Part shown: positions 1 through 64,000 of the stretch, one piece after another
Position numbering within the stretch: the first letter of the stretch is position 1
How the letters are laid out: the number at the start of each line of letters is the position of its first letter
From: a virus
Taxonomy: Duplodnaviria; Caudoviricetes
DNA length: 64,000 nt
IMG/VR virus record: IMGVR_UViG_3300028805_000078
Span: 1-64,000 of that record
Reading direction: 5' to 3' (one strand)
Position numbers and translations under genes: made by a program
Notes under the pieces: model-generated
What the model saw: only the letters and a program-made list of their open reading frames with translations
The model's database searches: none
Told to the model about the DNA's origin: nothing

Positions 1-479
1 GCCTTTGCTTCTTCGTTTTCTTCCGGCAAATCTTCGCCTGCATAAATATACAGTCCGAGACCAAACATGGCGAGATTCTTTGCGAGACAACGCATAACAG
101 CCTTATTGACATCCATCATCGACGCTTTCGCAACTGTCTTTGTGCCGAACTTTGTCGTGATTTCATAAGGTTCTTCCTTCATTGCGTTGTTTGCGCCGTC
201 CATTACTGGCAGCCACATTTCATGCGTCTCGCCTTCAATCGTGATGCTCGTATATACCATGATTCCGAAGATCGGATCGCTGAAGAACGGCAAATTTCTT
301 TCGTTCCGTTCGATCTTGTACGTGGCATCCGGATAGCGCTTTCTTACTTCAGACCATGCCCATACCCAGCTCAAATAATTCAGCTTCTGTTTGCCGGTGT
401 CCTTCTGTTCCACATGTTCGTTTACATTAATTGCGTTCAATACCGAGAACACGTCAGGTTTTTGCTTTTCGTTTGCCAT
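1..479 (-). CDS. Sak/DUF1071-like single-strand annealing protein (runs off window edge)
   Basis: Hand translation from ATG 479 (AAGGAG upstream): MANEKQKPDVFSVLNAINVNEHVE..YLSWVWAW..EMWLPVMD..DVNKAVMRCLAKNLAMFGLGLYIYAGEDLP, which are DUF1071/Sak motifs. Absent from the ORF track because it is truncated. Confidence 0.85.
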   Translation of the reverse strand, partial: MANEKQKPDVFSVLNAINVNEHVEQKDTGKQKLNYLSWVWAWSEVRKRYPDATYKIERNERNLPFFSDPIFGIMVYTSITIEGETHEMWLPVMDGANNAMKEEPYEITTKFGTKTVAKASMMDVNKAVMRCLAKNLAMFGLGLYIYAGEDLPEENEEAK

Positions 480-1017
480 AGATTCTCCTTTCGTTTATAA
501 AACGTTCTTTCTCGAGTTCGTGGTCCGCAGCGGCGAGACCTGTTTGCATTACAAGAGGCACTATTTGTGAAAAAACGAGCGGATAAAACCGGTCGTCTTT
601 CGTGAGCCGTTCATTAAGATATTTTTCCCGAAGCAGTTCTTTTTTCATGCGCTGCCATTTGTCATCCGTAAACCTGTTAGTTTTATCCGGTACACGTTTA
701 ATAAACACCGGCGCACCTGTCTGATTACCGTTATTGTCACAAGGGAACCAACATAAAATTCCATTCGGGAAAAATTTTTTATACTCTTTTGAGTTTACAC
801 GGGTTCTGTAGTTAGACATAAAATCGATCAGCATATCGTTGCCATAAAGTGACGCAACAAGAACACGCCGAAGCGTTTCGTATATCCGTCCTACGCGAAC
901 CACTTGCCACGGAGAATAATTTTGATTCATGCTTTGCGTTTTGGATGCGAGCACATAAGAAGGACGCATCTTGCCTTTGACAGCGTCCTTCTCATCTATA
1001 ATGCCAAGAAAATACAT
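454..1017 (-). CDS. hypothetical protein (187 aa)
   Basis: ORF overlapping the RNAP-1 stop (TAATG); no motif recognised. Confidence 0.65.
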   Translation of the reverse strand: MYFLGIIDEKDAVKGKMRPSYVLASKTQSMNQNYSPWQVVRVGRIYETLRRVLVASLYGNDMLIDFMSNYRTRVNSKEYKKFFPNGILCWFPCDNNGNQTGAPVFIKRVPDKTNRFTDDKWQRMKKELLREKYLNERLTKDDRFYPLVFSQIVPLVMQTGLAAADHELEKERFINERRIYGKRKAKT

Positions 1018-3254
1018 TATGCAGCCTTCCTTTTTCTCAGCTTGCTGACGTTTTTACGCACCTGCAATCTGCGATATTCCTTCTGGCACTCAGGACAACG
1101 GCACTGGCGCGGGTTCAAGCGCTCTACCATTTTGCCGCAGCCTGCACACTCGAAATAATCCGGAAGACGATCTCTGCACCTGTGCTTCTTACTCCATTCA
1201 GGAAGACGTGTTCCGCAATGCTCGCATACTGTACATGTTTTCAAATTATTCTTAAGGCGTTCAAGTGCTATGTCTCCGAAGACGTTCCAGAATTCCTGTT
1301 TATAAGTACGTTTAACAACTCCGTCTCCCGCAAACAAAAATCGAACGATAGGCCCATACGCTTCTTCAAGCGGGGCAACTTCTTCGATTTTCTTCGCAAT
1401 AGATTCGGCAACAAGAAGCGTTTTCATCAGAGTACTTCTTTCGCCAAGATCTGAATTTTTCTGTGCGATAACATTGCAAAGTGTAGCTTCACTACAAGCG
1501 TTAATGAATGTTTCAACGGCCTGTTTGTTGTTTCCGGCATCGCTTTCGTTCATGAGCATCTTATAATTGAACGGAGGAACACCGGCATAACGCAAATCAA
1601 GACGTCCTACGTCATTAAACGCGGCACAGATACGGTTCATTGTAGAGTTGTTTGGAAGAGCACATTTCTCCGGGGGCAAACCGTCTTCACGACGCCCGTT
1701 CTTGCTGAACTGGAACCAATACGGCATTTTGCCTCGCTTGCCACCAATGGATTTCAGTATGCGTTTGTTGATTTCCGGATAGTTTTCATAAGAATCGATC
1801 CGTCCACATTTCGCCGCATCTATGACAGCATTGTTAAATCTTGTTAAACATGCAGCTGCAAATATATCCGGATTTTCTCTGTTCCAGAGTTTTGTCAAAT
1901 TATTCGACACCTGTCCGATGCCGCTGTAATCGTGTGCGCGTTTCAGTCCGTTAAACAATGTCTCGTAAGACAGTTGTTCTTTGTCGGCTTTGTAAGCGTC
2001 GTAGAACAGCGGAACGATGTCCATCTGTTTTATGTTTCGCTTCGCAGCTTCAATGATAACAGATTCGAGCACGCAGTTGAGCTGATCACCATCATTATCG
2101 AATTGCAGTATCCTTGAGATCAGATCGTGGCAGCTAGTATAAATGCCATTTGTTCTGAACCATTTGCGAACTTCGGTATCCTTACTGATTTTTCTGACGG
2201 CGTGCTCCATATACAAAGAGGGAGAACGCAGAACATCCAATTCCTCTTCGTTTTTATAGATTGGAGAGTAGACGTAGCCGTCCGGCAACAAACCTTTCGG
2301 TTCCGTTTCATCGAGGAACCAGAATTCACATGCCGCATAAAGATCCGGGATTGCAAAAAGCCGCTTGTTGTTGCACAGGATCGCGCCACTCTTTGCGTCG
2401 AGCACCATACGTTTCTTGATCGCTTTAAGCACATCGCGCGCATAGCCGTCCCGCAACAACTCGTTATAGATCGCAAGCGCAGCCTGGTAACTTCTGTCGC
2501 TTTGTTCGTCGGCACCGAGCGTACGAAGCATGCAATCTTTGTTTTTGTTCAGGTTTTTGATTTTATTATGCGTTTGATGTGTATATGCTTTGATATCATC
2601 GTCTGAAAAATCTACAAGTGCCTGTGTCATCTGGTAATTGAGTGTCGTATTTTGTATCCATGTTTCTTCGTAGTTCGTACAACACAAATGACAACCGCAT
2701 TCATTGAACTTGCGAACATAATCTTCCCAGGAATCATAATATTTTGCCATTTTGAACTGTGACTCCGTAAGAATGACGCGGATATCTTCATTAATAAGAT
2801 CGTGTTCCTTGCCCCAAAAATCTTTGAGAACAGGTTTGTGATCGTGAACTTTGCAAAATTCAATGTAATCAAACTCTGAAAGAAGCCCCTTGATCCAAGG
2901 CGCACGTATCATTACGTTCGCAGACGGAAGCGTTCCCGGTAATGCCATTCCGCAGCCGTCACAATGATTGATCAAAACGGTATAAATACCTCGTTCAAGG
3001 ACGTAACCGGGTTTAATATAATCCATTACGCCTGTAACCGGCGCTTCGAAGTCCTTGATAACGATACATTTTTCAATAGGAAAATCCCAAATTTCTGTCG
3101 CGGACGAGGGTAAGGAAAGGTACGCGCAATATTTATTAGAATTAATACCACCGCGTTCGTTTATTTCATTCCATGTGAGGCCGCAAGTCATTTGTGGCTC
3201 TATTTTTTTCCACATTTCATCCGACAAAAATTGTGTCTTATCGGTTCTTAATTG
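1017..3254 (-). CDS. YonO-like single-subunit RNA polymerase (RNAP-1), exon 2
   Basis: Motifs CDGCG, IRAPWIKG, LRSP, catalytic FDNDGD (nt 2085-2099), IGQVSN, IDAAKCG and C-terminal CxxC zinc ribbons. The frame is open from the predicted 3' splice site (QLRTDKTQFLSDEMWKK). Confidence 0.85.
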   Translation of the reverse strand, partial: QLRTDKTQFLSDEMWKKIEPQMTCGLTWNEINERGGINSNKYCAYLSLPSSATEIWDFPIEKCIVIKDFEAPVTGVMDYIKPGYVLERGIYTVLINHCDGCGMALPGTLPSANVMIRAPWIKGLLSEFDYIEFCKVHDHKPVLKDFWGKEHDLINEDIRVILTESQFKMAKYYDSWEDYVRKFNECGCHLCCTNYEETWIQNTTLNYQMTQALVDFSDDDIKAYTHQTHNKIKNLNKNKDCMLRTLGADEQSDRSYQAALAIYNELLRDGYARDVLKAIKKRMVLDAKSGAILCNNKRLFAIPDLYAACEFWFLDETEPKGLLPDGYVYSPIYKNEEELDVLRSPSLYMEHAVRKISKDTEVRKWFRTNGIYTSCHDLISRILQFDNDGDQLNCVLESVIIEAAKRNIKQMDIVPLFYDAYKADKEQLSYETLFNGLKRAHDYSGIGQVSNNLTKLWNRENPDIFAAACLTRFNNAVIDAAKCGRIDSYENYPEINKRILKSIGGKRGKMPYWFQFSKNGRREDGLPPEKCALPNNSTMNRICAAFNDVGRLDLRYAGVPPFNYKMLMNESDAGNNKQAVETFINACSEATLCNVIAQKNSDLGERSTLMKTLLVAESIAKKIEEVAPLEEAYGPIVRFLFAGDGVVKRTYKQEFWNVFGDIALERLKNNLKTCTVCEHCGTRLPEWSKKHRCRDRLPDYFECAGCGKMVERLNPRQCRCPECQKEYRRLQVRKNVSKLRKRKAA

Positions 3255-4436
3255 CGTATGATCCCTATTTTCATAGGGTACTGACTATATCTTACTACTA
3301 TAAAAGTAGAAACCCATTTCGAACTGCGTGCCAATAGCAGTCCTACTCTCCCGTTCCGGAGATAGTCGATACAGGCTCTGTCTATGCGACAGTTCCCACG
3401 GGATTAGCATGTGTATGCAAAATTGTATTTAAACAGGTTTCAACGTCTTCGTCGTAACGAATTTCATAAAGTGATATGTTATGATCTTTACAGTAATTTC
3501 TTTTCATTGGATCAGTTACAAGTCTTTGTTGATCTCCAAAGCCTTTTGGTCCAATTTGTTGGTAATGTTGTATTCCCTGAAATTCTATTAGACAACAAAT
3601 GTTATTATCATTATCGAATACCGCAAAATCAAACATTAAACGCGTCTTCCTTCCTTTTGCGCTAACCAAAAAGAGATCGTCTATTTTATAGTTCTTTCTG
3701 TATTTGATATTTTGCTCTGTCAAAAGTTTGGCGATTAACTCTTCTCCTTTTGATTTTACACAGCCGCAGGATACAACGTGCCCACTTAAGAAATCCGTAG
3801 TGGTAACATAAGTTATTCCACCGCAATCGCATTTACACAGCCACAACACCTGTCTGTGTGAACGCATATCTGTCGGTTCTATTGCAACAAGTTTCCCTGA
3901 ACGTTTATTGGAAATATCGACATAGAGTTTTGGTCCCATAACATCTTTCAATATGCAACCACATGATCTTGTCGTTCCATAATTCAGTCTTCCTGTTGTA
4001 ACATAACATATATTTCCACAATCGCAAAGACATTTCCAATATACTTTGTAATCTTTGATATATGCTTTTTCTACAACTGTAAGTTTACTAAAACGTTTAC
4101 CAGTTAAATCCTGTTGTCGTCTCTTTGAAGATAATTGGTTTCTCACGCAGCCACAACTTGTTGTATTACCCGAACGCATTGAGTAACCATCTTCAACGCA
4201 CTTATTGCCGCAATCGCAAATGCAATTCCATAAACTTCGGGAACCAGAACCAGATTTTTTAGTTCCTGCAAAACTTTCAACGAATAATTTTCCGAACTTT
4301 TGTCCGGTTATATCTTTAATTCTATTCATAACATTACACCTCCTTTCATTGATAGTTATTGCATACATTTAGCTTTCCCCGTTAGCCGCATAACGCGACC
4401 CCTTTGGCAAAGGAAAGGGATTTACAGGCCAAGTTG
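3255..4436 (-). mobile_element. group I intron (1182 nt) in the RNAP-1 gene
   Basis: Exon 1 ends in U (GCT GGT|) and the intron ends in G (CATACG|CAA TTA AGA). The IGS TTGGCC pairs with the joined exons GGT|CAA. The S element AAGATATAGTCAG and a P9 hairpin lie near the 3' end. Splicing restores CTASAG|QLRTDK in frame. Confidence 0.85.
3382..4329 (-). CDS. intron-encoded homing endonuclease (Cys-rich repeats plus Vsr/DUF559-like nuclease domain)
   Basis: Three repeats of D.TG..F.KL...W.C.CDCG...G...SCGC, then SKGE..FDFAV..LIEFQGIQHY. Probable start ATG 4329 after AAAGGAGG. Confidence 0.75.
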   Translation of the reverse strand: MNRIKDITGQKFGKLFVESFAGTKKSGSGSRSLWNCICDCGNKCVEDGYSMRSGNTTSCGCVRNQLSSKRRQQDLTGKRFSKLTVVEKAYIKDYKVYWKCLCDCGNICYVTTGRLNYGTTRSCGCILKDVMGPKLYVDISNKRSGKLVAIEPTDMRSHRQVLWLCKCDCGGITYVTTTDFLSGHVVSCGCVKSKGEELIAKLLTEQNIKYRKNYKIDDLFLVSAKGRKTRLMFDFAVFDNDNNICCLIEFQGIQHYQQIGPKGFGDQQRLVTDPMKRNYCKDHNISLYEIRYDEDVETCLNTILHTHANPVGTVA

Positions 4437-4979
4437 ACCAGCACTTGCTGTACAGAAATGAAAATGTTTTTCTACCAAATTTCCGTTTTCATCCTTGACA
4501 GTCATCGAAAATCCGTTTAGTACGATCTGCTCCAAAACATCAAGAGACCGCCACGATACAATGACTTTATCCATACAAACTTCATCCGTTTGTATGCCCA
4601 TTGCACGGGATTGTTCAGACACAAATTCACAAATTTTCTTTGTGATCTTAATGTTATCCCACGATACATAATCAGGCGGTTTACCGTTTTCGAAACACCT
4701 ATAATCGCACACGAGACGGGTGTTTACTTTTCTTGTAATGTTTTTATTGTGTGCAATAAGCTCTTTTAGTTTGTCCGCAGCTTCTTTTTTGACGTTTAAT
4801 ATTCGTTCTTTATGGTTTTCGTCTGCGTTTTTAAGCTTCATCAGTTCCGCGAGTTCCTGTTTGCATTTCAGGATAAGCAGATACTGTTCCGCTTCCTCAT
4901 CCGTGAACAGATCAGACGTAGACAGGCTTACAAGTTTGATCTGATTCAGGAGATAAGTCTTTTTCGAAATGAGCAACAC
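4437..4979 (-). CDS. RNAP-1, exon 1 (spliced product about 926 aa)
   Basis: 181 codons ending ...HFHFCTASAG, in frame with exon 2 after intron removal. Confidence 0.8.
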
Positions 4980-4995
4980 CTTCTTTCGATGTAAA

Positions 4996-5271
4996 TCATG
5001 TTGCTTGTTGTGTTATTTCGTTTGACCAAGGAAAACTGTTTCTGTCTTTGTTCGTCGGCTTTCCTGTCCAAAACCGACAAGTTAAAGACGGTGTCAGCAT
5101 TCTTTCCCAAAAAGAAAAATAGAGCCCGTCATGAATTTCAAAACGGGCTAATAAACTATTGTCATTTATGCGGCGAAGAACGGTGAAATGCTGTGGCCGC
5201 ATGGAACGGTATTCTTCGATCCAGTAGCGGCCGCCTTCGCACATGTCTTCAAAAGCGATCGGTTTTATCAT
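4996..5271 (-). CDS. hypothetical protein, paralog of the ORF ending at 19399
   Basis: Shared pattern I.FE...E..RY..E ... R[FY]W...PT...R....W. Confidence 0.65.
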   Translation of the reverse strand: MIKPIAFEDMCEGGRYWIEEYRSMRPQHFTVLRRINDNSLLARFEIHDGLYFSFWERMLTPSLTCRFWTGKPTNKDRNSFPWSNEITQQAT

Positions 5272-5513
5272 ATATTATCGCGCTTTGTTTTGTCTTTCTG
5301 CTCGAGATACTCGAACATTCCGAGCAAAAGCTTGTTCATCAGAGGATGGTTGTGCTTACCGGAAAGCCGGCACAATTCTTCAGTCGCTGCGAGCCAATAT
5401 TCATCTGACTCGTTTGTGAGTATCGGTTTCCCAGGCACATCTGAGAAGCACTTGAGAAACCCGTATGCGTCAACGAAGATTTCGCGTTCCTTCTCTGTCA
5501 TAATGAGCACCAC
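5268..5513 (-). CDS. hypothetical protein
   Basis: ORF in a tightly packed minus-strand operon. Confidence 0.6.
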   Translation of the reverse strand: MVLIMTEKEREIFVDAYGFLKCFSDVPGKPILTNESDEYWLAATEELCRLSGKHNHPLMNKLLLGMFEYLEQKDKTKRDNI

Positions 5514-5515
5514 AC

Positions 5516-5887
5516 TTAAGAATTAAGCAGATCGTCTATTGCTATCGGTTCTTCAGTCTCTTCTTCGTCGGCACATGTAATCGTATGACCGTTGAAATCA
5601 AGTTCATCGCCCGGTTCCATACGCCTCACTTCGCGGACACATTCATCTCTGTCATCTTCCAAACGCCGCTGCTTGTATTCATCGAACGCGTAATAATAAT
5701 CGTCCTGATTTACTTCATACAGCGCGGTTGCCGCACGATAACTGTAGCCGCAGATATCTATTTCACCGTAGCATTCATTCAGATAATCATCAAACTCGTC
5801 TGCGCTGTAATCGTCTTCGCTGTAGCAGTCTTCGGCGATGTCTTCAGGCGTCTCGTATTCTGTATCTCCGTCAAGTATGTAAATCAT
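5516..5887 (-). CDS. small, very acidic protein (possible DNA mimic)
   Basis: 123 aa, strongly D/E- and Y-rich. Confidence 0.65.
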   Translation of the reverse strand: MIYILDGDTEYETPEDIAEDCYSEDDYSADEFDDYLNECYGEIDICGYSYRAATALYEVNQDDYYYAFDEYKQRRLEDDRDECVREVRRMEPGDELDFNGHTITCADEEETEEPIAIDDLLNS

Positions 5888-5901
5888 TTTGTCACCCGCA
5901 T

Positions 5902-6090
5902 TTAATAATCATTGAGGTTTAATCCTTCTTCGTATGCAGCTTCATACAGGGCGGATAAATTGCCCTTTTGAAACTGCTCCATCAGTATGCATTCCTTCTT
6001 TTTCCATTCTTTTACATGTTCAAAGAGCATATCGATCTGCGCTTCATATTGTGCAACAATGTCCTGCAAAAGCTTTTTGTTGTCAATCAT
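5902..6090 (-). CDS. hypothetical protein
   Basis: ORF overlapping its neighbour in the operon. Confidence 0.55.
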   Translation of the reverse strand: MIDNKKLLQDIVAQYEAQIDMLFEHVKEWKKKECILMEQFQKGNLSALYEAAYEEGLNLNDY

Positions 6091-6361
6091 TGAAAAATTC
6101 CTCGTTTACCATTTTGCGATAAAGCGTTTCCGTATCAATGTGTTCTACTGCGGAAGAAAGTACTTCGCTTATTAGATCGGAAACGTAAGCGCTTACGGAA
6201 TCAAGTAGGTCAGAATACACCGAACCATAGAAACCGATTTTGTCGGCCTCGTCACGTTCGTCATCTTCAGGGCTCGGCACACAGATATTGTTTTCGATCA
6301 GAACATCCTCAATCATACCGATGATGTTTGATGCTTCCATTCTTGTGTAAATCGTACGCAT
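6083..6361 (-). CDS. hypothetical protein
   Basis: GAGGAGG upstream; operon context. Confidence 0.65.
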   Translation of the reverse strand: MRTIYTRMEASNIIGMIEDVLIENNICVPSPEDDERDEADKIGFYGSVYSDLLDSVSAYVSDLISEVLSSAVEHIDTETLYRKMVNEEFFND

Positions 6362-6374
6362 AAGAATGCCCTCC

Positions 6375-7235
6375 TCACTGATTCATATGTTGCGAAAGAA
6401 ACACCTTGATTGCGCTCAAGAGGCAATCATGCCAGGAATCGTCTTCGTCTCTGATCTCACGGTAGAGCGAAGCGATTTCTTCCGCGTTGTCTTCGATCAA
6501 CGCAGCTTCTTCTTCAGTGAACTGACCTTCGTCCGCGTTTTCAAGCTCCGTGAGTACGTCTTCCTTATCAAAATCGTCCTGCATCGAATAATACAGCAGG
6601 CGCATTTTGTCACTCGGAACACGCACCTTCAAATCGATGCCGAAGTATTTCGTAAATACGTTTGCGGACATATTGTCTTCGTCGTATTCCGCGGAATACG
6701 CCTGTGTGTTGACAGCTTCTTCACTGTGCCACTTGAGACCGCGCGCTCTGTAAAGCGGCAGCCAGTGCGCTTCATAGAAATCGTAGCCCGCGCCGTCGAT
6801 ACCAAATATGAAACCGTAATCTTCCTGTTCGTAAATGCGGAAACCGCATTCGCTCATCAGCTTAAGACCGTCGGTTTCAAATTCATTGCGCAGCCAGTCA
6901 TTATCGATCTCGTCGTGGAACGCCCAAAGGGTTCCCCACATCGGGAGGAAGTCTTCTCTTTCAACATCGAAATCTTCCAACAGACAGGTTACATCGTCTC
7001 CGTTATCCAGATGAATCAGATACATGTCGTCATCTTTAAGTCCAGTTGGCGTAAGCATGATTTCTCCGGATTCATGGCTGTCGAATACATATACACGGTC
7101 TCCGCGTGTGGGCATAGTAACTTCGACCATTTCTTCATCATTGTTGTTCAGAAGTTTTTCAACAACATTGTACGGCAGCGCATTAAAGGTTTCTACCCAT
7201 GCTCTGCACGCTTCGAGTTCGGAAGAATAGAGCAT
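6375..7235 (-). CDS. acidic hypothetical protein (286 aa)
   Basis: AAGGAG RBS; conserved-looking blocks PMWGTLW and GIDGAGYDFYEAHWLPLY; function unknown. Confidence 0.75.
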   Translation of the reverse strand: MLYSSELEACRAWVETFNALPYNVVEKLLNNNDEEMVEVTMPTRGDRVYVFDSHESGEIMLTPTGLKDDDMYLIHLDNGDDVTCLLEDFDVEREDFLPMWGTLWAFHDEIDNDWLRNEFETDGLKLMSECGFRIYEQEDYGFIFGIDGAGYDFYEAHWLPLYRARGLKWHSEEAVNTQAYSAEYDEDNMSANVFTKYFGIDLKVRVPSDKMRLLYYSMQDDFDKEDVLTELENADEGQFTEEEAALIEDNAEEIASLYREIRDEDDSWHDCLLSAIKVFLSQHMNQ

Positions 7236-7239
7236 CTAA

Positions 7240-7620
7240 TCATCTCCTTTTCTGGAACGGGATCAGTCGACCCCAGCACTCCTTGCAGCTGCCAGCTGAA
7301 TCACAGTCAATATCTCCTTCGTCTGCTTCGTTTCCATATAACCAAATCGGACAAAACGATTCAGGCGTACCGTCTTCGCCGAGCTTCACTTTCGGAAATG
7401 TCTTCAGTAGATAACTCAAATACGTTTCCGCTTCGGTTTCGTACTTTGCAAGTGTTTCACAAGTAAGTGCAAGCTGCCCAAGAGTAATCGTTTCATCAAG
7501 AGGCTTATTGAGTTTTATAGATAAGATCGGGCAGATTTCCCAGCTATAACCGGAAAATGGACAATCAGAACATTCATTGAATCTGTCGCAGTAGGACGTG
7601 GCGAGTTCTTTAACGGTCAT
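7240..7620 (-). CDS. Cys-rich hypothetical protein
   Basis: Cys clusters at both ends (CSDCP, CKECW); RBS upstream. Confidence 0.65.
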   Translation of the reverse strand: MTVKELATSYCDRFNECSDCPFSGYSWEICPILSIKLNKPLDETITLGQLALTCETLAKYETEAETYLSYLLKTFPKVKLGEDGTPESFCPIWLYGNEADEGDIDCDSAGSCKECWGRLIPFQKRR

Positions 7621-7692
7621 GAATTTCTACTTGATTTCTCCTTAATTTTTTGTCGCGGTTGATTTATGGCTCAACCGCGAAAGCCGTTAAAA

Positions 7693-8103
7693 TTACTGCT
7701 CGAGAAGTTCGTCTTCCGCTTCGGAGATCAGTCTGTCGAGGTCATCTTTCGTACCGCCGAGAGCCAGCTCTACGACGATATCGTCGAGCTTTTCGCGCTG
7801 CATCATATTGATACTGCACTGCTCTTCGTCAATCTTCTTGAGCTCAGGCGAACGGTATCCACGTTCCAAACCGTAGTCAGATCGGTAGTAACTGCTTATT
7901 GCCAAACTTACGTTCTGCGGCGCAATCATGTCGCCAAACTCTTTGTTGAGCCTGTCGGCGATATATGCGTATAGTTCGTCCATTACCGAGATGATCTTTT
8001 GCTTTTCCGCATTCGTTCTTTCGATAAGCGGTGCGCGCTTGATTTCATAGACTTTGGACAGCTTCTTGTCGAGATAGTTTTGCACTTCTTTTGTTACTTT
8101 CAT
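7693..8103 (-). CDS. hypothetical helical protein downstream of the RT locus
   Basis: AAGGAG RBS immediately after ncRNA B and a (GTTTT)n run. Confidence 0.7.
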   Translation of the reverse strand: MKVTKEVQNYLDKKLSKVYEIKRAPLIERTNAEKQKIISVMDELYAYIADRLNKEFGDMIAPQNVSLAISSYYRSDYGLERGYRSPELKKIDEEQCSINMMQREKLDDIVVELALGGTKDDLDRLISEAEDELLEQ

Positions 8104-8137
8104 TGTTCTCTCTCCTTATTTTGTTTTGTTTTGTTTT

Positions 8138-8456
8138 GTTTCACAATCTGAATAAGTATGTATCCGGAATTCCTGGATCCGCATTCCACCTCATCTTCCA
8201 GTGATCTCAGTCTTTTATAAATTCTCTTCGAGGTAACTTGGTAACTCTCGGCAAGTGCTTTAATGTTCACTCGTATTTTCCAGTTATCAGGATATCGTAA
8301 GTTTCAATTACCAATTTACCTGAGTTTGGGTGAGACCCACTGGAATTCAGGCGCCGTCAGTCTACTCCGGCTGGTGCCCTCTCCTTTCTCCGGACACCTT
8401 CGAACTTCAGATTATACCTTAAAGTAAACCTTTTACAGATTTTAGCATTGTGAAAC
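8138..8456 (-). ncRNA. retron-like msr/msd ncRNA, copy B (downstream of RT)
   Basis: 10-bp terminal inverted repeat GTTTCACAAT/ATTGTGAAAC (8138-8147 and 8447-8456), with a candidate branching G at 8446 and two short msr-like hairpins. Shares blocks with copy A. Internal stems 8196-8209/8331-8345 and 8231-8244/8308-8321. Confidence 0.7.
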
Positions 8457-8567
8457 GGTTATTAGTTATATAGCAGGGGAACGGCGAGTTGGCACTCTCG
8501 CATCTCCTAACGTTTGGCGACGGCTGCCTGTTCCGTCCTCGGTTCCCCTGACTGAATCATTTATGAG

Positions 8568-9689
8568 TTATCCATGCAGTATTCTTTTCGTGATTTCTTT
8601 GAATGACACGTTGTATTTTTCTTCGAGTTTTCGCACCATGTAATCTGTGTATTCCTGTTCGATGCTGCGATAATAGCTATAGATTCCGCACATGTAGTTC
8701 ACATCTTCTTTGTTCCACATGACACCGTTGATCCAGTCTGCAAAGAAGTTATTGACCATTGCCTTGAAGATCTTTTTCTTCGCGTGGCCGACCGTAATAT
8801 TGTGGTCCTTATTTAAATTGAGCCCAAGCATGTAGTTGATGCCGGCGACTGAAGAAAATTTCGTCTTTTCCGGTTTGATACGGAACGGTGCGCCGAAATC
8901 TTCGAGCACTTTATCTATGTAAGAGACCATGCGGTCTTTATCGAATTTAGTATAGGAACTGATCTGAATATCGTCGGCGTAACGCGTATAAACAAACTTC
9001 TTCTTCGATACGAGCTCCTTGAAGATCGTGTAATCGATTGGAATCATCATTGCGTTCGTGAGCATCGGCGATATAACAGTTCCCTGCGGAAGTCCGCCAT
9101 GAAGGAAGCAGATCGAAAGAGACGTCTTCAACGTTTCTTTTTCGTCGTCTGTCCAGAAACAAAACGGATATTGCATCGTGAGCATCTTCAGCAGAAATTC
9201 GGGCGTTATCGAACCGAAGAAGTTGCTGAAGTCTGTTCTCAGACACCAGTTTGAGTTGTTGAGCTTATGCTTCATGACTGCATCCTTTGGACAGCGTCCT
9301 TTTATATACGCAAAAGCTGCTGTATGGTAACTGACTCCGTAGTATTTAAGCAGCAGTTCTTTCAATTCGTTCTGCGCTTTCCTGAGTTCAGCGTCCGGAT
9401 CGTCGATCTTTCTGAACCCGCCGTGCGCTTTCGGAATCTTGAACGATCGGTAATGCGTGGAAAGATCTGACTCAATCAGATTCTTATACTTTTCGTTGAA
9501 GATTTTGAGTCTGCTTGCGCGATACATATACAGACCACTACATCTATGTCTTAAGTCGGTTCTCGTTGTCGTCCAGTTTCCCTTTGGCGAATAGAGATAA
9601 AGATTCTCGATTTCGCCGTTCAGAATATCGTCGATCGATATTCTTTTAACGGGCTGTTTTGCAGGCTTCGTACAATAGAATTCTTGCAT
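8568..9689 (-). CDS. retron-type reverse transcriptase (373 aa)
   Basis: IPKAHGGFRKI, AAFAY..DAVMKH (region-X-like), DFSNFF, GLPQGTVISPMLTN, YTRYADDI and MLGL at the region-Y position. No maturase/endonuclease extension and no DGR-type SQ motif. Confidence 0.88.
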   Translation of the reverse strand: MQEFYCTKPAKQPVKRISIDDILNGEIENLYLYSPKGNWTTTRTDLRHRCSGLYMYRASRLKIFNEKYKNLIESDLSTHYRSFKIPKAHGGFRKIDDPDAELRKAQNELKELLLKYYGVSYHTAAFAYIKGRCPKDAVMKHKLNNSNWCLRTDFSNFFGSITPEFLLKMLTMQYPFCFWTDDEKETLKTSLSICFLHGGLPQGTVISPMLTNAMMIPIDYTIFKELVSKKKFVYTRYADDIQISSYTKFDKDRMVSYIDKVLEDFGAPFRIKPEKTKFSSVAGINYMLGLNLNKDHNITVGHAKKKIFKAMVNNFFADWINGVMWNKEDVNYMCGIYSYYRSIEQEYTDYMVRKLEEKYNVSFKEITKRILHG

Positions 9690-9706
9690 CTTTTTTCCTT
9701 TCTGTC

Positions 9707-10001
9707 TTCACAATCTGAATAAGTAGACATGCCTCTTCTGCGGCGGCCACAGCCTCCAGACTCACTCTTCAGCTCATCCTTTCAGGTCATTACAGGTGTT
9801 GTTCCACCCAGATGACCGGTTAGATTGGGCTGCCGCGTGGCAAAAGTAGTCTCGTACTTTATGTCGTCTGGCTTGCTGGTAAACCTTTGAGGTGTTGCTG
9901 GCCGATCTTCCCGTCGGACTCTTTCCCTCCGTTGTCTCGCCACCTTCGATCTTCAGCTTTTAACTTGAAGAGCAGTTAATTGGACTGCTGAGCATTGTGA
10001 A
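9707..10001 (-). ncRNA. retron-like msr/msd ncRNA, copy A (upstream of RT)
   Basis: Terminal inverted repeat TTCACAAT/ATTGTGAA (9707-9714 and 9994-10001), candidate branching G at 9993, two msr-like hairpins; ends just before the RT RBS. Confidence 0.75.
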
Positions 10002-10280
10002 AACTGTTATCCTTTTGTTCTTTATTTAACCCATCTGAAAACTCGCTTGGTTGCTAGAGTTTTCCTCTACTTTTCCCGGCAAGCGGGAAAAGGTATGCTG
10101 TTTGTACCGAACTTCGGGTAATACCACAAAGTAAAGCTTTCGCTTTAAGCATGGGTTTTGTTAGGCTTCGGCTTCGTATAAACCACTCCGACGAAGCTTT
10201 CTTAGACCTTCCGCCTCGTTTGTATCGCCCTGACGGCCCGGGCTTTTATTCAATACGCGTATTTCAGCGTTATGAATCGT

Positions 10281-10961
10281 TTAGAACGCGTCTATCGTAA
10301 AGTTGAACGCGTCTATAAAGATCGCCTTTTTAATTTCCGAAGTTTTGATAAAATTCACGAAGTTTGCAACACCTGAAGCTACGATAATTCGAACGGTCGG
10401 ACACACCGACAGCGTGATGTTGCATGCGCTGACGGGCGCGGCTTCCTTCGCTTCCTCGTGCGTGAAGTTCATCGATTTCAGGAAGTTTGAAATCATTTCC
10501 TGATCAGACCAGTCTGCCGCATAATGCTGTGCATCCGTAAGACCCATCCTGAAATCGAACATCGCCCTGATCGTATTGTTATAACGATTCTCTGTGGCTA
10601 TCTTGCGCCGCAGATCGATATTGTCTACACACAAGAATACATAACCGCTCAGACGCTCGTTAGTCCAGCCTTCCGGGAATAGACGGATGTCTATTTCGGC
10701 GGCAGGATTTATCCTGAGAATGTTTTCCTTTACGGCGTCCACCTTTGCCTTACCGAGATCTTCAGAAGTGAACATCTGGTTGGCGATATTGTGCGGTTCT
10801 ACCCTGTCGAAGTCATACAGACTGATCTTCGTAAATCCGAAGCGGGCGAGATTTTCCGCAAGCGTCGAACCGATCGCGCCGCAGCCGATAATGTGAATCC
10901 GTTCCCGCACGTTAGACGGGTCAAGAAACTCGCGGCTTTTACTCAAGTCGATTACAGTCAT
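10281..10961 (-). CDS. ThiF/E1-like ubiquitin-activating enzyme
   Basis: IIGCGAIGS nucleotide-binding loop, DFDRVEPHNIANQ, GKAKV, CVDN, and a candidate catalytic Cys in PVSAC. Confidence 0.9.
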   Translation of the reverse strand: MTVIDLSKSREFLDPSNVRERIHIIGCGAIGSTLAENLARFGFTKISLYDFDRVEPHNIANQMFTSEDLGKAKVDAVKENILRINPAAEIDIRLFPEGWTNERLSGYVFLCVDNIDLRRKIATENRYNNTIRAMFDFRMGLTDAQHYAADWSDQEMISNFLKSMNFTHEEAKEAAPVSACNITLSVCPTVRIIVASGVANFVNFIKTSEIKKAIFIDAFNFTIDAF

Positions 10962-10974
10962 TCACATCTCTCCT

Positions 10975-11799
10975 TTACAAGTCTTCTCCGCCGTACTTTT
11001 CCATAAATTCATCGTAGTAATCCGTGTAACTGTTGTATTTTCTCGCCTTTGCGCGCATATCTTTTACAGTCAGACCCGAAGCAGCGTTATTATACTGCGG
11101 AACTTTGTATTCCTGCTGATATGCGACGGGAGACTGATAATCCTTGTATCCGCTGTACTGCGAATAAGTATAAGTCTTCTGCCGCACGTTCTTCATTGAA
11201 TCGAAGAAATCTGCACAGGATTTCGGAAACAGCACCTGTACATCACCGTTTTCGTAGTGAACATTTGCCGCGAGATCGAAGATTTCACAGGTGTATTTCA
11301 TCTCCTTGTTGATAATCATGAAGATGAAGAAATCGTCACCCGACAGATCTTTCAGTTTCTCATCCCTGTCACTGATATCCGTCTCGGACGGAGACGGCGC
11401 AAAGTTGACGTGACTGTGTCCGTGGAAGCGCTTTGCGTTGAACACTTCGTCAGACAGGCTGTCATACCATTTACCGAGTTCTTTTTCGTCTGTCGTAACG
11501 GTCACGCCGGTCACTTCCTGCGGATAAACGATTATGTCGTAAACTTCGAAGCCGTCATCTGTGCGCTTCGCAAGACCGTACCAGCCAACTTCGCCGCTGA
11601 ACCCATCGATCAGCGCACGCGTTTTATAGTAGGCAGTTTCAGTCAAAACGAGCTTCGTCTTCTGTTTGGCAACGGCTTTCAGCTCCGCCTTATAATCGAC
11701 GGAGCCGTTCACACTCTTCAGTTTCGACAGTTTTTCACGAAATTCCTTTACAGCAAGCTCTATAATTTCTGCTGTCAGCTTAATCGGCTTTGCCATCAT
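10975..11799 (-). CDS. JAB/MPN+ metallopeptidase (deconjugase-like)
   Basis: EVGW plus the JAMM motif HGHSHVNFAPSPSETD. Confidence 0.85.
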   Translation of the reverse strand: MMAKPIKLTAEIIELAVKEFREKLSKLKSVNGSVDYKAELKAVAKQKTKLVLTETAYYKTRALIDGFSGEVGWYGLAKRTDDGFEVYDIIVYPQEVTGVTVTTDEKELGKWYDSLSDEVFNAKRFHGHSHVNFAPSPSETDISDRDEKLKDLSGDDFFIFMIINKEMKYTCEIFDLAANVHYENGDVQVLFPKSCADFFDSMKNVRQKTYTYSQYSGYKDYQSPVAYQQEYKVPQYNNAASGLTVKDMRAKARKYNSYTDYYDEFMEKYGGEDL

Positions 11800-13187
11800 T
11801 CTGCCTCCTTCTCTTTCTTGAGCAGTTCAAGCGCTTCTTTCGGCGTAACGGCTTTTCCTTCGTCCGTAATAATACATTTCTTTGGTGTATTAAACAGTGT
11901 GCTCAAGAAACGCTGTACGGTTACACTTTCGCAGATATTCATGCTGCTCACCGAAGCCATGCATAAATCGAGCGCGCCTACGACATCGAATTCGCGCATT
12001 TTGTCGTTAATAAGCGGCAGATAGTTGCCGAGACACGCGAAATTATCAAGGTGCGGATTCGGGATATAGTTATCATACTTCGGACCAAAGTAGAAGTGCT
12101 CTTCCGTATTGACGCTGTTTGCGCCAAGCTTATAATAGCCGCATACGCGAACTTTATACTTTGCTTTCTGACTGAACAGCGCGTCAAGAAGGAGCTTTCT
12201 GTTTTCTTTGTCTGCGAAACATTCAAGCGAGCCGTAAACTCTTTCATTCAGGAAAGAACTCTCATTACGTATGTATTCATCATACGTATCCGCATCAACC
12301 TGCGTAAGATATCCTTTGCAGACAGCCTTCAGGATTCCGCGATCTACGCCGATGATCTCGACGTTACGGTTTGAGAGGAGGTAATCACTGAGCTCGCCTT
12401 CGTTAATCGCAGTTGTTCCGGCGATCAGACCGTTCAGACGGATATTTTCTTCGCTGAGTTTCCTGCACCAGTCCATATATGTCTTGGCCGCTGCGTTTAC
12501 GGAGTTCTGTGCATTCTGTACGCACACACGCTGACTCTGTATAATATTGTCGCGCATGCACTCGCGTATCGTCTTTACGAAGCCGCGGATCATCGTTTCT
12601 TCGTATTCGGGCTTGGCAAAGTATTCTGCGATATACGTGTTGATCCTGTTTACGGAACCGTTGGAGACAGTGAAAGCTTTCAGGAATTCAGTCTCTTCCG
12701 GCGTCGTTCTCGGACTGTCTTTAAACAGATGCGGCGCATACCGGGGAATAAGCAACGTAAGCAGATGATACATACGGATTGATTCCTGATTCGTAAACAC
12801 GACAAAATGCTTTGTCTCTTCGTTTACGAAGAATCTGGCCGTACGTATAAAGCTGTCCGTAAAGACCTGAAGGTCTTTCTTTTCAGTCCATTTGTCTTTG
12901 TTAGACGTTTGGGCAAGGATCTCATCGATCTTATCGAAACACGTCGCCATGAACAAAACTGAAAGATCTTGCGAGTCCAGAAGAGAAGCAGTATAATCGA
13001 GCGGATCCCTTGAAGCGATACGTGTAATTATTGCATAGAAATCTTCTTCTGCGCGATCTTTCAGCAACATTCGCAGCACGATACCCATGCTGCAGTCAAA
13101 TACGTCGTTGAGCACATGAATCTTTGGAAATGCGCTTTCCTTAATGCTGTCATATACAGCAGGAAGCGTTATATCTTGTGTAAACAT
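11796..13187 (-). CDS. putative E2-like conjugating enzyme with a long N-terminal/coiled-coil extension
   Basis: C-terminal PNPHLDNFACLGN resembles the prokaryotic E2 active-site pattern (HPH/N...C-L-G); lies between the Ubl and JAB genes. Confidence 0.6.
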   Translation of the reverse strand: MFTQDITLPAVYDSIKESAFPKIHVLNDVFDCSMGIVLRMLLKDRAEEDFYAIITRIASRDPLDYTASLLDSQDLSVLFMATCFDKIDEILAQTSNKDKWTEKKDLQVFTDSFIRTARFFVNEETKHFVVFTNQESIRMYHLLTLLIPRYAPHLFKDSPRTTPEETEFLKAFTVSNGSVNRINTYIAEYFAKPEYEETMIRGFVKTIRECMRDNIIQSQRVCVQNAQNSVNAAAKTYMDWCRKLSEENIRLNGLIAGTTAINEGELSDYLLSNRNVEIIGVDRGILKAVCKGYLTQVDADTYDEYIRNESSFLNERVYGSLECFADKENRKLLLDALFSQKAKYKVRVCGYYKLGANSVNTEEHFYFGPKYDNYIPNPHLDNFACLGNYLPLINDKMREFDVVGALDLCMASVSSMNICESVTVQRFLSTLFNTPKKCIITDEGKAVTPKEALELLKKEKEAE

Positions 13188-13332
13188 GCTGCACTCCTTA
13201 TTATTTTATTTCAGATAAATACTGAAGACCGAAAAATGAAAGCTCTTTTTTTAATTTTCTTTTTTCAGTCTTCCGTATTCATATGAAAAAATTAGGGGTG
13301 CCACATTGTTATGTGACACCCCCGTAAACGGA

Positions 13333-13941
13333 TTACACGCGGGTGATCATCGTTTCGATCGCGGCCTTCGCAGCGAAGGTCTTCTCAAGCGCGGCTTCGA
13401 AGCCCTCTTCCAGCTTGCTGAGCTTGAAAGCGGCGGGACCCAGCTTGTCCATGAGATGCTCTTCGCGCTTCTCAATGGGCAGCTGCACAGTCACGGTAGC
13501 GGGATCCGCCTTGTTGTCGCCGAAGGAAATACCGAAAGCAGTCACACTGCCCTGGCCCTTCGTAGTGCCGACACGGAAGATCTCCGTCTTCTTGCCGTCC
13601 TCGTCTTCCTCGGTTAGCACAAGTGCCTTCGGGGCGTACTTCTCGAGAAGAGCGATCTGCTCGTAGGTAAAGGCGCTCTTGATGACAGCCGCGTCACCGA
13701 CCACCACGATAGAAGCGGCGTTGTCGGTCTTGGTGTTCACGTTCAGCACGGCAGATTCGGTCACGCCGAAATCGGCGAAGGTCTTGTCGAGCTCGTTGGC
13801 ACCGATAACAGTGCCGGACAGCGTGATGATGCCGCGGTCACACTCGATACCGGCCTGCTCAAAAGCGGCACGAAGGGAGGTGTTTTCGTCAAGGATGCTT
13901 TCCTTACGAGTCATCTGATTGCGAATGAAGATTTTTACCAT
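13333..13941 (-). CDS. putative ubiquitin-like (beta-grasp) domain protein with C-terminal extension
   Basis: First ~75 aa follow a Ubl pattern (VKIFI..TSLRAAFE..ITLSGTVI..ELDKTFADFGV..AVLNV.TKTDNA). Strong RBS and GC3-rich codons like the capsid gene. Confidence 0.65.
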   Translation of the reverse strand: MVKIFIRNQMTRKESILDENTSLRAAFEQAGIECDRGIITLSGTVIGANELDKTFADFGVTESAVLNVNTKTDNAASIVVVGDAAVIKSAFTYEQIALLEKYAPKALVLTEEDEDGKKTEIFRVGTTKGQGSVTAFGISFGDNKADPATVTVQLPIEKREEHLMDKLGPAAFKLSKLEEGFEAALEKTFAAKAAIETMITRV

Positions 13942-13986
13942 AGTCTTTCTCCTTTAAAATAGAATTTTTTATTATAAAGCTTGCGC

Positions 13987-14003
13987 TTTATTTCATTAGA
14001 GTT
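13987..14003 (-). promoter_or_regulatory. 17-bp motif AACTCTAATGAAATAAA, copy 1
   Basis: Exact copy at 17764-17780; intergenic, upstream of the Ubl gene and followed by a hairpin. Confidence 0.5.
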
Positions 14004-14181
14004 ATATTGAAAATTAGGGAAACCACAGGTCAACCCGCGCCGCAAGGCGCGCTATCCCTGTCATCTTCCTTTATTTGTCTGATTTTCCGAAGCTCTGTAC
14101 TTATTTTTTCCACGTCATAAGTAACAATTATCATACAGGCTAAGATAAATCCTACTACAATTGATGCCATTATCCGAATAA

Positions 14182-14538
14182 TTATTCCCCGTCACCTCCC
14201 TTAGGCAGCTCTGGTAGAGGCATCCAATAGGTAACGTCTTCGTCTGCAAGCCATTTAAACCCATCTGCATCACACGTTGACCACATTCCACCGAGGCTCT
14301 TTCTTCTTGGTCTGTCAAATGTCGCCTCTGTTACTTCATCACGGGCGACAACGAGGTAGTTATTATATTCGTTAGGCAATCTGTCCTTGACGTTCACCCA
14401 CTGCCGCTCTTTCAGTGCATCCTCGATTGTGTCCAATGCGTCCTCAATCATCTTTACTATCGCTGAACTAAATCCTGCTCGTTCGCAGGCGATTACAGCA
14501 TTTACGTTTAATGCTACAATTGCTTCTTTGACCGTCAT
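14182..14538 (-). CDS. DUF551-family phage protein
   Basis: WVNVKDRLP ... VTYWMPLPELP. Confidence 0.75.
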   Translation of the reverse strand: MTVKEAIVALNVNAVIACERAGFSSAIVKMIEDALDTIEDALKERQWVNVKDRLPNEYNNYLVVARDEVTEATFDRPRRKSLGGMWSTCDADGFKWLADEDVTYWMPLPELPKGGDGE

Positions 14539-14768
14539 CCTACTTCACAACCATTCATGCCATATTTACATTGACCGCTGCAATATTCACCTGTTATTTT
14601 GCAAAAAGGAATTCTATGCCCCATATCTTGCTCCCATTCTACATATTTGCAGTGTTCAATCTTCTGTTGTCTTGCTTTTCTGTCTGCAAGTACATCAGGC
14701 TGCAAATTATATAGTAAAGCGCGTGTTTGCGCGGCGAACATATTAGCTAAGGTTTCTGTATCAGTCAC
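14535..14768 (-). CDS. hypothetical protein
   Basis: ORF overlapping the next gene (ATGA); Cys-rich tail. Confidence 0.55.
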   Translation of the reverse strand: MTDTETLANMFAAQTRALLYNLQPDVLADRKARQQKIEHCKYVEWEQDMGHRIPFCKITGEYCSGQCKYGMNGCEVG

Positions 14769-14860
14769 ACCACTTCACCGCCTTTCTCTGCTTGTCGGTT
14801 GGCTTATTTGACCAATATTTGAAGCTTTAAGAAAATAACATAGCGTAGCTTCTAAACATT

Positions 14861-15211
14861 TCATGCGTTCAATATACTGTCAAGTTCTTCTTGCGTTACC
14901 GAGGTTGGTTTTGTAACGCCGTCCAGAATTTCATCGACGGTTATAACGAAATCGGCATTTGTATACTCCATGTTATGTGCCATGTTATGTGTCCAAAAAT
15001 ATCCGTCGTATTTTGTAACGATTAACGGATAATCGTTAGATTTTGTCACTCCGAATAGAAAGTCCTTTAAGCACATGCCAAACTTGTTCAGAAACGCTCT
15101 GTCTGGTATCATGTTGACTTCATGTCTCGATTGTACCACTATTCCGAGCCTTCCGTCACGCCAAAGCTCCTCTAAATTAATTTCTATATTGCTTTCTACA
15201 TTACTTTCCAT
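14861..15211 (-). CDS. hypothetical protein
   Basis: ORF directly downstream of the 30-bp promoter motif. Confidence 0.65.
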   Translation of the reverse strand: MESNVESNIEINLEELWRDGRLGIVVQSRHEVNMIPDRAFLNKFGMCLKDFLFGVTKSNDYPLIVTKYDGYFWTHNMAHNMEYTNADFVITVDEILDGVTKPTSVTQEELDSILNA

Positions 15212-15222
15212 TTTCTTTCTTT

Positions 15223-15252
15223 CCCTTATAAGTCATTAGTGAATGATTACAT
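15223..15252 (-). promoter_or_regulatory. putative phage RNAP promoter (30-bp motif), leftward copy
   Basis: Reverse complement ATGTAATCATTCACTAATGACTTATAAGGG matches four plus-strand copies. Confidence 0.75.
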
Positions 15253-15457
15253 TCTGAAGCGATTTGAATATCACGTTCAAGGTCTTCGTCCGTGTAGTCT
15301 TTATCGTTCAGAAGCGCTTCAAACAATTCGCCGTATCTGTAGTTGTTCGGATCATTCATCGTCGTGCCCCTTGTGTTTTACTTTTCTTGTATAACGTTTG
15401 GCGCTTTCGATCTTCTGCGTTACTGGATCCATGTTCCAGGTTTCTCGTTTGGCAGCG

Positions 15458-15763
15458 TCAAGTTTCTTGCGAGCTTTCTTGTTCATTTTGTCTTTCGGAA
15501 CAAACATCATTTGCCTCCTCACAAAACGTTTGTTTTATCAGGTTTACAAACTTATACAAGCTCTTGAGGTCAATATCAACAGGCCCGTCGTCACCGAGGA
15601 CGCTCCATATTACGCTTCCACCGCCGTCAGCGTTAAGCTGAGCCATGTAGTCACCGTTTATACCCATACGGATGATGATTGTATCGCATGGTTTATCTCC
15701 GAAATCAAAACGTCTAATTTCGTAAATGTATCCTCTTGGCAATTTATTCAAATCAAACGTCAT
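15458..15763 (-). CDS. hypothetical protein
   Basis: ORF with AAAGGA RBS. Confidence 0.55.
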   Translation of the reverse strand: MTFDLNKLPRGYIYEIRRFDFGDKPCDTIIIRMGINGDYMAQLNADGGGSVIWSVLGDDGPVDIDLKSLYKFVNLIKQTFCEEANDVCSERQNEQESSQET

Positions 15764-15791
15764 ATGCGCGTCCTTTCTGTTTCGTTCTCCT

Positions 15792-16127
15792 TTACCAGTT
15801 CAAAATTTCATCTAAAGCTATTTCAATTTTGGCTTGTTCTTCGGCATACATTCTTTCAACTTCATCACATGTAAATGAATTCTTTCTATAAGGCTCCCAA
15901 TAGTAGTTTGCTGTATCTGGTGCATATATACTTTTTCTTGCATATACTGTTTTGCCTTCCGTTATCTTAGCCATTTGTTCTTCGAAGAATTTTTGGTTTT
16001 TTGTTTTTAATCCCAACTGTTCCAACACTTCTTCTGGTAAAGCGTGAAATTCATCCGATGTTCCGCTGATTTCCGCATCGTCATTGAAGAACGCGGTTTT
16101 CAGATCATCAAAATTTATTATATCCAT
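15792..16127 (-). CDS. hypothetical protein, paralog of the adjacent gene
   Basis: ISGTSDEFHALPEEV vs ISGTADDFHSLPEKV. Confidence 0.65.
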   Translation of the reverse strand: MDIINFDDLKTAFFNDDAEISGTSDEFHALPEEVLEQLGLKTKNQKFFEEQMAKITEGKTVYARKSIYAPDTANYYWEPYRKNSFTCDEVERMYAEEQAKIEIALDEILNW

Positions 16128-16131
16128 ACTA

Positions 16132-16656
16132 TTACCCGTTCAAAATCAAATCGATGTTCGGCGGCTGTATATTGCCGTCTTGTTTATAAACGTCTAAAAT
16201 CTCCTGGCATGTCATTACCCGCATTCCTGGCTTATGCGGACTCCAGAAATAATCTGCGTTTTGATTTGGATGCAATTCACAAGAGGCATATATCACTTTA
16301 TCTTTTGTCACCGTTTTCAACGTATAAAACACATTATCGTCTGCTGTTAGCAGTCCAAAATCGTAGATTACTTTCTCAGGCAACGAATGGAAATCATCTG
16401 CCGTGCCTGAAATATATAGTTCAACGTTTAAAAACGATTCTTTCAGGTTTGTATAATTATTCATATTCATACACTCTCCTTGCGAAGTGTCAACGATTGG
16501 TGTAAGTACGCTTAATTTACCAAACGTCCTTTTTTTATCTCCGAAAAACACTTCAACCGATGTATTTGGTTTAATATCGCTTACCGTGCCAACGCCGTAA
16601 AATTTATGGTATACTTGCTGCCCTTTGTAAAACAATTGCGTCGGATCAATATACAT
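16132..16656 (-). CDS. hypothetical protein with N-terminal Tudor/SH3-like domain
   Basis: Probable start ATG 16656 (MYIDP). GQQVYHKFYGVGTV resembles the PcrA/UvrD C-terminal Tudor-like domain. Confidence 0.6.
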   Translation of the reverse strand: MYIDPTQLFYKGQQVYHKFYGVGTVSDIKPNTSVEVFFGDKKRTFGKLSVLTPIVDTSQGECMNMNNYTNLKESFLNVELYISGTADDFHSLPEKVIYDFGLLTADDNVFYTLKTVTKDKVIYASCELHPNQNADYFWSPHKPGMRVMTCQEILDVYKQDGNIQPPNIDLILNG

Positions 16657-16685
16657 TATCGCATTCACTCTTCTTTCTGATGTTA

Positions 16686-16757
16686 TGCCGTCATTCGGAT
16701 GTGAACCGAAATCTCTGCCAGACTTTGAGACAGCATTCTTCGTTAAACTATGACGGC
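16686..16757 (-). tRNA. tRNA-like element / pseudo-tRNA with a 9-nt anticodon loop
   Basis: GCCGTCA/TGACGGC acceptor stem plus discriminator A, weak D stem, CTGTC/GGCAG stem with loop TCAAAGTCT, and T arm TTCGG-TTCACAT-CCGAA. Confidence 0.55.
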
Positions 16758-17244
16758 ATAAAGTACGTTGTTTTCTTACTCGGCACAACGTACAAAGCCT
16801 GCCCTACCGCGCTTCGATTGGGCTTGATCGTCGCGCACGGGAATCTTTTTGTCATCGCCTCCTTGAGGCCGCCCACTCAATATGACAATATGTCCGGTAA
16901 CCGCACTAATGTAACCCGGACTCCATTGACCTTACATAAATCTGTGACTTCACTTGGACGTATGCAGCCTCAATGTTTTACGGCTTCCCTTTCGTGCCGC
17001 GGTTGGTAATTTCCATACGTTGACCGGTTCGTATGGCACACTCGTCACTTTCGTGACTACAGGAAATCCGGTAACCGCATGGATGTAACCCGGATATTGT
17101 TTCTGCATTTCTTATTCAGGGGATCCTCCACCTGGCAGTCGGTTAATACCCAAGGCGTTGAACGGGTTGCATACGCGTTTTGCCGTTGCGCAAAGGGTAT
17201 TGGTTGCAGCTGTTTAAGGTACAACTGCAGAAACCTGTCACGCA

Positions 17245-17673
17245 TTAGAACGGCAGTTCGTCGTCGTCCGCAGCCATTACGGGAACTTCGGGAGCGTCCG
17301 CGGGAATAGCCTCGGGTGCTACGTCTGCTTCCTCGGCTTCTACAGGCTGGCCGTAGTGATCACAGAACTGCACCTGATTTACGTTGTCGAGCTTCAGGCG
17401 GGCGTTCCACGCACCGTTCGCACTCTGAAACGTATTCAGGCCGGCTTCGCCGGATACTGCAACCATCATGCCCTTACGACAATACTGCTTGCAGACGTCT
17501 CCGAGCCCACGCCACGCAGCAAAATCGAAGAATTCAGTCTTCTCGGTTCCGTTGCGAAGCTTCTTGTTGACGGCTACCGTATTGTTATATACGGCGGCTT
17601 CAGTTCCGTTAAAGTTGCGCTTAGCATACCTACCATCAGATACGAGTCTACCTACGATTACACAAACGTTCAT
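17245..17673 (-). CDS. ssb: single-stranded DNA-binding protein
   Basis: MNVCVIVGRLV ... KGMMVAVSGE ... acidic tail DDDELPF. Confidence 0.92.
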   Translation of the reverse strand: MNVCVIVGRLVSDGRYAKRNFNGTEAAVYNNTVAVNKKLRNGTEKTEFFDFAAWRGLGDVCKQYCRKGMMVAVSGEAGLNTFQSANGAWNARLKLDNVNQVQFCDHYGQPVEAEEADVAPEAIPADAPEVPVMAADDDELPF

Positions 17674-17763
17674 AATATATCTCCTTTTTAATAAAAATAT
17701 AGCAATAGAAGTAGGATGACCTGTATTCGGTCATCCATAGGTTAACCCCCGCGCAAGCGGGGT

Positions 17764-17780
17764 TTTATTTCATTAGAGTT
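17764..17780 (-). promoter_or_regulatory. 17-bp motif AACTCTAATGAAATAAA, copy 2
   Basis: Identical to 13987-14003; upstream of ssb and followed by a GC hairpin. Confidence 0.5.
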
Positions 17781-17859
17781 CAGGTATATAGGGAGGCAGT
17801 CACCCGCAATCTCGCAGGATATAATTCTATACGTTCTGCCCCGCTAAAAAGCGCTAAAA

Positions 17860-18350
17860 GTAGTATGAAATATTAAGAAACGAGCATCCCCGGCTCTAAA
17901 TTGCGTAAAATAAAAAAATTAGCTTTTAGTCCCGAGATTTCTGAAGCTTTGCAAAGCAGGTTTAATATATTATATAAAACATATAGAGCAATATATAGAG
18001 ATAAGAGATAATAGTCTATAATACAATATGATTTTTAAAAAATGGAGAAGAAAAAGAAGAAATACTATTTATAACTTTTCTTCTCTAAAATACCTATTAT
18101 CTTCCCTAATTCATAATAAAGCATAATATTGCTTCTATATATAATATATTATATATAATATAGATACTATATCTTACTTACGTCTTGTATATAACTTACT
18201 TTCTTGTATATATATAACTTATACCTCTTAATATAACTTAGATATACATAGAAAGAATAGATTTAAGTTATATTAAGAGGAGAAGTTATATACATCATAA
18301 AAGATAGTGAGTACAATGAAGAAGTAAATAAGATAAGATAATATTATACC
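17860..18350. other. very AT-rich non-coding region, candidate replication origin
   Basis: About 490 bp of AT-rich DNA without ORFs; perfect 17-bp inverted repeat 18224-18240/18264-18280; repeated ATAACTT; next to ssb. Confidence 0.45.
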
Positions 18351-18535
18351 CTACCTGTCTTCTGCCTCCGCCTCATCTTGTTTATGACGGCTCTTAATCG
18401 CGTCTGCGATTGTTTCGATACCGCCTTCGATAAACGAGATAACTACGAAGACGGAGAAACCTATCATGCCGCCTACAAAGACAGCGAGACTGTTGTTTAT
18501 AATAAAGTCACCTATTGTCGCCATGCGGCACCTCC

Positions 18536-19150
18536 TTAACTCGCCTTACGCTTCGATTGCGCTTTAGCCTTGCGACCGGTCATTCTCCACCAACCTTCAT
18601 CGTTGTTATTGAGATCGTCCATCACTTCGGCGCAGAACTTGTGGATATCCTGTTTCGGACACCACCTGTGATATTCAGGCGTAAGAACCATATATATCGT
18701 TTCACCGGTCATCAGATTTTCACGCTTTTCGATTGTTACTTCCCATGGCTTACCGGTCTTGCGGGAGATACCATCATACGGTCTCTGTGTGGAAGCGTAC
18801 AATTTGGCTTCATCGAGATTTTCGAACTTTGCCTGAGCCTTATAGATGCGGCCATTGATATAGCCGACAATAGACTGGTAAGAAGGAGTTGAAGTGCCAT
18901 AATTGCTAGCCTTCTGAAGTGCCATCGTATGGAACTTCGCGTACGAGATCTTGTGCTTCTTGCAGCACTCCTTGATGGCGTCACCACTCCATCGATACTG
19001 TGCTCCTGCGCCTCTTCCTTCAACGAATCCTGGCGTAGAATCGAAAGTGTACGGCCTGTTGTCAGTAAGGGGTCTTCTGTTGGGGTGCACTGCATTCATC
19101 TTTACATACTTCATGGGGTAATACCTCCACTTTCTTTGCGCTTTGCGCAA
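18536..19150 (-). CDS. basic hypothetical protein (start probably MKYVKM)
   Basis: GGAGG precedes the internal ATG; Lys/Arg-rich tail. Confidence 0.65.
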   Translation of the reverse strand: MRKAQRKWRYYPMKYVKMNAVHPNRRPLTDNRPYTFDSTPGFVEGRGAGAQYRWSGDAIKECCKKHKISYAKFHTMALQKASNYGTSTPSYQSIVGYINGRIYKAQAKFENLDEAKLYASTQRPYDGISRKTGKPWEVTIEKRENLMTGETIYMVLTPEYHRWCPKQDIHKFCAEVMDDLNNNDEGWWRMTGRKAKAQSKRKAS

Positions 19151-19201
19151 TTAATTCTTTTTATAACGGCAAAATTAAAAAGAGCGGCACCCGCCGCTAT
19201 T

Positions 19202-19405
19202 TTAGTATGGCCTCACCCAGCCGTCGAGATTTTCAAAGATAAACTCTTCACTATCTGCAGGCACAGGCTTGTTTGTTAAAACGTACGAACATGCACCTTC
19301 CTCGTCGATGAAATCACTATAGTCGTGTGCAGCGATCTCGTTGCTGAAAGTTGCATAGTATCCGGGATAGTTACAATCCCCTACATAGTACGTTTTCGTT
19401 ACCAT
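19202..19405 (-). CDS. hypothetical protein
   Basis: GGAGG RBS; overlaps the upstream stop. Confidence 0.55.
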   Translation of the reverse strand: MVTKTYYVGDCNYPGYYATFSNEIAAHDYSDFIDEEGACSYVLTNKPVPADSEEFIFENLDGWVRPY

Positions 19406-19677
19406 GCGTATGCCTCCCTTTCATCTTCTGTCGGAACATCGTTCCAGTAACGGAACTGCGCATTTTTCTTTGTTGTCTGTGTCCACGTCCGTTCTTCGCC
19501 GTAGAACATTTGTACATGCTCTGCGTCGAGACGTCTGATCACTGAACAAGGTATACACGAGGAGCCGTGATCGAACTCCTCGTAGTAGCGCTGGTTTTCA
19601 CGCAGCGCTTCGAAAGGAATTACAGATGCCATAACGAACCTCCTTATGCTGCGGCTTCCTTCGCGAGCTTGTCGCAT
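19399..19677 (-). CDS. hypothetical protein (start probably MASVIP), paralog of 4996-5271
   Basis: AAGGAGG precedes the internal ATG; shared motif with 4996-5271. Confidence 0.6.
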   Translation of the reverse strand: MRQAREGSRSIRRFVMASVIPFEALRENQRYYEEFDHGSSCIPCSVIRRLDAEHVQMFYGEERTWTQTTKKNAQFRYWNDVPTEDEREAYAW

Positions 19678-20099
19678 AGCTCGTTCCAGATGTCACCACT
19701 ATGTCCTGCAACATCTTCGAAAGAGAACGTACACTCTTTGTACTCGCGGCAAACCGCAATCAGTTCTTTCCAAAGATCGACATTGGATACAGGTTTCTTG
19801 GATGCGGTGATCCAGTTATTGCGCGCCCACGTATGAACGCGCTTTTCGTTGATGCTCTTTGTCACGTACTCGCTGTCGCAAATAATCGTGACGTTCGCTT
19901 TCGTGCCGGCTTTGATCTTTCGGATCGCACTTATAACTGCCGTTAATTCGGCGATGTTATTAGTGGGCTTCTCTGCCTCTATCTTGCCAGAAAACTGTTT
20001 CCAGTTCTCGCCGCACTTCAGGACTGCGGCCCATCCTGCCTTTGCACCTTCCTGTCCGTTTCTGAGACAAGATCCGTCGGTATAGATCGTAATCTCCAT
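19644..20099 (-). CDS. rnhA: ribonuclease HI
   Basis: IYTDGSC, TNNIAEL, CDSEYV, NVDLW, VAGHSG..WNELCDKLA. Confidence 0.93.
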   Translation of the reverse strand: MEITIYTDGSCLRNGQEGAKAGWAAVLKCGENWKQFSGKIEAEKPTNNIAELTAVISAIRKIKAGTKANVTIICDSEYVTKSINEKRVHTWARNNWITASKKPVSNVDLWKELIAVCREYKECTFSFEDVAGHSGDIWNELCDKLAKEAAA

Positions 20100-20571
20100 A
20101 ATGTTCCTCCTTGCGTCGCTATTGCTTAGAATTTCTAGTAAATTACTAGAAAATTTTGAGTTCTGTGAGTTCGGTAGATAGATTGTCCATCCACCGAGAT
20201 ATATCTAAAAAATTCTAATAAATTACTAGAATTTTTAGAGCAAAATGATATAGTGCGATTCACTCCTTAAGAAAGAAATTAAGAAATAAATTGCAGGGGC
20301 GGCCGAAGAAAGACCGCCCCTACTTAGAAAGGAGGGCCTGCTGTACAGGCTTTATAGTCACAGGGGTCACCACTCCCTGCATGAATCGTGCTTAGCTCCT
20401 GTTTTCGGAATGACAACGGGAGGCAGGAGGTAGACCTCCCGTTGCCGTAGACAGCGCCTGCCACCACACAGTCGCTATAAATCATAATAAGCCCCGCGCA
20501 CGCGGGGATAAGACTCTGTCCAGGTAAAAGCCCACCGGTATATGATGGGCTTTTATGCGGATAGTGCCGCA

Positions 20572-20949
20572 TCAAATACAACCGCCGCATTCACCGCAGC
20601 GGAAGTCCTGCTCTTGAATTAATTCGTAGAGCAAGCGCTGATCGCGCTCTTCGGGCAGTAAATCGGATGCCCATTTGTTTTGCGCGATCCATTCAGGGAA
20701 CTCCATGCCGTCGACGTAGTCCTCCCAATTCTCATCGAAGTTCGAATCGAAGTACCAACGGCGATGCTCACCTTTGGTATACATAGAAGAGCTTGCAACT
20801 TCTTCGGGGAGATCAACTTTCTCACCGTCTATGCGGATAATCCATTCTCCGTGGCAGAGCGAGAATCCGCCGCCGGTCCATTCCACTTCGATGGAACGAG
20901 TGGAGGGATGGGTATATTCAACAACGGGTTTGAACCGATCGGCTCGCAT
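20572..20949 (-). CDS. hypothetical protein
   Basis: AAGGAGG RBS; ends CGECGGCI. Confidence 0.7.
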   Translation of the reverse strand: MRADRFKPVVEYTHPSTRSIEVEWTGGGFSLCHGEWIIRIDGEKVDLPEEVASSSMYTKGEHRRWYFDSNFDENWEDYVDGMEFPEWIAQNKWASDLLPEERDQRLLYELIQEQDFRCGECGGCI

Positions 20950-21763
20950 TGGTTTTCCTCCTTCGTTGCGCCTTAGGTGATTTCCCCGGCTTGGGACGGG
21001 GATTGCGCATTAACCCCGCTTAGCGGGGCCCCTCTGCTTGCGTTAAGCTGCCATAGGAACGTCCTGCGGCGCAGTTTCCTGCTTCGCAAGTTCCGCCCTA
21101 ATTTCTTCTGGAGTCTTATCCTCCCAGGAAAACTTAACGGTTCCGTTAGAAGTAACAGTATAAGACATGACAATACCTCCGTTTATCGTCTTGTAGACGT
21201 AATTATGGTGGACGCTCAATTTGCTCTGGCGCTGAACGTCCGAAGCGCCGTAGATTGCATGTTGCTTTCACCCTGCCTCCATGCCAGGCAGGAACCACAA
21301 ACGGAGTGAAACCCGAAGTGCGGAAGCGAAACTCGATAACCACAATGTGGTTATTTTATTTCATAGGTGCACCCCGGCCGCCAGGCCGGGATACCTGAAG
21401 AGTAGTTTGTTGAAATAGAAACGGAATAATCGTAGTGATTCAGATGTGTATACGGTGAGCATCAGATGCGTGGACCTGATGCTTACACGAAGCAGGCCAA
21501 TCGGGAGGACCTGATGCTTATACGCAATCTGAAGCGAAGTGAGCCGAAGGCGAGCGGAGCGTCGAGCGAAGCGAAAAATCCCCCCGCCCGGAAAATAATG
21601 CCCCCCCGCATTCGGCTCAAAGAGCCGTCCTACGATGACCCGCGTGGATCACAATAGGACAGCTCTCTGTCCGCCGCAGGCTGAGCATATAATTAGCTTA
21701 GCACTGACTAAAGCCCCACAACCGAAGTCATGGGGCTGAGGTCAGTGTTATGCCGGAATCAGG

Positions 21764-24271
21764 TTACCAGGGCATTTCCTCATCTTCGTCGTCGTCGTCC
21801 TCGCAATCGTCAAGGTCATCAAGGTCGATAACGGCGCTGAGTGCCAGAGAGCCAAAGCGCTCGCTGAGCGCGTCGACGATGTAATCATTCAGACAATCCC
21901 AGAGGACACGCTTGTAAGTTTCAAGCGCCGGCCCTTCGTTCATCGTGTAGATGTAATATACAATCAGGTTGTAGACATGCTGCACGGTGCAGCCGTACTT
22001 TTCGGCGTAAAGTGCCATCAGCTTTTCGATCATCTGCTTTCTCAGATCGATAATCGTAGTGTATTCGAGATTGCGGCTCGCAGCCATCTCGCGGAGCTCG
22101 TCACTCGTGGCAAACACCAGCTGATCAAACTGACCGCCGTTTACGTACTTCGTGTTGCCGCTTTCGTCCTTTACGATCTTGCCGTTCTCGTCGCGGAGAG
22201 GTTCGCTGCGTTTGAACACCTTTGTGTTCTGTACGGACGGGAGCTGAGCGTCATACATCAGGTTCTCCCAGAAGAATTCTCCGTTGATTTTGGCACCAAA
22301 TTCAGCCATCTTCTTGGTATGTTCGTTGATGAAGATTGAGTACTGTTCAAGCGGGTGATTCGCCTTTTGCTCATACTTGGTTTCATCAACCACGTCCTTT
22401 ACGGGCTTGCCAATGTTCTTTGCAATTTTGGCAAACTTGATAAAGGTGGGCATCTTCTTGGTCATCTTCTTGACAGCTTTGGGCATAGGCAGATCGGTAT
22501 CGCCGTGCTTTTCAATGTCTACGGTGATTTCTACCTTTTTCTGCCAATATTCCACGCAAGCCTTTGCATCCGCAACGCGGGCTTCGTCTCCGTCAACGTA
22601 AGCGTCGTACAGATCGGAGTAAGCACAACTCAGCTTGTTGCTGACTGAGCCAATCTGAGAAGGTTTTATGAGGTTTGTAAAGTAAGCCATCCTTATATTC
22701 TTCGCCGTTGTCTTGTCGAAGGTGACCTTCTTTGCGTGTCCCGCAGGGGTGTTGGGCATTTGGGTGGGATTACCCATCTCATCGAGGGTTTCTGAGATGA
22801 TTTTGTGGAAATCTTCGTCCGTTACGACGAAGACTTTATCTCCGTCGTAGTCTGCTCCGCCGAGGCGACGAAGCGAATCGTCGTAGTTGTTGAGCACCAT
22901 TACGTTTTTGTCCGTAATGCCCATTTCTATGTGCTTATTGTTGAGAACAACCCAACTGGCCTCGCTGGTGTGGGGGTATCGGATCATTATCGTTTTGCCT
23001 TCGGGCAACGCTGCGCAGCAGCACTCACCTGCTTTGAGGCCGTTGCCTCCGAAAAGGTCGATTGGATCACAAGTGATTGCGTAGAATTTGCCTGCGTTTG
23101 GCAGTGCACCTCCGCGCAGCATCATCTTCTGTTTGCGATAGGCCACCTGGCCCGTCTTCTTGACGTAACCGTCAAGGGCAAGCTGCGGGTAGATCATAAC
23201 CGCTTCCCGCATCGCGGCGGGAAGAAGCTTTACAAAGTTGTTGAGGCAAGCAAGAGAGTCAAGGTACGAGCAGCCGAGCCGCTTGAACTTCTCAATGTTC
23301 TCTTCAGAGAACGCGAGGGTTTGAAGCGGCTGGTAGGTCATGTGTTTCAAGCTGTGCTTGTTCATGCGGACGGCTACTGAGATACCGGCATCTTTGACAG
23401 CGGAAATCTGCTGTTCTTCGGTTTTGGCGAGGCTGATAAACTTCTCGCCAGATTCGGAGAGGAGAATCTGCGTCTCGGAGATCTTATGGATTTTGCCCCA
23501 GGGCGTCTTGTACTCGGGGTCGAATCCGAGTGCGTCAAGGAAGAGCCTTTTGTTGACGGGGATCGCCAACACCTTAGTGGGACGGAGGCTTGCTGCCTCG
23601 GACGGGAGGTTGTTGTCTCCATCGAAGACGAAGCAGGCGGAATCGGACGCGTTGTGTCCGTTGCGATACACATCCTTCATGATGTGCATCTTTTCGAAGT
23701 TGATGTTAAAGTTGGGATACACTTCCTCGATGGGCGCGGAAGTGGAGAAGAACAGACCCAACCTGGTGAAGAATTTGTTGGGTTCCATGGCAGTGCCGGA
23801 GATCGTGAAGCCGTGGCGGAAATGTTTGGAAAACATCTCCAAGTGTTCAGCTTTTACCCAAATGGACTGGGCTTTCTTCGCGCCGGAGGCGGTGGCGCAA
23901 AGAGGGAGGTAGAGATGGTTGTTCAGGGTTATGCCGTTGTGGCAGAGGTTCCACCAGCTCGTTCTGATGGATTTGTTCTCTTTGTTCTTTTCGTCCTTTT
24001 CGTTGATGACGGAATTTACAAAAATGAATTCTTCTTCGGGGTTGAAGCCCTTGCTGATGGCGTAGCGGAATGCGGCATTGCTGCCGTGCGGCTCAACGGT
24101 GGTGGTGCCGTTGATATCGTAGTTTACGATGTTGAAGATGTGCTTGGTGGCGATGTTGTTGTTGATGACTTGACAAAGAAGTGAATTAGTGGTAGAATGT
24201 GACATGGTGGTTTCCTCCTTATTGATGTTGTTGTTGATGATGGTGGTGTTGGTAGCATTAAGATTCTTCAT
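21764..24271 (-). CDS. second single-subunit two-barrel RNA polymerase (RNAP-2)
   Basis: CATASGAK (cf. CTASAGQL), IRYPH, LGGADYDGD (DYDGD at nt 22838-22852), IGSVSN, VDIEKHG, collinear with the RNAP-1 motifs. Alternative start at 24205. Confidence 0.75.
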   Translation of the reverse strand: MKNLNATNTTIINNNINKEETTMSHSTTNSLLCQVINNNIATKHIFNIVNYDINGTTTVEPHGSNAAFRYAISKGFNPEEEFIFVNSVINEKDEKNKENKSIRTSWWNLCHNGITLNNHLYLPLCATASGAKKAQSIWVKAEHLEMFSKHFRHGFTISGTAMEPNKFFTRLGLFFSTSAPIEEVYPNFNINFEKMHIMKDVYRNGHNASDSACFVFDGDNNLPSEAASLRPTKVLAIPVNKRLFLDALGFDPEYKTPWGKIHKISETQILLSESGEKFISLAKTEEQQISAVKDAGISVAVRMNKHSLKHMTYQPLQTLAFSEENIEKFKRLGCSYLDSLACLNNFVKLLPAAMREAVMIYPQLALDGYVKKTGQVAYRKQKMMLRGGALPNAGKFYAITCDPIDLFGGNGLKAGECCCAALPEGKTIMIRYPHTSEASWVVLNNKHIEMGITDKNVMVLNNYDDSLRRLGGADYDGDKVFVVTDEDFHKIISETLDEMGNPTQMPNTPAGHAKKVTFDKTTAKNIRMAYFTNLIKPSQIGSVSNKLSCAYSDLYDAYVDGDEARVADAKACVEYWQKKVEITVDIEKHGDTDLPMPKAVKKMTKKMPTFIKFAKIAKNIGKPVKDVVDETKYEQKANHPLEQYSIFINEHTKKMAEFGAKINGEFFWENLMYDAQLPSVQNTKVFKRSEPLRDENGKIVKDESGNTKYVNGGQFDQLVFATSDELREMAASRNLEYTTIIDLRKQMIEKLMALYAEKYGCTVQHVYNLIVYYIYTMNEGPALETYKRVLWDCLNDYIVDALSERFGSLALSAVIDLDDLDDCEDDDDEDEEMPW

Positions 24272-24621
24272 TGCAATAACCTCCTTAAGATGAAACTACT
24301 TGGAGGCGGTGGTGGTGCACTGCCTCTTTTTTGCTCTTCGCCCGCGTCATGCGGCTTACGGCGGATTCAGTACCTATGGAGACTGCCATAGCAGGGTTGG
24401 TTACTTTTGCTGCAGCAGTGCAATGACTGCTACAACAATGTCCGTCACAACAGCCCACCAAGGGGCTGTTGCAAATACGAATAAACTGAACAATGTCACG
24501 TATTTCACCTCCTATTCGTGACATCTTGACAACACGTGAGAATGTGTTGTCTTGTTTAACCTTAATTTACGCCAGAAAACTGACGTAACTTAAGATTTCA
24601 TCTAACATGTTTTCTTCCAAC

Positions 24622-24673
24622 TCCAACTTCATTTCCAACTTCATTTCCAACTTCATCTCCAACTCATCTCCAA
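24622..24673 (+). repeat. tandem repeats TCCAACTTCAT(T/C)
   Basis: Three 12-mers (24622-24657), one 11-mer variant and a partial copy running into the promoter motif. Confidence 0.85.
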
Positions 24674-24702
24674 TGTAATCATTCACTAATAACCTATAAG
24701 GG
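24673..24702 (+). promoter_or_regulatory. putative phage RNAP promoter (30-bp motif)
   Basis: ATGTAATCATTCACTAATAACCTATAAGGG. Confidence 0.75.
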
Positions 24703-24831
24703 GAAGAAAGAAAGCTCGCATCACCTCTTGTAGGCAACGTGAAAGATGTAATCTCCGAAGGAAATTAGACCCCGCTGTGGTGTAATCTCTGAAAAAGATG
24801 TAATCTCCGAAGGAGTTTAGATCCCGTAGGG

Positions 24832-24861
24832 ATGTAATCATTCACTAATAACCTATAAGGG
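24832..24861 (+). promoter_or_regulatory. putative phage RNAP promoter (30-bp motif) upstream of the packaging genes
   Basis: Identical to 24673-24702. Confidence 0.75.
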
Positions 24862-24878
24862 GAGAAAGAAGAGGCCGA

Positions 24879-25832
24879 ATGTCAGACATTCTCCTTATTG
24901 CACTCTATACAATTCTTACACAAAGGAGAATGACAATGCCTAAAATTTTTGAGAGTGTAAACAAACCAGTAAAACAAATCAATCAAACAAAGATATGTTT
25001 AAAATGTCAGGAAGTAAAAGATGTAGGTGAGTTTTATTCTAACAAGGATTGGTTAGACCAAGGCGGAAGAGACATATGGTGCAAAGACTGTGTCAACCAT
25101 TGTGCTTCCAGAGACGAGATAATGGAATACTTCTGGGAGAACCACAGGGAATGGAACGACAAGATATGGACTACCGCAAAGAATAAGGCTTTGAAGTTAG
25201 CCGCGAATAATCTTTCATTTCAGCGAGCAAAAGAAGATAGGCGCAAATCGATCCTCGAAAAACTTACAGTTCAGCAGATCCCTTCAGTAATGATGCTTCC
25301 TCAATGCTACAAGTATGATCCGCATATAGGAAAAGAGATGACATTCGAAGAAGCGAAAGCGAAAGGTGAAATCAAGCATGAACAAGACGAGGACGACAGA
25401 GTATACTCAAAAGATTTCAACGGATACTTTACTCCTAACGAGCTCGAGTATCTGACAAATTATTATAATAGTCTTGAGAATGACTTTACTTTAGATACCG
25501 AGAACTTGCGAGATTATGCGCGCAAACTATCGAAAGCGTCTCTGCAAGCCGACAAAGCTCAAAATGATTTTATGAGCGGCAAGTGTGACTTCAACGTAGT
25601 AAAAGACGCGAACACGTTATTCGATATGCTTTCAAAGAGCGCGAACTTCGCCGCCTGCAAAAGAAAGCCCGGGGATAACGGAGGAATGGGTTCGTGGTCA
25701 GAATTAACTCTTAAACTTGAATCGAGCGGCTATCCCTGTATACGAAAGATAGAGTGGGAGCCCGATGATGTAGATAAGACAATTGAAGAATTCAGGTATA
25801 TTGTTGAGTCTCTCGATTTAGATAACATGTAA
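24879..25832 (+). CDS. Zn-finger protein upstream of TerL, possibly the terminase small subunit
   Basis: CLKC...CKDC motif and position; true start is probably MTMPK after AAGGAG. Confidence 0.5.
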   Translation: MSDILLIALYTILTQRRMTMPKIFESVNKPVKQINQTKICLKCQEVKDVGEFYSNKDWLDQGGRDIWCKDCVNHCASRDEIMEYFWENHREWNDKIWTTAKNKALKLAANNLSFQRAKEDRRKSILEKLTVQQIPSVMMLPQCYKYDPHIGKEMTFEEAKAKGEIKHEQDEDDRVYSKDFNGYFTPNELEYLTNYYNSLENDFTLDTENLRDYARKLSKASLQADKAQNDFMSGKCDFNVVKDANTLFDMLSKSANFAACKRKPGDNGGMGSWSELTLKLESSGYPCIRKIEWEPDDVDKTIEEFRYIVESLDLDNM

Positions 25833-25843
25833 GGGGTGTTGTT

Positions 25844-27484
25844 ATGGCTATAGCAAGACCCGGCGTAATAACGAACTTTGAAGCCGCGGAAGAACAAATA
25901 ATCTTTTATCGTACACACTTAGATATTGGAATTGAAGATATGTTCAAGCCCGTTAAACTCACAAGGACACAACATGTAATGGTGCGTGAGTTTGGCAACT
26001 GTATTGATTCAAAGGATACTTGTTCCCGAGGATTTGGTAAAACGTGGCTTGCTGTTGTTGGCGCGGCCGGTATATGCGTTCTTTATCCTGGAACAAAAGT
26101 ACTAGTTGTTTCCGCAACCGCAAAACAGGCAACGCTTGCGTTAGCAACTTTCAAAACATTAGCGGAACAAAACGCAAATATTGCAAATGAAATTTCTACG
26201 GCTAATTCAAGATCTCTTGTTCAAGTAACAAAAGATAGTTCGAAATGTGTTTTTAAGAACGGCAGCGTTATCGAATCTGTTGCGCTTGAAAGCGCGAGAG
26301 GCCGAAGAGCAAAAGTTGTCATAATAGATGAGGCTCTCGAAGTAAATCAAGAACTTCTTGAATCAATAATTGCTCCTACAAGAAATGAAATGCGTTATAA
26401 TCCGAGGACGTATGGATTCAAAGATTTTCCTTCGAAAACAATGACGATAACTTCCGCCTGTGAAAAGAGTAACCAATACTACCCTGCTTTTCTTGCCGAT
26501 GTAAAACGTATGGCAAAAGGAGACAGGACTGTGTTTGCATGTGCTCTGGACTACAGGGCAGCCGCAGCAAACGGAATTACGGATATGGATTTCTTTATGC
26601 AGGAAAAAGCAAGAATGCCTGATCTTGTATTTCAGATGGAATACGGTTCAAAATTCATAGGCGCAACAAGTAACTCGGCATTTCCTTTTGAACTTACTCA
26701 ATCATGCCGCACTTTAAATAAGATAGAGCTTGAGCAACCTAAAAACAGTAAATCGCGCTATAACATTGCGCTCGATATTGCAACAAGCGAAGCTAAGAAC
26801 GCGGATAATAGCATTATTACCGTTGTAAAGTTTACAGAGAAATCTGACGGCACATTTGCCAAGAAGCTTGTTTACATGCAAAGCTTTCACGGAAAGACGC
26901 TTGATGTATTAGCAGAAGAAATTCGAAAGATATATCATATACGGTTTCCGAATGCTGAGAAAATCGTATACGACGCAAGAGGCTTAGGAGACAGCTTTGA
27001 TCGATTCCTTGATAATGAATGGATTGATCCCCTGTCCGGAAAAGAGTATCCTCCTTTAGTCGTGGACGATGCACCCTTACTTAATTCGGCGGCTATTCAA
27101 GCGCTTCATCCTGTGCGTGCTGTACAATCCTTGAACCAGCGAATGTATACTGCGCTTAGAGTATCTCTTGAAAAAAGAACGATAGAGTTGCCGGTGCAAT
27201 TAAGAAACATACATGCAATTGATCAAGCTAACGAATACATTCGTCCTATGGAAGAATCATCGATCTTTGCAGAAGCGGATGCTCTTCAATTTGAAATGGG
27301 CAATATCGTTGGCAAGGTTGGCGCAAGCGGTAATGTTCTTTACGATGTGCCGCATCAAGGACAACATAAAGACAGATACTCATCGCTTGCGATGAACATC
27401 GATTACATAACGGAACTTGAAAAAGAAAATGTCAAGAAATACAAACGCGGCGTTCAATGCGTCGGTGTGGCAAGTTATTTTTAA
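25844..27484 (+). CDS. terminase large subunit
   Basis: Walker A SRGFGKTW, Walker B VVIIDEA, nuclease motifs LDIA and KDRYSS. Confidence 0.92.
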   Translation: MAIARPGVITNFEAAEEQIIFYRTHLDIGIEDMFKPVKLTRTQHVMVREFGNCIDSKDTCSRGFGKTWLAVVGAAGICVLYPGTKVLVVSATAKQATLALATFKTLAEQNANIANEISTANSRSLVQVTKDSSKCVFKNGSVIESVALESARGRRAKVVIIDEALEVNQELLESIIAPTRNEMRYNPRTYGFKDFPSKTMTITSACEKSNQYYPAFLADVKRMAKGDRTVFACALDYRAAAANGITDMDFFMQEKARMPDLVFQMEYGSKFIGATSNSAFPFELTQSCRTLNKIELEQPKNSKSRYNIALDIATSEAKNADNSIITVVKFTEKSDGTFAKKLVYMQSFHGKTLDVLAEEIRKIYHIRFPNAEKIVYDARGLGDSFDRFLDNEWIDPLSGKEYPPLVVDDAPLLNSAAIQALHPVRAVQSLNQRMYTALRVSLEKRTIELPVQLRNIHAIDQANEYIRPMEESSIFAEADALQFEMGNIVGKVGASGNVLYDVPHQGQHKDRYSSLAMNIDYITELEKENVKKYKRGVQCVGVASYF

Positions 27485-27652
27485 TTTAGCAGCAGACTAT
27501 TAAGAGTGCTAATAAAATTTAATAACAAAACTAGGGCGTGAACAGCCTCTGCATAGCAAGCATACAGGTTCACGATGGAGCGGGTGATCGCCGCATCCCT
27601 CAGAGGCGGAAGGGCTGAGGGGCTTTAAAAAATGAAAGGAGGCTGACGCCTC

Positions 27653-29272
27653 ATGGGTTTACTTGATGTGTTCCGAAGAAGGCGCAGAGATCCTGAAGAA
27701 ACGAAGCCTTCAACAGAGCTCGCAAACGAAAACAAGAAAACAATAGCTGTAGGTGCGAAACAAGGTTCAGAAGAAGAACATATTCAAACGTTCAACAATT
27801 CTTCTATTACTTTTTCAAGCGGACTCAGCGGCTATGATTTCGATTCTATACTCAGAGACAAACAAAAGAATATTGTGACATTGTACGAGCTTGCAGATTA
27901 TTACTGCGATGCGGATGCACTTGTCCACGGTATTCTTCACCACATATATAAGCCGTATACTTTATCGAGCGGCTGGGTTCTTAGCGGAGCAAACGAAAAG
28001 ACGTATAAGATATACGAGGACTATTATCAAAAGATTCATCTTCGTGAAAAGCTTGAGAGCATCGTTCTCGAGTATTGGAAATACGGGAACGTATTTGTCT
28101 ACGTGATGAACGGCGTTCCGATTACGTTGCCTGTTCACAAATGTAAGATTGGCAACGTTGCGTTAAACGGCGAACCTATTGTTGACTTTGATTGTCAGTC
28201 AATTTATACGGAATGGAGAGCGAAGAGTTATTCCGTAAAAGAAAACTGGATTAAAGATAACAACCTTGAAGTGTATTTCAAAGGATATCCTCCGGAAGTA
28301 CAAAAGGCTCTTAATGCAGGCGCGCAATATGCTCAGCTGAATCCGAAGTATTGTAAAGTACTGCAGGGGCCTAAAGAGGGCTGGCAGAGGTATTGCATAC
28401 CCTTTATAGCTTCTTGCCTCTATGCCCTATCCCGTAAAGAGCTTATATCAAAATACGAAAGCTCTGTTCTTAATCTCGGCATTCGCTCATTTGTTCATGT
28501 CGCATACGGAGACGCGAAACAGGATATGCTGCCCGATGTCAATCAGCTCATAGAAGTACGTAAGCTGTTTTCGAAGGCGATGGGCGGGTTCCCTCTTGTC
28601 GTTACAAATCATCTCGCAAAAGCTGAAGTAATTCAGCCAAAGATAGATGATCTGTTTCAGTGGGATAAGTACCGTGATGTAAATAACGATATTCTTTCTG
28701 CCGGCGGTGTAAGCGGAATGCTTGTAACCGGCGTAAGTGAAGACGGAAGTACGTTTGCTTCCGCACAGGTTTCTATGGAAACAGTTGCTGCTCGTATTGA
28801 AGCGGCGCGTGATGAAATCTGCGAACTCATGTATAAGATCAATGAGTGTATTCAGGAATCACTGGCAGAGAACCATGTTTACAATGTGAGCACAGTTCCT
28901 ACGTTTGCATTTAAGCCTCTTGACATGAGCGGCCGCAAAGCCCTTCGCGAAGCATGCCAGACACTTTGGGAAAAGGGTCTTGTGTCTACGAAGACTCTTA
29001 TGGAGTCTAACGGATACTCTCTCGATAGAGAGAAGACGCAGCGCGAGAAGGAATCTTCTGACGGAACGGATGAAGTGATGGTTCCGCGTGAAGAACAGCG
29101 TTCGGCCTATAACGAGTCTAACGAACAAAACAATACAACGATAAAAGAGACTCGAGGAAGAAACACTCTTAAAGATGATGAAAGATCTTCAGATCCGGAG
29201 AATGCGAGACGTAGTGCACAACCGAAACCTTCGAACCCCGAAGGTAGCGAAGGCAATGATAGTATAACGTAA
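27653..29272 (+). CDS. portal protein
   Basis: Follows TerL; 539 aa; YWKYGNVFVY-type segment; charged C-terminal tail. Confidence 0.8.
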   Translation: MGLLDVFRRRRRDPEETKPSTELANENKKTIAVGAKQGSEEEHIQTFNNSSITFSSGLSGYDFDSILRDKQKNIVTLYELADYYCDADALVHGILHHIYKPYTLSSGWVLSGANEKTYKIYEDYYQKIHLREKLESIVLEYWKYGNVFVYVMNGVPITLPVHKCKIGNVALNGEPIVDFDCQSIYTEWRAKSYSVKENWIKDNNLEVYFKGYPPEVQKALNAGAQYAQLNPKYCKVLQGPKEGWQRYCIPFIASCLYALSRKELISKYESSVLNLGIRSFVHVAYGDAKQDMLPDVNQLIEVRKLFSKAMGGFPLVVTNHLAKAEVIQPKIDDLFQWDKYRDVNNDILSAGGVSGMLVTGVSEDGSTFASAQVSMETVAARIEAARDEICELMYKINECIQESLAENHVYNVSTVPTFAFKPLDMSGRKALREACQTLWEKGLVSTKTLMESNGYSLDREKTQREKESSDGTDEVMVPREEQRSAYNESNEQNNTTIKETRGRNTLKDDERSSDPENARRSAQPKPSNPEGSEGNDSIT

Positions 29273-29717
29273 CCGATGAAACAACATAACTGATGAAACC
29301 AATGCCGCAGACGATCGGTGGAGGTGGAGGTTTTATAGCGGTTATCGCTAATCCGTGATCGTCTTGGAAAATGATAAAAAGCGAAACAAAGAAAATGAGG
29401 CCCTTGGAAGTTTACGGACTGACCATGAAAGACGGCATTTTAGGATGTGTGATAAGTAAGGACGTGTCCTGAAAATCTTTACTGCGAAAGGCATAATACT
29501 GTACTTTCACGCTTTGTTGCCACATTAAAGAAAGCGAGAAAGTAAAGGGAGCAGCCTCCATTGTTGGCTCGGGGTGTGCCAAGTTATATTGCGTTCGCGA
29601 ATTGCGCAGGAGTCAACTATCTACGGAGAAACAAAATCGCTTATACAAGCAGGACATATGGATCTGCAAGTCAAGGAAAAGACGATAATACCTCGCGCGG
29701 CTTTATGCCGCGTATGT

Positions 29718-29790
29718 GCTTCTATAGCTCAATAGGTAGAGCAGGTCACTTGTAATGATCAGGTTGTAGGTTCAATTCCTACTGGAAGCT
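29718..29790 (+). tRNA. trnT: tRNA-Thr(TGT)
   Basis: GCTTCTA/TGGAAGC acceptor stem, GCTC..GG..GAGC D arm, anticodon loop CT-TGT-AA, T arm GTAGG-TTCAATT-CCTAC; no encoded CCA. Confidence 0.92.
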
Positions 29791-30239
29791 CGAAATAGAT
29801 CTCCATAAAGATGGTGAAGCAAGATGGTGAAGCGATGACACCCTAAAAACACTCGTGGAGCACTCTACACGTTAAACGGATGCTTTATGATACCCTGAGA
29901 AGTTATAGCCGGGATGATTACGGTGAAAGCGGAGGGATATAACGGTTCTCGATTTACCAGAGGTCATCTTAGCCCACAGATAAAGAGCTCTTGTTTGGCG
30001 GCGAAAGAAAATCGAATAGTCGGAATGGAGACTTTAAACCCATTTCCATTAGTCGGGGCGGAGACTTTAAATACCGTACACGTTTCGGGCTGATCGAAAG
30101 ATCCGGGTCCACCTTTCGGCGGGGAAATCCCCCGCCACTTTTGATATCTCGCGCTCAATGCGCTTGATATAAATATATCTGCTAAGCTTTGGATATGTCT
30201 CCTACCGTAGACAAAGCGAATGCAAGTTAGGAGTGCAAC

Positions 30240-31412
30240 ATGCCTGACATTGTTAGAACGATGTGCGTTGCATCTGCCTCCGAGTTAATACAGCAAAGTG
30301 ATTTGTATATGACGGTCAAAGCCGTGCTGTTTACTACGCCTTCTCCGAACTTGAACGGCGTCAGATGCACTGAGGCTTTTATTGACGAGATCGTTGCAAA
30401 TCAGGACGCTTACGTTGGTCTCCCTCTCAATGCAGATATAAGAAGTTTAGAGAGCGGCCAATATAACAAGCTCGGTCATATGTTCGATCAGACGACCGGG
30501 ACTTTTGCTACCGTTATGATCGGATCCTTTTACAGATTTGAAAAGACGGCCTTGCCTAATGGTGATACTGCTCTGATTGGATATGCAAGGATTATGAAGC
30601 GAAATCAAGCTGTGTGCAGTGCGGTTGGCGAATTGTTCGCAAGCGGCAATCTTAAATTCAGTTTTGAAATTTCGTGCGGTGAATACAAAACACTTGAAGA
30701 TGGCACGATGCTGATCGATGCTTCTAAAGACAACTATCTCGAGGGCATGTGTATTGTTTGGTCTCCTGCATGCCCTGAGGCTGTGGCAAAAGAACTTGTT
30801 GCCGAATTGACAAATGACGGAAAGGAGGCAGAGGAAATGTCTGACACATCTGCCGAAGCGACTGTTGAAGTAACTGCCGAAGTAGTTGAAACAGTCGCCG
30901 AAAACATTGAGGCTGAAAAGCCTGAAGAAAATACCGAGGTTATTGCTGAAGAATCTGTTGAGGCTGTTGCCGAAAAGACTGAAGAGGTAGCCGAAGAAAC
31001 AAAGGAAGACGCGTCCAAAGCGGCGTGTGACGATAAGGAAGAAACTGCGGAAACCGAAGAAGCGCAGTGCAAAGAAGATAAGAAGTGCGCTGAGGAAGAA
31101 GCTGAAAAGACTCAGGAAGTTAAGGCTGAAAATGAAGCCGTAAACGCTGAGGACGAAAGCGGCGAGACAACTGAAACGAAAGACGTTGCCGCTGAAAATT
31201 TGCAGAGTATGATCGCTGAGCTCGTTAAGACTGTAGAGTCTCTCAAGACTGAGATCGCCGAGCTTAAGATTGTAAAGCAGGAAAAGCAGCAGGCAGAAAT
31301 TATTGCTGAAACAAATTGCTTTATGGACGATATATCTCTTTCCGAGAAGAAGTATTCGTTGCTTGAGCGCGAACCCGCGTCCAGTAGTTATACGCTGCTC
31401 GATGTTGAATAA
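30240..31412 (+). CDS. prohead protease/scaffold fusion
   Basis: N-terminal domain with NLNG, GH and FSFEI motifs, then an Ala/Glu-rich coil; lies between portal and capsid. Confidence 0.7.
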   Translation: MPDIVRTMCVASASELIQQSDLYMTVKAVLFTTPSPNLNGVRCTEAFIDEIVANQDAYVGLPLNADIRSLESGQYNKLGHMFDQTTGTFATVMIGSFYRFEKTALPNGDTALIGYARIMKRNQAVCSAVGELFASGNLKFSFEISCGEYKTLEDGTMLIDASKDNYLEGMCIVWSPACPEAVAKELVAELTNDGKEAEEMSDTSAEATVEVTAEVVETVAENIEAEKPEENTEVIAEESVEAVAEKTEEVAEETKEDASKAACDDKEETAETEEAQCKEDKKCAEEEAEKTQEVKAENEAVNAEDESGETTETKDVAAENLQSMIAELVKTVESLKTEIAELKIVKQEKQQAEIIAETNCFMDDISLSEKKYSLLEREPASSSYTLLDVE

Positions 31413-31431
31413 TTTTATGAGGTGAAACAAT

Positions 31432-31881
31432 ATGGCTGGTTATATGACCAAGATGGCCGGCTACAACTATGAGGGCGAGCTCGCCAACGGCGCTTCCGGC
31501 GCTGTTGCCAATGGCGTTGTTATGATCCTTGGTACTTCTACCAATAAGGGCAAGCTCGTGTTCCCTGGTTCTGCCGACACCACATCCAAGTTCCTGTGCA
31601 AGGAAGTTACCACAATTTATGATGGTCTCGAGGGCGGCACCGCTAAGTCCGCTTACAGGTTTATCGTTGATAAGCTCGCTGCTACCTATTATTTTGTAGA
31701 GCAGAACTTCCCTGTTGACGAAACTGCTGTTTACGACTATACGACACTGACAACTCCTACCGGCGCTCTGCTCAGGGCTCATCCTCTGCAGGTTGGCGAT
31801 GAGTTTGTTACAACTTGTGTCACCGGCACAATTGCTGCCGGTACTGAATACGGCGTCAAGACTGACGGCACGATTGGCTAA
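31432..31881 (+). CDS. putative capsid decoration protein
   Basis: 149 aa Gly/Ala/Thr-rich protein immediately before the capsid gene; biased codons. Confidence 0.6.
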   Translation: MAGYMTKMAGYNYEGELANGASGAVANGVVMILGTSTNKGKLVFPGSADTTSKFLCKEVTTIYDGLEGGTAKSAYRFIVDKLAATYYFVEQNFPVDETAVYDYTTLTTPTGALLRAHPLQVGDEFVTTCVTGTIAAGTEYGVKTDGTIG

Positions 31882-31898
31882 GAAAGGAGGACATAGAT

Positions 31899-32894
31899 AT
31901 GGCGAACATTAAAATCGAAAAAGATAGTAAGCTTATCAAGGTCCTTGCTTCTCAGGCCATGTATAAGCCCGTGGCGGACACAGACGCCCGCCAGATCGCT
32001 GAAATCAGCGCGGAACTCACAAAGGAAGTAACTTCTGAAAACATGAAGCAGATCGCTCAGGCTATCGGCTATTCTGTTCAGGAGCTGCAGAGTCATGATC
32101 TTGACTTCCTGTCTCAGGTTGCCGATATCAAGAATATTGGCTACAACGACAAGGCTCTGTTCAACGTAAAGACCGGTGGAATCAAGGCTTACATTCAGGC
32201 CAAGGGTTCCACTACTGCTCGCAGTTACGTGGCTGACCGTCAGGTGACTGTTGAAACAAAGGAAATCTCTGCTCGCCCCGCTATCAACATCGTTGATCTT
32301 CGTGCTGGCAGGATTAACTTTGCTGATCTGATTCGTGAAGCGAATCAGGCTATGACGAACAAGAAGCTCGTCATGATCGAGAGCGTTCTTCATGACGCGA
32401 TCGACAATTACTCTTCCCCGTTCTATGGCACCGGCACCGGTATCGTAAAGGCCACGCTGGATGCTCAGATCAACTACTTCCGCAGGCTCGGCCCCGTGAC
32501 GCTGCTTGGCGATCACGCTGCTGTGTCTCAGCTTGCTGCGCTCACTGGTTTCCAGTTCAGCTCTACTCAGAACCAGTTCAGCCCCAGCATTATCGACGAG
32601 TACAATAACAATGGTCGCATCGGCCGCTACAATGGTTGTGAAGTTGTCGAGATGCAGAATGGTTACGAGCCCGGCTCTACTTCGCCTATCCTGAATGCCA
32701 GCTGGATTTATATTATTCCCGGCGGACTCAGCGGCGATGCGCGCAACCTCAAGGTTGTCAATGAGGGTGGTCTCAATACCTTCGAGAGCCAGAACATCGA
32801 TGATCTCACGTACGAGCTCAGGCTTGATGAGTGGTTCGGTGCTGCGTTTATCAGCGGCAAGATCCCGACGATGGGTGCTTACCTGATCGGTTAA
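31899..32894 (+). CDS. major capsid protein
   Basis: 331 aa; position; highly biased codons; followed by a terminator. Confidence 0.8.
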   Translation: MANIKIEKDSKLIKVLASQAMYKPVADTDARQIAEISAELTKEVTSENMKQIAQAIGYSVQELQSHDLDFLSQVADIKNIGYNDKALFNVKTGGIKAYIQAKGSTTARSYVADRQVTVETKEISARPAINIVDLRAGRINFADLIREANQAMTNKKLVMIESVLHDAIDNYSSPFYGTGTGIVKATLDAQINYFRRLGPVTLLGDHAAVSQLAALTGFQFSSTQNQFSPSIIDEYNNNGRIGRYNGCEVVEMQNGYEPGSTSPILNASWIYIIPGGLSGDARNLKVVNEGGLNTFESQNIDDLTYELRLDEWFGAAFISGKIPTMGAYLIG

Positions 32895-32914
32895 GTTTAA
32901 CTGATTATCTTTCG

Positions 32915-32943
32915 GAGCAGGGGTTCATCCCCTGCTCTTGTTA
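32915..32943 (+). terminator. intrinsic terminator after the capsid gene
   Basis: GAGCAGGGG-TTCAT-CCCCTGCTC then TTGTT. Confidence 0.7.
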
Positions 32944-32967
32944 TATGTTTAAAGGAGAATAAGGTTA

Positions 32968-33447
32968 ATGGCAACGATGGAAAAAATAACAGGAGAAACA
33001 CGAGTAAGAGTATTTAACCGTGCTAAATATGATATCGGTGTAGTACTTGTAAACGGCGTGTCCTTTAACATCAAATCCGGATCGTTTCAGATTATGACGA
33101 TCAATGATGTTGTTTATATTGAGAGCGCGTTTCAGAATTCGAAGTTTTTTACACGGAAACTTCTTGTTGCGGTAGATGAAGAAGGTAACGATATTGATGT
33201 AACAAACCTTGGTTTTTTGTATGCTGAAGATGCGCACTTATCTGATATTGAAATTTCCGAGATGCTCAAGCAATCGGCTAAGAAAATTGAAGCATGGCTT
33301 GATACTATCACAGACGATGCTGAGCTTCACGCTATATATACAGTCGCAAAAGATATGGATCTTCCCTCTAGCAAGCTGAAAATTCTGAGTTCTAAAATCA
33401 AGAACAAAGATTGGCTTGGAGAAATTTACGGAGAAGAAGAGAAGTAA
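32968..33447 (+). CDS. hypothetical head-associated protein
   Basis: RBS; position in the structural operon. Confidence 0.65.
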   Translation: MATMEKITGETRVRVFNRAKYDIGVVLVNGVSFNIKSGSFQIMTINDVVYIESAFQNSKFFTRKLLVAVDEEGNDIDVTNLGFLYAEDAHLSDIEISEMLKQSAKKIEAWLDTITDDAELHAIYTVAKDMDLPSSKLKILSSKIKNKDWLGEIYGEEEK

Positions 33448-33460
33448 GGAGGCATAATGT

Positions 33461-33898
33461 ATGGCTGAAAGAGCTAATGTATCTGAATTGGCTAATGAAT
33501 TACATTCGTTAGTAGAGTATCAGCAGACGCCGAGAGTTATAACAGATGGCGAATATGAAGCGATGATTCTGCATGGCATAAAGCGGCTGTTGATAGATAC
33601 AGGCAGAGCAGCCGAATACAGTGCCTCAAAATTGATATACGATGACGGAATGCTTTATTACGATCAGGAGTTTACAATTGATGAGATCGAATACATTCTT
33701 CTCGTATCTCAGATAAGGTTCTTTGGAATCGTTCGCGCAAGCGTAAACGAAATGGTAAGTTATACCACAAATGCTTTGAGTGTCACACAGGGCGATAAGC
33801 CGTATGCGAATATTACCGGAACACTCAGAGAACTTGAAAATGAAAGGCGTATCGTGTACTACAAAATGGTTCCGTACACGATTTCAATGGAAGTATAA
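33461..33898 (+). CDS. putative head-tail adaptor
   Basis: Size, helical character and position. Confidence 0.5.
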   Translation: MAERANVSELANELHSLVEYQQTPRVITDGEYEAMILHGIKRLLIDTGRAAEYSASKLIYDDGMLYYDQEFTIDEIEYILLVSQIRFFGIVRASVNEMVSYTTNALSVTQGDKPYANITGTLRELENERRIVYYKMVPYTISMEV

Positions 33899-33911
33899 GG
33901 AAGGTCAGTAT

Positions 33912-34232
33912 ATGATTAACGATTATACAGTACTCGTTAAATACAAAAACAGAAAAATGCAGGAAGTTGGACAGAGCATATATCCTTTTAATGTATATAC
34001 GGATATGCTTAGTTCTGAACTCAAGAATTGTCTTGGAGATATTGAGAATATGCTTCACGAAGCTCTTGGGCAGGATGTAGATCTTAAATCAAATGAAAGC
34101 TTCATGAATGTTCGCAGGCATATACTTAATGCCGCGAATGGTGTCGCAAGATTGCCGGATTCTACATACTTCAAGGGAACACCGATCAAGGCAATTAATG
34201 CAAGTGATTTTGTTGCTAATCTAATTAATTAA
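33912..34232 (+). CDS. hypothetical protein (start MINDY)
   Basis: Internal ATG of ORF 33780-34232, preceded by AAGGAAGG. Confidence 0.6.
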   Translation: MINDYTVLVKYKNRKMQEVGQSIYPFNVYTDMLSSELKNCLGDIENMLHEALGQDVDLKSNESFMNVRRHILNAANGVARLPDSTYFKGTPIKAINASDFVANLIN

Positions 34233-34247
34233 ATAAGGAGGCCGCCA

Positions 34248-34949
34248 ATGGCAAAGTTTTTTGTGCCGCCTACGTTGGCGGCTGATTTTGATGCGTTTCT
34301 GAATACAGATGTACCAAATCAGGTTGGCAATTTCGAGTTGCTCGGAAATTGGTACGACCAATTTGCAGAAGGATATCAACCTAATGTGATTCGTGGAGAG
34401 ATATATCCTGACAGTACGAAATCGAGATACGAGAACACGGATAACTTAATGAACTTCAGAGCGAGTACAAGTTCTGGAATTAAAAAGGGTGATATGGTTA
34501 TTCAGGAAAACAGCGGCAAGATTTTTATATTGGACTGGGAAGTGTCTCTCGAAACAAACAACGCTCCGTCGCGCGCTCTGCGGTGCAACATGAATCTTAC
34601 AATTAAGAGACATATGCCGGAGATTACAGATGAAAGCGGTTATCTTGTAGAAGAGGCGGGCGAAAGAACGCTTGTTGATAGTTTACCTTGCAACGCTTAT
34701 CGATACGATGGCCGCCCTGAATTTTCGTCCATTGTAGGTACAGCCGGTATTTCTGCGAATGCTCTGACGATCGTCACTTGCCAATATAATAAACAAACTG
34801 ACGATATAAGAATCGATGACAGATTTGTGTGGGGCTATGAAACTTACACCATTGTTGACATAGACTTATTTGGTTTGTCTATCGACGGGAAAACAGGTAC
34901 GCTTAGGCTTCTTGCGAAGAAGGAAGCTGGCGGTGAGGTGGCTCCATGA
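34248..34949 (+). CDS. putative head-closure/neck protein
   Basis: Two beta-barrel-like halves (IKKGD; IRIDDRF..ETYTIVDID); position. Confidence 0.5.
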   Translation: MAKFFVPPTLAADFDAFLNTDVPNQVGNFELLGNWYDQFAEGYQPNVIRGEIYPDSTKSRYENTDNLMNFRASTSSGIKKGDMVIQENSGKIFILDWEVSLETNNAPSRALRCNMNLTIKRHMPEITDESGYLVEEAGERTLVDSLPCNAYRYDGRPEFSSIVGTAGISANALTIVTCQYNKQTDDIRIDDRFVWGYETYTIVDIDLFGLSIDGKTGTLRLLAKKEAGGEVAP

Positions 34950-35332
34950 GTGTCGGCGTAGATATTAAAACCTCGCTTGAAAATGTCAAAGATCAGATAT
35001 ATGAACGAGCGCGAGAAATTGGAAAAATTAAAGCTCAGTCTATTTGTAATAAAATCAATTACGAATTATCTATTACACAAATGGAATATCATTGGAACGA
35101 TCAGCTCGCAGATTCAGATTTAATTCAACTTTACGATCCTGATCATGCTCAATTGAGGATAAGCCATTTGTGTTTACAGATTGCAGATATATTTCATGCC
35201 GAGCTTCAACCAGGTGATGATGATTTAAGCTGGAAAGTTGTGATCACAAGTAACGACGGTAGAGAAATAACAACTGAGATGTCTAAATCTCTGACAATGT
35301 CTATTAATAATGCTCTAAAGGTCGGTGAATAA
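34946..35332 (+). CDS. hypothetical neck/tail completion protein
   Basis: Overlapping ORF in the structural operon. Confidence 0.5.
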   Translation: MSVGVDIKTSLENVKDQIYERAREIGKIKAQSICNKINYELSITQMEYHWNDQLADSDLIQLYDPDHAQLRISHLCLQIADIFHAELQPGDDDLSWKVVITSNDGREITTEMSKSLTMSINNALKVGE

Positions 35333-35807
35333 AATGAGTGTCAATGTATGGACAAAAGCATGGAATGATATTATTCGATTCGTATTGTTCCGAGATGACG
35401 AACTTAAAACACTCATGTTGCTTCCCGCGAATACAAGCATTATTGATTTCATAGATAACTATTTTATTCGCGGTGGTTCGGCAAACAAGGTTCTTAGCAA
35501 CCAATCTGTCAGAATTGTATATGGACACGTTAAACCAGATGAATTGAATAACACGCCATATATAACTGATAATACTTTAAGTTTTGACATCTATGTAAAA
35601 CAGGATCAATTACATAATGTGTCTGATGATCGTCTTGAATACAGAACAGTGGCGATCGCAGACCGCATTAAGTATTTGTTAACTAAAGAACGATATGTTA
35701 ACGACGGACTCTATCGTTTTAGGGTTGTATCTGAAAGTGATATGGCTACGGGAACGATCGGGTACGCGAGATATAATATATCGTTTAAATATCTTAAAGT
35801 TGTTTAG
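35325..35807 (+). CDS. putative tail terminator protein
   Basis: LSFDIYVK motif; directly precedes the major tail gene. Confidence 0.5.
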   Translation: MNKMSVNVWTKAWNDIIRFVLFRDDELKTLMLLPANTSIIDFIDNYFIRGGSANKVLSNQSVRIVYGHVKPDELNNTPYITDNTLSFDIYVKQDQLHNVSDDRLEYRTVAIADRIKYLLTKERYVNDGLYRFRVVSESDMATGTIGYARYNISFKYLKVV

Positions 35808-35811
35808 TTGA

Positions 35812-35841
35812 ATGTAATCATTCACTAATGAGCTATAAGGG
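35812..35841 (+). promoter_or_regulatory. putative phage RNAP promoter (30-bp motif) upstream of the major tail gene
   Basis: ATGTAATCATTCACTAATGAGCTATAAGGG. Confidence 0.75.
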
Positions 35842-36014
35842 AAAGAAACAATATGCATATGCATATGTTGCTTCGAGGTTGTATTGACTTTAGCAGTAAA
35901 AGTTATAGTTAGCAGAAGCAATCAAGGTTTAATAAGGCTAAAGACGGTATCTGCGTCTTGTTTGTAGGAGGGCAACGACGTTGATATAAATATAGTTTCT
36001 AAGAGGTAGATATT

Positions 36015-36183
36015 ATGGCCTATATCTCTAAATTTCAGGGTTACGTAGCGGACGTTCCTGAGTTTTGGTTTACTCGTATCGACGGACGTGTATTCCATTA
36101 CAATCAGTTGACATCTGCAAGTGTAACGCCCCAGGTAAATTTCCAGGAAGTTAACGCTGGCTGGGGTCTGTATCCGGTTGCGT
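36015..36183 (+). CDS. major tail protein, exon 1
   Basis: AAGAGG RBS then MAYISKFQGYVADVPEFWF...GWGLYPVA; not in the ORF track. Confidence 0.8.
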
Positions 36184-37053
36184 AAACAAAAGATGCGCAA
36201 GTAAAAACTCTTTCTAAACGGGGAAAATCTCATTGAGACAACCTACCGTGCTAAATTAAAATTCAAACAAAAAGGATATAAAACATGGAAATTCACAACG
36301 GCAAATACACAATTTATTATCATCAAAACAAAATAAATAATAAAATGTATGTCGGCATCACAAAGCGTAAACCTTATATTCGGTGGGGTAATAATGGCAT
36401 TGGATATAAACATTGCACATATTTCTATAATGCAATTCAAAAATATGGATGGGATAATTTTGAGCATGTGATTTTTGCTTCTAATCTCACAAAAGAGGAA
36501 GCTTGTCATATGGAATCAATTTTAATAAATAAATTCCAAACAAACGACAAAATTTATGGTTATAATGTTTGCGAAGGTGGTGGCCTACCGCCCGTCCAAT
36601 ATGGAGAAAGAAATTACTTTTTTAACAATCATCAATATAGTGGAGAGAATCATCCAATGTATGGGAAACATCACACGGATGCAACCAGAAAAAAGATGTC
36701 AGAACATCATTATGATTCCTCTGGCTGCAACAATCCGATGTCAAAACGAGTTGTGTGTGTAGAAACTGGAGTTATATATCCAAGCGCTATTGATGCTCAA
36801 AAATCAACTGGTATTCCAAGGAATAATATAACTGCAGCTTGTCGTAAAGATAGGCAAGTTAGCGCAGGCGGATTTCATTGGAATTTTGTTTGAATTTTAT
36901 AAAAGCCTAACGACTATACCGTAAGGTAGTAGCTCTAAGTAGAGCGAAAAGAAAGAGACTGCTTATTGCAGGTGATATAGTCTGATCTATATGGCGACAT
37001 ATAGCTGTCTTTTTAAGACGGGCACGGATTAACGAACCGTGTTGAACAAAACG
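36184..37053 (+). mobile_element. group I intron (870 nt) in the major tail protein gene
   Basis: IGS AAGATGCGCAA pairs with the joined exons TTGCGT|ATCTT with U.G at the splice site. R-like CGACTATA and S-like GATATAGTCTG elements; terminal G at 37053. Splicing gives YPVAY-LPAASSLEMQL in frame (273 aa). Confidence 0.88.
36285..36893 (+). CDS. intron-encoded GIY-YIG homing endonuclease
   Basis: TIY...KMYVGIT..R, GYN, NUMOD3-like NHPMYGKHHT..TRKKMSE and a C-terminal NUMOD1/IENR1-like HTH. Confidence 0.88.
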   Translation: MEIHNGKYTIYYHQNKINNKMYVGITKRKPYIRWGNNGIGYKHCTYFYNAIQKYGWDNFEHVIFASNLTKEEACHMESILINKFQTNDKIYGYNVCEGGGLPPVQYGERNYFFNNHQYSGENHPMYGKHHTDATRKKMSEHHYDSSGCNNPMSKRVVCVETGVIYPSAIDAQKSTGIPRNNITAACRKDRQVSAGGFHWNFV

Positions 37054-37706
37054 ATCTTCCCGCTGCTTCTTCTCTTGAAATGCAGCTTACTTCCGGTCAG
37101 TTTGACTCTTCCCTCTTCGCTCTTGCCAACGGTGCGGACTTCACCAGCGATGCTAGCTTCAAGTTCCCCGTAACCAAGATTTGTGAAGTTCAGAGCGATA
37201 AGATCACTCTGCCGACGACAAGCAATATCGATGCCGGCGATGTTAAGATCAATGGCATGGATCGTGTCACAACTGCTCCCGCTGCCAGCGGAAAGTATCA
37301 GGTTGTATCTACTGCCGGTACCGGTGGTGTGTATACGACTGATATCAATTTCTATGATGGTGATTTTGCTGATGGTGCCAGCGTCGAAGTTACATATATG
37401 GAAGCCAAGAGCAACGCTCTGTCGCTCGATGTGACAAACGATAAGGCTGCCGTTGGCGAAGCGCTTCTCGTATGGCCTGTCTACAACGGTGGCGAATCTA
37501 CCGATGCTGGTACAGGCACATTCTCTTCCAACGATACGAAGGGTTATATTGTCATGGATGTGTATCGCTGCAGAATTACCCAGGTCCCCGGTTTCGATAC
37601 CAGCTACAAGAGCCCCGCGACAAACGCAATTACTCTTGCGACTATGGATCCCGCGAACAGCGGTCATGACAGTGCGTACAAGATGACTTACGTACCCAAC
37701 GTTTAA
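37054..37706 (+). CDS. major tail protein, exon 2
   Basis: In frame with ORF 37080-37706; Thr/Ala/Gly-rich; biased codons; followed by a terminator and the chaperone genes. Confidence 0.8.
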
Positions 37707-37739
37707 TTAAGGTTTACAGCGATAGCTGATTAAGGACAT

Positions 37740-37770
37740 AGGCTGCCGCTAAATGTGGCAGCCTTTTTTT
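37740..37770 (+). terminator. intrinsic terminator after the major tail gene
   Basis: AGGCTGCCGC-TAAAT-GTGGCAGCC then a T run. Confidence 0.8.
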
Positions 37771-37796
37771 ATTAAGGCATTGAAAGGAATAATTAT

Positions 37797-38276
37797 ATGG
37801 CAAAAGAAAAAGCCGCACAAAGGCCAATACCTAATGCGTCAAAGACTGAAACGAAAACAATGACCGAAACTCCGGTTTTGAATGAATCTCTCGAACTATC
37901 TTCTATGAATAAAGAAATGCCCAAAGACTACAATACAGAAAACGCTATACAGCTTGGTGATGATATTCGCGAAATTAAAAGTACAAAGCTTAAGTATCAT
38001 CGCAACGGCGTTACTGGTGTAGCCAGGATACTTCAGCGATTTCCGGTTAGTGAAATAGTTAATGTTGAAGCAGGAGTATTTGATGAAAAACGCAACGGCG
38101 ATCAGCTTGTATTTGATTTCCTTGTTGCTGTATTTGATGATGCTGAATTTGTAAAACAGCATTATGATGATATGACGAGTGCTGATATAGATAGGATTCT
38201 TGAAATTTTCTTCCGTCTTAATGGAATTACTGAGCGTGAAGAAAAAAACCGGCAAGCCAAGGAGATGAAAACCTAA
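37797..38276 (+). CDS. tail assembly chaperone (gpG-like)
   Basis: Between the major tail gene and the tape measure gene; slippery A AAA AAC at 38243-38249. Confidence 0.75.
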   Translation: MAKEKAAQRPIPNASKTETKTMTETPVLNESLELSSMNKEMPKDYNTENAIQLGDDIREIKSTKLKYHRNGVTGVARILQRFPVSEIVNVEAGVFDEKRNGDQLVFDFLVAVFDDAEFVKQHYDDMTSADIDRILEIFFRLNGITEREEKNRQAKEMKT

Positions 38277-38665
38277 GCTTTGATGAAGCTGTTGCCGCGG
38301 TTGCAGTCTACCTTGGCGAAGTTGATGAAGACAAGATAAACAATATGGGTATCGTATTCTTTAACAACATATTAGCCGCGCTTGGCAAGCGCGTAAACTA
38401 CGATGCTGTAGTGAATTTCGCAGGCAATAGTTTTGCGAAAGATGCTTGGAAAACGATACAAGAAGCGAATCCGCTTATTAAACATAAACAAAGGCACGCA
38501 TTCGCAGACATGTTCTCTGAAGTTGCAATTAAACAAACTAAAATTATTCCTGTTACTGAGTCTGGTAAAAAGCTTGGCGATATTAGTGACGAAACTGTTG
38601 GTGATGTTACTGATACCGCGAAAGATATGTTTAATGCTTTGAGAATGGCGGTACAGCGTTCCTAA
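38243..38665 (+). CDS. -1 frameshift extension of the tail chaperone (gpGT-like)
   Basis: The -1 frame is open from the slippery site (KPASQGDENLSFDEAV...) into ORF 38345-38665. Confidence 0.75.
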   Translation, partial: KKPASQGDENLSFDEAVAAVAVYLGEVDEDKINNMGIVFFNNILAALGKRVNYDAVVNFAGNSFAKDAWKTIQEANPLIKHKQRHAFADMFSEVAIKQTKIIPVTESGKKLGDISDETVGDVTDTAKDMFNALRMAVQRS

Positions 38666-38686
38666 TAAAATAAAGAGGTATATAAT

Positions 38687-39022
38687 ATGAATAAATATCA
38701 GGAAGCATCGCAATGCTATAAAAATATTATACGCAATTGGGAACTGTTTCAGTCTGGTCACAACAAAGATCGTGCTCATGGTCAGATTGTAAATAATGCA
38801 ATCAGGCTTGCTCAGCTTGCTATTGAAGATCCCTTTGCTGCGCTTGATAAAGGCGTCGATGATCCGGCTCCTGAATCTACGCAAGTTGAAAACAAGGCTG
38901 AAGATAAGGAAGTTATTAAGGTTGAAAACAAGGAAGCAAACAAAGAAGTAAAACCTGCTGAAGTGAAATTCAAGCCTGATGAAAAGTCTTACAATAATTG
39001 GTCCAAGAATTATAAAAAGTAA
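38687..39022 (+). CDS. hypothetical protein
   Basis: AGAGG RBS; charged tail. Confidence 0.65.
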   Translation: MNKYQEASQCYKNIIRNWELFQSGHNKDRAHGQIVNNAIRLAQLAIEDPFAALDKGVDDPAPESTQVENKAEDKEVIKVENKEANKEVKPAEVKFKPDEKSYNNWSKNYKK

Positions 39023-39033
39023 CGGAGGCACAT

Positions 39034-39414
39034 ATGAAGTTTGAAGAATACTTCAATAAAGTTTGTGAAGCCTGCATTGTAAATGTAGGCGTAACTTGGA
39101 GTTCTTATCTTGAGCCTACCTATAAGATTATTCTTAAAAATCTTGAACTTGAGCCAAGTATCGTTGAGGATGTGAATTTGACGATGGATGATGTGAGCGA
39201 AATGCTTAAGCTCGAAATCGAACGAAGGCATGTTGTCACAGGGAAAGGCAGAGCTCTTAGCAATTGGATCTATGAAATTATTAACGGAACAATTGAACCT
39301 GTTGTCCAGACAGGAGAAACAGAATTGTTTAATAAGATTATTGATCTGCTGAAAAAGGATAAAGAAGAGAACGGCGTAGCCGAAGTGTCGCAGGAAGAAA
39401 ATAAGCCTGAGTAA
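39034..39414 (+). CDS. hypothetical protein
   Basis: GGAGG RBS. Confidence 0.65.
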   Translation: MKFEEYFNKVCEACIVNVGVTWSSYLEPTYKIILKNLELEPSIVEDVNLTMDDVSEMLKLEIERRHVVTGKGRALSNWIYEIINGTIEPVVQTGETELFNKIIDLLKKDKEENGVAEVSQEENKPE

Positions 39415-39597
39415 TAGTATGAGACAGGATCATCCTGTCTCTTTACGGAGCTCAGGTCGGCCTGCATTCGGTTCAAGTCCGAAAGCTCTTGAAGAATTTT
39501 TGAAACCTAAACGTGCAAGAATTTAGAATGCTGTGCGTTTAGGTTTTTTTATTGTATAATTTAATTTTTATATAACCATCATAAAGGAGAATTAAAT

Positions 39598-42500
39598 ATG
39601 GCCGATAACATTACAATGAATTTTGAATTGACCGGCGTTACTAAAGCTATTAGCGATGTAGAGAAATTAGTTCAGGTATCTGGAGAATTAGCTGCTCCAA
39701 TGAGAGAAGCAAAGACTGCAATAGGCGGCGTAAGTGAAGAGATTAGTGCAATAAAAGAGGGATTTGATTTAAGTTCTTTGAGTTCTGGCGCTGCCAGTAT
39801 GCCAGATATGTTGCAAAACTCTATTAACGCTATGGCTCAAGCGTTATCTCAGAGTGCTAAACAAATGCAGCAAGCTATGAAAGTATCCGGAGGGCAATTA
39901 ACCGAACAGCTCCAAATCGCGCAAACATATCTTGCTGTAAATTCAAGAATTTTAAATAACAATATTCAGACTGCCCGTGCTTTATTGCATGATGTTTCGC
40001 CTACACAAAGGAGCGCCTTTAACAGTTCTTATACAACAGCGGCACAAGATGCGGCAAATGTCTTCAGGAATTTCGCAAACACTAACGGTAGCGCTATGTC
40101 TGATAGATCTTTGGAATTGATGCTGCGAAATAATAAAATCGTATCTTCTGGTGTTTCGAGGATGGCGAAAAATACCGGGGCAAAAGAAGATTTGATTTAT
40201 AAAAGTTTGGTTCAAACTGCTGCAGCGCCTTTTATGCGTCGGGAAGTAATTAAAGACATCCAAAGATTAAGCGGTGGCCTTATTGATCCTACAAAAATAC
40301 AGGCACCAAAAGGAAACTTTTATAGCAGGTTGCCGGAACAGTTCCGAGGTTTATCTACCGTTATTACTCCTTCAACTGAAGCGGACATTTCAAAGTTTGT
40401 TCGTGGTAACGGTATCAAAGCATATAAAACTATCGAAGGCAATAAGCTTTACAATGAATTGTTAAATGAGATAACCGGCAATGCCCATCGAAAAGGAAAC
40501 ATAACGCTTGAACGAGCGTTGAATGCAGCCGGAATCCAGACGCGTTTTAAAGGCGGTTCTCAAGTTGGTTTGCCAACACGAATCGACGAAAGAACGTTGG
40601 CTTATGTTGGTGGCTTTTTGCATAGGTCATTGAATAATTATCTCGAAGGAGCTCCTTCGTATCTTGCTAACATGTCGCATTTATCCGACGATGATGCTGA
40701 ACGTCTTGGTGCGAAGAACGGAACTGTTGCAAGAGAAGTTGATTCCGCCTTTAGGATTCTTGCTAAAGCGGGTGTAAAGGATCTGTTGTACACGCCGAAC
40801 GGTGCGAGGCTGCCAAGCGTTGGAAATCCTAAGAATATAAAGTACATTTACAGCAAGCATTTGGCGCCACAAGGGATAAGACCTGATGAATTTGTTATAC
40901 CTTCAGTTACATATGCAGATTTTGGTAAAGGTGTTTTGCCTACAGCAAGAGACGGATTGATTCGGTATAGTGATAGTACGAATGGCAAGACTACGAATAA
41001 AATGATTTCCAGAAACATTCTGACGGATTTGCTTGGCATGCAAGGTAATCTCACATATGGCAATGGCAGTAAAACTAATATGGGTATTCCAAAGTTAATT
41101 TACGTAGACTTTGGTGAAGATGCTTATGCGAAAAAAGATAATGGTGAATTGGATTTTGATGAAACAGGAAACGTTAAATATAATGATGCTACGAAGAAAA
41201 TAATAACTGACATGTTTGATAAATCTAAACATAGTAAAACTATAAGAGGTTCGAAATATAGTTACTCTGTTATAAAGGGTGGACCGAACGGAGACACGAA
41301 TTATGTTCCTATTTCTACTAAACATGGTTCCGTAATCTTGGCTGCTGAGGGCGATTACGACGATCCTTATTCTTATGTTAGTATGTCAAAACGCAGTCTT
41401 GATACATTTGGCGTAAATGTTTTTGACGCATTTGAAAATATGGAAGAAGTAGTAGGTACGAACAAACAGCGTGCTAAAAAGATGGACACGAGAAATAGGT
41501 CTATTACTCCCTCTATTCCTTTTGCAGAAATGCAAGGATGGAGTATTCCTGGCCGTTCGAAGACTGCAATTTTGTCAATGAAAGACTTGTTTAAACTAAA
41601 GGATGGCGATAGTGATGCTGTAGGTATTGAAGGTACGGGCATCATATCTCCTGGTTATATTCCGGATGCTGCAGTTATTAGAATGCCGGGCGTTAAAGGA
41701 TCGTTGTTGCCTGTAAATCTAAAAAATATGGTGCAAAAAGTTTATGGAAATGTTGAAAGCCTATATGCACCAACTGTTACAGCTTCTGACGACATGAAGA
41801 AAGCATGGCATACAGGTGGCATTGATGCGGTTGTTAAACAATTTGGAGATAGTGTACTGTCTAATGGTCAATTTGTTGATGTTCTTAAGATGGATATGTT
41901 GTTGAGCGATGACTTGCTTAAGAGTTCTTTTTATACCAAAGGAATAAAAGATGGTGCAACGCATGAACAATTAGTTGATAGATTTTATAAAGTACTTGAG
42001 TTTATGGATTTATCTGGCAAAAACAATCCGCTTCAAGGAATAAGAGCTGTGCAGACTGCTGCAGGTTTTCAATCTCAGAAAGATGTGCTCAGTAATCAGG
42101 TTGCGCAGTATCTTAATATGGACTTTGATACTGCGAGCATGAACCAAAGCAGGTGGACCGAACATATTAACAAATTGAAATATAATGATCAATATGCATA
42201 CGATCAACTATTTAAACACGAGATAGACAAACAAGAAGATGTAATGGCGGCTATGCTCAATCCGGATAGTCAGATAGCAAGGAAAAGAAGAGAAGCTATT
42301 GCAAAAGCAGAAGAAGACAGGATGTACGGACGGCTATTTGGTGAGAACGAATTTATGATGGGCATGGCGGCTTTGAATCCGTTTGATTTTGTTAAAGTGT
42401 TGGCAGAAAGAAACGGCAAAGGGCAAAAGGGGTTAAATGTTGTCAATAAAGAATGGTTTGATAAACTGGGTCTGACTGGTAAAGGTGGAAAAGCTGGTAT

Positions 42501-45500
42501 TGCTGCTGCATTAGGCGGTTTCGCATTGGCATCCAATATTGCTGGTCTTCGATTTCCTAATAACTTCGGTGAGCAATTTCCTTTATTGAACAATAAAGAG
42601 TATATTGATTCTTTGAAAGAATTTGGAATGTCTCCGAATGCAATCTATATGAATGCTGCAACGTTGCGTAAAATGGGCACCGGAGATTTCGACGGAGATA
42701 CAGTACAGCTGATTAAAGGAAAATATGCGGATATTATAAGGCAGACTTTTGAAAATAATAAAGACCTTATAAAATGGGATGAATACGGCACAAGAATCGG
42801 AAGATTGGAAGAACCTAAAGATGTAGAAGAGAATAGGCCAGTTAATCCTGAAGATTGGGCTCAATATCTTTATCGACAGGCAGCGGCGAGGTTCAGGCTT
42901 GGACGAATCAGTAACGCTTCGGGCGCGATAGGACAGGTTTCGTCTAATGATGTACTTAGATCACTATATGCCAAAGGTGCGCTTGATTTGGCTGATCAAT
43001 ACGATATTGATACTACGTGGATTAAAACTGGTGTAGCTGCAAACTGGAGCAAAAATGCAAACAAAGTTAAACAGTATTTAGGCACTCCGTTCTCCTCTGT
43101 ATTTAAAGATATGATTGGCGCTGTTGCCTCTGGCGATTATTCGAAGTTCGGTGATCTATCAAAGGTAAATATGCCTAGTATATATAATGCATCGTCTATA
43201 GCGTTGATGGAAGAACTGACGAGATCACCGTTAAGTTCAAACGCCGTAGACCAATTGCTGAAAGCTCAGGACAGTATTCAGAACCTGTTAACGCCTGAAC
43301 AAATGAAACAAGGGCATGGTACTGCGTTTGAAAGAGCTCGCACCGAATACTTTAGGGCAAGAAATAAACGAATCGCAAACGCTATAACCGGCCGCGGCTT
43401 TATACCATCGCAAGAAGACGATGATGCACTCGAAGCTTTGTATGCCAGTTATCGTGCCAGCGCTTATGAAACATTCAGAAATTCCAAGAGTTTAGGAATA
43501 ACACAAGATGAAAAAGATAGAATAGGGCGAGAATTGAGAATACAGGAAGAAATACATAATGCATATAAAACATTTGGTTTAAGTCATGAAAACGTCGAAA
43601 AAGGCTTGGGGTATTCTGGATATGTTAAAAATAATGCTGGTAATTATGTTGCCAATAATGCATATACGCAAGGTCAGTTAGATGCAAATCCAGATCTCGA
43701 TAAAGTTAATTATGGTACAGCATTAACGATGGGCGGAACTTTGGCTGAAGCCGGAATACAAAGCACAGTACGCGAAAGACAGGAAGCTGAAGCCGCGCAG
43801 TATGCGAGAGATACATTGTTTGGAACTAATCCTCGAAGATGGTCTATATCTAATCTTAGATTATACAGAAGAAATGCAATAGACTGGTACAACCATACGG
43901 TTAATGATGCCGATATAGGCAATCAAGGCTTCGATCCTTTTGATACGGCGCTTGGTTCAGCCGTTCATAGTAGACTTGAAAGTATTATTAATGCGCGGTT
44001 GCAAAAAGATCTTGCATTGTCGGAGCCTGAGATATTAAAAGGCGTTGAAAGAAAAGAGCGTAAAGATAATGGAACAGTGGAAAACAATTTAATACCTCTT
44101 TTAAAAGAAGCTGGATTAAAGAATTATTTTAATGAAAATGGAGAATTGGATTTTCAGTTCCATGTAGATGATGCAGCTAAGCTAAATAAAGCTATTGAGT
44201 TTGTTAAACTTGCAAGTTCTGCGGACTTTTTGAAAGATGAAGATATTGTTGCCAGTGAATTTAAAACAACATTAGATTTAGGCCAATATAAACATAGTGC
44301 ACGCAAAGGTCAGGATATTGCAACTATAGGTTATGCTGATTTAGTCACATATCGTCATGATAAAAATCATCCTGAAAACAGCGGTTTCATTATTAATGAA
44401 TTTAAATCACATGAAGCAAACGATGACGGCCGCGAACAAACTGGTGTATATGGATTAAGTATTGAGAAATTAATCCAAGCCGGAATGATTAATGTAGATA
44501 AGCTGCGTGCAAGATATGGTGATAGTTTTAACCCAAGAGTTGTAGGCATCAGAACTTTTGGCTACTTAGATGAAAATGGTGCGCCGATGATTATTCCATT
44601 TGGCGAAGGAACTGAACAGAGACAAAAAGCTCAGGAACAAATGGAAGCTTTTGGTAAAGATGTTTCTAAAATTGAAGAAATGGCATTCAGCAAAGAAGGT
44701 CTTCGAGCCGCTATAATGGCAGGAAGGCAAGACATTGTTGATGACGTATTTTCATTTGTGCCAAAAGTATATAAAGATCAACTAGAAGCAGAGATTGGTT
44801 CGGACAACAGCCGCGAAAGTCTGCATAAAGCACGAGGCGCATTATTAAGTGATGAGACACGAAAGCAAGATGCGAGAACAATAGCTGAAGCATTTTCTTT
44901 GAGAAAAGACGTAGATACATATATCGATCAGCTTGACAGTATGTATTATGAGCTGAATCGAGAAGGTATCGATGCCCCGAAAGTAAAAGATAAATGGGGT
45001 TTGAAATGGTCGCAGATAAACAGTTCTTATGATAATAAACTGCAGGAATTTATAAATAGAGGTTTGACTTCAGAATCAGAGGAAATAGTTTCGATTAAAC
45101 GTGCACGTGATAGAAATATAACAGCCTATAATAGTAAATTACTTGAGATGGCTCCAAAGGATTTGTCTGATTTAAAGGACCGGTTGAATGATTCTGTTTC
45201 GAATATAGGAAAGAGTAGGTTTGTTTCAGAGAATGAAAAATATAAAGAAAAGTTGAATCTGATGATTGAAGAACAATCTTCTGCTTTGAATCAACTTGAA
45301 AAGAATAAAGACCAATACGCTGGAAATGAAGATGTTTACGAAAGCTCTTTGGCAAGAGCTCGTGCCAATTTAGAGGAAGTAAAACAATTAAGAGATAGCT
45401 TGGTTGAAAACTCTGATATACATTTAAAGATTAATCTCGAAGGCGACGCATTGCGCGATTTAAAACAGGCTCAATCGATATTACAGCAATTTGGATTTAA

Positions 45501-48500
45501 TGCGGATAATGAAGGTTATGCAAAAGAATTAGCAATGCACAATCTAAAGAACACGCAAATTTCAATTCTTGAATCGTTGGGCGCAAAAACAGTTGACGAA
45601 CAAGCCAATCTTTTAAAGAACATAAAAACAAATCCAGATGCATACAAAGATCAATTATCTCCTGATTTGTTGAAAGTATTGAATCTTGAAGAATATGATT
45701 ACGATAGATATATAGAGTTCCAGAAACAACGAAAAGAATTGCAAGATAGATATAATAGAGGAATTAATGAGGATCGTCAAAGATATTTTGAAGAAGATTT
45801 GATGCACAAAGCAAATAGTATCAACGTTAGTTCAGGAACAATAGATCAATGGCAAATTAGTTCTTCGCGTTTGAATGATAAATATAATTCTACAAGAAAA
45901 CTATATGAACAAGTAAATGGACTGTATTCTCAAAGAACGGATTTAATGCCGGGTGACGTAGAGTATTTAAATAATTTAAGAGACTCTGTTGCTGAATATG
46001 AGAGACAGTTGTCTGTAATGCAAGATGCTATTGAACAAGCTCAGGAGAATCGCGATTGGTATAAAAAGAATATAACGGACAGGCAAGATGTTCAAAGGAT
46101 AGCTGATATTAATCGTAAGTATGAAAAACAGATATCTCAAAGAAATCAACCTCGGTTTGGTAATGGTTTACTTGGTTCATTCGAAAAAAGATTATACGCT
46201 ATGCGCGCCGAAAGAGACGACAGAGAATATGCAATTAGCCAATTAACAGAACAGCGCATGCAACAACAAGCTATTGCAGACAGATATACAGAGCTGAAAG
46301 GCAAAAATGGTTATAAATTTTCAAATGAAGATCAGGATAAACTTGATGCCGCCAGCAGAAGTATAAATGAACTGAATGCTCAAATCGCCGGTGAACAGAG
46401 CGCTTTAGAGGGAATTAGTGGTGCCTCCGGTGTCGCAAAGGCTGCGATGGGCGCACTCGGCGATGCTTTCTCCCGTCTATCGTCTATGTTTGGCCGTCGT
46501 ATCTTTATGAAACTTCTCTCTGAAGTAACCCAGTTCATGAAGCAGTATGATACGGCTATGACAAATGTACGGATGATCACGATGAAGACAAGCGAAGAGA
46601 TGGATCAGGTCGGGGCAAGCAACTTCGTTACTGCGCGTAGGCTGAAAACTGATGTTGTAACGGTTGCCGAAGTTAAAGCTGGTCTTTATCGCCAGGGTCT
46701 CTCCGATGAGGAGGTTGAAGACAGAACAGATCAGGTAATCAAGTTTGCGAAGGTTGCTGGCATCAAGACGGAAACTGCGAGTAAGATTATGACTACTGCG
46801 CTTAAGAACGGGCTCGTCGAATCTGCACAGGAAGCAATGGACGTTCTTGCTGCATTGGGTGACAGCGCGGCTACGACTGCTGACGAAATCCAGAAGGCGC
46901 TTCAGAAGGTTGCGGCTACGGCGCACAGCACTGGTATGGAGTATAACGAACTCACCGCGCTTCTGACGGTCGCGCTTGATAAGACGCAGCTCAGCGGCAA
47001 CGTAATCGGTACAGCGATGAACACAATCATGACCCGTATGCGCAGGGTTAATGAAACAGATTATGTGAAAGCAAGCAACGGTGAGATCACTACAATCAAC
47101 GATGTAGACAGAGCGCTCAGCAGGGTCGGAGTAAGTATCCGTGAAAACGGTAAAATGAAGGATACTGTTGAAATCCTTAGGGATCTTAGCAAAGTCTGGG
47201 GTACTATCGATAACGATATGACAAAACAGAATATCGTGTATGCGATGGCCGGTCGAGGAGCGGCCGCTACAAATACGTTGTATTCCGTACTTGAAGCATT
47301 AGGTGAAGATGGCGGAGAAGCATATGAGAAAGCATTGCAAACTGCGATGAGTGCAAATGGAACTGTTGATGAGAAGTATACTGCATATCTTGACAGTTAC
47401 AACGCATCGCTGCAGGAGCTGAATACGAGTATCGATACTCTTGGAAATACGATTATATCGAGTGGCATTGCACAATTCTTTGTTGATTTTGCAACAGATG
47501 TTGCCTCACTTCCCGGCTTAATTGCTATTGCATTACCGGCAATTACAAAGATGATTACTGGAATAACTGTTGCCACCGGTGTAATGAAGACATCGACTGC
47601 AGGTATAATTGGTTTTGGAGTTGGAGCGGTGGCCGCGGCTGGGTTTGGTATCTACAAATTAATTGCTGATGCACGAAAAAGAAGAGAAGAGCAAAATCTT
47701 AGAAACGAAGATTTGAGCAATATTCTTAATACAAACGAACAACAGAATTTGCAAAAACAAAAAAGCAAAATCGAATCATATTACGATACAATTGAATCGT
47801 TCTACGATAAGTATGGAAACAGTGCAAACATTACGGAGGTTGCTGGGCAAAAAGAAGTAGAAGAATTTGAATCTGCCGTAAGTAATTTGAGCACTACTCT
47901 TGGGACTAAATTTAAAACTAATATAGCCGATGCTTTATCGGATATGGGTAAGTTCAAAGATTTAATTGAAGAAATAACAAAAGAAGTAAATGATGAAAAA
48001 GCTAAAATTTCAAAAGAACAAGTAACGTTAGCTGCGCAAGGTAATGTGTCTTTTGGCAGAAATGTTTCTGCATGGGGTGGTTTATCTAACATAGGTACGC
48101 TTGCTCCTGGGTATGATATGTTAGATGCTATTTATATGCAATCGTTAGTTGACGCTGGTTTGATAAATGGTTATACTGTCAAAGGAGAATTAATAAACGG
48201 AAGATCTTTTGGCTTAGAAGATACACGAGGAAACACTAAAACAGTTTGGGGACCACATGCAATAAATGAAATTAGATATGTTGATGAATTAGTTGGTCAA
48301 TTGTACAATGGCGCTAATCAAATTGGTGATGCTCAGAATGTATTAAGGGCGAATTTAAAGAATCAAATTGTTGAATATAATGATAAATATGATTTAGGGT
48401 ATAATGAGATAGAGAATTTTACCGATGTTCAAATTGAAGAAGCTTTAAAGACTATAGCTGCATATTCCTATCTCGAAAATTTGATATCAAAAAGTGATGA

Positions 48501-51500
48501 AATAAAAACATATCTATCAGACAATGATTTAGATCAAAATAGTGTTATTAGAAACTTTATGGCAAGTCAGGGAGAAAATGTAATAGCGAATCTTTTCTCT
48601 GAAACTACTACTGGGAGTATTAATGATGCGTTTGCTGCGCATATAATTAATAAAGAAAACGAAAAACAATTGCTATTGAGCGATAATACTTCTCCTGTAT
48701 ATTTGCAGCTTAAAAATGGCGCATTTGGAACAGAAGGCGTATATCAGGAAATAGCAAACGGAGATCATTTTGCAAAAGCGACAGAAGCATATGCGTATTT
48801 AAACGATGAATCAAATAGAGATAGAATTAGAAAAAATTATCCTGATCTATATAAAGAGTTGTATGATGAAAATGGTAAAGTCAGGTCCGGTGCGTTGTCG
48901 CATTTTACATATCAAAGCGGAAATCGAGTGTATGGATTTGGTACACCAGACTTTATTGATAGCGGATATTATTATGGAAAAAATAGTAATTTTGCAGGAA
49001 GTAAAGCGCTATTATTGAATTCGCTTCCCGGAGTATCTAATTTCGCACAACTTGAAGCCAACATGAGTGCATCTGGTGAATGGGATTACGTACAATCTTA
49101 TTTAGATTCTTTGGCTGGAACAGATAAAGGTGCTCAGCTTCAACGGCTAAAAGATACAAACGATATTGAAGGTTTCCGGAATTTCTTAATTACCGAACTA
49201 CAAAGTGGTTCTTTTGAAGAGATTAATAAGCTTTATGCCAATGCTCAGAAACAACGTAAGTATGCTGACGTGTTTTACAAGATGTATGAGCAAGGTCAGC
49301 TAAGTGGTGAAAACGTCAGCGAGCTCGGGAGTTTTGTTGGATACGACGTCAGTGGTTTGGCAGATGAAGATCTTAAAGCTCTGGCAAGACAGGCGTATCA
49401 ACAGGTCACGATGACTTATACTGATATCGGTATGCAGTATGCGAGCCAGATGATGGCAAACGCAATTTCTTCGAAAGATTACGAGAACTGGGCTAAAGAA
49501 AACAAAGGCAAGACATTTGCGGATTATATTGCGGCAACGGATAACGAAGCTGTGCGGGCGATTTATGAGAGCGCGCGCGCAAATGGATATACATTAAACG
49601 TAAACGCTGAAGGCACGGCGATCACATCTACGTTTGCCGGTATTCCTAGTTACGAATATACGAATCCTTTGATCAACAGAGATTTGTATACACCTGAAGA
49701 ATCAAGGAGAGCCGCGCAGGAATATTATAATATGATCCGTGGCGGCGCGAGTCAGGAAGCTTTGAAACAGTGGCTGAATGAAGATGCACAGCGGGCTTCG
49801 ATGATCAGTTCCGATTGGAAAGATCTTGTGACATGGAGCAACTTGAGTCAGGAAGAAAAGGACACAATCTACGGAAAGAATCTTGAGAGAAGAATAGAGA
49901 TCAATTTGGTTACGAGCGGTCTTACTGAGCTTGAAACGGCAGGCGAAATACTTGCAGGCATGGCGAGCTCCGCAGAAAAGATCATGAGCCTTAACAAAGT
50001 TGAAGCGCATGATGCAATGGAGCAGCAGTATGGCGAGATCCGTTCTTGGCAGAAGGCTGAGGCTGCGTATGATAAGCTTGCGAGAGGCGAGAGGCTTACT
50101 CCTGAACAATGGGAGGAAATCGCAAGAGGATATAACATAGCGGATATATCTGAATTCCAGAAAGGCATACGTGGATTTGATGAGCTTAACGCGTACAGAA
50201 ATGAGAAGAACCGGCAGATAGGAAACGGGTTTAACACAACAATCGAAGAGATGATAAAAGCAGGAAACAAAAGTAAAATTGCACAACCTGATCTTGAAAA
50301 TACAATTGATGAAACTCAAAACAATCTTGAAACAATTAATGAATCCGCAAATGTTGCGTTTAGCGAATATGATGAACTTATTACCCAATATCAAAAGAGT
50401 TTTGAACAAGAAAATGATCAACTTCAAGAGACAAATGAACAAATTAATAAAATATCAAATAAAATAAAGACACAGATAACAGATAAATTAAATAGTAAAA
50501 TTAGTGAATATAAAACTCCTTTAAAAAAACTTGATTATACTGATTTGGAAATTGATCGCGAAACACTTTCTAGTAAACTTAACATTCAACGAAATACACT
50601 TCCAGAAGTAAATGGTTTAATAGCAGAAACAGAAGCGGATTTAGAAAACTCAAAAAGTGAATTAGAAGTAATGGAATCAGAGTTATCTGGTTTAAAAGAT
50701 GAGTATAAAGTAATTGATACACAGTGGAGTGAAATTAATCACATTGTTCATAATCCGAATGAAATTGAATTGTCAGATGAAGAGAAAAACGAATATTATG
50801 ATAAAAGAGTTATTGAAATTTATGCTGCCGCAAGAGAAAAACAGCATGCAAACGCAATGATGGAATGGATTGCACATAATAACAATTTACAAGATATTAT
50901 AAATTTGGTTAGAAATGACGATTTTGAGCAGCTTATAAATGATAAAAATAATAAGACCACTTATGAAAAATATATACAAACCTTTGTGAATGATTATTTA
51001 AATGCACCATATTCGTGGGAAGAATATACTGATGAACTTGAACTTGTAAATACAAAAGGAAATTGGTTAAACAGAGAACAATTGGAAGAAGTTAGAAAAG
51101 CGAGGCGAAAAGGATACTCATTTGAAGAAATATTTAAAGATATGAAAGATATAGATTTGACAAGAACAGAAGAATACAAAAAACAATTTAGTGAATATAA
51201 TGATAGAATAAATGATGTAGTATCAATTAAATCAAGCGATGTTCCAACTGCTATAAGGTATATATATGATATAATAGATGAGCCTTTGGAATCGTTAGAT
51301 ACTATATGGAGTGATGCAAGCACCGAAAGTTTACGTATTTCAACAGACGAAGGATTGAATGAGTTATATGAACAGTTGAAATCGGACAAACTATCTGCAT
51401 ATCAAACACAATTAATTGATTTATACACGCAACTAACAGCTAAAAACACAGAAATAGAAGAGAAAGAAGGACAAATAAGGGATAAAAAAAGTGAAATTCG

Positions 51501-54500
51501 TTCACAACAAACTACGTTAAATAGCTATCGGCAACGAAAATCTGATTTGGAAGAAAGTATAAGTTTGTTTATTGCTCAAATAAAAGCAATTGACGAAGCC
51601 ATCGCAGAAGGAGAAATGAAATACAATGAAGCCGAAAATGATCGTGTTAATGTATTAGAAAAACTCTATTCCGTAGCGAACGAGTGGACAATGTTAGAAG
51701 CTGCGTGGTCTGATAATTTATCGTTTAGTGATTTGCCAGAAGATTTGCAAGCGTTTTTATTAGAACAAGACGAGGTAATAGGTTTATTTGAACAAAAGGA
51801 TCTTTTATCGAGCGAAGTTTCTAAGACAACAGCTCACAGATTAAATGAGGTAAAGCAATTAAATGATGTAAGGAGAACGGGCAAGTTCTATTCATTGATA
51901 CCTAAAGAGAAAAATACAACAATAAATAAAAATGCCGCAGTAGAATCTGTATCAAATATAAATACATTTATTCCTGATTTTGTAGATGATAATGGTAGAT
52001 ATTATAAGCTTAATGAAAATGGTAGATTTTATGAGGTAAATTCTAAAGGAGAAATGCTTGAAGGACTTGTAGCTGGCAGAGGTTTAACATATGAAGAAAT
52101 GTATTCTAGACGCTCCGATATTGCAAATTACATGAAGTATCTGAACAGTCTTGGATATTATATGAATAACAAAACAGGCAGACTCGAACTCGACGAGACA
52201 GGAAGAAAGACGGCGTGGAGTATCTCCGATGCGCAAACGGCTCGTGATTATATGCAAGGCGCTTACACGTATCAGCGGAATACTCTCTCCGCTGAAAACC
52301 TGAATACTGCGTATAGGACGTTGTACGAGAAAGCGCAGAGCAAAGGTTCGTATGATGATTTTCTTAATTCGTTAAATGAAGAAGAAAGATATGCGCTTCA
52401 ACAAATTATTGATACTTCTAAAGAAGCTGACTTTTTCGAAGATATTAATGGTAACCGGCTGCTATCAAAAGATGTTATACGAAACAGAGCGTATAGTGCT
52501 GGATATGAAACAAATAACGAACGATTTGACATATCGAATGCTAAAGTTAGAGAATATATTGGACAATTGATGCGTGGCGATAAAACATGGATCGATGAAG
52601 CAGAAGCATCTGGTTATGGTGATCAATATAAGTCAGCCATGCAGAACATTCTTGGTGACACGTATGATGAACTGTATCTCGCAGCAACAACCGACAACGA
52701 GGTAAGTAAAGGTCTTCGCGATGCCGCACAAAAAGCTTACGAAGAGAACAGAATTAATTATGCGACAAGATTCGATGAATACGCGAACGAAGGCCGTGAG
52801 TTGTATTCGAATTTGACGAGTGATAGAGCTTCTGTCAGAAGAAGCGCGAGACAAGAAATGATTGGTCGCGCACAAAATATCGCGGATGCAAGATGGGCTT
52901 TTGGACAGTATGAAAGCGGAGCAATTTATGACGATACAGTTATGTCGCTTCTCAGCAATGCTACCGGATATACTGTAAAGCAGCTACGTGAAAAGTACGC
53001 AAGCGGTCAAACGAATGACATATCTGTAGCAATTGATGAAAGCTGGAACGACCTTACGGAGACACTTAAACAAGGCGTTAAGAGCATGCTCAGCACCAAA
53101 GGCATTGAACTTGGAGACGGATTTGAAAACTGGTTAGATGTTGGCGCTATAGAAGAAGTTGTCGGTCAGCTTCCTGACGAAATAAGAGATTATATTGAGA
53201 GTGTTGTCAGCCTTATCGCCGATGTGCGCGAAAGTCAGACTGGTACACTTGAAGAATCGTTTACACAAGCTACAGAGCAAAAGAATAAAGACAGACAATT
53301 TCTTTTAAATCTACGCAGTGCTGAAAATGTAAGAGATTTTGTTAATGCAAGCTCGAGATCTGAAGAAGATTGGAACCGTTTCGTGTCACAGAATCCGGAA
53401 ATTGCAGGCGCTATTCTTGGTGGAATGGATAATGAATCAATTGTAAGTTTGATTAACTCTTCTCTTTACGGCGGTTCCAATTATCAGACTGCAATGAGCC
53501 TTCTTAATACAATGATGCCTGGTATGTTCAGCGGAGAGCTTACCGCGGATAAGATGCAAGAAACTTATGACGTCATGGCTCCAGAACAAAGAGAAGTATT
53601 TGATTCGTTCATGAACAAATACTCTTCGGTAGGCACGCTGATGCAAGCTATTAAAGATCCGACAATAAGTTTCGAAGAAGCTTTAAAAGGTGTAAACGAA
53701 GAATTTAGAAACTATGAATATGTTGAGAAGTACGGAGAAGAAAGTGAAACTGTCAATAAAACTGTAAAAGACTTCACAAAAAATGCGCGCACTGCTGTAC
53801 AAGCGATTGGTTCGATGACTACGAAAATTCATTCGTTGTCTTATCAAAATAAGCAATTGAACGATTCGATGGGTAAAGCCGGCAATCAATTAACGGATGA
53901 TCAGCTTAATGTTTTGTCAGGCATATACGGTATAGATCAAAGTGTTATAAAGGGTTATGGCGCTGACATGATTGACAACCTTGTGCAAGGTGCAAAAGAA
54001 AGTCTCAATGAACAGTATGCTCACGAAATTGTTGATCCGCTTATGGAATCCGTGAAGGCAGAAGTAGAAGGACTAAGTGACAGCCAGAAAATAGAGTTCG
54101 ATCAAATGGTGCATGTCGCAATGAAAGGCGACGGCGCTGTGGATGTATCCGAATTAGCGAACATTGCACATCAACTCGGACTTGATTGTGAAGCCGCTCT
54201 TAATGCGCTCGTAGGAACTGGTAGTGCAATCGAAGCTCAATGGGGATCTGATGGCAACAAGGTATGGTATAATATTATAAAAAGCGCGCTCGGTACAGGT
54301 GGAACCAAATCCGGTGGTGGTGGAGGCGGTGGAAAATCGAAGTTCCAGAAGTTCCTCACGGAACTTAAGAACAAGATAGCTGTCAGCGACCACGAGATCA
54401 AGATGATCCAGGCGCAGGAGACGAAGTATGAGAACCGCGGAGAATACGGAAATCTGAATGCAATGATCGAGCTCGAGAACGAGGCGCAGGGGCGTTACAT

Positions 54501-56049
54501 CGATAGGATGAAAGACGCAATCGAGCAGATCAAAGAACAGATGAAGACATTGAAGCAAGGATCTGACGATTGGTACACGGCGCGTGACGCGATATTCAGT
54601 TACGAGGAAGCGATCGAACAGGCTACACAGGCTATTGAAGACAATGAAAAGAAGATGAAAGAGAATCAGCAAGCGATATATAAAGCGCACACTGACGTTG
54701 AAGATACTGTAAGAGAAGAAGCGAGAAGGCGTGAAGAAATTCGGAGAAGTATGTTGTCTGCCACGGTAAATATGGAAGATACTATACTCGACGCGATTCG
54801 TAAACGCTATACTGACGAGTGGGATCTCATTCAGCGTGATATTGACAGGAAACGTCAGGCTCTCGAAGATGAAAAGAATCTTATTTCAGAACGTCTGCAG
54901 GCGCGCAAAGACGCGGAGCAGGAAGCTGAAAAGTATGAACAGCTCGCTGAGTATCAGCGTCAGCTTGCATACATCAGTATGGATCCTACAAGAACAAAAG
55001 ATGCTGCTGAACTTCGTCAAAAGATTACAGATCTTCAGAAAGAAATTGCTTGGGATACCGCAGAGAAGGAAGCACAGGCAGCTCAGGAAGTTATAGATGA
55101 TCAGCTTGAAACATATGAACAATATTCTGCGACCGGGGAGGAACAACTTAATGCATATCTTGAGGATGCTAATAATTTTGCAGACGAAGTAGAGGAGATA
55201 CTTAAAGGTTCTTCGAAGGACATTTCTGATTGGCTTTCTGCAAACATTGAAGAATTTAAACTTAGTCTTAAAGAACAGCGTGAAAATATGATTGAAGGCT
55301 GGAAAGACATGTATAAAGAAATGTATAATATAACGGATATGTATCATGATCTTGTTGCAGAAAAACTTATTGACAAAGAAACGTTTATGAAATATATGAA
55401 ACTCAGTGATGACTATATAAATGCTACAGAAGACATGCGTAAACAAATGGAATACGAATGGGAAACGATGTATGACGATTATATCGCTGCTTTAAAGACT
55501 GGTGCAACATATTTACATCTCGATGATTGGCTTACTTTAGGCGGAGATGGAAAGAAATCAGGCGGTGGCGGAGGAAGTGACGGAAGTGGAGGAGACACTG
55601 TAACAAGCGATGTTCTCAAAACAATAATGGAAAAAGTCAAAGAATCCTTGTTTGGAGGAGGTAAGGCTAATTCGTATATTGGTGGCGGAACTAATGAGGA
55701 TAGAGCTTTTGCTAAATATGCAAGTGGTGGCCTCGTAGACTATACAGGTCCTGCATGGGTAGACGGGTCTCCCCTACGTCCTGAAGCCTTCTTAGACGCG
55801 GAAGATACTGCGTTGATGCGCGGTTTCCTCAATGCTGCAAAGTATGTGTCAGTTCGCATGAACATGCCTTCTATTGATGACAGACTGTTTGGCGGCGCAT
55901 CTAATTCGGTTGGCGATGTTTACATTACAATCAACGAAGCAGAGATTAACAGTGACCAGGATATTGACAAGCTTGCTGAACGTGTTGGTGACAGTTTTGT
56001 GAAACAACTTTCAATGCAAGGATTCCATACGAGTAATTTTAGTTTTTAA
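39598..56049 (+). CDS. giant tape measure protein (5483 aa) fused to a two-barrel RNA polymerase domain and a PD-(D/E)xK nuclease domain
   Basis: Lies between the chaperone and Dit genes. Tape-measure core near nt 46500-47460, long coiled coils and C-terminal YASGGLVDYTGPAWVDG. RNAP motifs IEGTG, IRMPGVKG, LRFP, GDFDGD (nt 42685-42699), LGRISN, KTG. Nuclease motifs at about nt 43840-44470. Confidence 0.85.
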   Translation: MADNITMNFELTGVTKAISDVEKLVQVSGELAAPMREAKTAIGGVSEEISAIKEGFDLSSLSSGAASMPDMLQNSINAMAQALSQSAKQMQQAMKVSGGQLTEQLQIAQTYLAVNSRILNNNIQTARALLHDVSPTQRSAFNSSYTTAAQDAANVFRNFANTNGSAMSDRSLELMLRNNKIVSSGVSRMAKNTGAKEDLIYKSLVQTAAAPFMRREVIKDIQRLSGGLIDPTKIQAPKGNFYSRLPEQFRGLSTVITPSTEADISKFVRGNGIKAYKTIEGNKLYNELLNEITGNAHRKGNITLERALNAAGIQTRFKGGSQVGLPTRIDERTLAYVGGFLHRSLNNYLEGAPSYLANMSHLSDDDAERLGAKNGTVAREVDSAFRILAKAGVKDLLYTPNGARLPSVGNPKNIKYIYSKHLAPQGIRPDEFVIPSVTYADFGKGVLPTARDGLIRYSDSTNGKTTNKMISRNILTDLLGMQGNLTYGNGSKTNMGIPKLIYVDFGEDAYAKKDNGELDFDETGNVKYNDATKKIITDMFDKSKHSKTIRGSKYSYSVIKGGPNGDTNYVPISTKHGSVILAAEGDYDDPYSYVSMSKRSLDTFGVNVFDAFENMEEVVGTNKQRAKKMDTRNRSITPSIPFAEMQGWSIPGRSKTAILSMKDLFKLKDGDSDAVGIEGTGIISPGYIPDAAVIRMPGVKGSLLPVNLKNMVQKVYGNVESLYAPTVTASDDMKKAWHTGGIDAVVKQFGDSVLSNGQFVDVLKMDMLLSDDLLKSSFYTKGIKDGATHEQLVDRFYKVLEFMDLSGKNNPLQGIRAVQTAAGFQSQKDVLSNQVAQYLNMDFDTASMNQSRWTEHINKLKYNDQYAYDQLFKHEIDKQEDVMAAMLNPDSQIARKRREAIAKAEEDRMYGRLFGENEFMMGMAALNPFDFVKVLAERNGKGQKGLNVVNKEWFDKLGLTGKGGKAGIAAALGGFALASNIAGLRFPNNFGEQFPLLNNKEYIDSLKEFGMSPNAIYMNAATLRKMGTGDFDGDTVQLIKGKYADIIRQTFENNKDLIKWDEYGTRIGRLEEPKDVEENRPVNPEDWAQYLYRQAAARFRLGRISNASGAIGQVSSNDVLRSLYAKGALDLADQYDIDTTWIKTGVAANWSKNANKVKQYLGTPFSSVFKDMIGAVASGDYSKFGDLSKVNMPSIYNASSIALMEELTRSPLSSNAVDQLLKAQDSIQNLLTPEQMKQGHGTAFERARTEYFRARNKRIANAITGRGFIPSQEDDDALEALYASYRASAYETFRNSKSLGITQDEKDRIGRELRIQEEIHNAYKTFGLSHENVEKGLGYSGYVKNNAGNYVANNAYTQGQLDANPDLDKVNYGTALTMGGTLAEAGIQSTVRERQEAEAAQYARDTLFGTNPRRWSISNLRLYRRNAIDWYNHTVNDADIGNQGFDPFDTALGSAVHSRLESIINARLQKDLALSEPEILKGVERKERKDNGTVENNLIPLLKEAGLKNYFNENGELDFQFHVDDAAKLNKAIEFVKLASSADFLKDEDIVASEFKTTLDLGQYKHSARKGQDIATIGYADLVTYRHDKNHPENSGFIINEFKSHEANDDGREQTGVYGLSIEKLIQAGMINVDKLRARYGDSFNPRVVGIRTFGYLDENGAPMIIPFGEGTEQRQKAQEQMEAFGKDVSKIEEMAFSKEGLRAAIMAGRQDIVDDVFSFVPKVYKDQLEAEIGSDNSRESLHKARGALLSDETRKQDARTIAEAFSLRKDVDTYIDQLDSMYYELNREGIDAPKVKDKWGLKWSQINSSYDNKLQEFINRGLTSESEEIVSIKRARDRNITAYNSKLLEMAPKDLSDLKDRLNDSVSNIGKSRFVSENEKYKEKLNLMIEEQSSALNQLEKNKDQYAGNEDVYESSLARARANLEEVKQLRDSLVENSDIHLKINLEGDALRDLKQAQSILQQFGFNADNEGYAKELAMHNLKNTQISILESLGAKTVDEQANLLKNIKTNPDAYKDQLSPDLLKVLNLEEYDYDRYIEFQKQRKELQDRYNRGINEDRQRYFEEDLMHKANSINVSSGTIDQWQISSSRLNDKYNSTRKLYEQVNGLYSQRTDLMPGDVEYLNNLRDSVAEYERQLSVMQDAIEQAQENRDWYKKNITDRQDVQRIADINRKYEKQISQRNQPRFGNGLLGSFEKRLYAMRAERDDREYAISQLTEQRMQQQAIADRYTELKGKNGYKFSNEDQDKLDAASRSINELNAQIAGEQSALEGISGASGVAKAAMGALGDAFSRLSSMFGRRIFMKLLSEVTQFMKQYDTAMTNVRMITMKTSEEMDQVGASNFVTARRLKTDVVTVAEVKAGLYRQGLSDEEVEDRTDQVIKFAKVAGIKTETASKIMTTALKNGLVESAQEAMDVLAALGDSAATTADEIQKALQKVAATAHSTGMEYNELTALLTVALDKTQLSGNVIGTAMNTIMTRMRRVNETDYVKASNGEITTINDVDRALSRVGVSIRENGKMKDTVEILRDLSKVWGTIDNDMTKQNIVYAMAGRGAAATNTLYSVLEALGEDGGEAYEKALQTAMSANGTVDEKYTAYLDSYNASLQELNTSIDTLGNTIISSGIAQFFVDFATDVASLPGLIAIALPAITKMITGITVATGVMKTSTAGIIGFGVGAVAAAGFGIYKLIADARKRREEQNLRNEDLSNILNTNEQQNLQKQKSKIESYYDTIESFYDKYGNSANITEVAGQKEVEEFESAVSNLSTTLGTKFKTNIADALSDMGKFKDLIEEITKEVNDEKAKISKEQVTLAAQGNVSFGRNVSAWGGLSNIGTLAPGYDMLDAIYMQSLVDAGLINGYTVKGELINGRSFGLEDTRGNTKTVWGPHAINEIRYVDELVGQLYNGANQIGDAQNVLRANLKNQIVEYNDKYDLGYNEIENFTDVQIEEALKTIAAYSYLENLISKSDEIKTYLSDNDLDQNSVIRNFMASQGENVIANLFSETTTGSINDAFAAHIINKENEKQLLLSDNTSPVYLQLKNGAFGTEGVYQEIANGDHFAKATEAYAYLNDESNRDRIRKNYPDLYKELYDENGKVRSGALSHFTYQSGNRVYGFGTPDFIDSGYYYGKNSNFAGSKALLLNSLPGVSNFAQLEANMSASGEWDYVQSYLDSLAGTDKGAQLQRLKDTNDIEGFRNFLITELQSGSFEEINKLYANAQKQRKYADVFYKMYEQGQLSGENVSELGSFVGYDVSGLADEDLKALARQAYQQVTMTYTDIGMQYASQMMANAISSKDYENWAKENKGKTFADYIAATDNEAVRAIYESARANGYTLNVNAEGTAITSTFAGIPSYEYTNPLINRDLYTPEESRRAAQEYYNMIRGGASQEALKQWLNEDAQRASMISSDWKDLVTWSNLSQEEKDTIYGKNLERRIEINLVTSGLTELETAGEILAGMASSAEKIMSLNKVEAHDAMEQQYGEIRSWQKAEAAYDKLARGERLTPEQWEEIARGYNIADISEFQKGIRGFDELNAYRNEKNRQIGNGFNTTIEEMIKAGNKSKIAQPDLENTIDETQNNLETINESANVAFSEYDELITQYQKSFEQENDQLQETNEQINKISNKIKTQITDKLNSKISEYKTPLKKLDYTDLEIDRETLSSKLNIQRNTLPEVNGLIAETEADLENSKSELEVMESELSGLKDEYKVIDTQWSEINHIVHNPNEIELSDEEKNEYYDKRVIEIYAAAREKQHANAMMEWIAHNNNLQDIINLVRNDDFEQLINDKNNKTTYEKYIQTFVNDYLNAPYSWEEYTDELELVNTKGNWLNREQLEEVRKARRKGYSFEEIFKDMKDIDLTRTEEYKKQFSEYNDRINDVVSIKSSDVPTAIRYIYDIIDEPLESLDTIWSDASTESLRISTDEGLNELYEQLKSDKLSAYQTQLIDLYTQLTAKNTEIEEKEGQIRDKKSEIRSQQTTLNSYRQRKSDLEESISLFIAQIKAIDEAIAEGEMKYNEAENDRVNVLEKLYSVANEWTMLEAAWSDNLSFSDLPEDLQAFLLEQDEVIGLFEQKDLLSSEVSKTTAHRLNEVKQLNDVRRTGKFYSLIPKEKNTTINKNAAVESVSNINTFIPDFVDDNGRYYKLNENGRFYEVNSKGEMLEGLVAGRGLTYEEMYSRRSDIANYMKYLNSLGYYMNNKTGRLELDETGRKTAWSISDAQTARDYMQGAYTYQRNTLSAENLNTAYRTLYEKAQSKGSYDDFLNSLNEEERYALQQIIDTSKEADFFEDINGNRLLSKDVIRNRAYSAGYETNNERFDISNAKVREYIGQLMRGDKTWIDEAEASGYGDQYKSAMQNILGDTYDELYLAATTDNEVSKGLRDAAQKAYEENRINYATRFDEYANEGRELYSNLTSDRASVRRSARQEMIGRAQNIADARWAFGQYESGAIYDDTVMSLLSNATGYTVKQLREKYASGQTNDISVAIDESWNDLTETLKQGVKSMLSTKGIELGDGFENWLDVGAIEEVVGQLPDEIRDYIESVVSLIADVRESQTGTLEESFTQATEQKNKDRQFLLNLRSAENVRDFVNASSRSEEDWNRFVSQNPEIAGAILGGMDNESIVSLINSSLYGGSNYQTAMSLLNTMMPGMFSGELTADKMQETYDVMAPEQREVFDSFMNKYSSVGTLMQAIKDPTISFEEALKGVNEEFRNYEYVEKYGEESETVNKTVKDFTKNARTAVQAIGSMTTKIHSLSYQNKQLNDSMGKAGNQLTDDQLNVLSGIYGIDQSVIKGYGADMIDNLVQGAKESLNEQYAHEIVDPLMESVKAEVEGLSDSQKIEFDQMVHVAMKGDGAVDVSELANIAHQLGLDCEAALNALVGTGSAIEAQWGSDGNKVWYNIIKSALGTGGTKSGGGGGGGKSKFQKFLTELKNKIAVSDHEIKMIQAQETKYENRGEYGNLNAMIELENEAQGRYIDRMKDAIEQIKEQMKTLKQGSDDWYTARDAIFSYEEAIEQATQAIEDNEKKMKENQQAIYKAHTDVEDTVREEARRREEIRRSMLSATVNMEDTILDAIRKRYTDEWDLIQRDIDRKRQALEDEKNLISERLQARKDAEQEAEKYEQLAEYQRQLAYISMDPTRTKDAAELRQKITDLQKEIAWDTAEKEAQAAQEVIDDQLETYEQYSATGEEQLNAYLEDANNFADEVEEILKGSSKDISDWLSANIEEFKLSLKEQRENMIEGWKDMYKEMYNITDMYHDLVAEKLIDKETFMKYMKLSDDYINATEDMRKQMEYEWETMYDDYIAALKTGATYLHLDDWLTLGGDGKKSGGGGGSDGSGGDTVTSDVLKTIMEKVKESLFGGGKANSYIGGGTNEDRAFAKYASGGLVDYTGPAWVDGSPLRPEAFLDAEDTALMRGFLNAAKYVSVRMNMPSIDDRLFGGASNSVGDVYITINEAEINSDQDIDKLAERVGDSFVKQLSMQGFHTSNFSF

Positions 56050-56087
56050 TTAATGGGCGTTAGTGGGTGATTTATTGTCACTTTGAC

Positions 56088-56117
56088 ATGTAATCATTCA
56101 CTAACGCACTATAAGGG
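56088..56117 (+). promoter_or_regulatory. putative phage RNAP promoter (30-bp motif) upstream of the baseplate genes
   Basis: ATGTAATCATTCACTAACGCACTATAAGGG. Confidence 0.75.
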
Positions 56118-56249
56118 AAAGAAAAGAAAAATAATCCTCTTAAATCAGGTAGATTTTAAGAAGATTATTAAAAAGATTTAAGAGAATAAATCATAAGCCG
56201 CGTCATTAAAAGGCGCGGCTTTATCTATAACAAAAGGAGGTGAAGTGAT

Positions 56250-57329
56250 ATGCAATGCAGTTTCTCATTCTGCGGAAAAGATGTAACAGATATCGGACTG
56301 AAATACGCTCCCGATAACTCGAATACATACATTTATAATTCTGCAGAAACAAACATACAGGAACAAACATTTGAAGGGCACGACGGAGGATACTTTTATG
56401 GTGTAACAAAGCAACCGAAGGTATTCCAGCTTCGTTGTTACTATGAAGACGAAAGTGTTCTAAATGGTTTGATGACAAGGATATCTCATATGTTTAAAAT
56501 TGGGCGAAGCGGAAAGCTCGTGTTCACAGTGCGTCCTTGGTTATACTATGTGGCAACGGTTGTAGATGTTGATACCTCAAAACTTATCAATGCTAAAAAC
56601 GGACTGGTACTAATTACAATGAAAGCGTATTATCCTTTCGGAAGAACTGACGTTAAATATATCGATAAAGATGATCCGTATTCTGATGATATGTTAATGA
56701 ACAGTGCAATGTTCGAAGAGGATATTAATCCTGTTTGTTCGATAGGAACATCAACCTCTTCCCTATCGCATCCGTTGCTTATATATAATGGCGGAACAGA
56801 AAGAGCTGCCGTTAAGGTGGATATAGCCGGAGATGTTGGAAGCGGTGTAACAATCTATAACGAGACAACCGGACAGGAAATGGAATTCATGGGGCTTCAT
56901 GAAGGCAGTACTTCTGAATACGTTGAGTGTGATGGATTAACAGGTAATTGCTATTGGGTATCAAACAACCAAGCAAAGAACGGAAAGAATGCATTCATAT
57001 ATCACTCACAAGGATTTATAGAACTCGAACCCGGTTACCCGCTCGTAAGAGATATAGATATTAAAACAACTGCTTCGAGTAATATTATAGAAACGGAGCT
57101 CAACGATTTTACTGAAGATATGATAGATCACTACATTTATGCAGACGGAGAGTTTAGAAGGATTACTTCAATTTCTGAAGATGGTAAAAGTATAAATGTA
57201 GATTCGAATTGTACGAATACAGCTGAAGAGCAAACCGTTGTAGCGAAAATGAATAGAATATTTGTGACGCCTGATACAACAATGAACCTGAGTTATCTTG
57301 CGTTCAAGTATGCGCATACGTTCAGTTAA
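56250..57329 (+). CDS. distal tail protein (Dit)
   Basis: Follows the tape measure gene; FSFCG..GL, G.DG.YFYG, GKLVF, YPFG, IYNGG, ELEPG pattern. Confidence 0.75.
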   Translation: MQCSFSFCGKDVTDIGLKYAPDNSNTYIYNSAETNIQEQTFEGHDGGYFYGVTKQPKVFQLRCYYEDESVLNGLMTRISHMFKIGRSGKLVFTVRPWLYYVATVVDVDTSKLINAKNGLVLITMKAYYPFGRTDVKYIDKDDPYSDDMLMNSAMFEEDINPVCSIGTSTSSLSHPLLIYNGGTERAAVKVDIAGDVGSGVTIYNETTGQEMEFMGLHEGSTSEYVECDGLTGNCYWVSNNQAKNGKNAFIYHSQGFIELEPGYPLVRDIDIKTTASSNIIETELNDFTEDMIDHYIYADGEFRRITSISEDGKSINVDSNCTNTAEEQTVVAKMNRIFVTPDTTMNLSYLAFKYAHTFS

Positions 57330-57332
57330 GGA

Positions 57333-60300
57333 GTGTATGCTATGAAAAACAACAGAAAACTGAAACTTAGTATTTACGATTACTCAGGCAATGAGGTTTG
57401 TCCTATATATGATAGTGAAGTACAAGTTCGAGGTCAGGCAACCGATGTCATTTGCAAAGCGGAGCGAAACGGCTGGCGTGAGTTTAGCTTCAATCTTCCC
57501 GGCGATGATTATCGTGCAGAATATGTGCGAGCCGATTATAAATTAAAGGCTATAGATGATTACGGAATTGAATGGTATATTATTACTCAACCGAGAGTTA
57601 CACATAGCGGCAAAAGTAAAAACATATCCGTAACTGCAGGACACGTATGCCAGCTTTTAAAGACAAAAAACATGGCCCTCGAATTCAGTGATGATGAAGG
57701 AAATAACGTAGGTACTTGTGCGCAGTTATTAGCTACTGCTCTTGATGGAACGGGATGGGAAGTAGGAAGTGTAGCTGAGTTTAAGGAGAAAGACGGAAAC
57801 ACAATTAAAGTTCGCTCATTAAATGCTTCTTCAAAGACGGGAGCATTTAAGCTCGTCAGTATGATTTGCGAACTCTTCGAAGCGAAACCTATTTACAGAA
57901 GCAACGTTGAAGTTGTTGAAAACGGCATTAAAACAATTCACAAAGTTGTAGACGTAAAACCTATGAATCCGTTCAGCGAAGCAAAAGAAGCAATATATGA
58001 TAAAGTTGCTACATATGCTGACGGGGAAGTACTCGAACTTCATTACGGCAAAAATGTATCAAACGTTTCGCGCACATTAAAGACAGACAACCTTGTAACT
58101 TGTTTATATGCATATGGTGCATACGGAGATACCGTAAGTAAGTATTGCAGCATTCAGGAATGTAAGCATACAGAATTTGAATTTACATTAACAGCGCCAT
58201 TGACAAGCGGAACGCAGTATTACTTCACTGTAACAGACGATGCGAATGTTTCAATCAGCAGAAGTTTTACACCTTCGCAAAGTGTTGCAAGCGGAACGAA
58301 ATTGATATGGTCCCTAATGGATCGCGCTTCAATGAGTTATATCTGGGACGAATCAAAGGCGAACGATGAAGCCGCAACGCATGCTTATCGTGTTTATGAA
58401 GGCGCTCATGGCACAGAACTTCCTGCAACTATAACAACAAAGCGAAATGAGGTAACAAACGTATTTCCGTTTATAATGGATTACAGTTATTATCTTGATT
58501 GCGGATTGTTTGCTGATAGCATGCTCAATAAGCTTTCGTGGTTTCAAAGAAAGTCTCCTGAATATCTTAGTACTGTTAATGAAAAAACTACTGATTATAC
58601 GACGGACTGGCTGGCGTTGACAAATGCAATAGGTCAGATCAACTTCGCAAAGCTTAAGTATACATCCGTTCAAAACGATGATGGAAGTATAAGAATAAAT
58701 CTTGATAATGACAAGATTTTTTATCGTACTGACTACGATGCAAAGCGACATTTTAAATGGCGCAATGCAAGAAGCCTCAAAGATAACGGCGATCCTATTA
58801 ATAACGAAGCTGCTGTTGTTTATGCCGTGCATAATACAAACCCTTTAACATATGACAAGTTCTATTTAAAGAAAGTAAATGGTGAAACAGATCCGTTAGT
58901 TGTAGGAAGCATCGACGAAGAAGACATAACAAACATAACGCTTTGGGGCGATTACAGTAAGTTTAGCAATAATGACGAGTTTTATCTGTTTGAAACAAAC
59001 GGCGTCAATGGTTTACTTGGCGCAAAAGAAAGCGCCTACGAAGCTCTTGTAATCAGTCTTGATTCAGCGCTCAAAGAAGTTACTATGCAACATCCTGTAT
59101 TCTTTTCTAAGAGTCAGCCTGTTATCGATGAATCTGTTACAGTTCCATCTACGAAGCTCGATATTTACAAGCCTGAATGGGCTAACTTTAATCGTGAATA
59201 TGCGTGGTGGTATGAATACAATGATACCTCTTCGCCTGGCACGCTTCATTTTTGTTATTGGGCCGATGGTGACAGGGATTGGCATGTTGTTTATGTTAGC
59301 AATAATGAACCGAATACTGCGTCCTCTGGATCGTATTTCTATAATTGGCGAACGGCAAAACTATATCGCAGAACTAATGATAGATGGATACACCTCGATA
59401 GCGACGATGACGAAAAAGTAGCTTCTAAGTTTGGAGTTGTGTATGGCGGATGTCTTACCAGAGACAAGCTTTATATTGGAGAGTATCAGACATATACTTA
59501 TGAACCAAATGAAACAATCGCTGCCGGTAATTGGTACATGCCTACAGATTATCTTGGATATTGGTTATTTACGGCAGGATGTGAAAGTGATAAACTTGAA
59601 TACGATACCACAACTGGATTTATGACTGTGTATCCTCACGATCCTAATCTCTCCGAAAACACAGTAGAAGTTAAAAACGCTAGATTCGATAATGTTTTTT
59701 ACCATAAAGAGAATATTCTCGATACGATGACTGTTGAAGAAGGTGCGATTAGTACAGCTACAGGAGGAGACATAGAAGGAATTTGTTACAGATGTAATTT
59801 TATTCCTTTGTATTCGAATCTTACTTATGCTTTTTCGAATTATAGCGGCACGTATACAATCTATTACTATACGCTAAAGCATAATTATATAAAAAGCGAA
59901 GTGTTTCAATCATCGTCGAATATTGTAATTCCAAACAATGCGCGTTACATTCGTATTGCTTCTTCGAATAATTTTGAAGATATGACGGCGCAGTTTATTG
60001 CTTGGAATCGTTCGATTATATCAGGCGAAGAAACGTATTATCTGCTTGGCTCGCCTGTTGGAACCGGAGAGTTAAAAGGTATCAATGCTCAAATTGCAAA
60101 TCTTAAAGAGTATGGAGATAAAACATATCTTGTAGATATACCCGCATTACAAACTGCCCAGGAAGAATATAAGCAGCAGGAATTGAATCTTAAAGATGCT
60201 CTCGGCGAATTATATCGCGAGAGTAAGTGGCAAGATTCTAAGTATGTAGACGGTGATGAAGATAAGCTTTATTCAGATGCGCTTGACACACTGAAGGAAG

Positions 60301-61304
60301 TAGCAAAGCCAGAAGTAACTTACAATATTAATTTCGTTGATCAGTATTGTGTAGATCTTGATGCATATGGTTCAGATCTTCTTCGCTGGCCGGACTTTGA
60401 TACAAACAGTGCCGTGCATTTAATCGATCCGGATATTGGTGTTAATTGCTGGGCGTATGTTGATACTACAAGTAAGTGTTATGATGACTCGCGTAAGACA
60501 ACGATAACGATTAATACGAATCTTAACACGGCAGCACAACATTCTTTTACTGATATTCTTACTAATATTGCTAATGTATCAAGTCAGGTAAAAGCAAAGG
60601 ACACGATTTATGACAGGGCCGCGAATATAACATCAACAGGTAAGTGGACGGCGGAGAAACTCGAAGGCACTATCGATGCAAACAGGTTGAAGATAACCGG
60701 TGGTTCTTCTACGTGGTATACTGACAAAAACGGCAACATGGTGTTTGAAGCAGCCGATGGCTCGGGTGCTATGATGCTCACTGGCAACGGAATGGCTCTT
60801 GCTAATGCGCGCAATAAATACGGAGAGTGGATATGGCGCAGCTTCATGAATGGAAACGGCGCTACTGCTGATGAGATAGTAACTGGCACGATGAGCGCTG
60901 AAAGATTGCAGGCTGGTTCTATCACAACTGATAAAATCAGTTCATCTTTTGGTGAAACACTTGATCTCTCGAGCAATAAAGGAATAAATCTTAAAGTTTC
61001 TTCGATAAAAAACGAAATAGAAAATAAGGTAGAAGATTTAGTCGGATATAGAATGGAAATTATTTCTACGTCAGACATTCTTTCTTCCGATATACAAACA
61101 ACTACTCTTTTTGCGCGTGTATGGCATGGCAGTGAAAACGTTACAGATTCAATTCCTGCATCAAAGTTCGCGTGGAAACGTGTCAGCAGTGATTCAACGG
61201 CTGACAGAATATGGAACGAAAATCACGCAGGAATTAAAACATTCACTTTGACTACCATGGACGTGTTGTACAGTGCGACGTACACATGTGAATTATCAAA
61301 ATAA
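57333..61304 (+). CDS. Tal-like baseplate hub / tail spike protein (1323 aa)
   Basis: Follows Dit; N-terminal FSFNLP, LDGTGWEVG, GKNVSNVSR..LVTCLYAYG pattern; C-terminal ADEIVTGTMSAE repeats. Confidence 0.7.
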   Translation: MYAMKNNRKLKLSIYDYSGNEVCPIYDSEVQVRGQATDVICKAERNGWREFSFNLPGDDYRAEYVRADYKLKAIDDYGIEWYIITQPRVTHSGKSKNISVTAGHVCQLLKTKNMALEFSDDEGNNVGTCAQLLATALDGTGWEVGSVAEFKEKDGNTIKVRSLNASSKTGAFKLVSMICELFEAKPIYRSNVEVVENGIKTIHKVVDVKPMNPFSEAKEAIYDKVATYADGEVLELHYGKNVSNVSRTLKTDNLVTCLYAYGAYGDTVSKYCSIQECKHTEFEFTLTAPLTSGTQYYFTVTDDANVSISRSFTPSQSVASGTKLIWSLMDRASMSYIWDESKANDEAATHAYRVYEGAHGTELPATITTKRNEVTNVFPFIMDYSYYLDCGLFADSMLNKLSWFQRKSPEYLSTVNEKTTDYTTDWLALTNAIGQINFAKLKYTSVQNDDGSIRINLDNDKIFYRTDYDAKRHFKWRNARSLKDNGDPINNEAAVVYAVHNTNPLTYDKFYLKKVNGETDPLVVGSIDEEDITNITLWGDYSKFSNNDEFYLFETNGVNGLLGAKESAYEALVISLDSALKEVTMQHPVFFSKSQPVIDESVTVPSTKLDIYKPEWANFNREYAWWYEYNDTSSPGTLHFCYWADGDRDWHVVYVSNNEPNTASSGSYFYNWRTAKLYRRTNDRWIHLDSDDDEKVASKFGVVYGGCLTRDKLYIGEYQTYTYEPNETIAAGNWYMPTDYLGYWLFTAGCESDKLEYDTTTGFMTVYPHDPNLSENTVEVKNARFDNVFYHKENILDTMTVEEGAISTATGGDIEGICYRCNFIPLYSNLTYAFSNYSGTYTIYYYTLKHNYIKSEVFQSSSNIVIPNNARYIRIASSNNFEDMTAQFIAWNRSIISGEETYYLLGSPVGTGELKGINAQIANLKEYGDKTYLVDIPALQTAQEEYKQQELNLKDALGELYRESKWQDSKYVDGDEDKLYSDALDTLKEVAKPEVTYNINFVDQYCVDLDAYGSDLLRWPDFDTNSAVHLIDPDIGVNCWAYVDTTSKCYDDSRKTTITINTNLNTAAQHSFTDILTNIANVSSQVKAKDTIYDRAANITSTGKWTAEKLEGTIDANRLKITGGSSTWYTDKNGNMVFEAADGSGAMMLTGNGMALANARNKYGEWIWRSFMNGNGATADEIVTGTMSAERLQAGSITTDKISSSFGETLDLSSNKGINLKVSSIKNEIENKVEDLVGYRMEIISTSDILSSDIQTTTLFARVWHGSENVTDSIPASKFAWKRVSSDSTADRIWNENHAGIKTFTLTTMDVLYSATYTCELSK

Positions 61305-61324
61305 AAATATAAAGAAGGGTAAAT

Positions 61325-63178
61325 ATGGCTAACGCAAATACGATTATAGCAACTGGTGCTAAAACAATTATTGACCTTTCAGACGGTAAAATGTTGTCTG
61401 TCCATCTTGGATCAAATCATCCGAGATTTCAAATTAAAGATTCAAATAGCGGTACAGATGTTTATACACCAGATTGGAGCGGTGTAAATACGCATCTATC
61501 TGTAACACCGGTTATATATGCAAACAACACGCCTGTTCAGTTAGACGACACGCATTTGTCTACTGCATGGACAAGGAAAGAGGGTTCTGGAAGTGCATCA
61601 GCTCTGGTTACAGGAGAAACCGTTACTAATAACGTACTTACAGTATCTCAGAACAAACTTTCATCTATTTCTTCCGGGCTATTGACTTATCTAGTGACCG
61701 TAACATATGTTGACCCGGATACCAGTTTGCCGATTACTGCTACTGCAGAAATTTCGTTTGCGCTTGTTAAGACTGGCTCAAGCGCTAAAACATGTTGGAT
61801 AAGCGGAGAACAGGTGTTTAAGTATGACCAGCAAGCGCAAGTAACGCCGTCGTCTATTACACTTACTGCACATCTTCAGGGTGTTACAATGTCGAAATGG
61901 CGATATTTCAACGAAAACACATCTACATGGATGGATTATCCAACCACTCCGGATAACGGAAGCATATCCGGCGAAACTCTTGTTGTAAAACCAGGCGGAG
62001 ATCACGCTGCAGTATGGTTCAACGATCGCGCTTCAATTAAAGCTGTTACGAGTGACGAAAATGTATACGATGTTACAAGTCTGTATAAAATAACCGATGG
62101 TACACGAGGCGATCCTGCATCCATTGTGTTTCTTACAAATGAAAATATTGGATTCTCAGCTGACAAAGACGGTAAAATCGCAGCAACAACGGCTACATGC
62201 AACGTTGTTGCATATTCCGGTACAACCAAAGTTACTCCAACAGTTGGCACTATATCAGGAGACATAACTGGCATGACGATTTCCAAAGGAAGCGCGTCGA
62301 ATAACGAAATTCCGATTACGATTACGATTGCTGCGAATGCTACTCTTGGTGGTGAAGGCAACCAGCATGGTACGCTTTCTGTTCCGATTACGTCTCCTGT
62401 CAGTACAATTTTGAAGATTAATTGGACCAAAGTAAATACAGGCGCAACCGGTGAAAACGGACAAAACGCTATTGTGTTTTCTGTTTATGCCCCCAACGGC
62501 GAAGTGTTTCAGAATCAACAGGGAACACTTTTGCTCTCGACTCAGGCATACGATGGTTCGACGCCAATTTCGAGCGGCGCAACTTATCAATGGTATCGGT
62601 ATGAGTCAGGAACTTGGAATACTATAACAGGGGCTAACCTTTATACGTATACTGTTAATGGTTCCGATGTAAATGCTCTTGCATCTTTTAAATGTGCAAT
62701 GACTTACAAGAATAAGACTTATTCTGATGTCATAACGCTTGAAGATAAAACTGATAATTATCAGGCAACAATTGATTCCACTGCTGGAGATGTGTTTAAA
62801 AATACAGTAGGTAGTACATATTTGATTTGTCACTTATGGCAGAATGCGCAGCCTGTAGATGCTTTAAAGAGTACAACGTATTCCAATACTGCACCGACGT
62901 CTCCCGCAGAAGGCGATTATTACTATCAAAAGCAAACTCCAACCGCACAAGATAGAAAAGCTGGAACAAAATTAATGCGGTACAATGGATCTTCGTGGGT
63001 TGATGTAACAACTGACCAGACATATGGTCATACTAAAACTTACACGTGGTATAGGCGCGATATGAATGGCAACCCGTACTCTGAAGACAATGGCGGTTCA
63101 TTTGCTACTGGTAAGGTTATTTATGTAGACGGAGATGACGTAACCAACAAAACTGTGTTTGTTTGTGAGGTGCAATAA
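61325..63178 (+). CDS. tail/baseplate structural protein with Ig-like beta domains
   Basis: Thr/Ser-rich, repeated Y.W motifs, short G-x-x-G linkers. Confidence 0.65.
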   Translation: MANANTIIATGAKTIIDLSDGKMLSVHLGSNHPRFQIKDSNSGTDVYTPDWSGVNTHLSVTPVIYANNTPVQLDDTHLSTAWTRKEGSGSASALVTGETVTNNVLTVSQNKLSSISSGLLTYLVTVTYVDPDTSLPITATAEISFALVKTGSSAKTCWISGEQVFKYDQQAQVTPSSITLTAHLQGVTMSKWRYFNENTSTWMDYPTTPDNGSISGETLVVKPGGDHAAVWFNDRASIKAVTSDENVYDVTSLYKITDGTRGDPASIVFLTNENIGFSADKDGKIAATTATCNVVAYSGTTKVTPTVGTISGDITGMTISKGSASNNEIPITITIAANATLGGEGNQHGTLSVPITSPVSTILKINWTKVNTGATGENGQNAIVFSVYAPNGEVFQNQQGTLLLSTQAYDGSTPISSGATYQWYRYESGTWNTITGANLYTYTVNGSDVNALASFKCAMTYKNKTYSDVITLEDKTDNYQATIDSTAGDVFKNTVGSTYLICHLWQNAQPVDALKSTTYSNTAPTSPAEGDYYYQKQTPTAQDRKAGTKLMRYNGSSWVDVTTDQTYGHTKTYTWYRRDMNGNPYSEDNGGSFATGKVIYVDGDDVTNKTVFVCEVQ

Positions 63179-63181
63179 TGT

Positions 63182-64000
63182 ATGATCATCGCCAGCGCAC
63201 AAATAACGATTGTTGACAGTCGCGAATTTGAAATATCTCCTGTTGCGCCGGCGAATCCGGTGCAAGACATGTTGTGGCTCGACACTTCTGTCGAGCCTCC
63301 TATTGAAAAGATTTATGACAACGGACAATGGGTTGTCATAAATGACGTAGAGGAGCAGATAGAATCTTCGCGAACGATCCAGGAAATCGAAACACAAATA
63401 CAGCAAACATCTGAAAATATCACGCTTATCTCTGATGAAATATGGACCGACGGTACACATAATACAAGCAAGTTATCTGTTGCAGTTGACGAAATTACTC
63501 AAACCGTAGAAGATACTAAGAATAATTTGCAGACGCAAATTTCTCAAAGCGCAGATAAGATTAGTTGGGTTGTTGAAGGTGACAACCGTGCGGAGATGGC
63601 GTTAACCGATGAAGCTCTTACATTTATCGGCAATCATCTTGATCTATCTTTAAACGATGGATTCACGATTACAGTCGGAGACATTTCAAATAATTTTCAA
63701 ATGACGAATAATGTTTTTCGTCAGGAGTCTTCACCTGTATCAAACGTGAAACAAAATGATTTATGGGTTCAGCCTAGTACAGGATATACGTATCAAGCAT
63801 CAATCGGTGACAGAGATATAGCTGTTGAACACGATACTTTAAAAATATCTAATGCAGTAGTTAGCGATTATAGTGTGTCTGTATTGGGTTCAACTTTAAA
63901 TACTGGAACTGCTTTCAATGTCTCAAATTCCGTATTGTCTGAATTAATCTCACCGACATGGATATACGTTAAAGACAGCCAGATTGACAATGCACAGACA
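63182..64000 (+). CDS. tail fibre/structural protein (runs off window edge)
   Basis: Hand translation MIIASAQITIVD...APANPVQDMLWLDTS...; typical minor tail protein start. Confidence 0.65.
   Translation, partial: MIIASAQITIVDSREFEISPVAPANPVQDMLWLDTSVEPPIEKIYDNGQWVVINDVEEQIESSRTIQEIETQIQQTSENITLISDEIWTDGTHNTSKLSVAVDEITQTVEDTKNNLQTQISQSADKISWVVEGDNRAEMALTDEALTFIGNHLDLSLNDGFTITVGDISNNFQMTNNVFRQESSPVSNVKQNDLWVQPSTGYTYQASIGDRDIAVEHDTLKISNAVVSDYSVSVLGSTLNTGTAFNVSNSVLSELISPTWIYVKDSQIDNAQT

Follow-up and report, generated by a model that had tools for sequence, protein, structure and literature searches.

Phage-encoded RNA polymerases that travel in the virion are known from several systems. The closest precedent to the phage described here is Thermus phage P23-45, in which gp96, a 5002-residue tape measure protein, carries a flat, clamp-less two-barrel RNA polymerase (RNAP) near its N-terminus that has been shown experimentally to transcribe a pre-early block including the gene of a second, non-virion RNAP, gp64 (Chaban et al. 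2024, PMC10770324; PDB 8H2M/8H2N and 8F72). In Bacillus phage SPbeta, a large temperate siphophage, a single enzyme, YonO, is a proven DNA-dependent RNAP which transcribes the late genes (Forrest et al. 2017, PMC5467207). In coliphage N4 an injected polymerase embedded in a very large virion protein starts a staged programme that continues with a second phage polymerase (RNAPII) and then host RNAP. However, the N4 enzymes are T7-like right-hand polymerases, and the virion enzyme is not part of a tape measure protein. [quoted passage not shown] None of these crAss-like and jumbo-phage enzymes is fused to a tape measure protein, and none comes as a set of three.

Here we analysed a 64,000-nucleotide window (positions 1 to 64,000 of the 116,061-bp IMG/VR record IMGVR_UViG_3300028805_000078) from an uncultured, long-tailed and probably temperate siphophage known only from sheep-gut metagenomes. 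A first-pass annotation had proposed that the phage encodes three divergent polymerases with a DxDGD motif, namely RNAP-1, RNAP-2 and a domain fused to the tape measure protein, sharing collinear motifs but little other similarity and possibly forming a self-contained transcription cascade. The observation of three such polymerases is confirmed, while the cascade interpretation is only partly supported, as discussed below. The relevant genes and domains are as follows.

1017..3254, minus strand: RNAP-1 exon 2 (745 codons), with both barrels, IRAPWIKG and RSP...DNDGD (nt 2085-2099)
3255..4436, minus strand: group I-type intron of 1182 nt, with the conserved AAGATATAGTC core
3382..4368, minus strand: intron-borne HNH homing endonuclease ORF (328 aa)
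4437..4979, minus strand: RNAP-1 exon 1 (181 codons, ending ...CTASAG)
21764..24271, minus strand: RNAP-2 (835 aa), with LRPTK and IRYP...DYDGD (nt 22838-22852), the first large gene of the leftward arm
24285..24524, minus strand: 79-aa ORF with an AGGAGG ribosome-binding site, the only gene ahead of RNAP-2 on the leftward arm, for which no family was found
39598..56049, plus strand: giant tape measure protein gene (5483 aa)
40885..43287, plus strand: tape-measure-fused, predicted two-barrel RNAP domain (about aa 430-1230), with IRMPGVKG and LRFP...DFDGD (aa 1030-1034, nt 42685-42699)
43837..44601, plus strand: weak PD-(D/E)xK nuclease-like stretch following the polymerase domain in the same protein

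The three motifs are the only D.D[GT]D matches among the 142 ORFs of the whole record. Shuffling each protein gives a mean of 0.58 D.DGD (3 or more in 24 of 1000 shuffles), whereas the extended signature [RK]xP-x(20-100)-DxDGD, seen in 3 proteins, has a shuffled mean of 0.079 (3 or more in 0 of 1000). Profile-profile alignment (hhalign) puts both the RxP...DxDGD block, which belongs to the barrel homologous to beta-prime, and the upstream second-barrel block with its conserved basic residues in register, over 696 columns for RNAP-1 against RNAP-2 (probability 99.3%, E 1.8e-20) and over 620-655 columns for either against the fused domain (probability 96.7%, E about 4e-10). All three are therefore homologues with intact catalytic motifs. 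R346, K351 and G352 are at least 90% conserved in the fused family and R230 and K233 are invariant in the RNAP-2 family, with catalytic columns overall invariant or at least 90% conserved in 25 fused-domain and 13 RNAP-2 sequences.

RNAP-1 is an orthologue of YonO, with 36% identity over 95% of the length (E 3e-112), hhalign E 3e-124 against YonO and E 7e-160 to phrog_8308, the YonO family profile, which also hits B. subtilis in the control genomes. Its assignment to the two-barrel class rests on this identity. The first-pass annotation placed RNAP-1 at 1017-4979, but this is not one reading frame: the two exons are separated by the intron, and joining them gives a 926-aa protein that aligns without a gap to 10 uninterrupted homologues across TASAG|QLRTDK. 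The boundaries read GGU|C...ACG|CAA, so that U precedes the 5' splice site and G is the last intron base. The HNH ORF matches phrog_374 (E 2.8e-49) and phrog_559 (E 1.3e-24). The Rfam Intron_gpI model scores only 20.7 bits (E 0.016), below the gathering score of 50, although the long ORF insertion and the subgroup may depress the score. Two paralogous introns with shared cores and HNH ORFs lie elsewhere in the genome, one of them splitting the DNA polymerase gene, while an AAGATATAGT word at 18176 is not an intron. In several SPbeta-like phages yonO is likewise annotated in pieces or only partly matched. Two sheep-gut metatranscriptome runs hold 88% and 53% of the sampled words of the RNAP-1 region, but since RNA runs may hold DNA we do not count this as expression.

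RNAP-2 is a rare and divergent YonO/RdRP-type paralogue. It passes the Pfam RdRP model PF05183 (54.1 bits against a cut-off of 23.8, E 1.5e-14) and matches phrog_8308 (E 1.4e-23) and YonO (hhalign E 1.4e-15). An AF2 model (pLDDT 81.7, pTM 0.79) aligned structurally with VIA-align resembles RDR2 (Z 19-22.5; at best 613 residues aligned, rmsd 4.8), QDE-1 (Z about 17 to 17.9), the P23-45-type non-virion RNAP (Z 13) and, more weakly, the crAss-like and jumbo-phage enzymes (Z 11.9). Since the best family hit is RdRP and the best structural matches are eukaryotic RNA-dependent enzymes, and since the gene sits in a GC-rich island next to a twister ribozyme, an unusual RNA context, RNAP-2 might instead be an RNA-dependent or primer-making polymerase of the QDE-1/RDR kind, making antisense or double-stranded RNA, replication primers or a counter-defence product. 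We consider this unlikely, because many close RNAP-1 homologues carry the same Pfam family while their orthologue YonO is DNA-dependent, because RNAP-2 is closer to YonO than to anything else tested, and because its position matches that of the non-virion transcriptase of P23-45.

The third domain sits in a genuine tape measure gene. Tape-measure PHROGs match from about aa 2060 onward, Pfam PhageMin_Tail matches at aa 2348-2552 (93.6 bits), and the gene is preceded by terminase, portal and head genes and followed directly by Dit (56250-57329) and a 1323-aa Tal-like protein, so the domain should be carried in the virion. The AF2 model (pLDDT 78.5, pTM 0.78) finds RDR2 and QDE-1 in Foldseek (E 3e-11 to 1e-6), and VIA-align gives Z 15-15.8 for RDR2 (at best 528 residues aligned, rmsd 6.7), 13.5 for the gp64 type, about 13 for QDE-1, 10.2-10.3 for P23-45 gp96 and 6.8 for the crAss-like and jumbo-phage enzymes, against 4.9 for the next unrelated chains. 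A two-barrel fold, which had been named beforehand as a condition for the cascade, is thus predicted for both RNAP-2 and the fused domain. The window's tape measure protein gave no phrog_8308 hit at E up to 0.01, while a relative's tape measure protein is hit at E 2.4e-8, and the profile of the fused-domain family against YonO gives E 5e-4 at a probability of 31%. The nuclease-like stretch rests on a below-cut-off Pfam PDDEXK_1 match (E 0.018) and on matching conserved blocks in the consensus of relatives. The fused family occurs only inside giant tape measure proteins: about 20 cluster representatives carry the domain, and all full-length ones are 3.9-5.9 kaa proteins with it at aa 330-1220.

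The architecture is shared with P23-45, namely a giant tape measure protein with a polymerase near its N-terminus and a DFDGD metal loop, a second phage RNAP gene near the head of the arm that diverges from terminase and portal, and the existence of distinct conserved promoter (here promoter-like) motifs. The first-pass annotation cited SPbeta and N4 but did not name this direct precedent. At the sequence level, however, no relationship is detectable: phmmer against PDB sequences, which include gp96, gave no hit at E up to 1, tblastn of the fused domain found nothing in 50,697 GenBank phage records, and hhalign gave probabilities of 1.8% to gp96 and 0.1% to gp64. The stretch between the two barrel motifs is about 330 residues, longer than in RNAP-1 and RNAP-2, and the domain is structurally nearer to RDR2 and QDE-1 than to gp96. 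In a tree, built from a trimmed set with a quick search only, the fused family forms its own clade while gp96 pairs with gp64, so the fusion may have arisen independently. In SPbeta only YonO matched our queries, and each GenBank phage record that the RNAP-1 query hit was matched at essentially one place (39 places in 38 records), whereas the phage described here has two further paralogues. The phage described here, with three polymerases rather than two, also differs from P23-45 in its source, an animal gut rather than a hot spring, and in having an integrase. A scan of 185,579 GTDB species genomes for the fused domain found no relative, so no host could be named; strong AGGAGG ribosome-binding sites hint at a Gram-positive host and one RNAP-1 homologue is labelled Paludibacteraceae MAG, but both clues are weak.

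It is possible that the fused domain does not act as a promoter-specific transcriptase but is a relic, a structural plug or mainly a motor pulling DNA into the cell, with early genes read by host RNAP. The phage is probably temperate and must be able to start from host RNAP after induction, and no promoter class could be assigned to the domain. We nevertheless regard this as improbable, since the three aspartates, the RxP block and the RxPxxKG block are at least 90% conserved across family members sharing only 27-37% identity, which is not expected for a relic, since a motor role would still need polymerase chemistry, and since the P23-45 precedent shows such a fusion transcribing pre-early genes.

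RNAP-2 heads the arm that diverges from the packaging and structural arm, mirroring the position of gp64 in P23-45, and RNAP-1 starts 19 kb further down the same strand. A search for related loci with the single fused-domain sequence found nothing, and the full 25-sequence alignment was too diverse for it, but a smaller alignment recovered relatives, and all five related IMG/VR genomes checked carry the trio in the same order (RNAP-1, RNAP-2, the divergence point, the tape measure gene), with DxDGD kept in all five RNAP-2-like genes. The control elements within the window are listed below.

15216..15252, minus strand: copy of motif 1 (ATGTAATCATTCACTAATnnnCTATAAGGGrArGAAA), the first downstream of RNAP-2 and 10 kb upstream of RNAP-1
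20130..20235, no strand: two copies of a palindrome (AATTTCTAGTAAATTACTAGAAATT-type)
24525..24878, no strand: divergent control region between the arms, with 12-nt tandem repeats and two rightward copies of motif 1 (24673-24709 and 24832-24868)
35812..35848, plus strand: copy of motif 1
56088..56124, plus strand: copy of motif 1

Motif 1, a 35-nt promoter-like motif, has nine intergenic copies genome-wide on both arms, all pointing the same way as the genes. It heads the structural operons and is absent from the 9 kb between the divergence point and 15252 that holds RNAP-2. However, it also precedes replication-gene blocks and lies upstream of RNAP-1 itself, so that assigning it to RNAP-1 or to RNAP-2 is arbitrary, and with the YonO promoter undefined it could not be compared with that system. 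With up to 3 mismatches it is absent from the five relatives, and no shared repeat emerged from their partial loci. It is the only strong, phage-specific promoter-like class that we found, where three polymerases would suggest more; searches for a further dispersed class on the leftward arm gave only ribosome-binding-site-like words, a local 12-nt tandem array at 24613-24670 and the intron cores. The claim that each polymerase has its own promoter class is therefore not supported. The 17-bp motif of the first-pass annotation is a perfect palindrome whose only copies besides those at 20130-20235 are at 83.0-84.0 kb, 1-2 kb from the integrase gene (81066-82007), so it looks more like an operator; no repressor family was found near the palindromes. 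A sigma-70 consensus scan of 19.9-25.0 kb found no site upstream of RNAP-2 on its strand and no more sites than chance, and no sigma factor was detected in the genome (no Sigma70_r2 match reached the cut-off); a search for a T7-like RNAP (PF00940) did not recover its control and is uninformative.

We consider it somewhat more likely than not that the three paralogues divide the transcription programme in time. In this view the fused polymerase leaves the virion with the tape measure protein at infection and transcribes the DNA entering first, assumed to be the head of the leftward arm, next to the packaging genes, which carries RNAP-2. RNAP-2 would then take over early or middle transcription, and RNAP-1, made after intron splicing, would transcribe the late structural and lysis genes, probably from motif 1. 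Our analysis establishes the homology, the predicted fold, the conserved catalytic residues, the tape-measure context, the conserved gene order and the intron junction, while carriage in the virion, enzyme activity, the order of action (including RNAP-2 before RNAP-1) and the pairing of polymerases with promoters are inferred from position and from the P23-45 and YonO precedents. Nor is the proposed self-containment supported, since the genome has an integrase, one relative is classed as a provirus and a prophage being induced has no virion enzyme, so that RNAP-2 cannot rely strictly on the fused polymerase and host RNAP probably still serves lysogeny control and prophage induction.

A less likely but still possible alternative is a two-tier programme, in which the fused polymerase starts infection and RNAP-1 and RNAP-2 are alternative or partly redundant enzymes, for example serving lytic infection and prophage induction respectively or in reverse, or different gene sets at the same time, with host RNAP covering lysogeny control. 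The single strong motif, the integrase and the operator-like palindromes would fit this, as would the fact that P23-45, N4 and phiKZ use two phage polymerases. In the tree the RNAP-2-like genes of the relatives do not form one clade and in part group with the RNAP-1 lineage, which suggests repeated duplication or replacement rather than a fixed third tier; they are fast-evolving and may not all be orthologous. On the other hand, all five relatives keep both non-virion genes in the same relative positions with intact DxDGD, which argues for distinct, selected roles, and RNAP-2 lies in a motif-1-free block while a motif-1 copy lies upstream of RNAP-1.

A more far-reaching reading, which is doubtful on present evidence though not excluded, is that a widespread group of animal-gut siphophages runs a three-polymerase programme, in which a YonO-type polymerase fused to the tape measure protein independently of the Thermus case is injected to transcribe the first-entering DNA and two paralogues with their own promoter specificities take over in succession. 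This would make the phage largely independent of host RNAP during lytic growth and would be the first three-tier, all-phage-encoded two-barrel polymerase cascade.

A tape-measure-fused virion polymerase has been shown by experiment only in one group of Thermus phages. The window shows the same architecture in an unrelated sequence family, from a different habitat and a probably temperate phage, which raises the question of how a phage that normally starts with an injected enzyme starts from a prophage, and with a third polymerase paralogue conserved across relatives. Three homologous but very divergent single-chain polymerases in one genome, together with a crisp 35-nt promoter-like motif, form a natural set for studying how minimal cell-type polymerases gain promoter specificity and are a possible source of orthogonal transcription parts. 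If the fusion arose twice, then coupling transcription to DNA entry through the tail is a recurrent solution rather than a curiosity.

The 116,061-bp IMG/VR record, rated about 95% complete by CheckV, is organised into two divergent arms, and near-identical DNA occurs in sheep-gut metagenomes. Genes run rightward from 24,879 to about 79.3 kb and encode the terminase, portal, head proteins, a 5483-aa tape measure protein, Dit, a Tal-like protein and further tail proteins. Genes run leftward from 24,524 through position 1 and, across the ends of the record, from 116 kb down to about 79.6 kb; this arm holds RNAP-2, RNase H, a reverse transcriptase and RNAP-1, followed by an SSAP, a primase-helicase, exonucleases, a split DNA polymerase, RuvC, NrdD, PhoH, an endolysin and an integrase. 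Several smaller elements lie along the two arms:
8477-9689 (-), a reverse transcriptase gene (phrog_2825, E 1.3e-45) with a skipping-rope RNA motif (Rfam, 49.7 bits) immediately downstream of it
29718-29791 and 30086-30133 (+), a tRNA-Thr (anticodon UGU) and a DUF3800-XI RNA motif (63.8 bits), between the portal gene and the next head-module gene
36285-36893 (+), a free-standing GIY-YIG-type homing endonuclease ORF (phrog_314, E 6e-32) in the head-tail module, just downstream of a copy of the promoter-like motif described below

The observation of the first-pass annotation, three D-x-D-G-D motifs in one genome, holds: the motifs are where it placed them, and they are the only D.D[GT]D matches among the 142 ORFs of the genome. 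While a bare D.DGD is expected 0.58 times by chance, the signature used in the literature, [RK]xP-x(20-100)-DxDGD, is expected in 0.08 proteins and is seen in three.

The RNAP-1 stretch (1017-4979), however, contains three ORFs, of which the middle one is an HNH homing endonuclease in another frame. Exon 1 ends in CTASAG at 4437 and exon 2 begins with QLRTDK at 3254, and joining them gives a 926-aa protein that aligns without any gap to ten uninterrupted homologues of 900-950 aa across the conserved TASAG|QLRTDK. The 1182-nt insert has U before the 5' splice site, G as its last base and the AAGATATAGTC core, although it scores only 20.7 bits (E 0.016) against the Rfam group I model, below the curated threshold. 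Two paralogous inserts with the same cores and related HNH ORFs lie elsewhere in the genome, so that there are three related group I-type introns, inferred from sequence, each with an HNH endonuclease ORF and sharing the cores GGCTAACGGtGAAAGC and GAAGATATAGTC:
3255-4436, interrupting RNAP-1
106003-106947 (HNH ORF 106131-106832), interrupting the DNA polymerase gene (N-terminal half at 106948-108591, C-terminal half at 104341-106002)
about 112.1-113.0 kb (HNH ORF 112216-113016), at a third site near the primase-helicase and exonuclease genes
RNAP-1 is 36% identical to SPbeta YonO over 95% of its length, and hhalign against YonO gives E 3e-124. Its family is large, with more than 1900 database hits.

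RNAP-2 (835 aa) passes the Pfam RdRP cut-off (54.1 bits against 23.8) and matches the YonO profile at E 1.4e-23. Only 14 relatives were found among 5.8 billion proteins, and none in 50,697 GenBank phage records. Its AlphaFold model (pLDDT 81.7, pTM 0.79) aligns to RDR2 at Z 19-22.5, to QDE-1 at about 17, to the P23-45-type non-virion RNAP at 13 and to phi14:2 gp66 at 11.9. The surroundings of the gene show three further features:
20324-24271, a GC-rich island (0.50-0.53 against 0.424 for the genome) covering RNAP-2 and the stretch downstream of it
20985-21038 (-), a type-P5 twister ribozyme (Rfam 55.3 bits, gathering score 37.6) about 730 nt downstream of the RNAP-2 stop codon and in the same sense, which could cut the early transcript
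24170-24198 (+) and 24302-24327 (+), a near-consensus sigma-70 promoter (TTGACA, 17 nt, TAGAAT, with TG) antisense inside the 5' end of RNAP-2, followed by a terminator-like hairpin
The RNAP-2-like loci of all five relatives are likewise GC-richer than their RNAP-1 loci, which we cannot explain. The antisense promoter and hairpin together could give a short antisense RNA across the RNAP-2 start codon, although the number of such sites in the region is not above chance.

Tape-measure profiles match the giant ORF only from about aa 2060 onward. Residues ~430-1230 have 47 relatives among 1.84 billion cluster representatives, and all full-length ones are proteins of 3.9-5.9 kaa with the domain at aa ~330-1220, while no free-standing form appeared. 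With these relatives as the alignment, the predicted structure reaches pLDDT 78.5 and pTM 0.78. Foldseek puts RDR2 and QDE-1 first (E 3e-11 to 1e-6), followed by the gp64-type enzyme at 9e-4, phi14:2 gp66 at 0.012 and P23-45 gp96 at 0.06-0.12. VIA-align gives Z 15-15.8 for RDR2, 12.6-13 for QDE-1, 13.5 for the gp64-type enzyme, 6.8 for gp66 and 10.3 for gp96, against 4.9 for the best unrelated chain. The columns of the aspartate triad, RxP and RxPxxKG are at least 90% conserved among members that are only 27-37% identical to the domain studied here. The polymerase domain is followed by a further stretch, whose matching conserved blocks appear in the consensus of the relatives' tape measure proteins:
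43837-44601 (+), aa 1414-1668 of the tape measure protein, a PD-(D/E)xK nuclease-like stretch (Pfam E 0.018, below cut-off)

How do the three polymerases relate to each other? Profile-profile alignments are near full length and put both barrels in register, with E 1.8e-20 over 696 columns for RNAP-1 against RNAP-2 and about 4e-10 over 620-655 columns for each of them against the fused domain. None of the three families is significantly similar in sequence to P23-45 gp96 or gp64. In a quick maximum-likelihood tree of 43 sequences on 778 columns, with SH-aLRT support only, the fused domains form one clade (99), YonO and the RNAP-1 family form another (98), RNAP-1 and RNAP-2 types together exclude the fused domains (98), and gp96 pairs with gp64 (99). 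The RNAP-2-like genes of different phages are long-branched and do not resolve as one clade. Taken at face value, the tape-measure fusion described here and the one in Thermus phages lie on different branches and two origins are therefore more parsimonious than one, although at 10-16% identity this remains tentative.

Nine IMG/VR loci carry the fused domain. In all five whose records were searched (76-151 kb), the YonO profile finds one strong RNAP-1-like gene and one weaker RNAP-2-like gene, and in one of the five it also hits the tape measure protein itself (E 2.4e-8). The coordinates give the same order in each of them: RNAP-1, then 17-34 kb further on RNAP-2, then the strand switch, then about 15-22 kb of structural genes and then the tape measure gene. 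Every RNAP-2-like gene keeps DxDGD.

Among potential control elements one motif stands out, ATGTAATCATTCACTAATnnnCTATAAGGGrArGAAA. Nine copies match its 18-nt core with at most one mismatch, and the downstream CTATAAGGG block is also conserved. All copies are intergenic or lie in doubtful small ORFs, and all point with the genes. Two tandem copies head the structural arm, while others follow the head module (35812), follow the tape measure gene (56088) and lie at 78401; on the leftward arm, copies lie at 115265, 104338, 93904 and 15252. None lies between the divergence point and 15252, and RNAP-2 and its roughly 9-kb block must therefore be read from something else. The 17-bp motif singled out in the first-pass annotation is the core of a 25-nt perfect palindrome, which occurs only at 20.13-20.24 kb and at 83.0-84.0 kb, the latter 1-2 kb from the integrase gene. 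This symmetry suits a dimeric repressor better than a single-chain polymerase. No repressor family was recognised near the palindromes. Near the integrase the following elements are found (genome coordinates):
81066-82007 (-), the integrase (phrog_1, E 8e-63)
82206-82649 (+), a small ORF beside it with a weak, sub-threshold match to DUF1492 (ArpU/sigma region 4-like)
83070-83998, the palindromic operator-like sites
Our searches revealed no third dispersed motif, no sigma factor in the genome and no sigma-70-type promoter in front of RNAP-2.

The direct precedent is Thermus phage P23-45, in which gp96, a tape-measure-fused virion RNAP shown by experiment, transcribes a pre-early block that includes the non-virion RNAP gene (PMC10770324). 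Its gene layout is the same in outline as that of the phage described here. Full-text literature searches found no description of a tape-measure-fused polymerase outside the P23-45 group, and none of three two-barrel polymerases in one phage. The survey table in Chaban et al. is titled 'two or more' RNAP polypeptides per genome, and in two of its ten parts, those examined here, the few non-jumbo siphophage genomes each have two entries.

The cascade suggested in the first-pass annotation, in which a virion polymerase transcribes RNAP-2 and this leads to RNAP-1 for the late genes, each enzyme having its own promoter class, is only partly supported by these results. If packaging starts near the terminase genes and proceeds rightward, the last DNA packaged would be the RNAP-2 end, and it would be the first ejected, but this is an assumption and not a result. 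YonO transcribes the late operon of SPbeta (PMC5467207), which makes RNAP-1 the natural late enzyme. What the analysis establishes is the homology of the three polymerases, their fold, their conserved catalytic residues, the tape-measure context of the fused domain, the intron junction in RNAP-1 and the shared gene order in the relatives searched, while carriage of the fused domain in the virion, the activity of the enzymes, the order of their action and the assignment of promoters to them are inferred and unproven. The most likely reading is an injected polymerase followed by two non-virion polymerases, with the integrase, the operator-like sites and a relative classed as a provirus implying that host RNA polymerase probably still has a part.

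Follow-up and report, generated by a model that had tools for sequence, protein, structure and literature searches.

How is a phage equipped with what looks like a complete ubiquitin-like protein-tagging pathway, and is that pathway on its own? The question is raised by a 64,000-nucleotide stretch (the window) of a sheep-gut phage, i.e. positions 1 to 64,000 of the IMG/VR virus record IMGVR_UViG_3300028805_000078 (116,061 bases, 95% complete), in which terminase, portal, major head and tail proteins are present. An earlier note, made from the sequence alone, had proposed that four adjacent co-oriented genes encode a Ubl, an E2-like protein, a JAB peptidase and an E1, that the Ubl domain ends at about KTDNA without a GG, and that JAB cleavage would have to expose this non-canonical terminus and release a second domain. 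The open reading frames and the motifs (checked by translation, Table 1) are confirmed, and the interpretation is supported. The conservation of the motifs among relatives, described below, shows that none of this is chance.

Table 1. Positions of the features in the window and of the motifs within them.
Coordinates	Strand	Feature	Details
13717..13941	-	Predicted ubiquitin-like beta-grasp domain (tag), residues 1-75 of a 202-aa protein (13941..13333)	Ends K-T-D-N-A75, the inferred mature C-terminus; KTDNA followed by ASIV at 13731..13705
13333..13716	-	Fused partner domain (CTD), residues 76-202, plus stop codon	Alpha/beta domain with a long C-terminal helix (secondary structure from the model), of no known family
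13294..13323	-	Intrinsic-terminator-like hairpin between the Ubl-CTD gene and the E2-like gene	13-bp stem plus a T run; a consensus match only
11796..13187	-	E2-like protein, 463 aa	N-terminal alpha/beta domain (1-190), long helix (193-260), UBC/RWD-like C-terminal domain (262-463, nt 11799-12404); IPNPHLDNFACLG at 12065..12027; Pro376-Asn377 and Cys385 at 12033-12062
10975..11799	-	JAMM/MPN+ metallopeptidase (JAB), 274 aa	Start overlaps the E2-like stop codon by 4 nt; E70 and H128-S-H130-x7-S138-x2-D141; HSHVNFAPSPSETD at 11418..11377
10281..10961	-	Minimal E1, a single ThiF-type adenylation domain, 226 aa	GCGxxGS, D113 and Cys180 (PVSAC, 10436..10422)
9704..10004	-	Retron-type ncRNA cassette 1	a1 GTTTTCACAAT (10004..9994), followed directly by G9993; a2 ATTGTGAAGAC (9714..9704), 15 nt upstream of the RT start
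8568..9689	-	Retron-type reverse transcriptase (RT), 373 aa	
8137..8458	-	Second msr-msd-like cassette, downstream of the RT	Same a1 end and same 3' block as cassette 1

Residues 1-75 of the first protein are predicted to fold as a ubiquitin/SUMO-like beta-grasp, with residues 1-76 of the model aligning to residues 23-98 of Smt3 and the K-x-D-N-A tail aligning with the end of SUMO. This junction is conserved in 69 non-redundant Ubl sequences, and it is the relatives that indicate where the mature tag ends. Of 42 non-redundant separate Ubl ORFs, most stop directly after K-x-D-N-A, whereas others add 1-3 residues. In two related loci (L017 and L021) di-Ubl genes repeat head-to-tail after that Ala and end in ...GA-C or ...CA-W, while a third locus (L001) has a 15-residue insert right after the D-N-A. 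Ala75 is therefore the inferred mature C-terminus. The partner domain that follows it is a separate gene in most relatives (stand-alone forms include the protein P0019, BFVD A0A8S5PSV1 and A0A8S5LJC8, and those of L017 and L021) and is present in all full loci, making it a sixth conserved component. It had no Pfam match, a PDB profile search and the Atlas gave nothing usable, and it has no conserved lysine. Pfam, NCBIfam, PADLOC and PHROGs gave no family for the Ubl-CTD protein as a whole. The suggestion in the earlier note of a capsid-like codon bias has mild support: the Ubl gene has the highest GC3 (0.74) of 29 genes tested, and the highest capsid-referenced CAI but one among genes outside the reference set.

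E70, H128, H130, S138 and D141 of the JAB protein are invariant, with exact spacing, in 7 JAB sequences at 28-33% identity, and its profile matches RPN11 (E 1.3e-5) with the motif aligned. A PADLOC JAB model also matches it (E 6.6e-5), although Pfam Prok-JAB remains below its cutoff (14.9 against 25 bits). The E1 matches Pfam ThiF (PF00899) at E 1.8e-24 (86.7 bits against a cutoff of 28.1), is 56-67% identical across loci with GCGxxGS, Asp113 and Cys180 invariant, and its profile matches UBA5 (8e-14), as well as UBA1, MccB, MoeB, Cap2, ThiF and BubCD. Since it is a minimal ThiF/MoeB-like single domain, and since its best NCBIfam matches are ThiF models, it could be argued that the set is a sulfur-carrier system of the ThiS/MoaD-ThiF type, making a thiocarboxylate for cofactor or nucleoside thiolation. 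However, those matches are far below their cutoffs (86 against 159 bits) and cover only residues 20-92, no ThiG, MoaE or sulfurtransferase partner lies nearby, and the tag ends in Ala, is made as a precursor or a poly-tag, and comes with a JAMM peptidase and an E2-like protein, all of which makes this reading very unlikely.

Whether the 463-aa protein is the transfer enzyme is less clear. It belongs to a large family (at least 2109 cluster representatives at 50% identity) without a Pfam model, and no sequence link to a known family was found: Pfam, NCBIfam, PADLOC and PHROGs gave none, scanning all 78 family members against Pfam gave only scattered noise, and its profile against PDB sequences found only coiled-coil noise. 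Foldseek with the whole model found nothing in the PDB at E <= 0.001, the wide VIA list was dominated by the long helix, and a search for shorter stand-alone relatives of residues 262-463 found nothing. The structural matches that exist are modest, and are to non-catalytic RWD domains. It is thus conceivable that the protein is not an E2 but a scaffold or a target, and that the E1 (with MccB among its PDB relatives) acts with the tag alone, by direct transfer or by making an acyl-adenylate or peptidyl-nucleotide product as MccB does. On the other hand, the C-terminal domain looks UBC/RWD-like and carries P376-N377-P-H379-L-x4-C385-L-G387, in which N377, H379, C385 and G387 are invariant in 78 diverse sequences and the Asn-x7-Cys spacing appears to be that of canonical UBC enzymes such as UbcH5. 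Moreover, the gene is translationally coupled to that of JAB, and the penultimate residue of the tag is not always Asn (N, G, S and C all occur), which does not fit MccB-type chemistry. A complex prediction of E1, Ubl(1-75) and E2-like(262-463) gave weak support, with an ipSAE of 0.50 against a best control of 0.00; this mark was reached by 58 of 80 solved complexes and 2 of 110 mismatched pairs, but a score of 0.60 or under was seen in only 7 of those 80 and in both false passes. The runs agreed in at least 95% of contacts, and partner pLDDT was at least 89. Taken together, the E2 assignment is probable but not proven, while the alternative without an E2 seems unlikely.

The cassette does not stand alone, as searches seeded with the E1 and with the RT each recovered the same block: tag, partner, E2-like, JAB, E1, then a retron-type RT with its a1/a2-flanked RNA. 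The RT is best matched by NCBIfam retron_St85_RT (E 5e-56, 190 bits, below the cutoff of 235) and PADLOC RT_II-A (E 3e-54), and the region that seems to correspond to the retron VTG motif reads LG; membership of the retron clade is not settled. The layout of the RNA, with a G right after a1, recurs with different, complementary arms in most of 81 loci. All 80 E1-seeded viral loci show the same gene order through to the RT wherever the contig reaches that far, and of 67 RT-seeded loci with enough upstream DNA, 65 have all six parts, while the other 2 run off the contig end.

All loci come from one broad group of related phages, and part of this co-occurrence could be inherited gene order; the Ubl cassette and the retron could then be two independent accessory systems that merely sit side by side. 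In some loci 1-5.8 kb of other genes lie between E1 and RT, and in the window 277 nt of extra spacer precede the ncRNA. RNA-library contigs ending at 10018 and 10020 hint, weakly, at a separate transcript start just upstream of the ncRNA, although such contigs cover the region without being able to show transcription, strand or level, and both runs come from one sample. Against this, the pairing holds although the E2-like proteins have diverged to 19-30% identity, the flanking genes are far less conserved (no family in more than 31 of 86 loci), and in some loci, such as L002, the RT starts within about 10 nt of the E1 stop. In addition, E1 and RT are absent together from a complete close relative (G001, terminase 64% identical), which also means that the module is accessory and not core. 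The comparison with G001 gave no clean insertion boundary, because the whole early region has diverged. Independence of the two systems is therefore considered unlikely. Skipping-rope RNA was not found in six related loci and is thus not a conserved part of the module. An annotated phage collection gave only a 49-base DNA match and one weak protein hit, and GTDB genomes a single hit, on a 100-kb contig of an Acutalibacteraceae MAG, which is a host lead at best.

Following these results, the explanation held with reasonable confidence is that of a phage-borne ubiquitin-like conjugation pathway forming one conserved accessory module with a retron-type element. The individual steps are inferred in the absence of biochemistry. 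The JAMM peptidase would cut after Ala75, releasing the tag and the partner domain, after which the E1 would adenylate the Ala75 carboxylate and may pass the tag through its Cys180. The tag would then move to Cys385 of the E2-like protein, whose N-terminal domain and long helix would pick a target, and be joined to a target amine; the peptidase may also reverse the tagging. The retron RT and its RT-DNA are inferred to act with this pathway, as its trigger or regulator or as its substrate complex. The purpose is most likely conflict, against host defences or rival phages, although the biological role is unknown and no target is known.

Parts of this scheme have precedents. Like the Bil (BilABCD) antiphage systems, the locus has separate genes for a beta-grasp Ubl, an E2 (here E2-like), a JAB/JAMM peptidase and an E1, without an E3, the E2 being thought to choose the target in Bil (summarised in bioRxiv 10.1101/2024.11.21.623953). 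Bil, however, is encoded by the host and acts against phages, its Ubl ends in Gly, it has no partner domain and no RT, and the E2-like protein here is of a different family; nor does the 226-aa E1 with its single ThiF domain fit the defining architecture of Bil as given in that work. JAB cleavage of a Ubl fusion precursor, exactly at the Ubl C-terminus, has been shown for Type I Bub (6E.1/DUF6527) operons (bioRxiv 10.1101/2024.11.21.623953), but there the fusion partner is the E2 itself, JAB is fused to the E1, catalysis runs through oxyesters and a DUF6527 serine protease is present, whereas here the four are separate genes, Cys residues are invariant, the terminus is Ala, the fused partner is an unknown domain, and no DUF6527 match was found in the five proteins scanned. 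In Type II CBASS a C-terminal Gly or Ala is used for Cap2 conjugation (PMC10097602), and E1, E2 and JAB activities are tied to a nucleotide-polymerising enzyme (a CD-NTase there, an RT here), which is an analogy only. Cap2 is an E2-E1 fusion in a host-encoded system in which the cyclase itself is conjugated and there is no beta-grasp tag, while PADLOC E1-E2 models match only residues 13-93 of the E1 here and no cyclase model matched any of the five proteins. The PRTRC (ParB-related, ThiF-related) cassette of plasmids and ICEs is not matched either (PRTRC_ThiF, TIGR03736, 35.7 bits against a cutoff of 144.75; no other PRTRC model matched, and no ParB is present). The tandem and fused tags recall eukaryotic polyubiquitin and ubiquitin-fusion precursors, but the terminus is D-N-A and not G-G, the peptidase is a JAMM enzyme encoded in the same operon, and there is no detectable sequence relationship. 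As for retrons, the RNA layout and the presence of specific accessory genes beside the RT agree with the 13 types of Mestre et al. 2020 (PMC7736814), but the words ubiquitin, ThiF and JAB do not occur in the main text of that classification, and the element here is phage-borne, has a second ncRNA cassette and has a five-protein conjugation set as its accessory part.

E1/E2/JAB/Ubl operons in prokaryotes are so far described as host defences (Bil, Bub, CBASS), whereas here the virus carries the set, and the module is common in large gut and rumen phages (237 E1 and 250 RT relatives in IMG/VR). The fused, split and tandem forms of the tag define the inferred processing site without any experiment. 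It is possible, though tentative, that the six parts form a phage-borne kind of retron in which ubiquitin-like conjugation is the effector or read-out arm, the RT and its RT-DNA gating, or being the platform for, attachment of an Ala-terminated ubiquitin-fold tag to host or rival-phage proteins; in the boldest version the tag would be attached to the RT/RT-DNA complex itself. The pairing with a retron-type RT connects two fields that have not been connected in the literature that could be searched, and it may point to a new way for reverse-transcribed DNA to control, or be controlled by, protein tagging.

The window belongs to a 116,061-base virus record that is 95% complete and carries terminase, portal, major head and tail genes. 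The earlier note had claimed that four adjacent, co-oriented genes on this DNA encode a ubiquitin-like (Ubl) protein, an E2-like protein, a JAB peptidase and an E1, and all four ORFs were found exactly where it placed them, while the motifs that it had read in the four proteins were all confirmed by translation. The E2-like stop codon and the JAB start overlap by 4 nt, whereas JAB and E1 are 13 nt apart, and the first gene is followed by a terminator-like hairpin with a 13-bp stem. Elsewhere in the window there are two PHROG 8308 polymerase-like genes (one of them apparently interrupted by a homing-endonuclease gene), a very long ORF in the tail region, a Twister-P5 ribozyme match (55.3 bits) and a DUF3800-XI RNA match (63.8 bits), the latter just after a tRNA-Thr, between the portal gene and the following late (head-region) gene.

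Coordinates of the features in the window and in related loci (L001, L017, L021, L066 and L069)
Feature	Location	Coordinates	Strand	Length
Ubl-CTD gene (Ubl fused to partner domain)	window	13941..13333	-	202 aa
Terminator-like hairpin	window	13323..13294		
E2-like gene	window	13187..11796	-	463 aa
JAB gene	window	11799..10975	-	274 aa
E1 gene	window	10961..10281	-	226 aa
Ends of RNA-library contigs	window	10018 and 10020		
a1 arm	window	10004..9994		
G following a1	window	9993		
a2 arm	window	9714..9704		
Skipping-rope RNA	window	8477-8547	-	
Second msr-msd-like cassette	window	8458..8137	-	
PHROG 8308 polymerase-like genes	window	1017-5012 and 21764-24271	-	
Homing-endonuclease gene	window	3382-4368		
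Twister-P5 ribozyme match	window	20985-21038	-	
DUF3800-XI RNA match	window	30086-30133	+	
ORF in the tail region	window	39598-56049	+	5483 aa
Optional gene between E1 and RT	L001	8844-9497		
Tandem di-Ubl gene	L017	5981-6448		
Tandem di-Ubl gene	L021	5885-6352		
Second, shorter E2-like paralogue	L066 and L069	about 3760-4415		about 220 aa of match

In an AlphaFold2 model of the first protein, built on 13 homologues (mean pLDDT 88), residues 1-75 form a beta-grasp, with which a Foldseek search agreed, and in these alignments the end of SUMO falls at about residue 75. The terminus of the tag was then inferred from comparative data. Among 69 non-redundant relatives, 27 are fusions like that of the window, in which K-x-D-N-A (or G) is followed by the second domain, whereas the other 42 are separate Ubl genes, most of which stop directly after ...K-A-D-N-A, while the rest add only 1-3 residues. 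In the related loci L017 and L021 the gene is a polyubiquitin-like tandem di-Ubl, in which each repeat ends K-x-D-x-A, the next repeat begins at once, and the protein ends with one extra residue (C or W); in these loci the JAB is about 370 aa long and families of small repeated genes lie between E1 and RT. The related locus L001 has a 15-residue insert right after D-N-A. Ala75 is therefore inferred to be the mature C-terminus, which a peptidase would have to expose in the fused, tandem and extended forms. Both points have published precedent, since a JAB domain cuts the BubAB Ubl-E2 precursor exactly at the Ubl C-terminus, and CBASS cyclases conjugated by Cap2 end in Gly or Ala.

In the same model, residues 76-202 form an alpha/beta domain with a 40-residue C-terminal helix. 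In most relatives this partner domain is a separate gene placed just upstream of the Ubl gene, and it is a stand-alone protein in P0019 (one of the relatives) as well as in two BFVD phages, which also carry a separate 82-90-aa Ubl. It is present in every full locus, so it is a conserved sixth component. It has no Pfam, PDB-sequence or Atlas match, and no invariant lysine.

Seven JAB sequences at 28-33% identity keep E70, H128, H130, S138 and D141 with the exact JAMM spacing (H-x-H-x7-S-x2-D), and the JAB profile matches the deubiquitinase RPN11 at E 1.3e-5 with these residues aligned. The E1 passes Pfam ThiF (86.7 bits, cutoff 28.1) and is the most conserved part of the block (56-67% identity), keeping the GCGxxGS loop, Asp113 and Cys180 in P-V/M-S-A-C. 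Its nearest solved relatives are UBA5, UBA1, MccB, TcdA, MoeB, Cap2, ThiF and BubCD. It is a single adenylation domain, which differs from the three-part Bil E1 and from the fused Cap2 and BubCD enzymes.

For the E2-like protein, a profile of seven sequences found 2109 cluster representatives at 50% identity with E <= 0.001 (1003 with E <= 1e-30), and even so none of 78 members matches a Pfam family. The model (78 sequences, pLDDT 92.6) has an N-terminal alpha/beta domain, a 68-residue helix and a C-terminal domain (residues 262-463). The ESM Atlas adds RWD clusters (TM 0.44) and a viral cluster partly annotated Prok-E2_D at 0.87, which are leads rather than proof. In the motif I-P-N377-P-H-L-x4-C385-L-G, Asn and Cys are eight residues apart, which appears to correspond to the HPN...C loop of canonical E2s, and N377, H379, C385 and G387 are invariant in 78 sequences. 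A complex prediction of E1, Ubl(1-75) and residues 262-463 gave weak support (0.50 against 0.00 for the best control), although by the calibration of the method a pass at this level is more often wrong than right unless the guess was already likely. Taken together, it is likely, but not certain, that this protein is an E2. In two related loci (L066 and L069) a second, shorter E2-like paralogue lies upstream of the partner-domain gene.

The cassette does not stand alone, as downstream of the E1 lie a 591-nt spacer and a retron-type RT, which matches NCBIfam retron St85 at E 5e-56 (though below the cutoff of that family) and PADLOC RT_II-A at 3e-54. Co-occurrence was tested from several starting points. 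All viral, metagenome and MAG loci found with the E2-like protein keep the order Ubl/CTD, E2-like, JAB, E1, RT, as far as each contig reaches. Seeding with the E1 gave 237 viral contigs, of which the best 80 all show the same order, ending in the RT wherever the contig reaches that far, while seeding independently with the RT gave 250 contigs; of the 67 loci with enough upstream DNA, 65 hold all six parts and the other two run off the contig end. By contrast, no flanking gene family occurs in more than 31 of 86 loci. An optional gene of unknown family (median 268 aa, no Pfam match) is inserted between E1 and RT in 29 of 86 related loci, L001 among them, but is lacking in the window. A complete relative with terminal repeats and a terminase 64% identical lacks both E1 and RT, although the early region has diverged too far to show a clean boundary. 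In the literature searched, no paper was found that pairs a retron or RT with ThiF, JAB, E1-like or ubiquitin components, and the main text of the 13-type retron classification does not contain the words ubiquitin, ThiF or JAB.

The RNA between E1 and RT has retron hallmarks. An a1 arm of 8-13 nt ends ...AAT or ...AAC and is followed directly by G, and about 300 nt later a complementary a2 arm lies 15-45 nt before the RT start; the arm sequences differ between loci but stay complementary. In the window, a second msr-msd-like cassette follows the RT, with the same a1 end (GTTTCACAAT followed by G) and the same 3' block (CTTATTCAGATTGTGAA) as the cassette upstream, so that the RT is flanked by two template-RNA candidates. 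Between the RT stop and this second cassette lies an Rfam skipping-rope RNA (49.7 bits, cutoff 36.7), which is absent from six related loci and is therefore not a fixed part of the module.

Contigs from two metatranscriptome runs of one sheep-gut sample (not the likely source sample) cover the region at 100% identity, and two of these contigs, one with an adapter attached, end about 15 nt upstream of the a1 arm, which may be a 5' end of the ncRNA/RT transcript. Since such libraries can hold DNA, and contigs show neither strand nor level, this is only a hint. The Ubl-CTD gene has the highest GC3 of 29 genes and a capsid-like codon score, which, together with the hairpin after it, fits a highly expressed tag.

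The observation of the four-gene set is confirmed, and its reading in the earlier note as a phage-encoded ubiquitin-like conjugation cassette is supported. The cassette is best seen as the protein-tagging half (the tagging itself being inferred) of a six-part phage module whose other half appears to be a retron, with a role that is unknown and probably related to conflict.

Follow-up and report, generated by a model that had tools for sequence, protein, structure and literature searches.

The question raised by this locus is whether the giant tape measure gene of an uncultured phage from the ruminant gut encodes, ahead of the usual tape measure parts, an RNA polymerase that is packed into the virion and enters the cell with the DNA. 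A preliminary description had proposed such an enzyme on the strength of a few short motifs. The window analysed here is a stretch of 64,000 nucleotides from the 116-kb genome of this phage.

Layout of the tape measure gene

The open reading frame at 39598-56049 on the plus strand starts with ATG and runs without an internal stop for 5483 aa. Its identity follows from matches to PF10145 (PhageMin_Tail, E 6.5e-27) and to ten tape-measure PHROGs, and the genes directly downstream are a Sipho_tail (56250-57329) and then a Prophage_tail protein (57333-61304). By its core domain, hydrophobic segments and gene position the product is a TP901-type tape measure protein. Hydrophobic segments such as that at aa 2628-2689 are usual in tape measure proteins. 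Along the chain the polymerase comes first, followed by a probable RecB-like nuclease and then by the ordinary ruler, membrane and C-terminal tape measure parts.

39598-56049, plus strand: giant tape measure protein gene, a single open frame of 5483 aa with leader, predicted polymerase, probable nuclease and tape measure domains
39598-40980, plus strand: N-terminal leader, aa 1-461, poorly conserved and of no known family
40981-43233, plus strand: predicted two-barrel RNA polymerase core, aa 462-1212, placed by motifs, model and profile match
43234-43797, plus strand: conserved helical extension after the core, aa 1213-1400, with long helices modelled at pLDDT ~85-90 up to aa 1350
43831-44577, plus strand: probable PD-(D/E)xK (RecB/Cas4-like) nuclease domain, aa ~1412-1660, placed by motifs and ESM Atlas, fold unconfirmed
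46639-47253, plus strand: tape measure core domain (PF10145), aa 2348-2552, from Pfam
47479-47664, plus strand: two hydrophobic, probably membrane-spanning segments, aa 2628-2689, from a Kyte-Doolittle scan

Pfam and PHROG gave no match in the leader, where the consensus of the relatives is mostly undefined. Its placement resembles that of residues 1-326 of gp96 from the Thermus phage P23-45, which are not needed for activity (PMC10770324).

A predicted two-barrel RNA polymerase at the amino-terminus

Translating the whole genome in all six frames yields just three copies of the pattern DxDGD, each within a long ORF: in the tape measure gene (DFDGD), at 21764-24271 on the minus strand (DYDGD) and at 1017-3227 on the minus strand (DNDGD). 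The latter two mark polymerases encoded as free proteins.

21764-24271, minus strand: RNAP-2, a free two-barrel polymerase of 835 aa (DYDGD), the first large gene of the leftward arm
1017-4988, minus strand: RNAP-1, a YonO ortholog (DNDGD), in two coding pieces split by a 1.18-kb insert

RNAP-2 matches the Pfam family RdRP (PF05183, E 1.5e-14) as well as phrog_8308 and phrog_4291. RNAP-1 is 36% identical to SPbeta yonO over 94% of its length (E 2e-109) and also matches phrog_8308 (E 7e-160); a relative aligns to it in two blocks, with residues 94-283 at positions 4988-4431 and residues 282-1015 at 3254-1062. The insert between the two pieces carries an HNH endonuclease (3382-4368), and Rfam at the gathering threshold found no group I intron there. 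Both types of free polymerase are also present in three related contigs (G001-G003). One strong repeated motif of 38 nt stands before all modules of the genome and is absent from four related contigs.

The six motifs that the preliminary description reported near the front of the tape measure protein were all located by script at the residues it had given, namely IEGTG at aa 677, IRMPGVKG at 694, LRFP at 984, DFDGD at 1030, LGRISN at 1101 and KTG at 1143. The collinear series it drew from RNAP-1 is also real: BLASTP pairs CDGCG with IEGTG and IRAPWIKG with IRMPGVKG, IGQVSN aligns with the LGRISN block, and LRSP and DNDGD are present in the RNAP-1 family consensus. The end that it set at 43600 (aa 1334) lies near the end of the conserved domain at ~aa 1350-1400.

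41677-41700, plus strand: IRMPGVKG, aa 694-701, with conserved basic residues R695 and K700, presumably in DPBB-B, aligned with IRAPWIKG of the YonO ortholog
42547-42558, plus strand: LRFP, aa 984-987, the RxP motif 43 residues before the metal loop, aligned with RYP of RNAP-2
42685-42699, plus strand: DFDGD, aa 1030-1034, the predicted catalytic metal-binding loop, in DPBB-A
42898-43032, plus strand: LGRISN (aa 1101-1106) and KTG (aa 1143-1145), a conserved helical region after the catalytic barrel

The spacing between LRFP and DFDGD falls within the published filter [RK]xPx{20,100}DxDxD (PMC10770324). The LGRISN/KTG region has aligned counterparts in the YonO family (IGQVSN and AK[CT]G), the helices of the model span 635-695, and this part is probably the bridge-helix/trigger region. 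Conservation was read from an alignment of 33 relatives, which have 20-35% identity to the fused domain save for one closer sequence at 59%. No relative that covers the site has lost any of the three Asp of DxDxD, and wherever the metal loop is covered it conforms to MGGGD[FVIW]D[GV]D; R695, K700 and K775, like the R..KG block, KTG and the Arg in R[YFW]P, are near-invariant in this set. Given this conservation, the motif set, as a sequence pattern, is far beyond chance.

An AlphaFold2 model of aa 450-1400, computed with no templates, reached a pLDDT of 84.3 and a pTM of 0.82, and the fold predicted by it comprises both barrels and the bridge-helix region; a model of this kind with a Foldseek search was the check that the preliminary description had suggested. 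The best Foldseek match in the PDB had an E of 3e-8. The closest structures were RNA-dependent RNA polymerases from eukaryotes, while the best viral matches were phage models labelled 'RNA dependent RNA polymerase', giant proteins of crAss-like phages and P23-45 gp64. Most rows of the fold search left the helical extension (aa 1213-1400) outside the match. The segment between the two barrels is modelled as ~140-200 well-folded residues, a length similar to that in QDE-1.

In profile comparison with hhalign the fused domain matched the RNAP-2 family at 96.4% (E 1.1e-9) over 381-432 columns across both barrels, and the RNAP-1 family at 51%; BLASTP against RNAP-2 gave an E of 8e-5. RNAP-2 is, by sequence, the closest relative of the fused domain. 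Scans of aa 1-1500 with Pfam (E up to 0.1) and PHROG matched no family. A fragmentary relative (P0065) gave an RdRP match at E 0.0042, below the cut-off, and the short relatives P0068, P0086, P0090 and P0092 gave no bridging family match. A sequence-profile search of the PDB with a 5-sequence alignment returned chance matches only (E >1) and did not retrieve 8H2M/8H2N. We read the fused domain, from these comparisons, as a remote relative of the YonO/RdRP family (PF05183) and not as a demonstrable member. The confident model and fold searches, the profile match to RNAP-2 and the conservation of the fusion agree with the earlier proposal of a two-barrel RNA polymerase within the tape measure, and support aa ~462-1212 as a complete, single-chain enzyme of the YonO/QDE-1 type with its predicted active-site residues intact.

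The fusion in relatives

Whether the same fusion exists elsewhere was a point raised by the preliminary description, and ~20 divergent clusters of giant tape measures were found to carry it, all keeping the catalytic and basic residues (three Asp, RxP, R..KG) at 27-35% identity. A search across 1.84 billion representatives gave 19 long proteins (3899-5923 aa) with the domain at ~435-1440. Four IMG/VR loci from other samples each consist of one open frame, from 3346 to >4617 aa. Other searches returned no match: tblastn of aa 1-1500 against 50,697 phage records, a single-sequence scan of viral contigs, and a scan for prophage copies in 185,579 species genomes, which indicated no host. RNA-library contigs match parts of the tape measure gene at 100% identity, a result that cannot show transcription.

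The record is a metagenome assembly, so that separate polymerase and tape measure genes could in principle have been joined by misassembly or a missed stop, an error the preliminary description itself had named as fatal to its proposal. We found no positive evidence of this. An independent bovine-gut contig from another study spans 41500-45333, bridging the polymerase and the sequence downstream, with 148 substitutions, zero indels and no joints, and the same continuous frame recurs in the four IMG/VR contigs and the 19 further long representatives. An artefact can thus be almost wholly discounted.

A probable nuclease after the polymerase

Behind the polymerase, the series D..(D/E)xK..QxxxY recurs at a corresponding position in 36 of 51 giant relatives, with conserved H, E, D and K columns, and in ESM Atlas the segment scores 0.95 to clusters of PDDEXK_1 (PF12705). 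It matched nothing in Pfam, and a PDB profile search came back empty. An AF2 model from four sequences had a pLDDT of 41, too low for a fold search. With aa 1400-1800 as query, jackhmmer within the giant relatives recovered only a protein of 58% identity (P0002), and BLASTP against the four related loci gave no match. An alignment of the short segment against full-length giants was misaligned and discarded.

A proposed role in the virion

Tape measure proteins occupy the tail tube until infection, when they are ejected into the cell envelope, so a virion location is the most likely one for the polymerase. We think it likely that this two-barrel enzyme is delivered with the DNA and transcribes the first phage genes. 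A few copies per particle would enter together with the DNA, and the injected enzyme would transcribe the first-entering genes without the host RNA polymerase, as P23-45 gp96 does, after which free RNAP-2 and RNAP-1 would take over. That the enzyme is packaged, injected and used early we infer by analogy with P23-45 gp96, and we likewise infer that it is active and DNA-dependent and that the three polymerases share out the work. The precedent is gp96, a tape-measure-fused virion RNA polymerase established by structural work and activity assays as well as by ChIP-seq and western blots of virions (Chaban et al., Nat Commun 2024, PMC10770324; PDB 8H2M/8H2N); the preliminary description, which knew of no such fusion, was mistaken on this point.

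A different use of an active enzyme would be late and intracellular, the polymerase being cleaved from a tape measure precursor before or during tail assembly, or the long form being a minor product, so that the virion does not deliver it. Some tape measure proteins are proteolytically processed, and Gly-rich linkers are present at aa 4906-4912 and 5322-5326; it is also possible that a polymerase with a QDE-1-like connector is too bulky for the tail lumen. These linkers are however distant from the polymerase, and it is hard to see what a phage with two free polymerases would gain from a late one attached to a late structural protein. The N-terminal position and the fusion itself are conserved across ~20 clusters, and P23-45 virions contain the polymerase within full-size gp96 (PMC10770324). 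We consider non-delivery improbable. An inactive relic, retained only to plug the tail or to act as a spacer in it, is more difficult still to credit. Relics lose catalytic residues, whereas here the three Asp, RxP, R..KG and KTG are kept at ~30% overall identity, and even the one distant relative that has DWDVD in place of DxDGD (P0063) retains DxDxD.

It is also conceivable that the polymerase is delivered and has a main job other than promoter-driven early transcription, acting with the nuclease as a translocation motor, in making replication primers or in copying RNA as QDE-1 and RDR2 do. The eukaryotic RNA-dependent enzymes among the best structural matches, the Pfam 'RdRP' assignment of its paralog RNAP-2 and the probable nuclease fused alongside point this way, and the intergenic regions yielded no second promoter class for a virion polymerase. 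The authors of the gp96 study have themselves proposed that transcription is coupled to DNA translocation (PMC10770324). Pulling of DNA by transcription is however a variant of early transcription by a delivered enzyme rather than an alternative to it, and the characterised phage members of the clade cited in the literature examined, gp96 and gp64 of P23-45 and gp66 of a crAss-like phage, are RNA polymerases acting on DNA (PMC10770324). A different main job therefore seems unlikely to us.

Delivery of the polymerase can be placed in a wider scheme, which we offer tentatively, as possible rather than probable. Siphophages of ruminant and other guts that already had YonO-type polymerases may have independently fused a paralog and a RecB-like nuclease to the front of the tape measure, giving a host-independent cascade of three polymerases with its own 38-nt promoter, in which the substrate of the injected nuclease would be the DNA of host or phage during entry. 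If this is true, enzyme delivery by tape measures is a recurrent, convergent strategy and not a peculiarity of Thermus phages. Only Thermus Oshimavirus has so far been shown to fuse an injected RNA polymerase to the tail ruler, and the same architecture in a mesophilic gut lineage, on a different (YonO/QDE-1-like) branch, suggests that tape measures may serve as a general vehicle for enzyme injection. It would provide a second, independent system for asking whether transcription couples to DNA entry, and it poses the mechanical puzzle of how an apparently non-flat polymerase of ~85 kDa and a nuclease would pass in or through the tail tube. Such domains are invisible to Pfam and PHROGs, and for this reason the annotation of giant 'minor tail proteins' from gut viromes falls short.

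Comparison with known systems

The closest parallel is gp96, whose group also takes in P74-26, G20c and TSP4. Both proteins are giant tape measures (5002 aa in gp96, 5483 aa here) with an N-terminal two-barrel polymerase behind a leader of 330-460 aa and a DFDGD metal loop. Each of the two genomes further encodes a free, non-virion two-barrel polymerase, and within each lineage the fused and free enzymes look like old paralogs. There are differences as well. BLASTP of the whole proteins detected no sequence similarity (E up to 1), and hhalign gave 7.8% over only 69-71 columns around RxP..DFDGD, with sensitivity limited by gp96 being a single sequence. In gp96 a short, disordered stretch of 67 residues connects the barrels, whereas the connector here is long and well folded in the model. 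The polymerase of gp96 is unusually flat and lacks a clamp, a shape proposed to permit passage through the tail (PMC10770324); going by connector length, the fused domain here may be the bulkier of the two. Pfam found no metallopeptidase domain here, the polymerase is followed by the probable PD-(D/E)xK nuclease, and there are two free polymerases against one in P23-45. The phages come from ruminant gut and hot spring respectively, and no other shared genes were detected between them save a weak terminase match. The different polymerase branch and the lack of detectable homology to gp96 suggest that the fusion evolved more than once, and here it probably arose within the YonO-bearing lineage, independently of the Thermus case. 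A literature search found no fusion described outside Thermus phages, which is not proof of absence.

Among the other two-barrel enzymes, YonO of the Bacillus phage SPbeta is tied to the fused domain through RNAP-1, its ortholog, and the PF05183-positive RNAP-2, of both of which the domain appears to be a remote homolog. YonO is however a free, non-virion protein, whereas the fused domain is embedded in a structural protein and lies below Pfam and PHROG thresholds. Neurospora QDE-1 and plant RDR2 share only 11-13% sequence identity with it, and are cellular RNA-silencing enzymes that copy RNA or single-stranded DNA and have no virion link. YonO and gp66 are DNA-dependent. Phi14:2, a crAss-like phage, with gp66, and coliphage N4 are podoviruses in which a protein other than a tape measure carries the polymerase, and the N4 enzyme is T7-like rather than two-barrel. 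In both, the polymerase lies inside a very large ejected virion protein and transcribes the early genes, as we would expect of the polymerase described here.

A polymerase domain within a giant tape measure protein

The virus record spans 116,061 bp, the first 64 kb of which is the window, and is estimated to be ~95% complete; the sequence is present in metagenomic runs from sheep and cattle gut. A giant open reading frame is preceded by terminase, portal and capsid-like genes, and the genes immediately following carry Sipho_tail and Prophage_tail domains. Ten tape-measure PHROGs match its PF10145 region; the product is a tape measure protein. No family match was obtained for residues 1-1500 in Pfam or PHROG scans. 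The main features of this gene are as follows.

39598-56049 (+): tape measure ORF, a single open frame of 5483 aa
aa 2348-2552 of the ORF: PF10145 (PhageMin_Tail), E 6.5e-27
aa 2628-2689 of the protein: two hydrophobic segments, C-terminal to the PF10145 region
43831-44577 (+), aa about 1412-1660: probable PD-(D/E)xK (RecB/Cas4-like) nuclease, with a D..(D/E)xK..QxxxY signature

A preliminary description had placed a two-barrel RNA polymerase in the N-terminal part of this protein, citing a series of motifs that a script located exactly where claimed: IEGTG at residue 677, IRMPGVKG at 694, LRFP at 984, DFDGD at 1030, LGRISN at 1101 and KTG at 1143. The polymerase assignment itself held up in structure prediction and structural searches (AlphaFold2 and Foldseek), in profile alignment (hhalign) to the family of RNAP-2, a free polymerase of the same phage, and in residue conservation. 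Using residues 450-1400 and an alignment of 33 sequences without templates, AlphaFold2 returned a model with a mean pLDDT of 84.3 and a pTM of 0.82. In a Foldseek search of the PDB the top matches were RDR2 and QDE-1 (E 3e-8 to 1e-6), followed by the Thermus phage non-virion polymerases 8F72 and 8F5M (E 6e-4), then gp96, the tape-measure-fused polymerase of Thermus phage P23-45 (8H2N/8H2M, E 0.03-0.05), and finally bacterial beta'. Among predicted viral structures the best matches were phage 'RNA dependent RNA polymerase' models, crAss-like giant proteins and P23-45 gp64, a non-virion polymerase. A long connector, which the model folds with confidence (its residues about 257-463), joins the two barrels. 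These results support interpretation of the fused domain as a two-barrel RNA polymerase.

Structural comparisons with the model (structure: score; extent)
RDR2: 19.2 (rmsd 4.3); 503
QDE-1: 17.7; about 520
gp62/gp64: 14.6; 440
gp96: 10.2; 389
beta'/Rpb1: about 8; catalytic barrel only

Translated in all six frames, the whole genome contains only three copies of DxDGD, each within a long ORF: 39598-56049 (+), 21764-24271 (-) and 1017-3227 (-). Despite identities of only ~30%, an alignment of 33 sequences retains the three aspartates, the R..KG block, KTG and the arginine of R[YFW]P. Retention at this level of divergence indicates that the site in the fused domain has been selected for as an active site. 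In one distant giant relative of 5145 aa (P0063), DxDGD is replaced by DWDVD.

The segment C-terminal to the polymerase is a probable PD-(D/E)xK nuclease. In 36 of 51 giant relatives, drawn from several sub-lineages, the signature recurs at an equivalent position, and the ESM Atlas features of the segment led to phage PDDEXK_1 clusters (0.95; 25/30 matches). Pfam gave no match to the segment, and the AF2 model, built from four sequences, was poor (pLDDT 41).

Conservation of the fusion

The search for the same domain in other tape measure proteins, as the preliminary description had proposed, recovered it from many giant relatives. A word-indexed search returned 31 relatives of 3617-4407 aa, all 31 with PF10145 and an invariant GDFDGD. 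When 1.84 billion representatives were searched exhaustively with a profile, 60 proteins emerged. In 19 of these, with lengths of 3899-5923 aa, the domain occupies about residues 435-1440; the others were mostly contig-end fragments. In four IMG/VR loci the domain also sits inside one frame each, of 3346 to >4617 aa. A 937-aa protein (P0068) carries VRRPLVKG and ADFDGD, and may either belong to the same polymerase subfamily without being fused or be a contig-end fragment.

The fusion could in principle have arisen by joining two separate genes during assembly. This explanation is ruled out by its presence in many independent assemblies and by a 6.8-kb bovine-gut contig from a different study, which runs unbroken across 41500-45333, taking in the catalytic loop, the polymerase end and the following domain; it differs by 148 substitutions and has neither indels nor joints.

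Relationship to the free polymerases of the phage

By profile comparison the closest relatives of the fused domain are the phage's own free paralogs, RNAP-2 (21764-24271, -) and RNAP-1 (1017-4988, -). The fused-domain profile aligned to the RNAP-2 family over both barrels (96.4% probability, E 1.1e-9) and more weakly to the RNAP-1 family (51%, E 1.5e-4). RNAP-2 has a Pfam RdRP match (E 1.5e-14), and the two free polymerases match each other with 100% probability (E 2e-44). RNAP-1 aligns with SPbeta yonO at 36% identity across 94% of its length (E 2e-109), making it a clear YonO ortholog by sequence. Since its other relatives belong to Bacillus, Clostridium, Enterocloster and Thomasclavelia phages, a Bacillota host is suggested. 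Free polymerases of both types are also present in three relatives (G001-G003).

The RNAP-1 gene is in two pieces: by comparison with a 1033-aa relative, 4988-4431 corresponds to residues 94-283 and 3254-1062 to residues 282-1015 of that protein. The 1.18-kb insert, probably an intron or other mobile insert, encodes an HNH homing endonuclease; it contains no group I intron in Rfam at gathering score. RNAP-2 and its surroundings (20001-24000) have a G+C content of about 51%, compared with about 39-47% in the rest of the window, which may mean that this segment has a different origin. A reverse-transcriptase-like gene lies between two long stretches of non-coding DNA, at 8104-8567 and 9690-10280. 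These and other features in the window are listed below.

3382-4368: HNH homing endonuclease, within the RNAP-1 insert
8477-8547 (-): skipping-rope RNA, adjacent to the reverse transcriptase gene (Rfam gathering score)
8568-9689 (-): reverse-transcriptase-like gene (phrog_2825 'polymerase', phrog_1423 'Reverse transcriptase')
20985-21038 (-): type-P5 twister ribozyme (Rfam gathering score)
29718-29790 (+): one tRNA (Rfam gathering score)
30086-30133 (+): DUF3800-XI RNA (Rfam gathering score)
36285-36893 (+): second homing endonuclease, inside the tail gene module (phrog_314, GIY-YIG-type relatives)

A promoter-like motif and the possible role of the fused polymerase

A 38-nt promoter-like motif, consisting of a core ATGTAATCATTCACTAAT, a short spacer of a few bases and CTATAAGGGRARGAAA, occurs in nine copies in the genome. 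All nine are intergenic and oriented with the adjacent genes, on both arms, and the motif may be a promoter recognised by one of the phage polymerases. Its CTATAAGGGA part loosely resembles T7-type promoters. Four related contigs lack the motif, and a search of the intergenic regions found no second class of promoter-like motif.

Copies in the window: 24673, 24832, 35812, 56088 (+); 15252 (-)
Copies beyond the window (genome coordinates): 78401 (+); 93904, 104338, 115265 (-)

Among the large genes of the leftward arm RNAP-2 comes first, and it lies beside a divergent intergenic region between the gene arms (24525-24878). This region carries a 12-nt tandem repeat (TTCATTTCCAAC-like) together with two copies each of GATGTAATCTCCGAAGGA and the 38-nt motif, and could be a regulatory or replication-origin region.

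At infection the tail expels tape measures into the envelope, and gp96 works as a virion polymerase (PMC10770324). For the ruminant-gut protein the analysis shows the fold, as a prediction, along with the homology and the conservation of both active site and fusion, and by analogy its function as a virion-carried early polymerase is plausible. The polymerase and the probable nuclease would enter the cell together with the DNA, and the fused polymerase would transcribe the first-entering genes. RNAP-2 and RNAP-1 would then transcribe later gene classes.

Comparison with the Thermus phage system

The preliminary description knew of no described fusion of this type, but a precedent exists in P23-45 gp96 (Chaban et al. 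2024, PMC10770324), a 5002-aa tape measure with an N-terminal two-barrel polymerase, DFDGD at 779-783 and a smallest active fragment of residues 327-1124. In virions the polymerase is found within full-size gp96; it has a flat, clamp-less structure, and the pre-early genes that it binds and transcribes lie at one end of the genome and include the gene for gp64 (PMC10770324). The two fused proteins share the same architecture and, by analogy, probably the same role.

BLASTP of whole gp96 against the whole 5483-aa protein gave no match at E up to 1. With gp96 and gp64 entered as single sequences, which makes for a weaker test, the domain profile aligned to gp96 327-1200 at 7.8% probability, over the RxP..DFDGD segment only, and to gp64 at 0.1%. 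When the P23-45 terminase, portal, protease, capsid and several tail proteins were compared with the genome the sole match was a weak one to terminase; by sequence, the two phages are otherwise unrelated. The barrel connector in gp96 is 67 disordered residues, whereas here it is modelled as folded. Unlike gp96, the ruminant-gut protein has a probable nuclease directly C-terminal to the polymerase and no metallopeptidase domain found by Pfam scan, and its phage has two free polymerases rather than one. The sequence relationships are most economically read as fusion of a paralog of this lineage's YonO-type polymerase to the tape measure in an event separate from that in the Thermus phages, which parallels the proposal that gp96 and gp64 arose by duplication. 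Systems of this kind are therefore already known from gp96; what is new here is a different polymerase branch, an added probable nuclease and two companion polymerases, in uncultured ruminant-gut phages.
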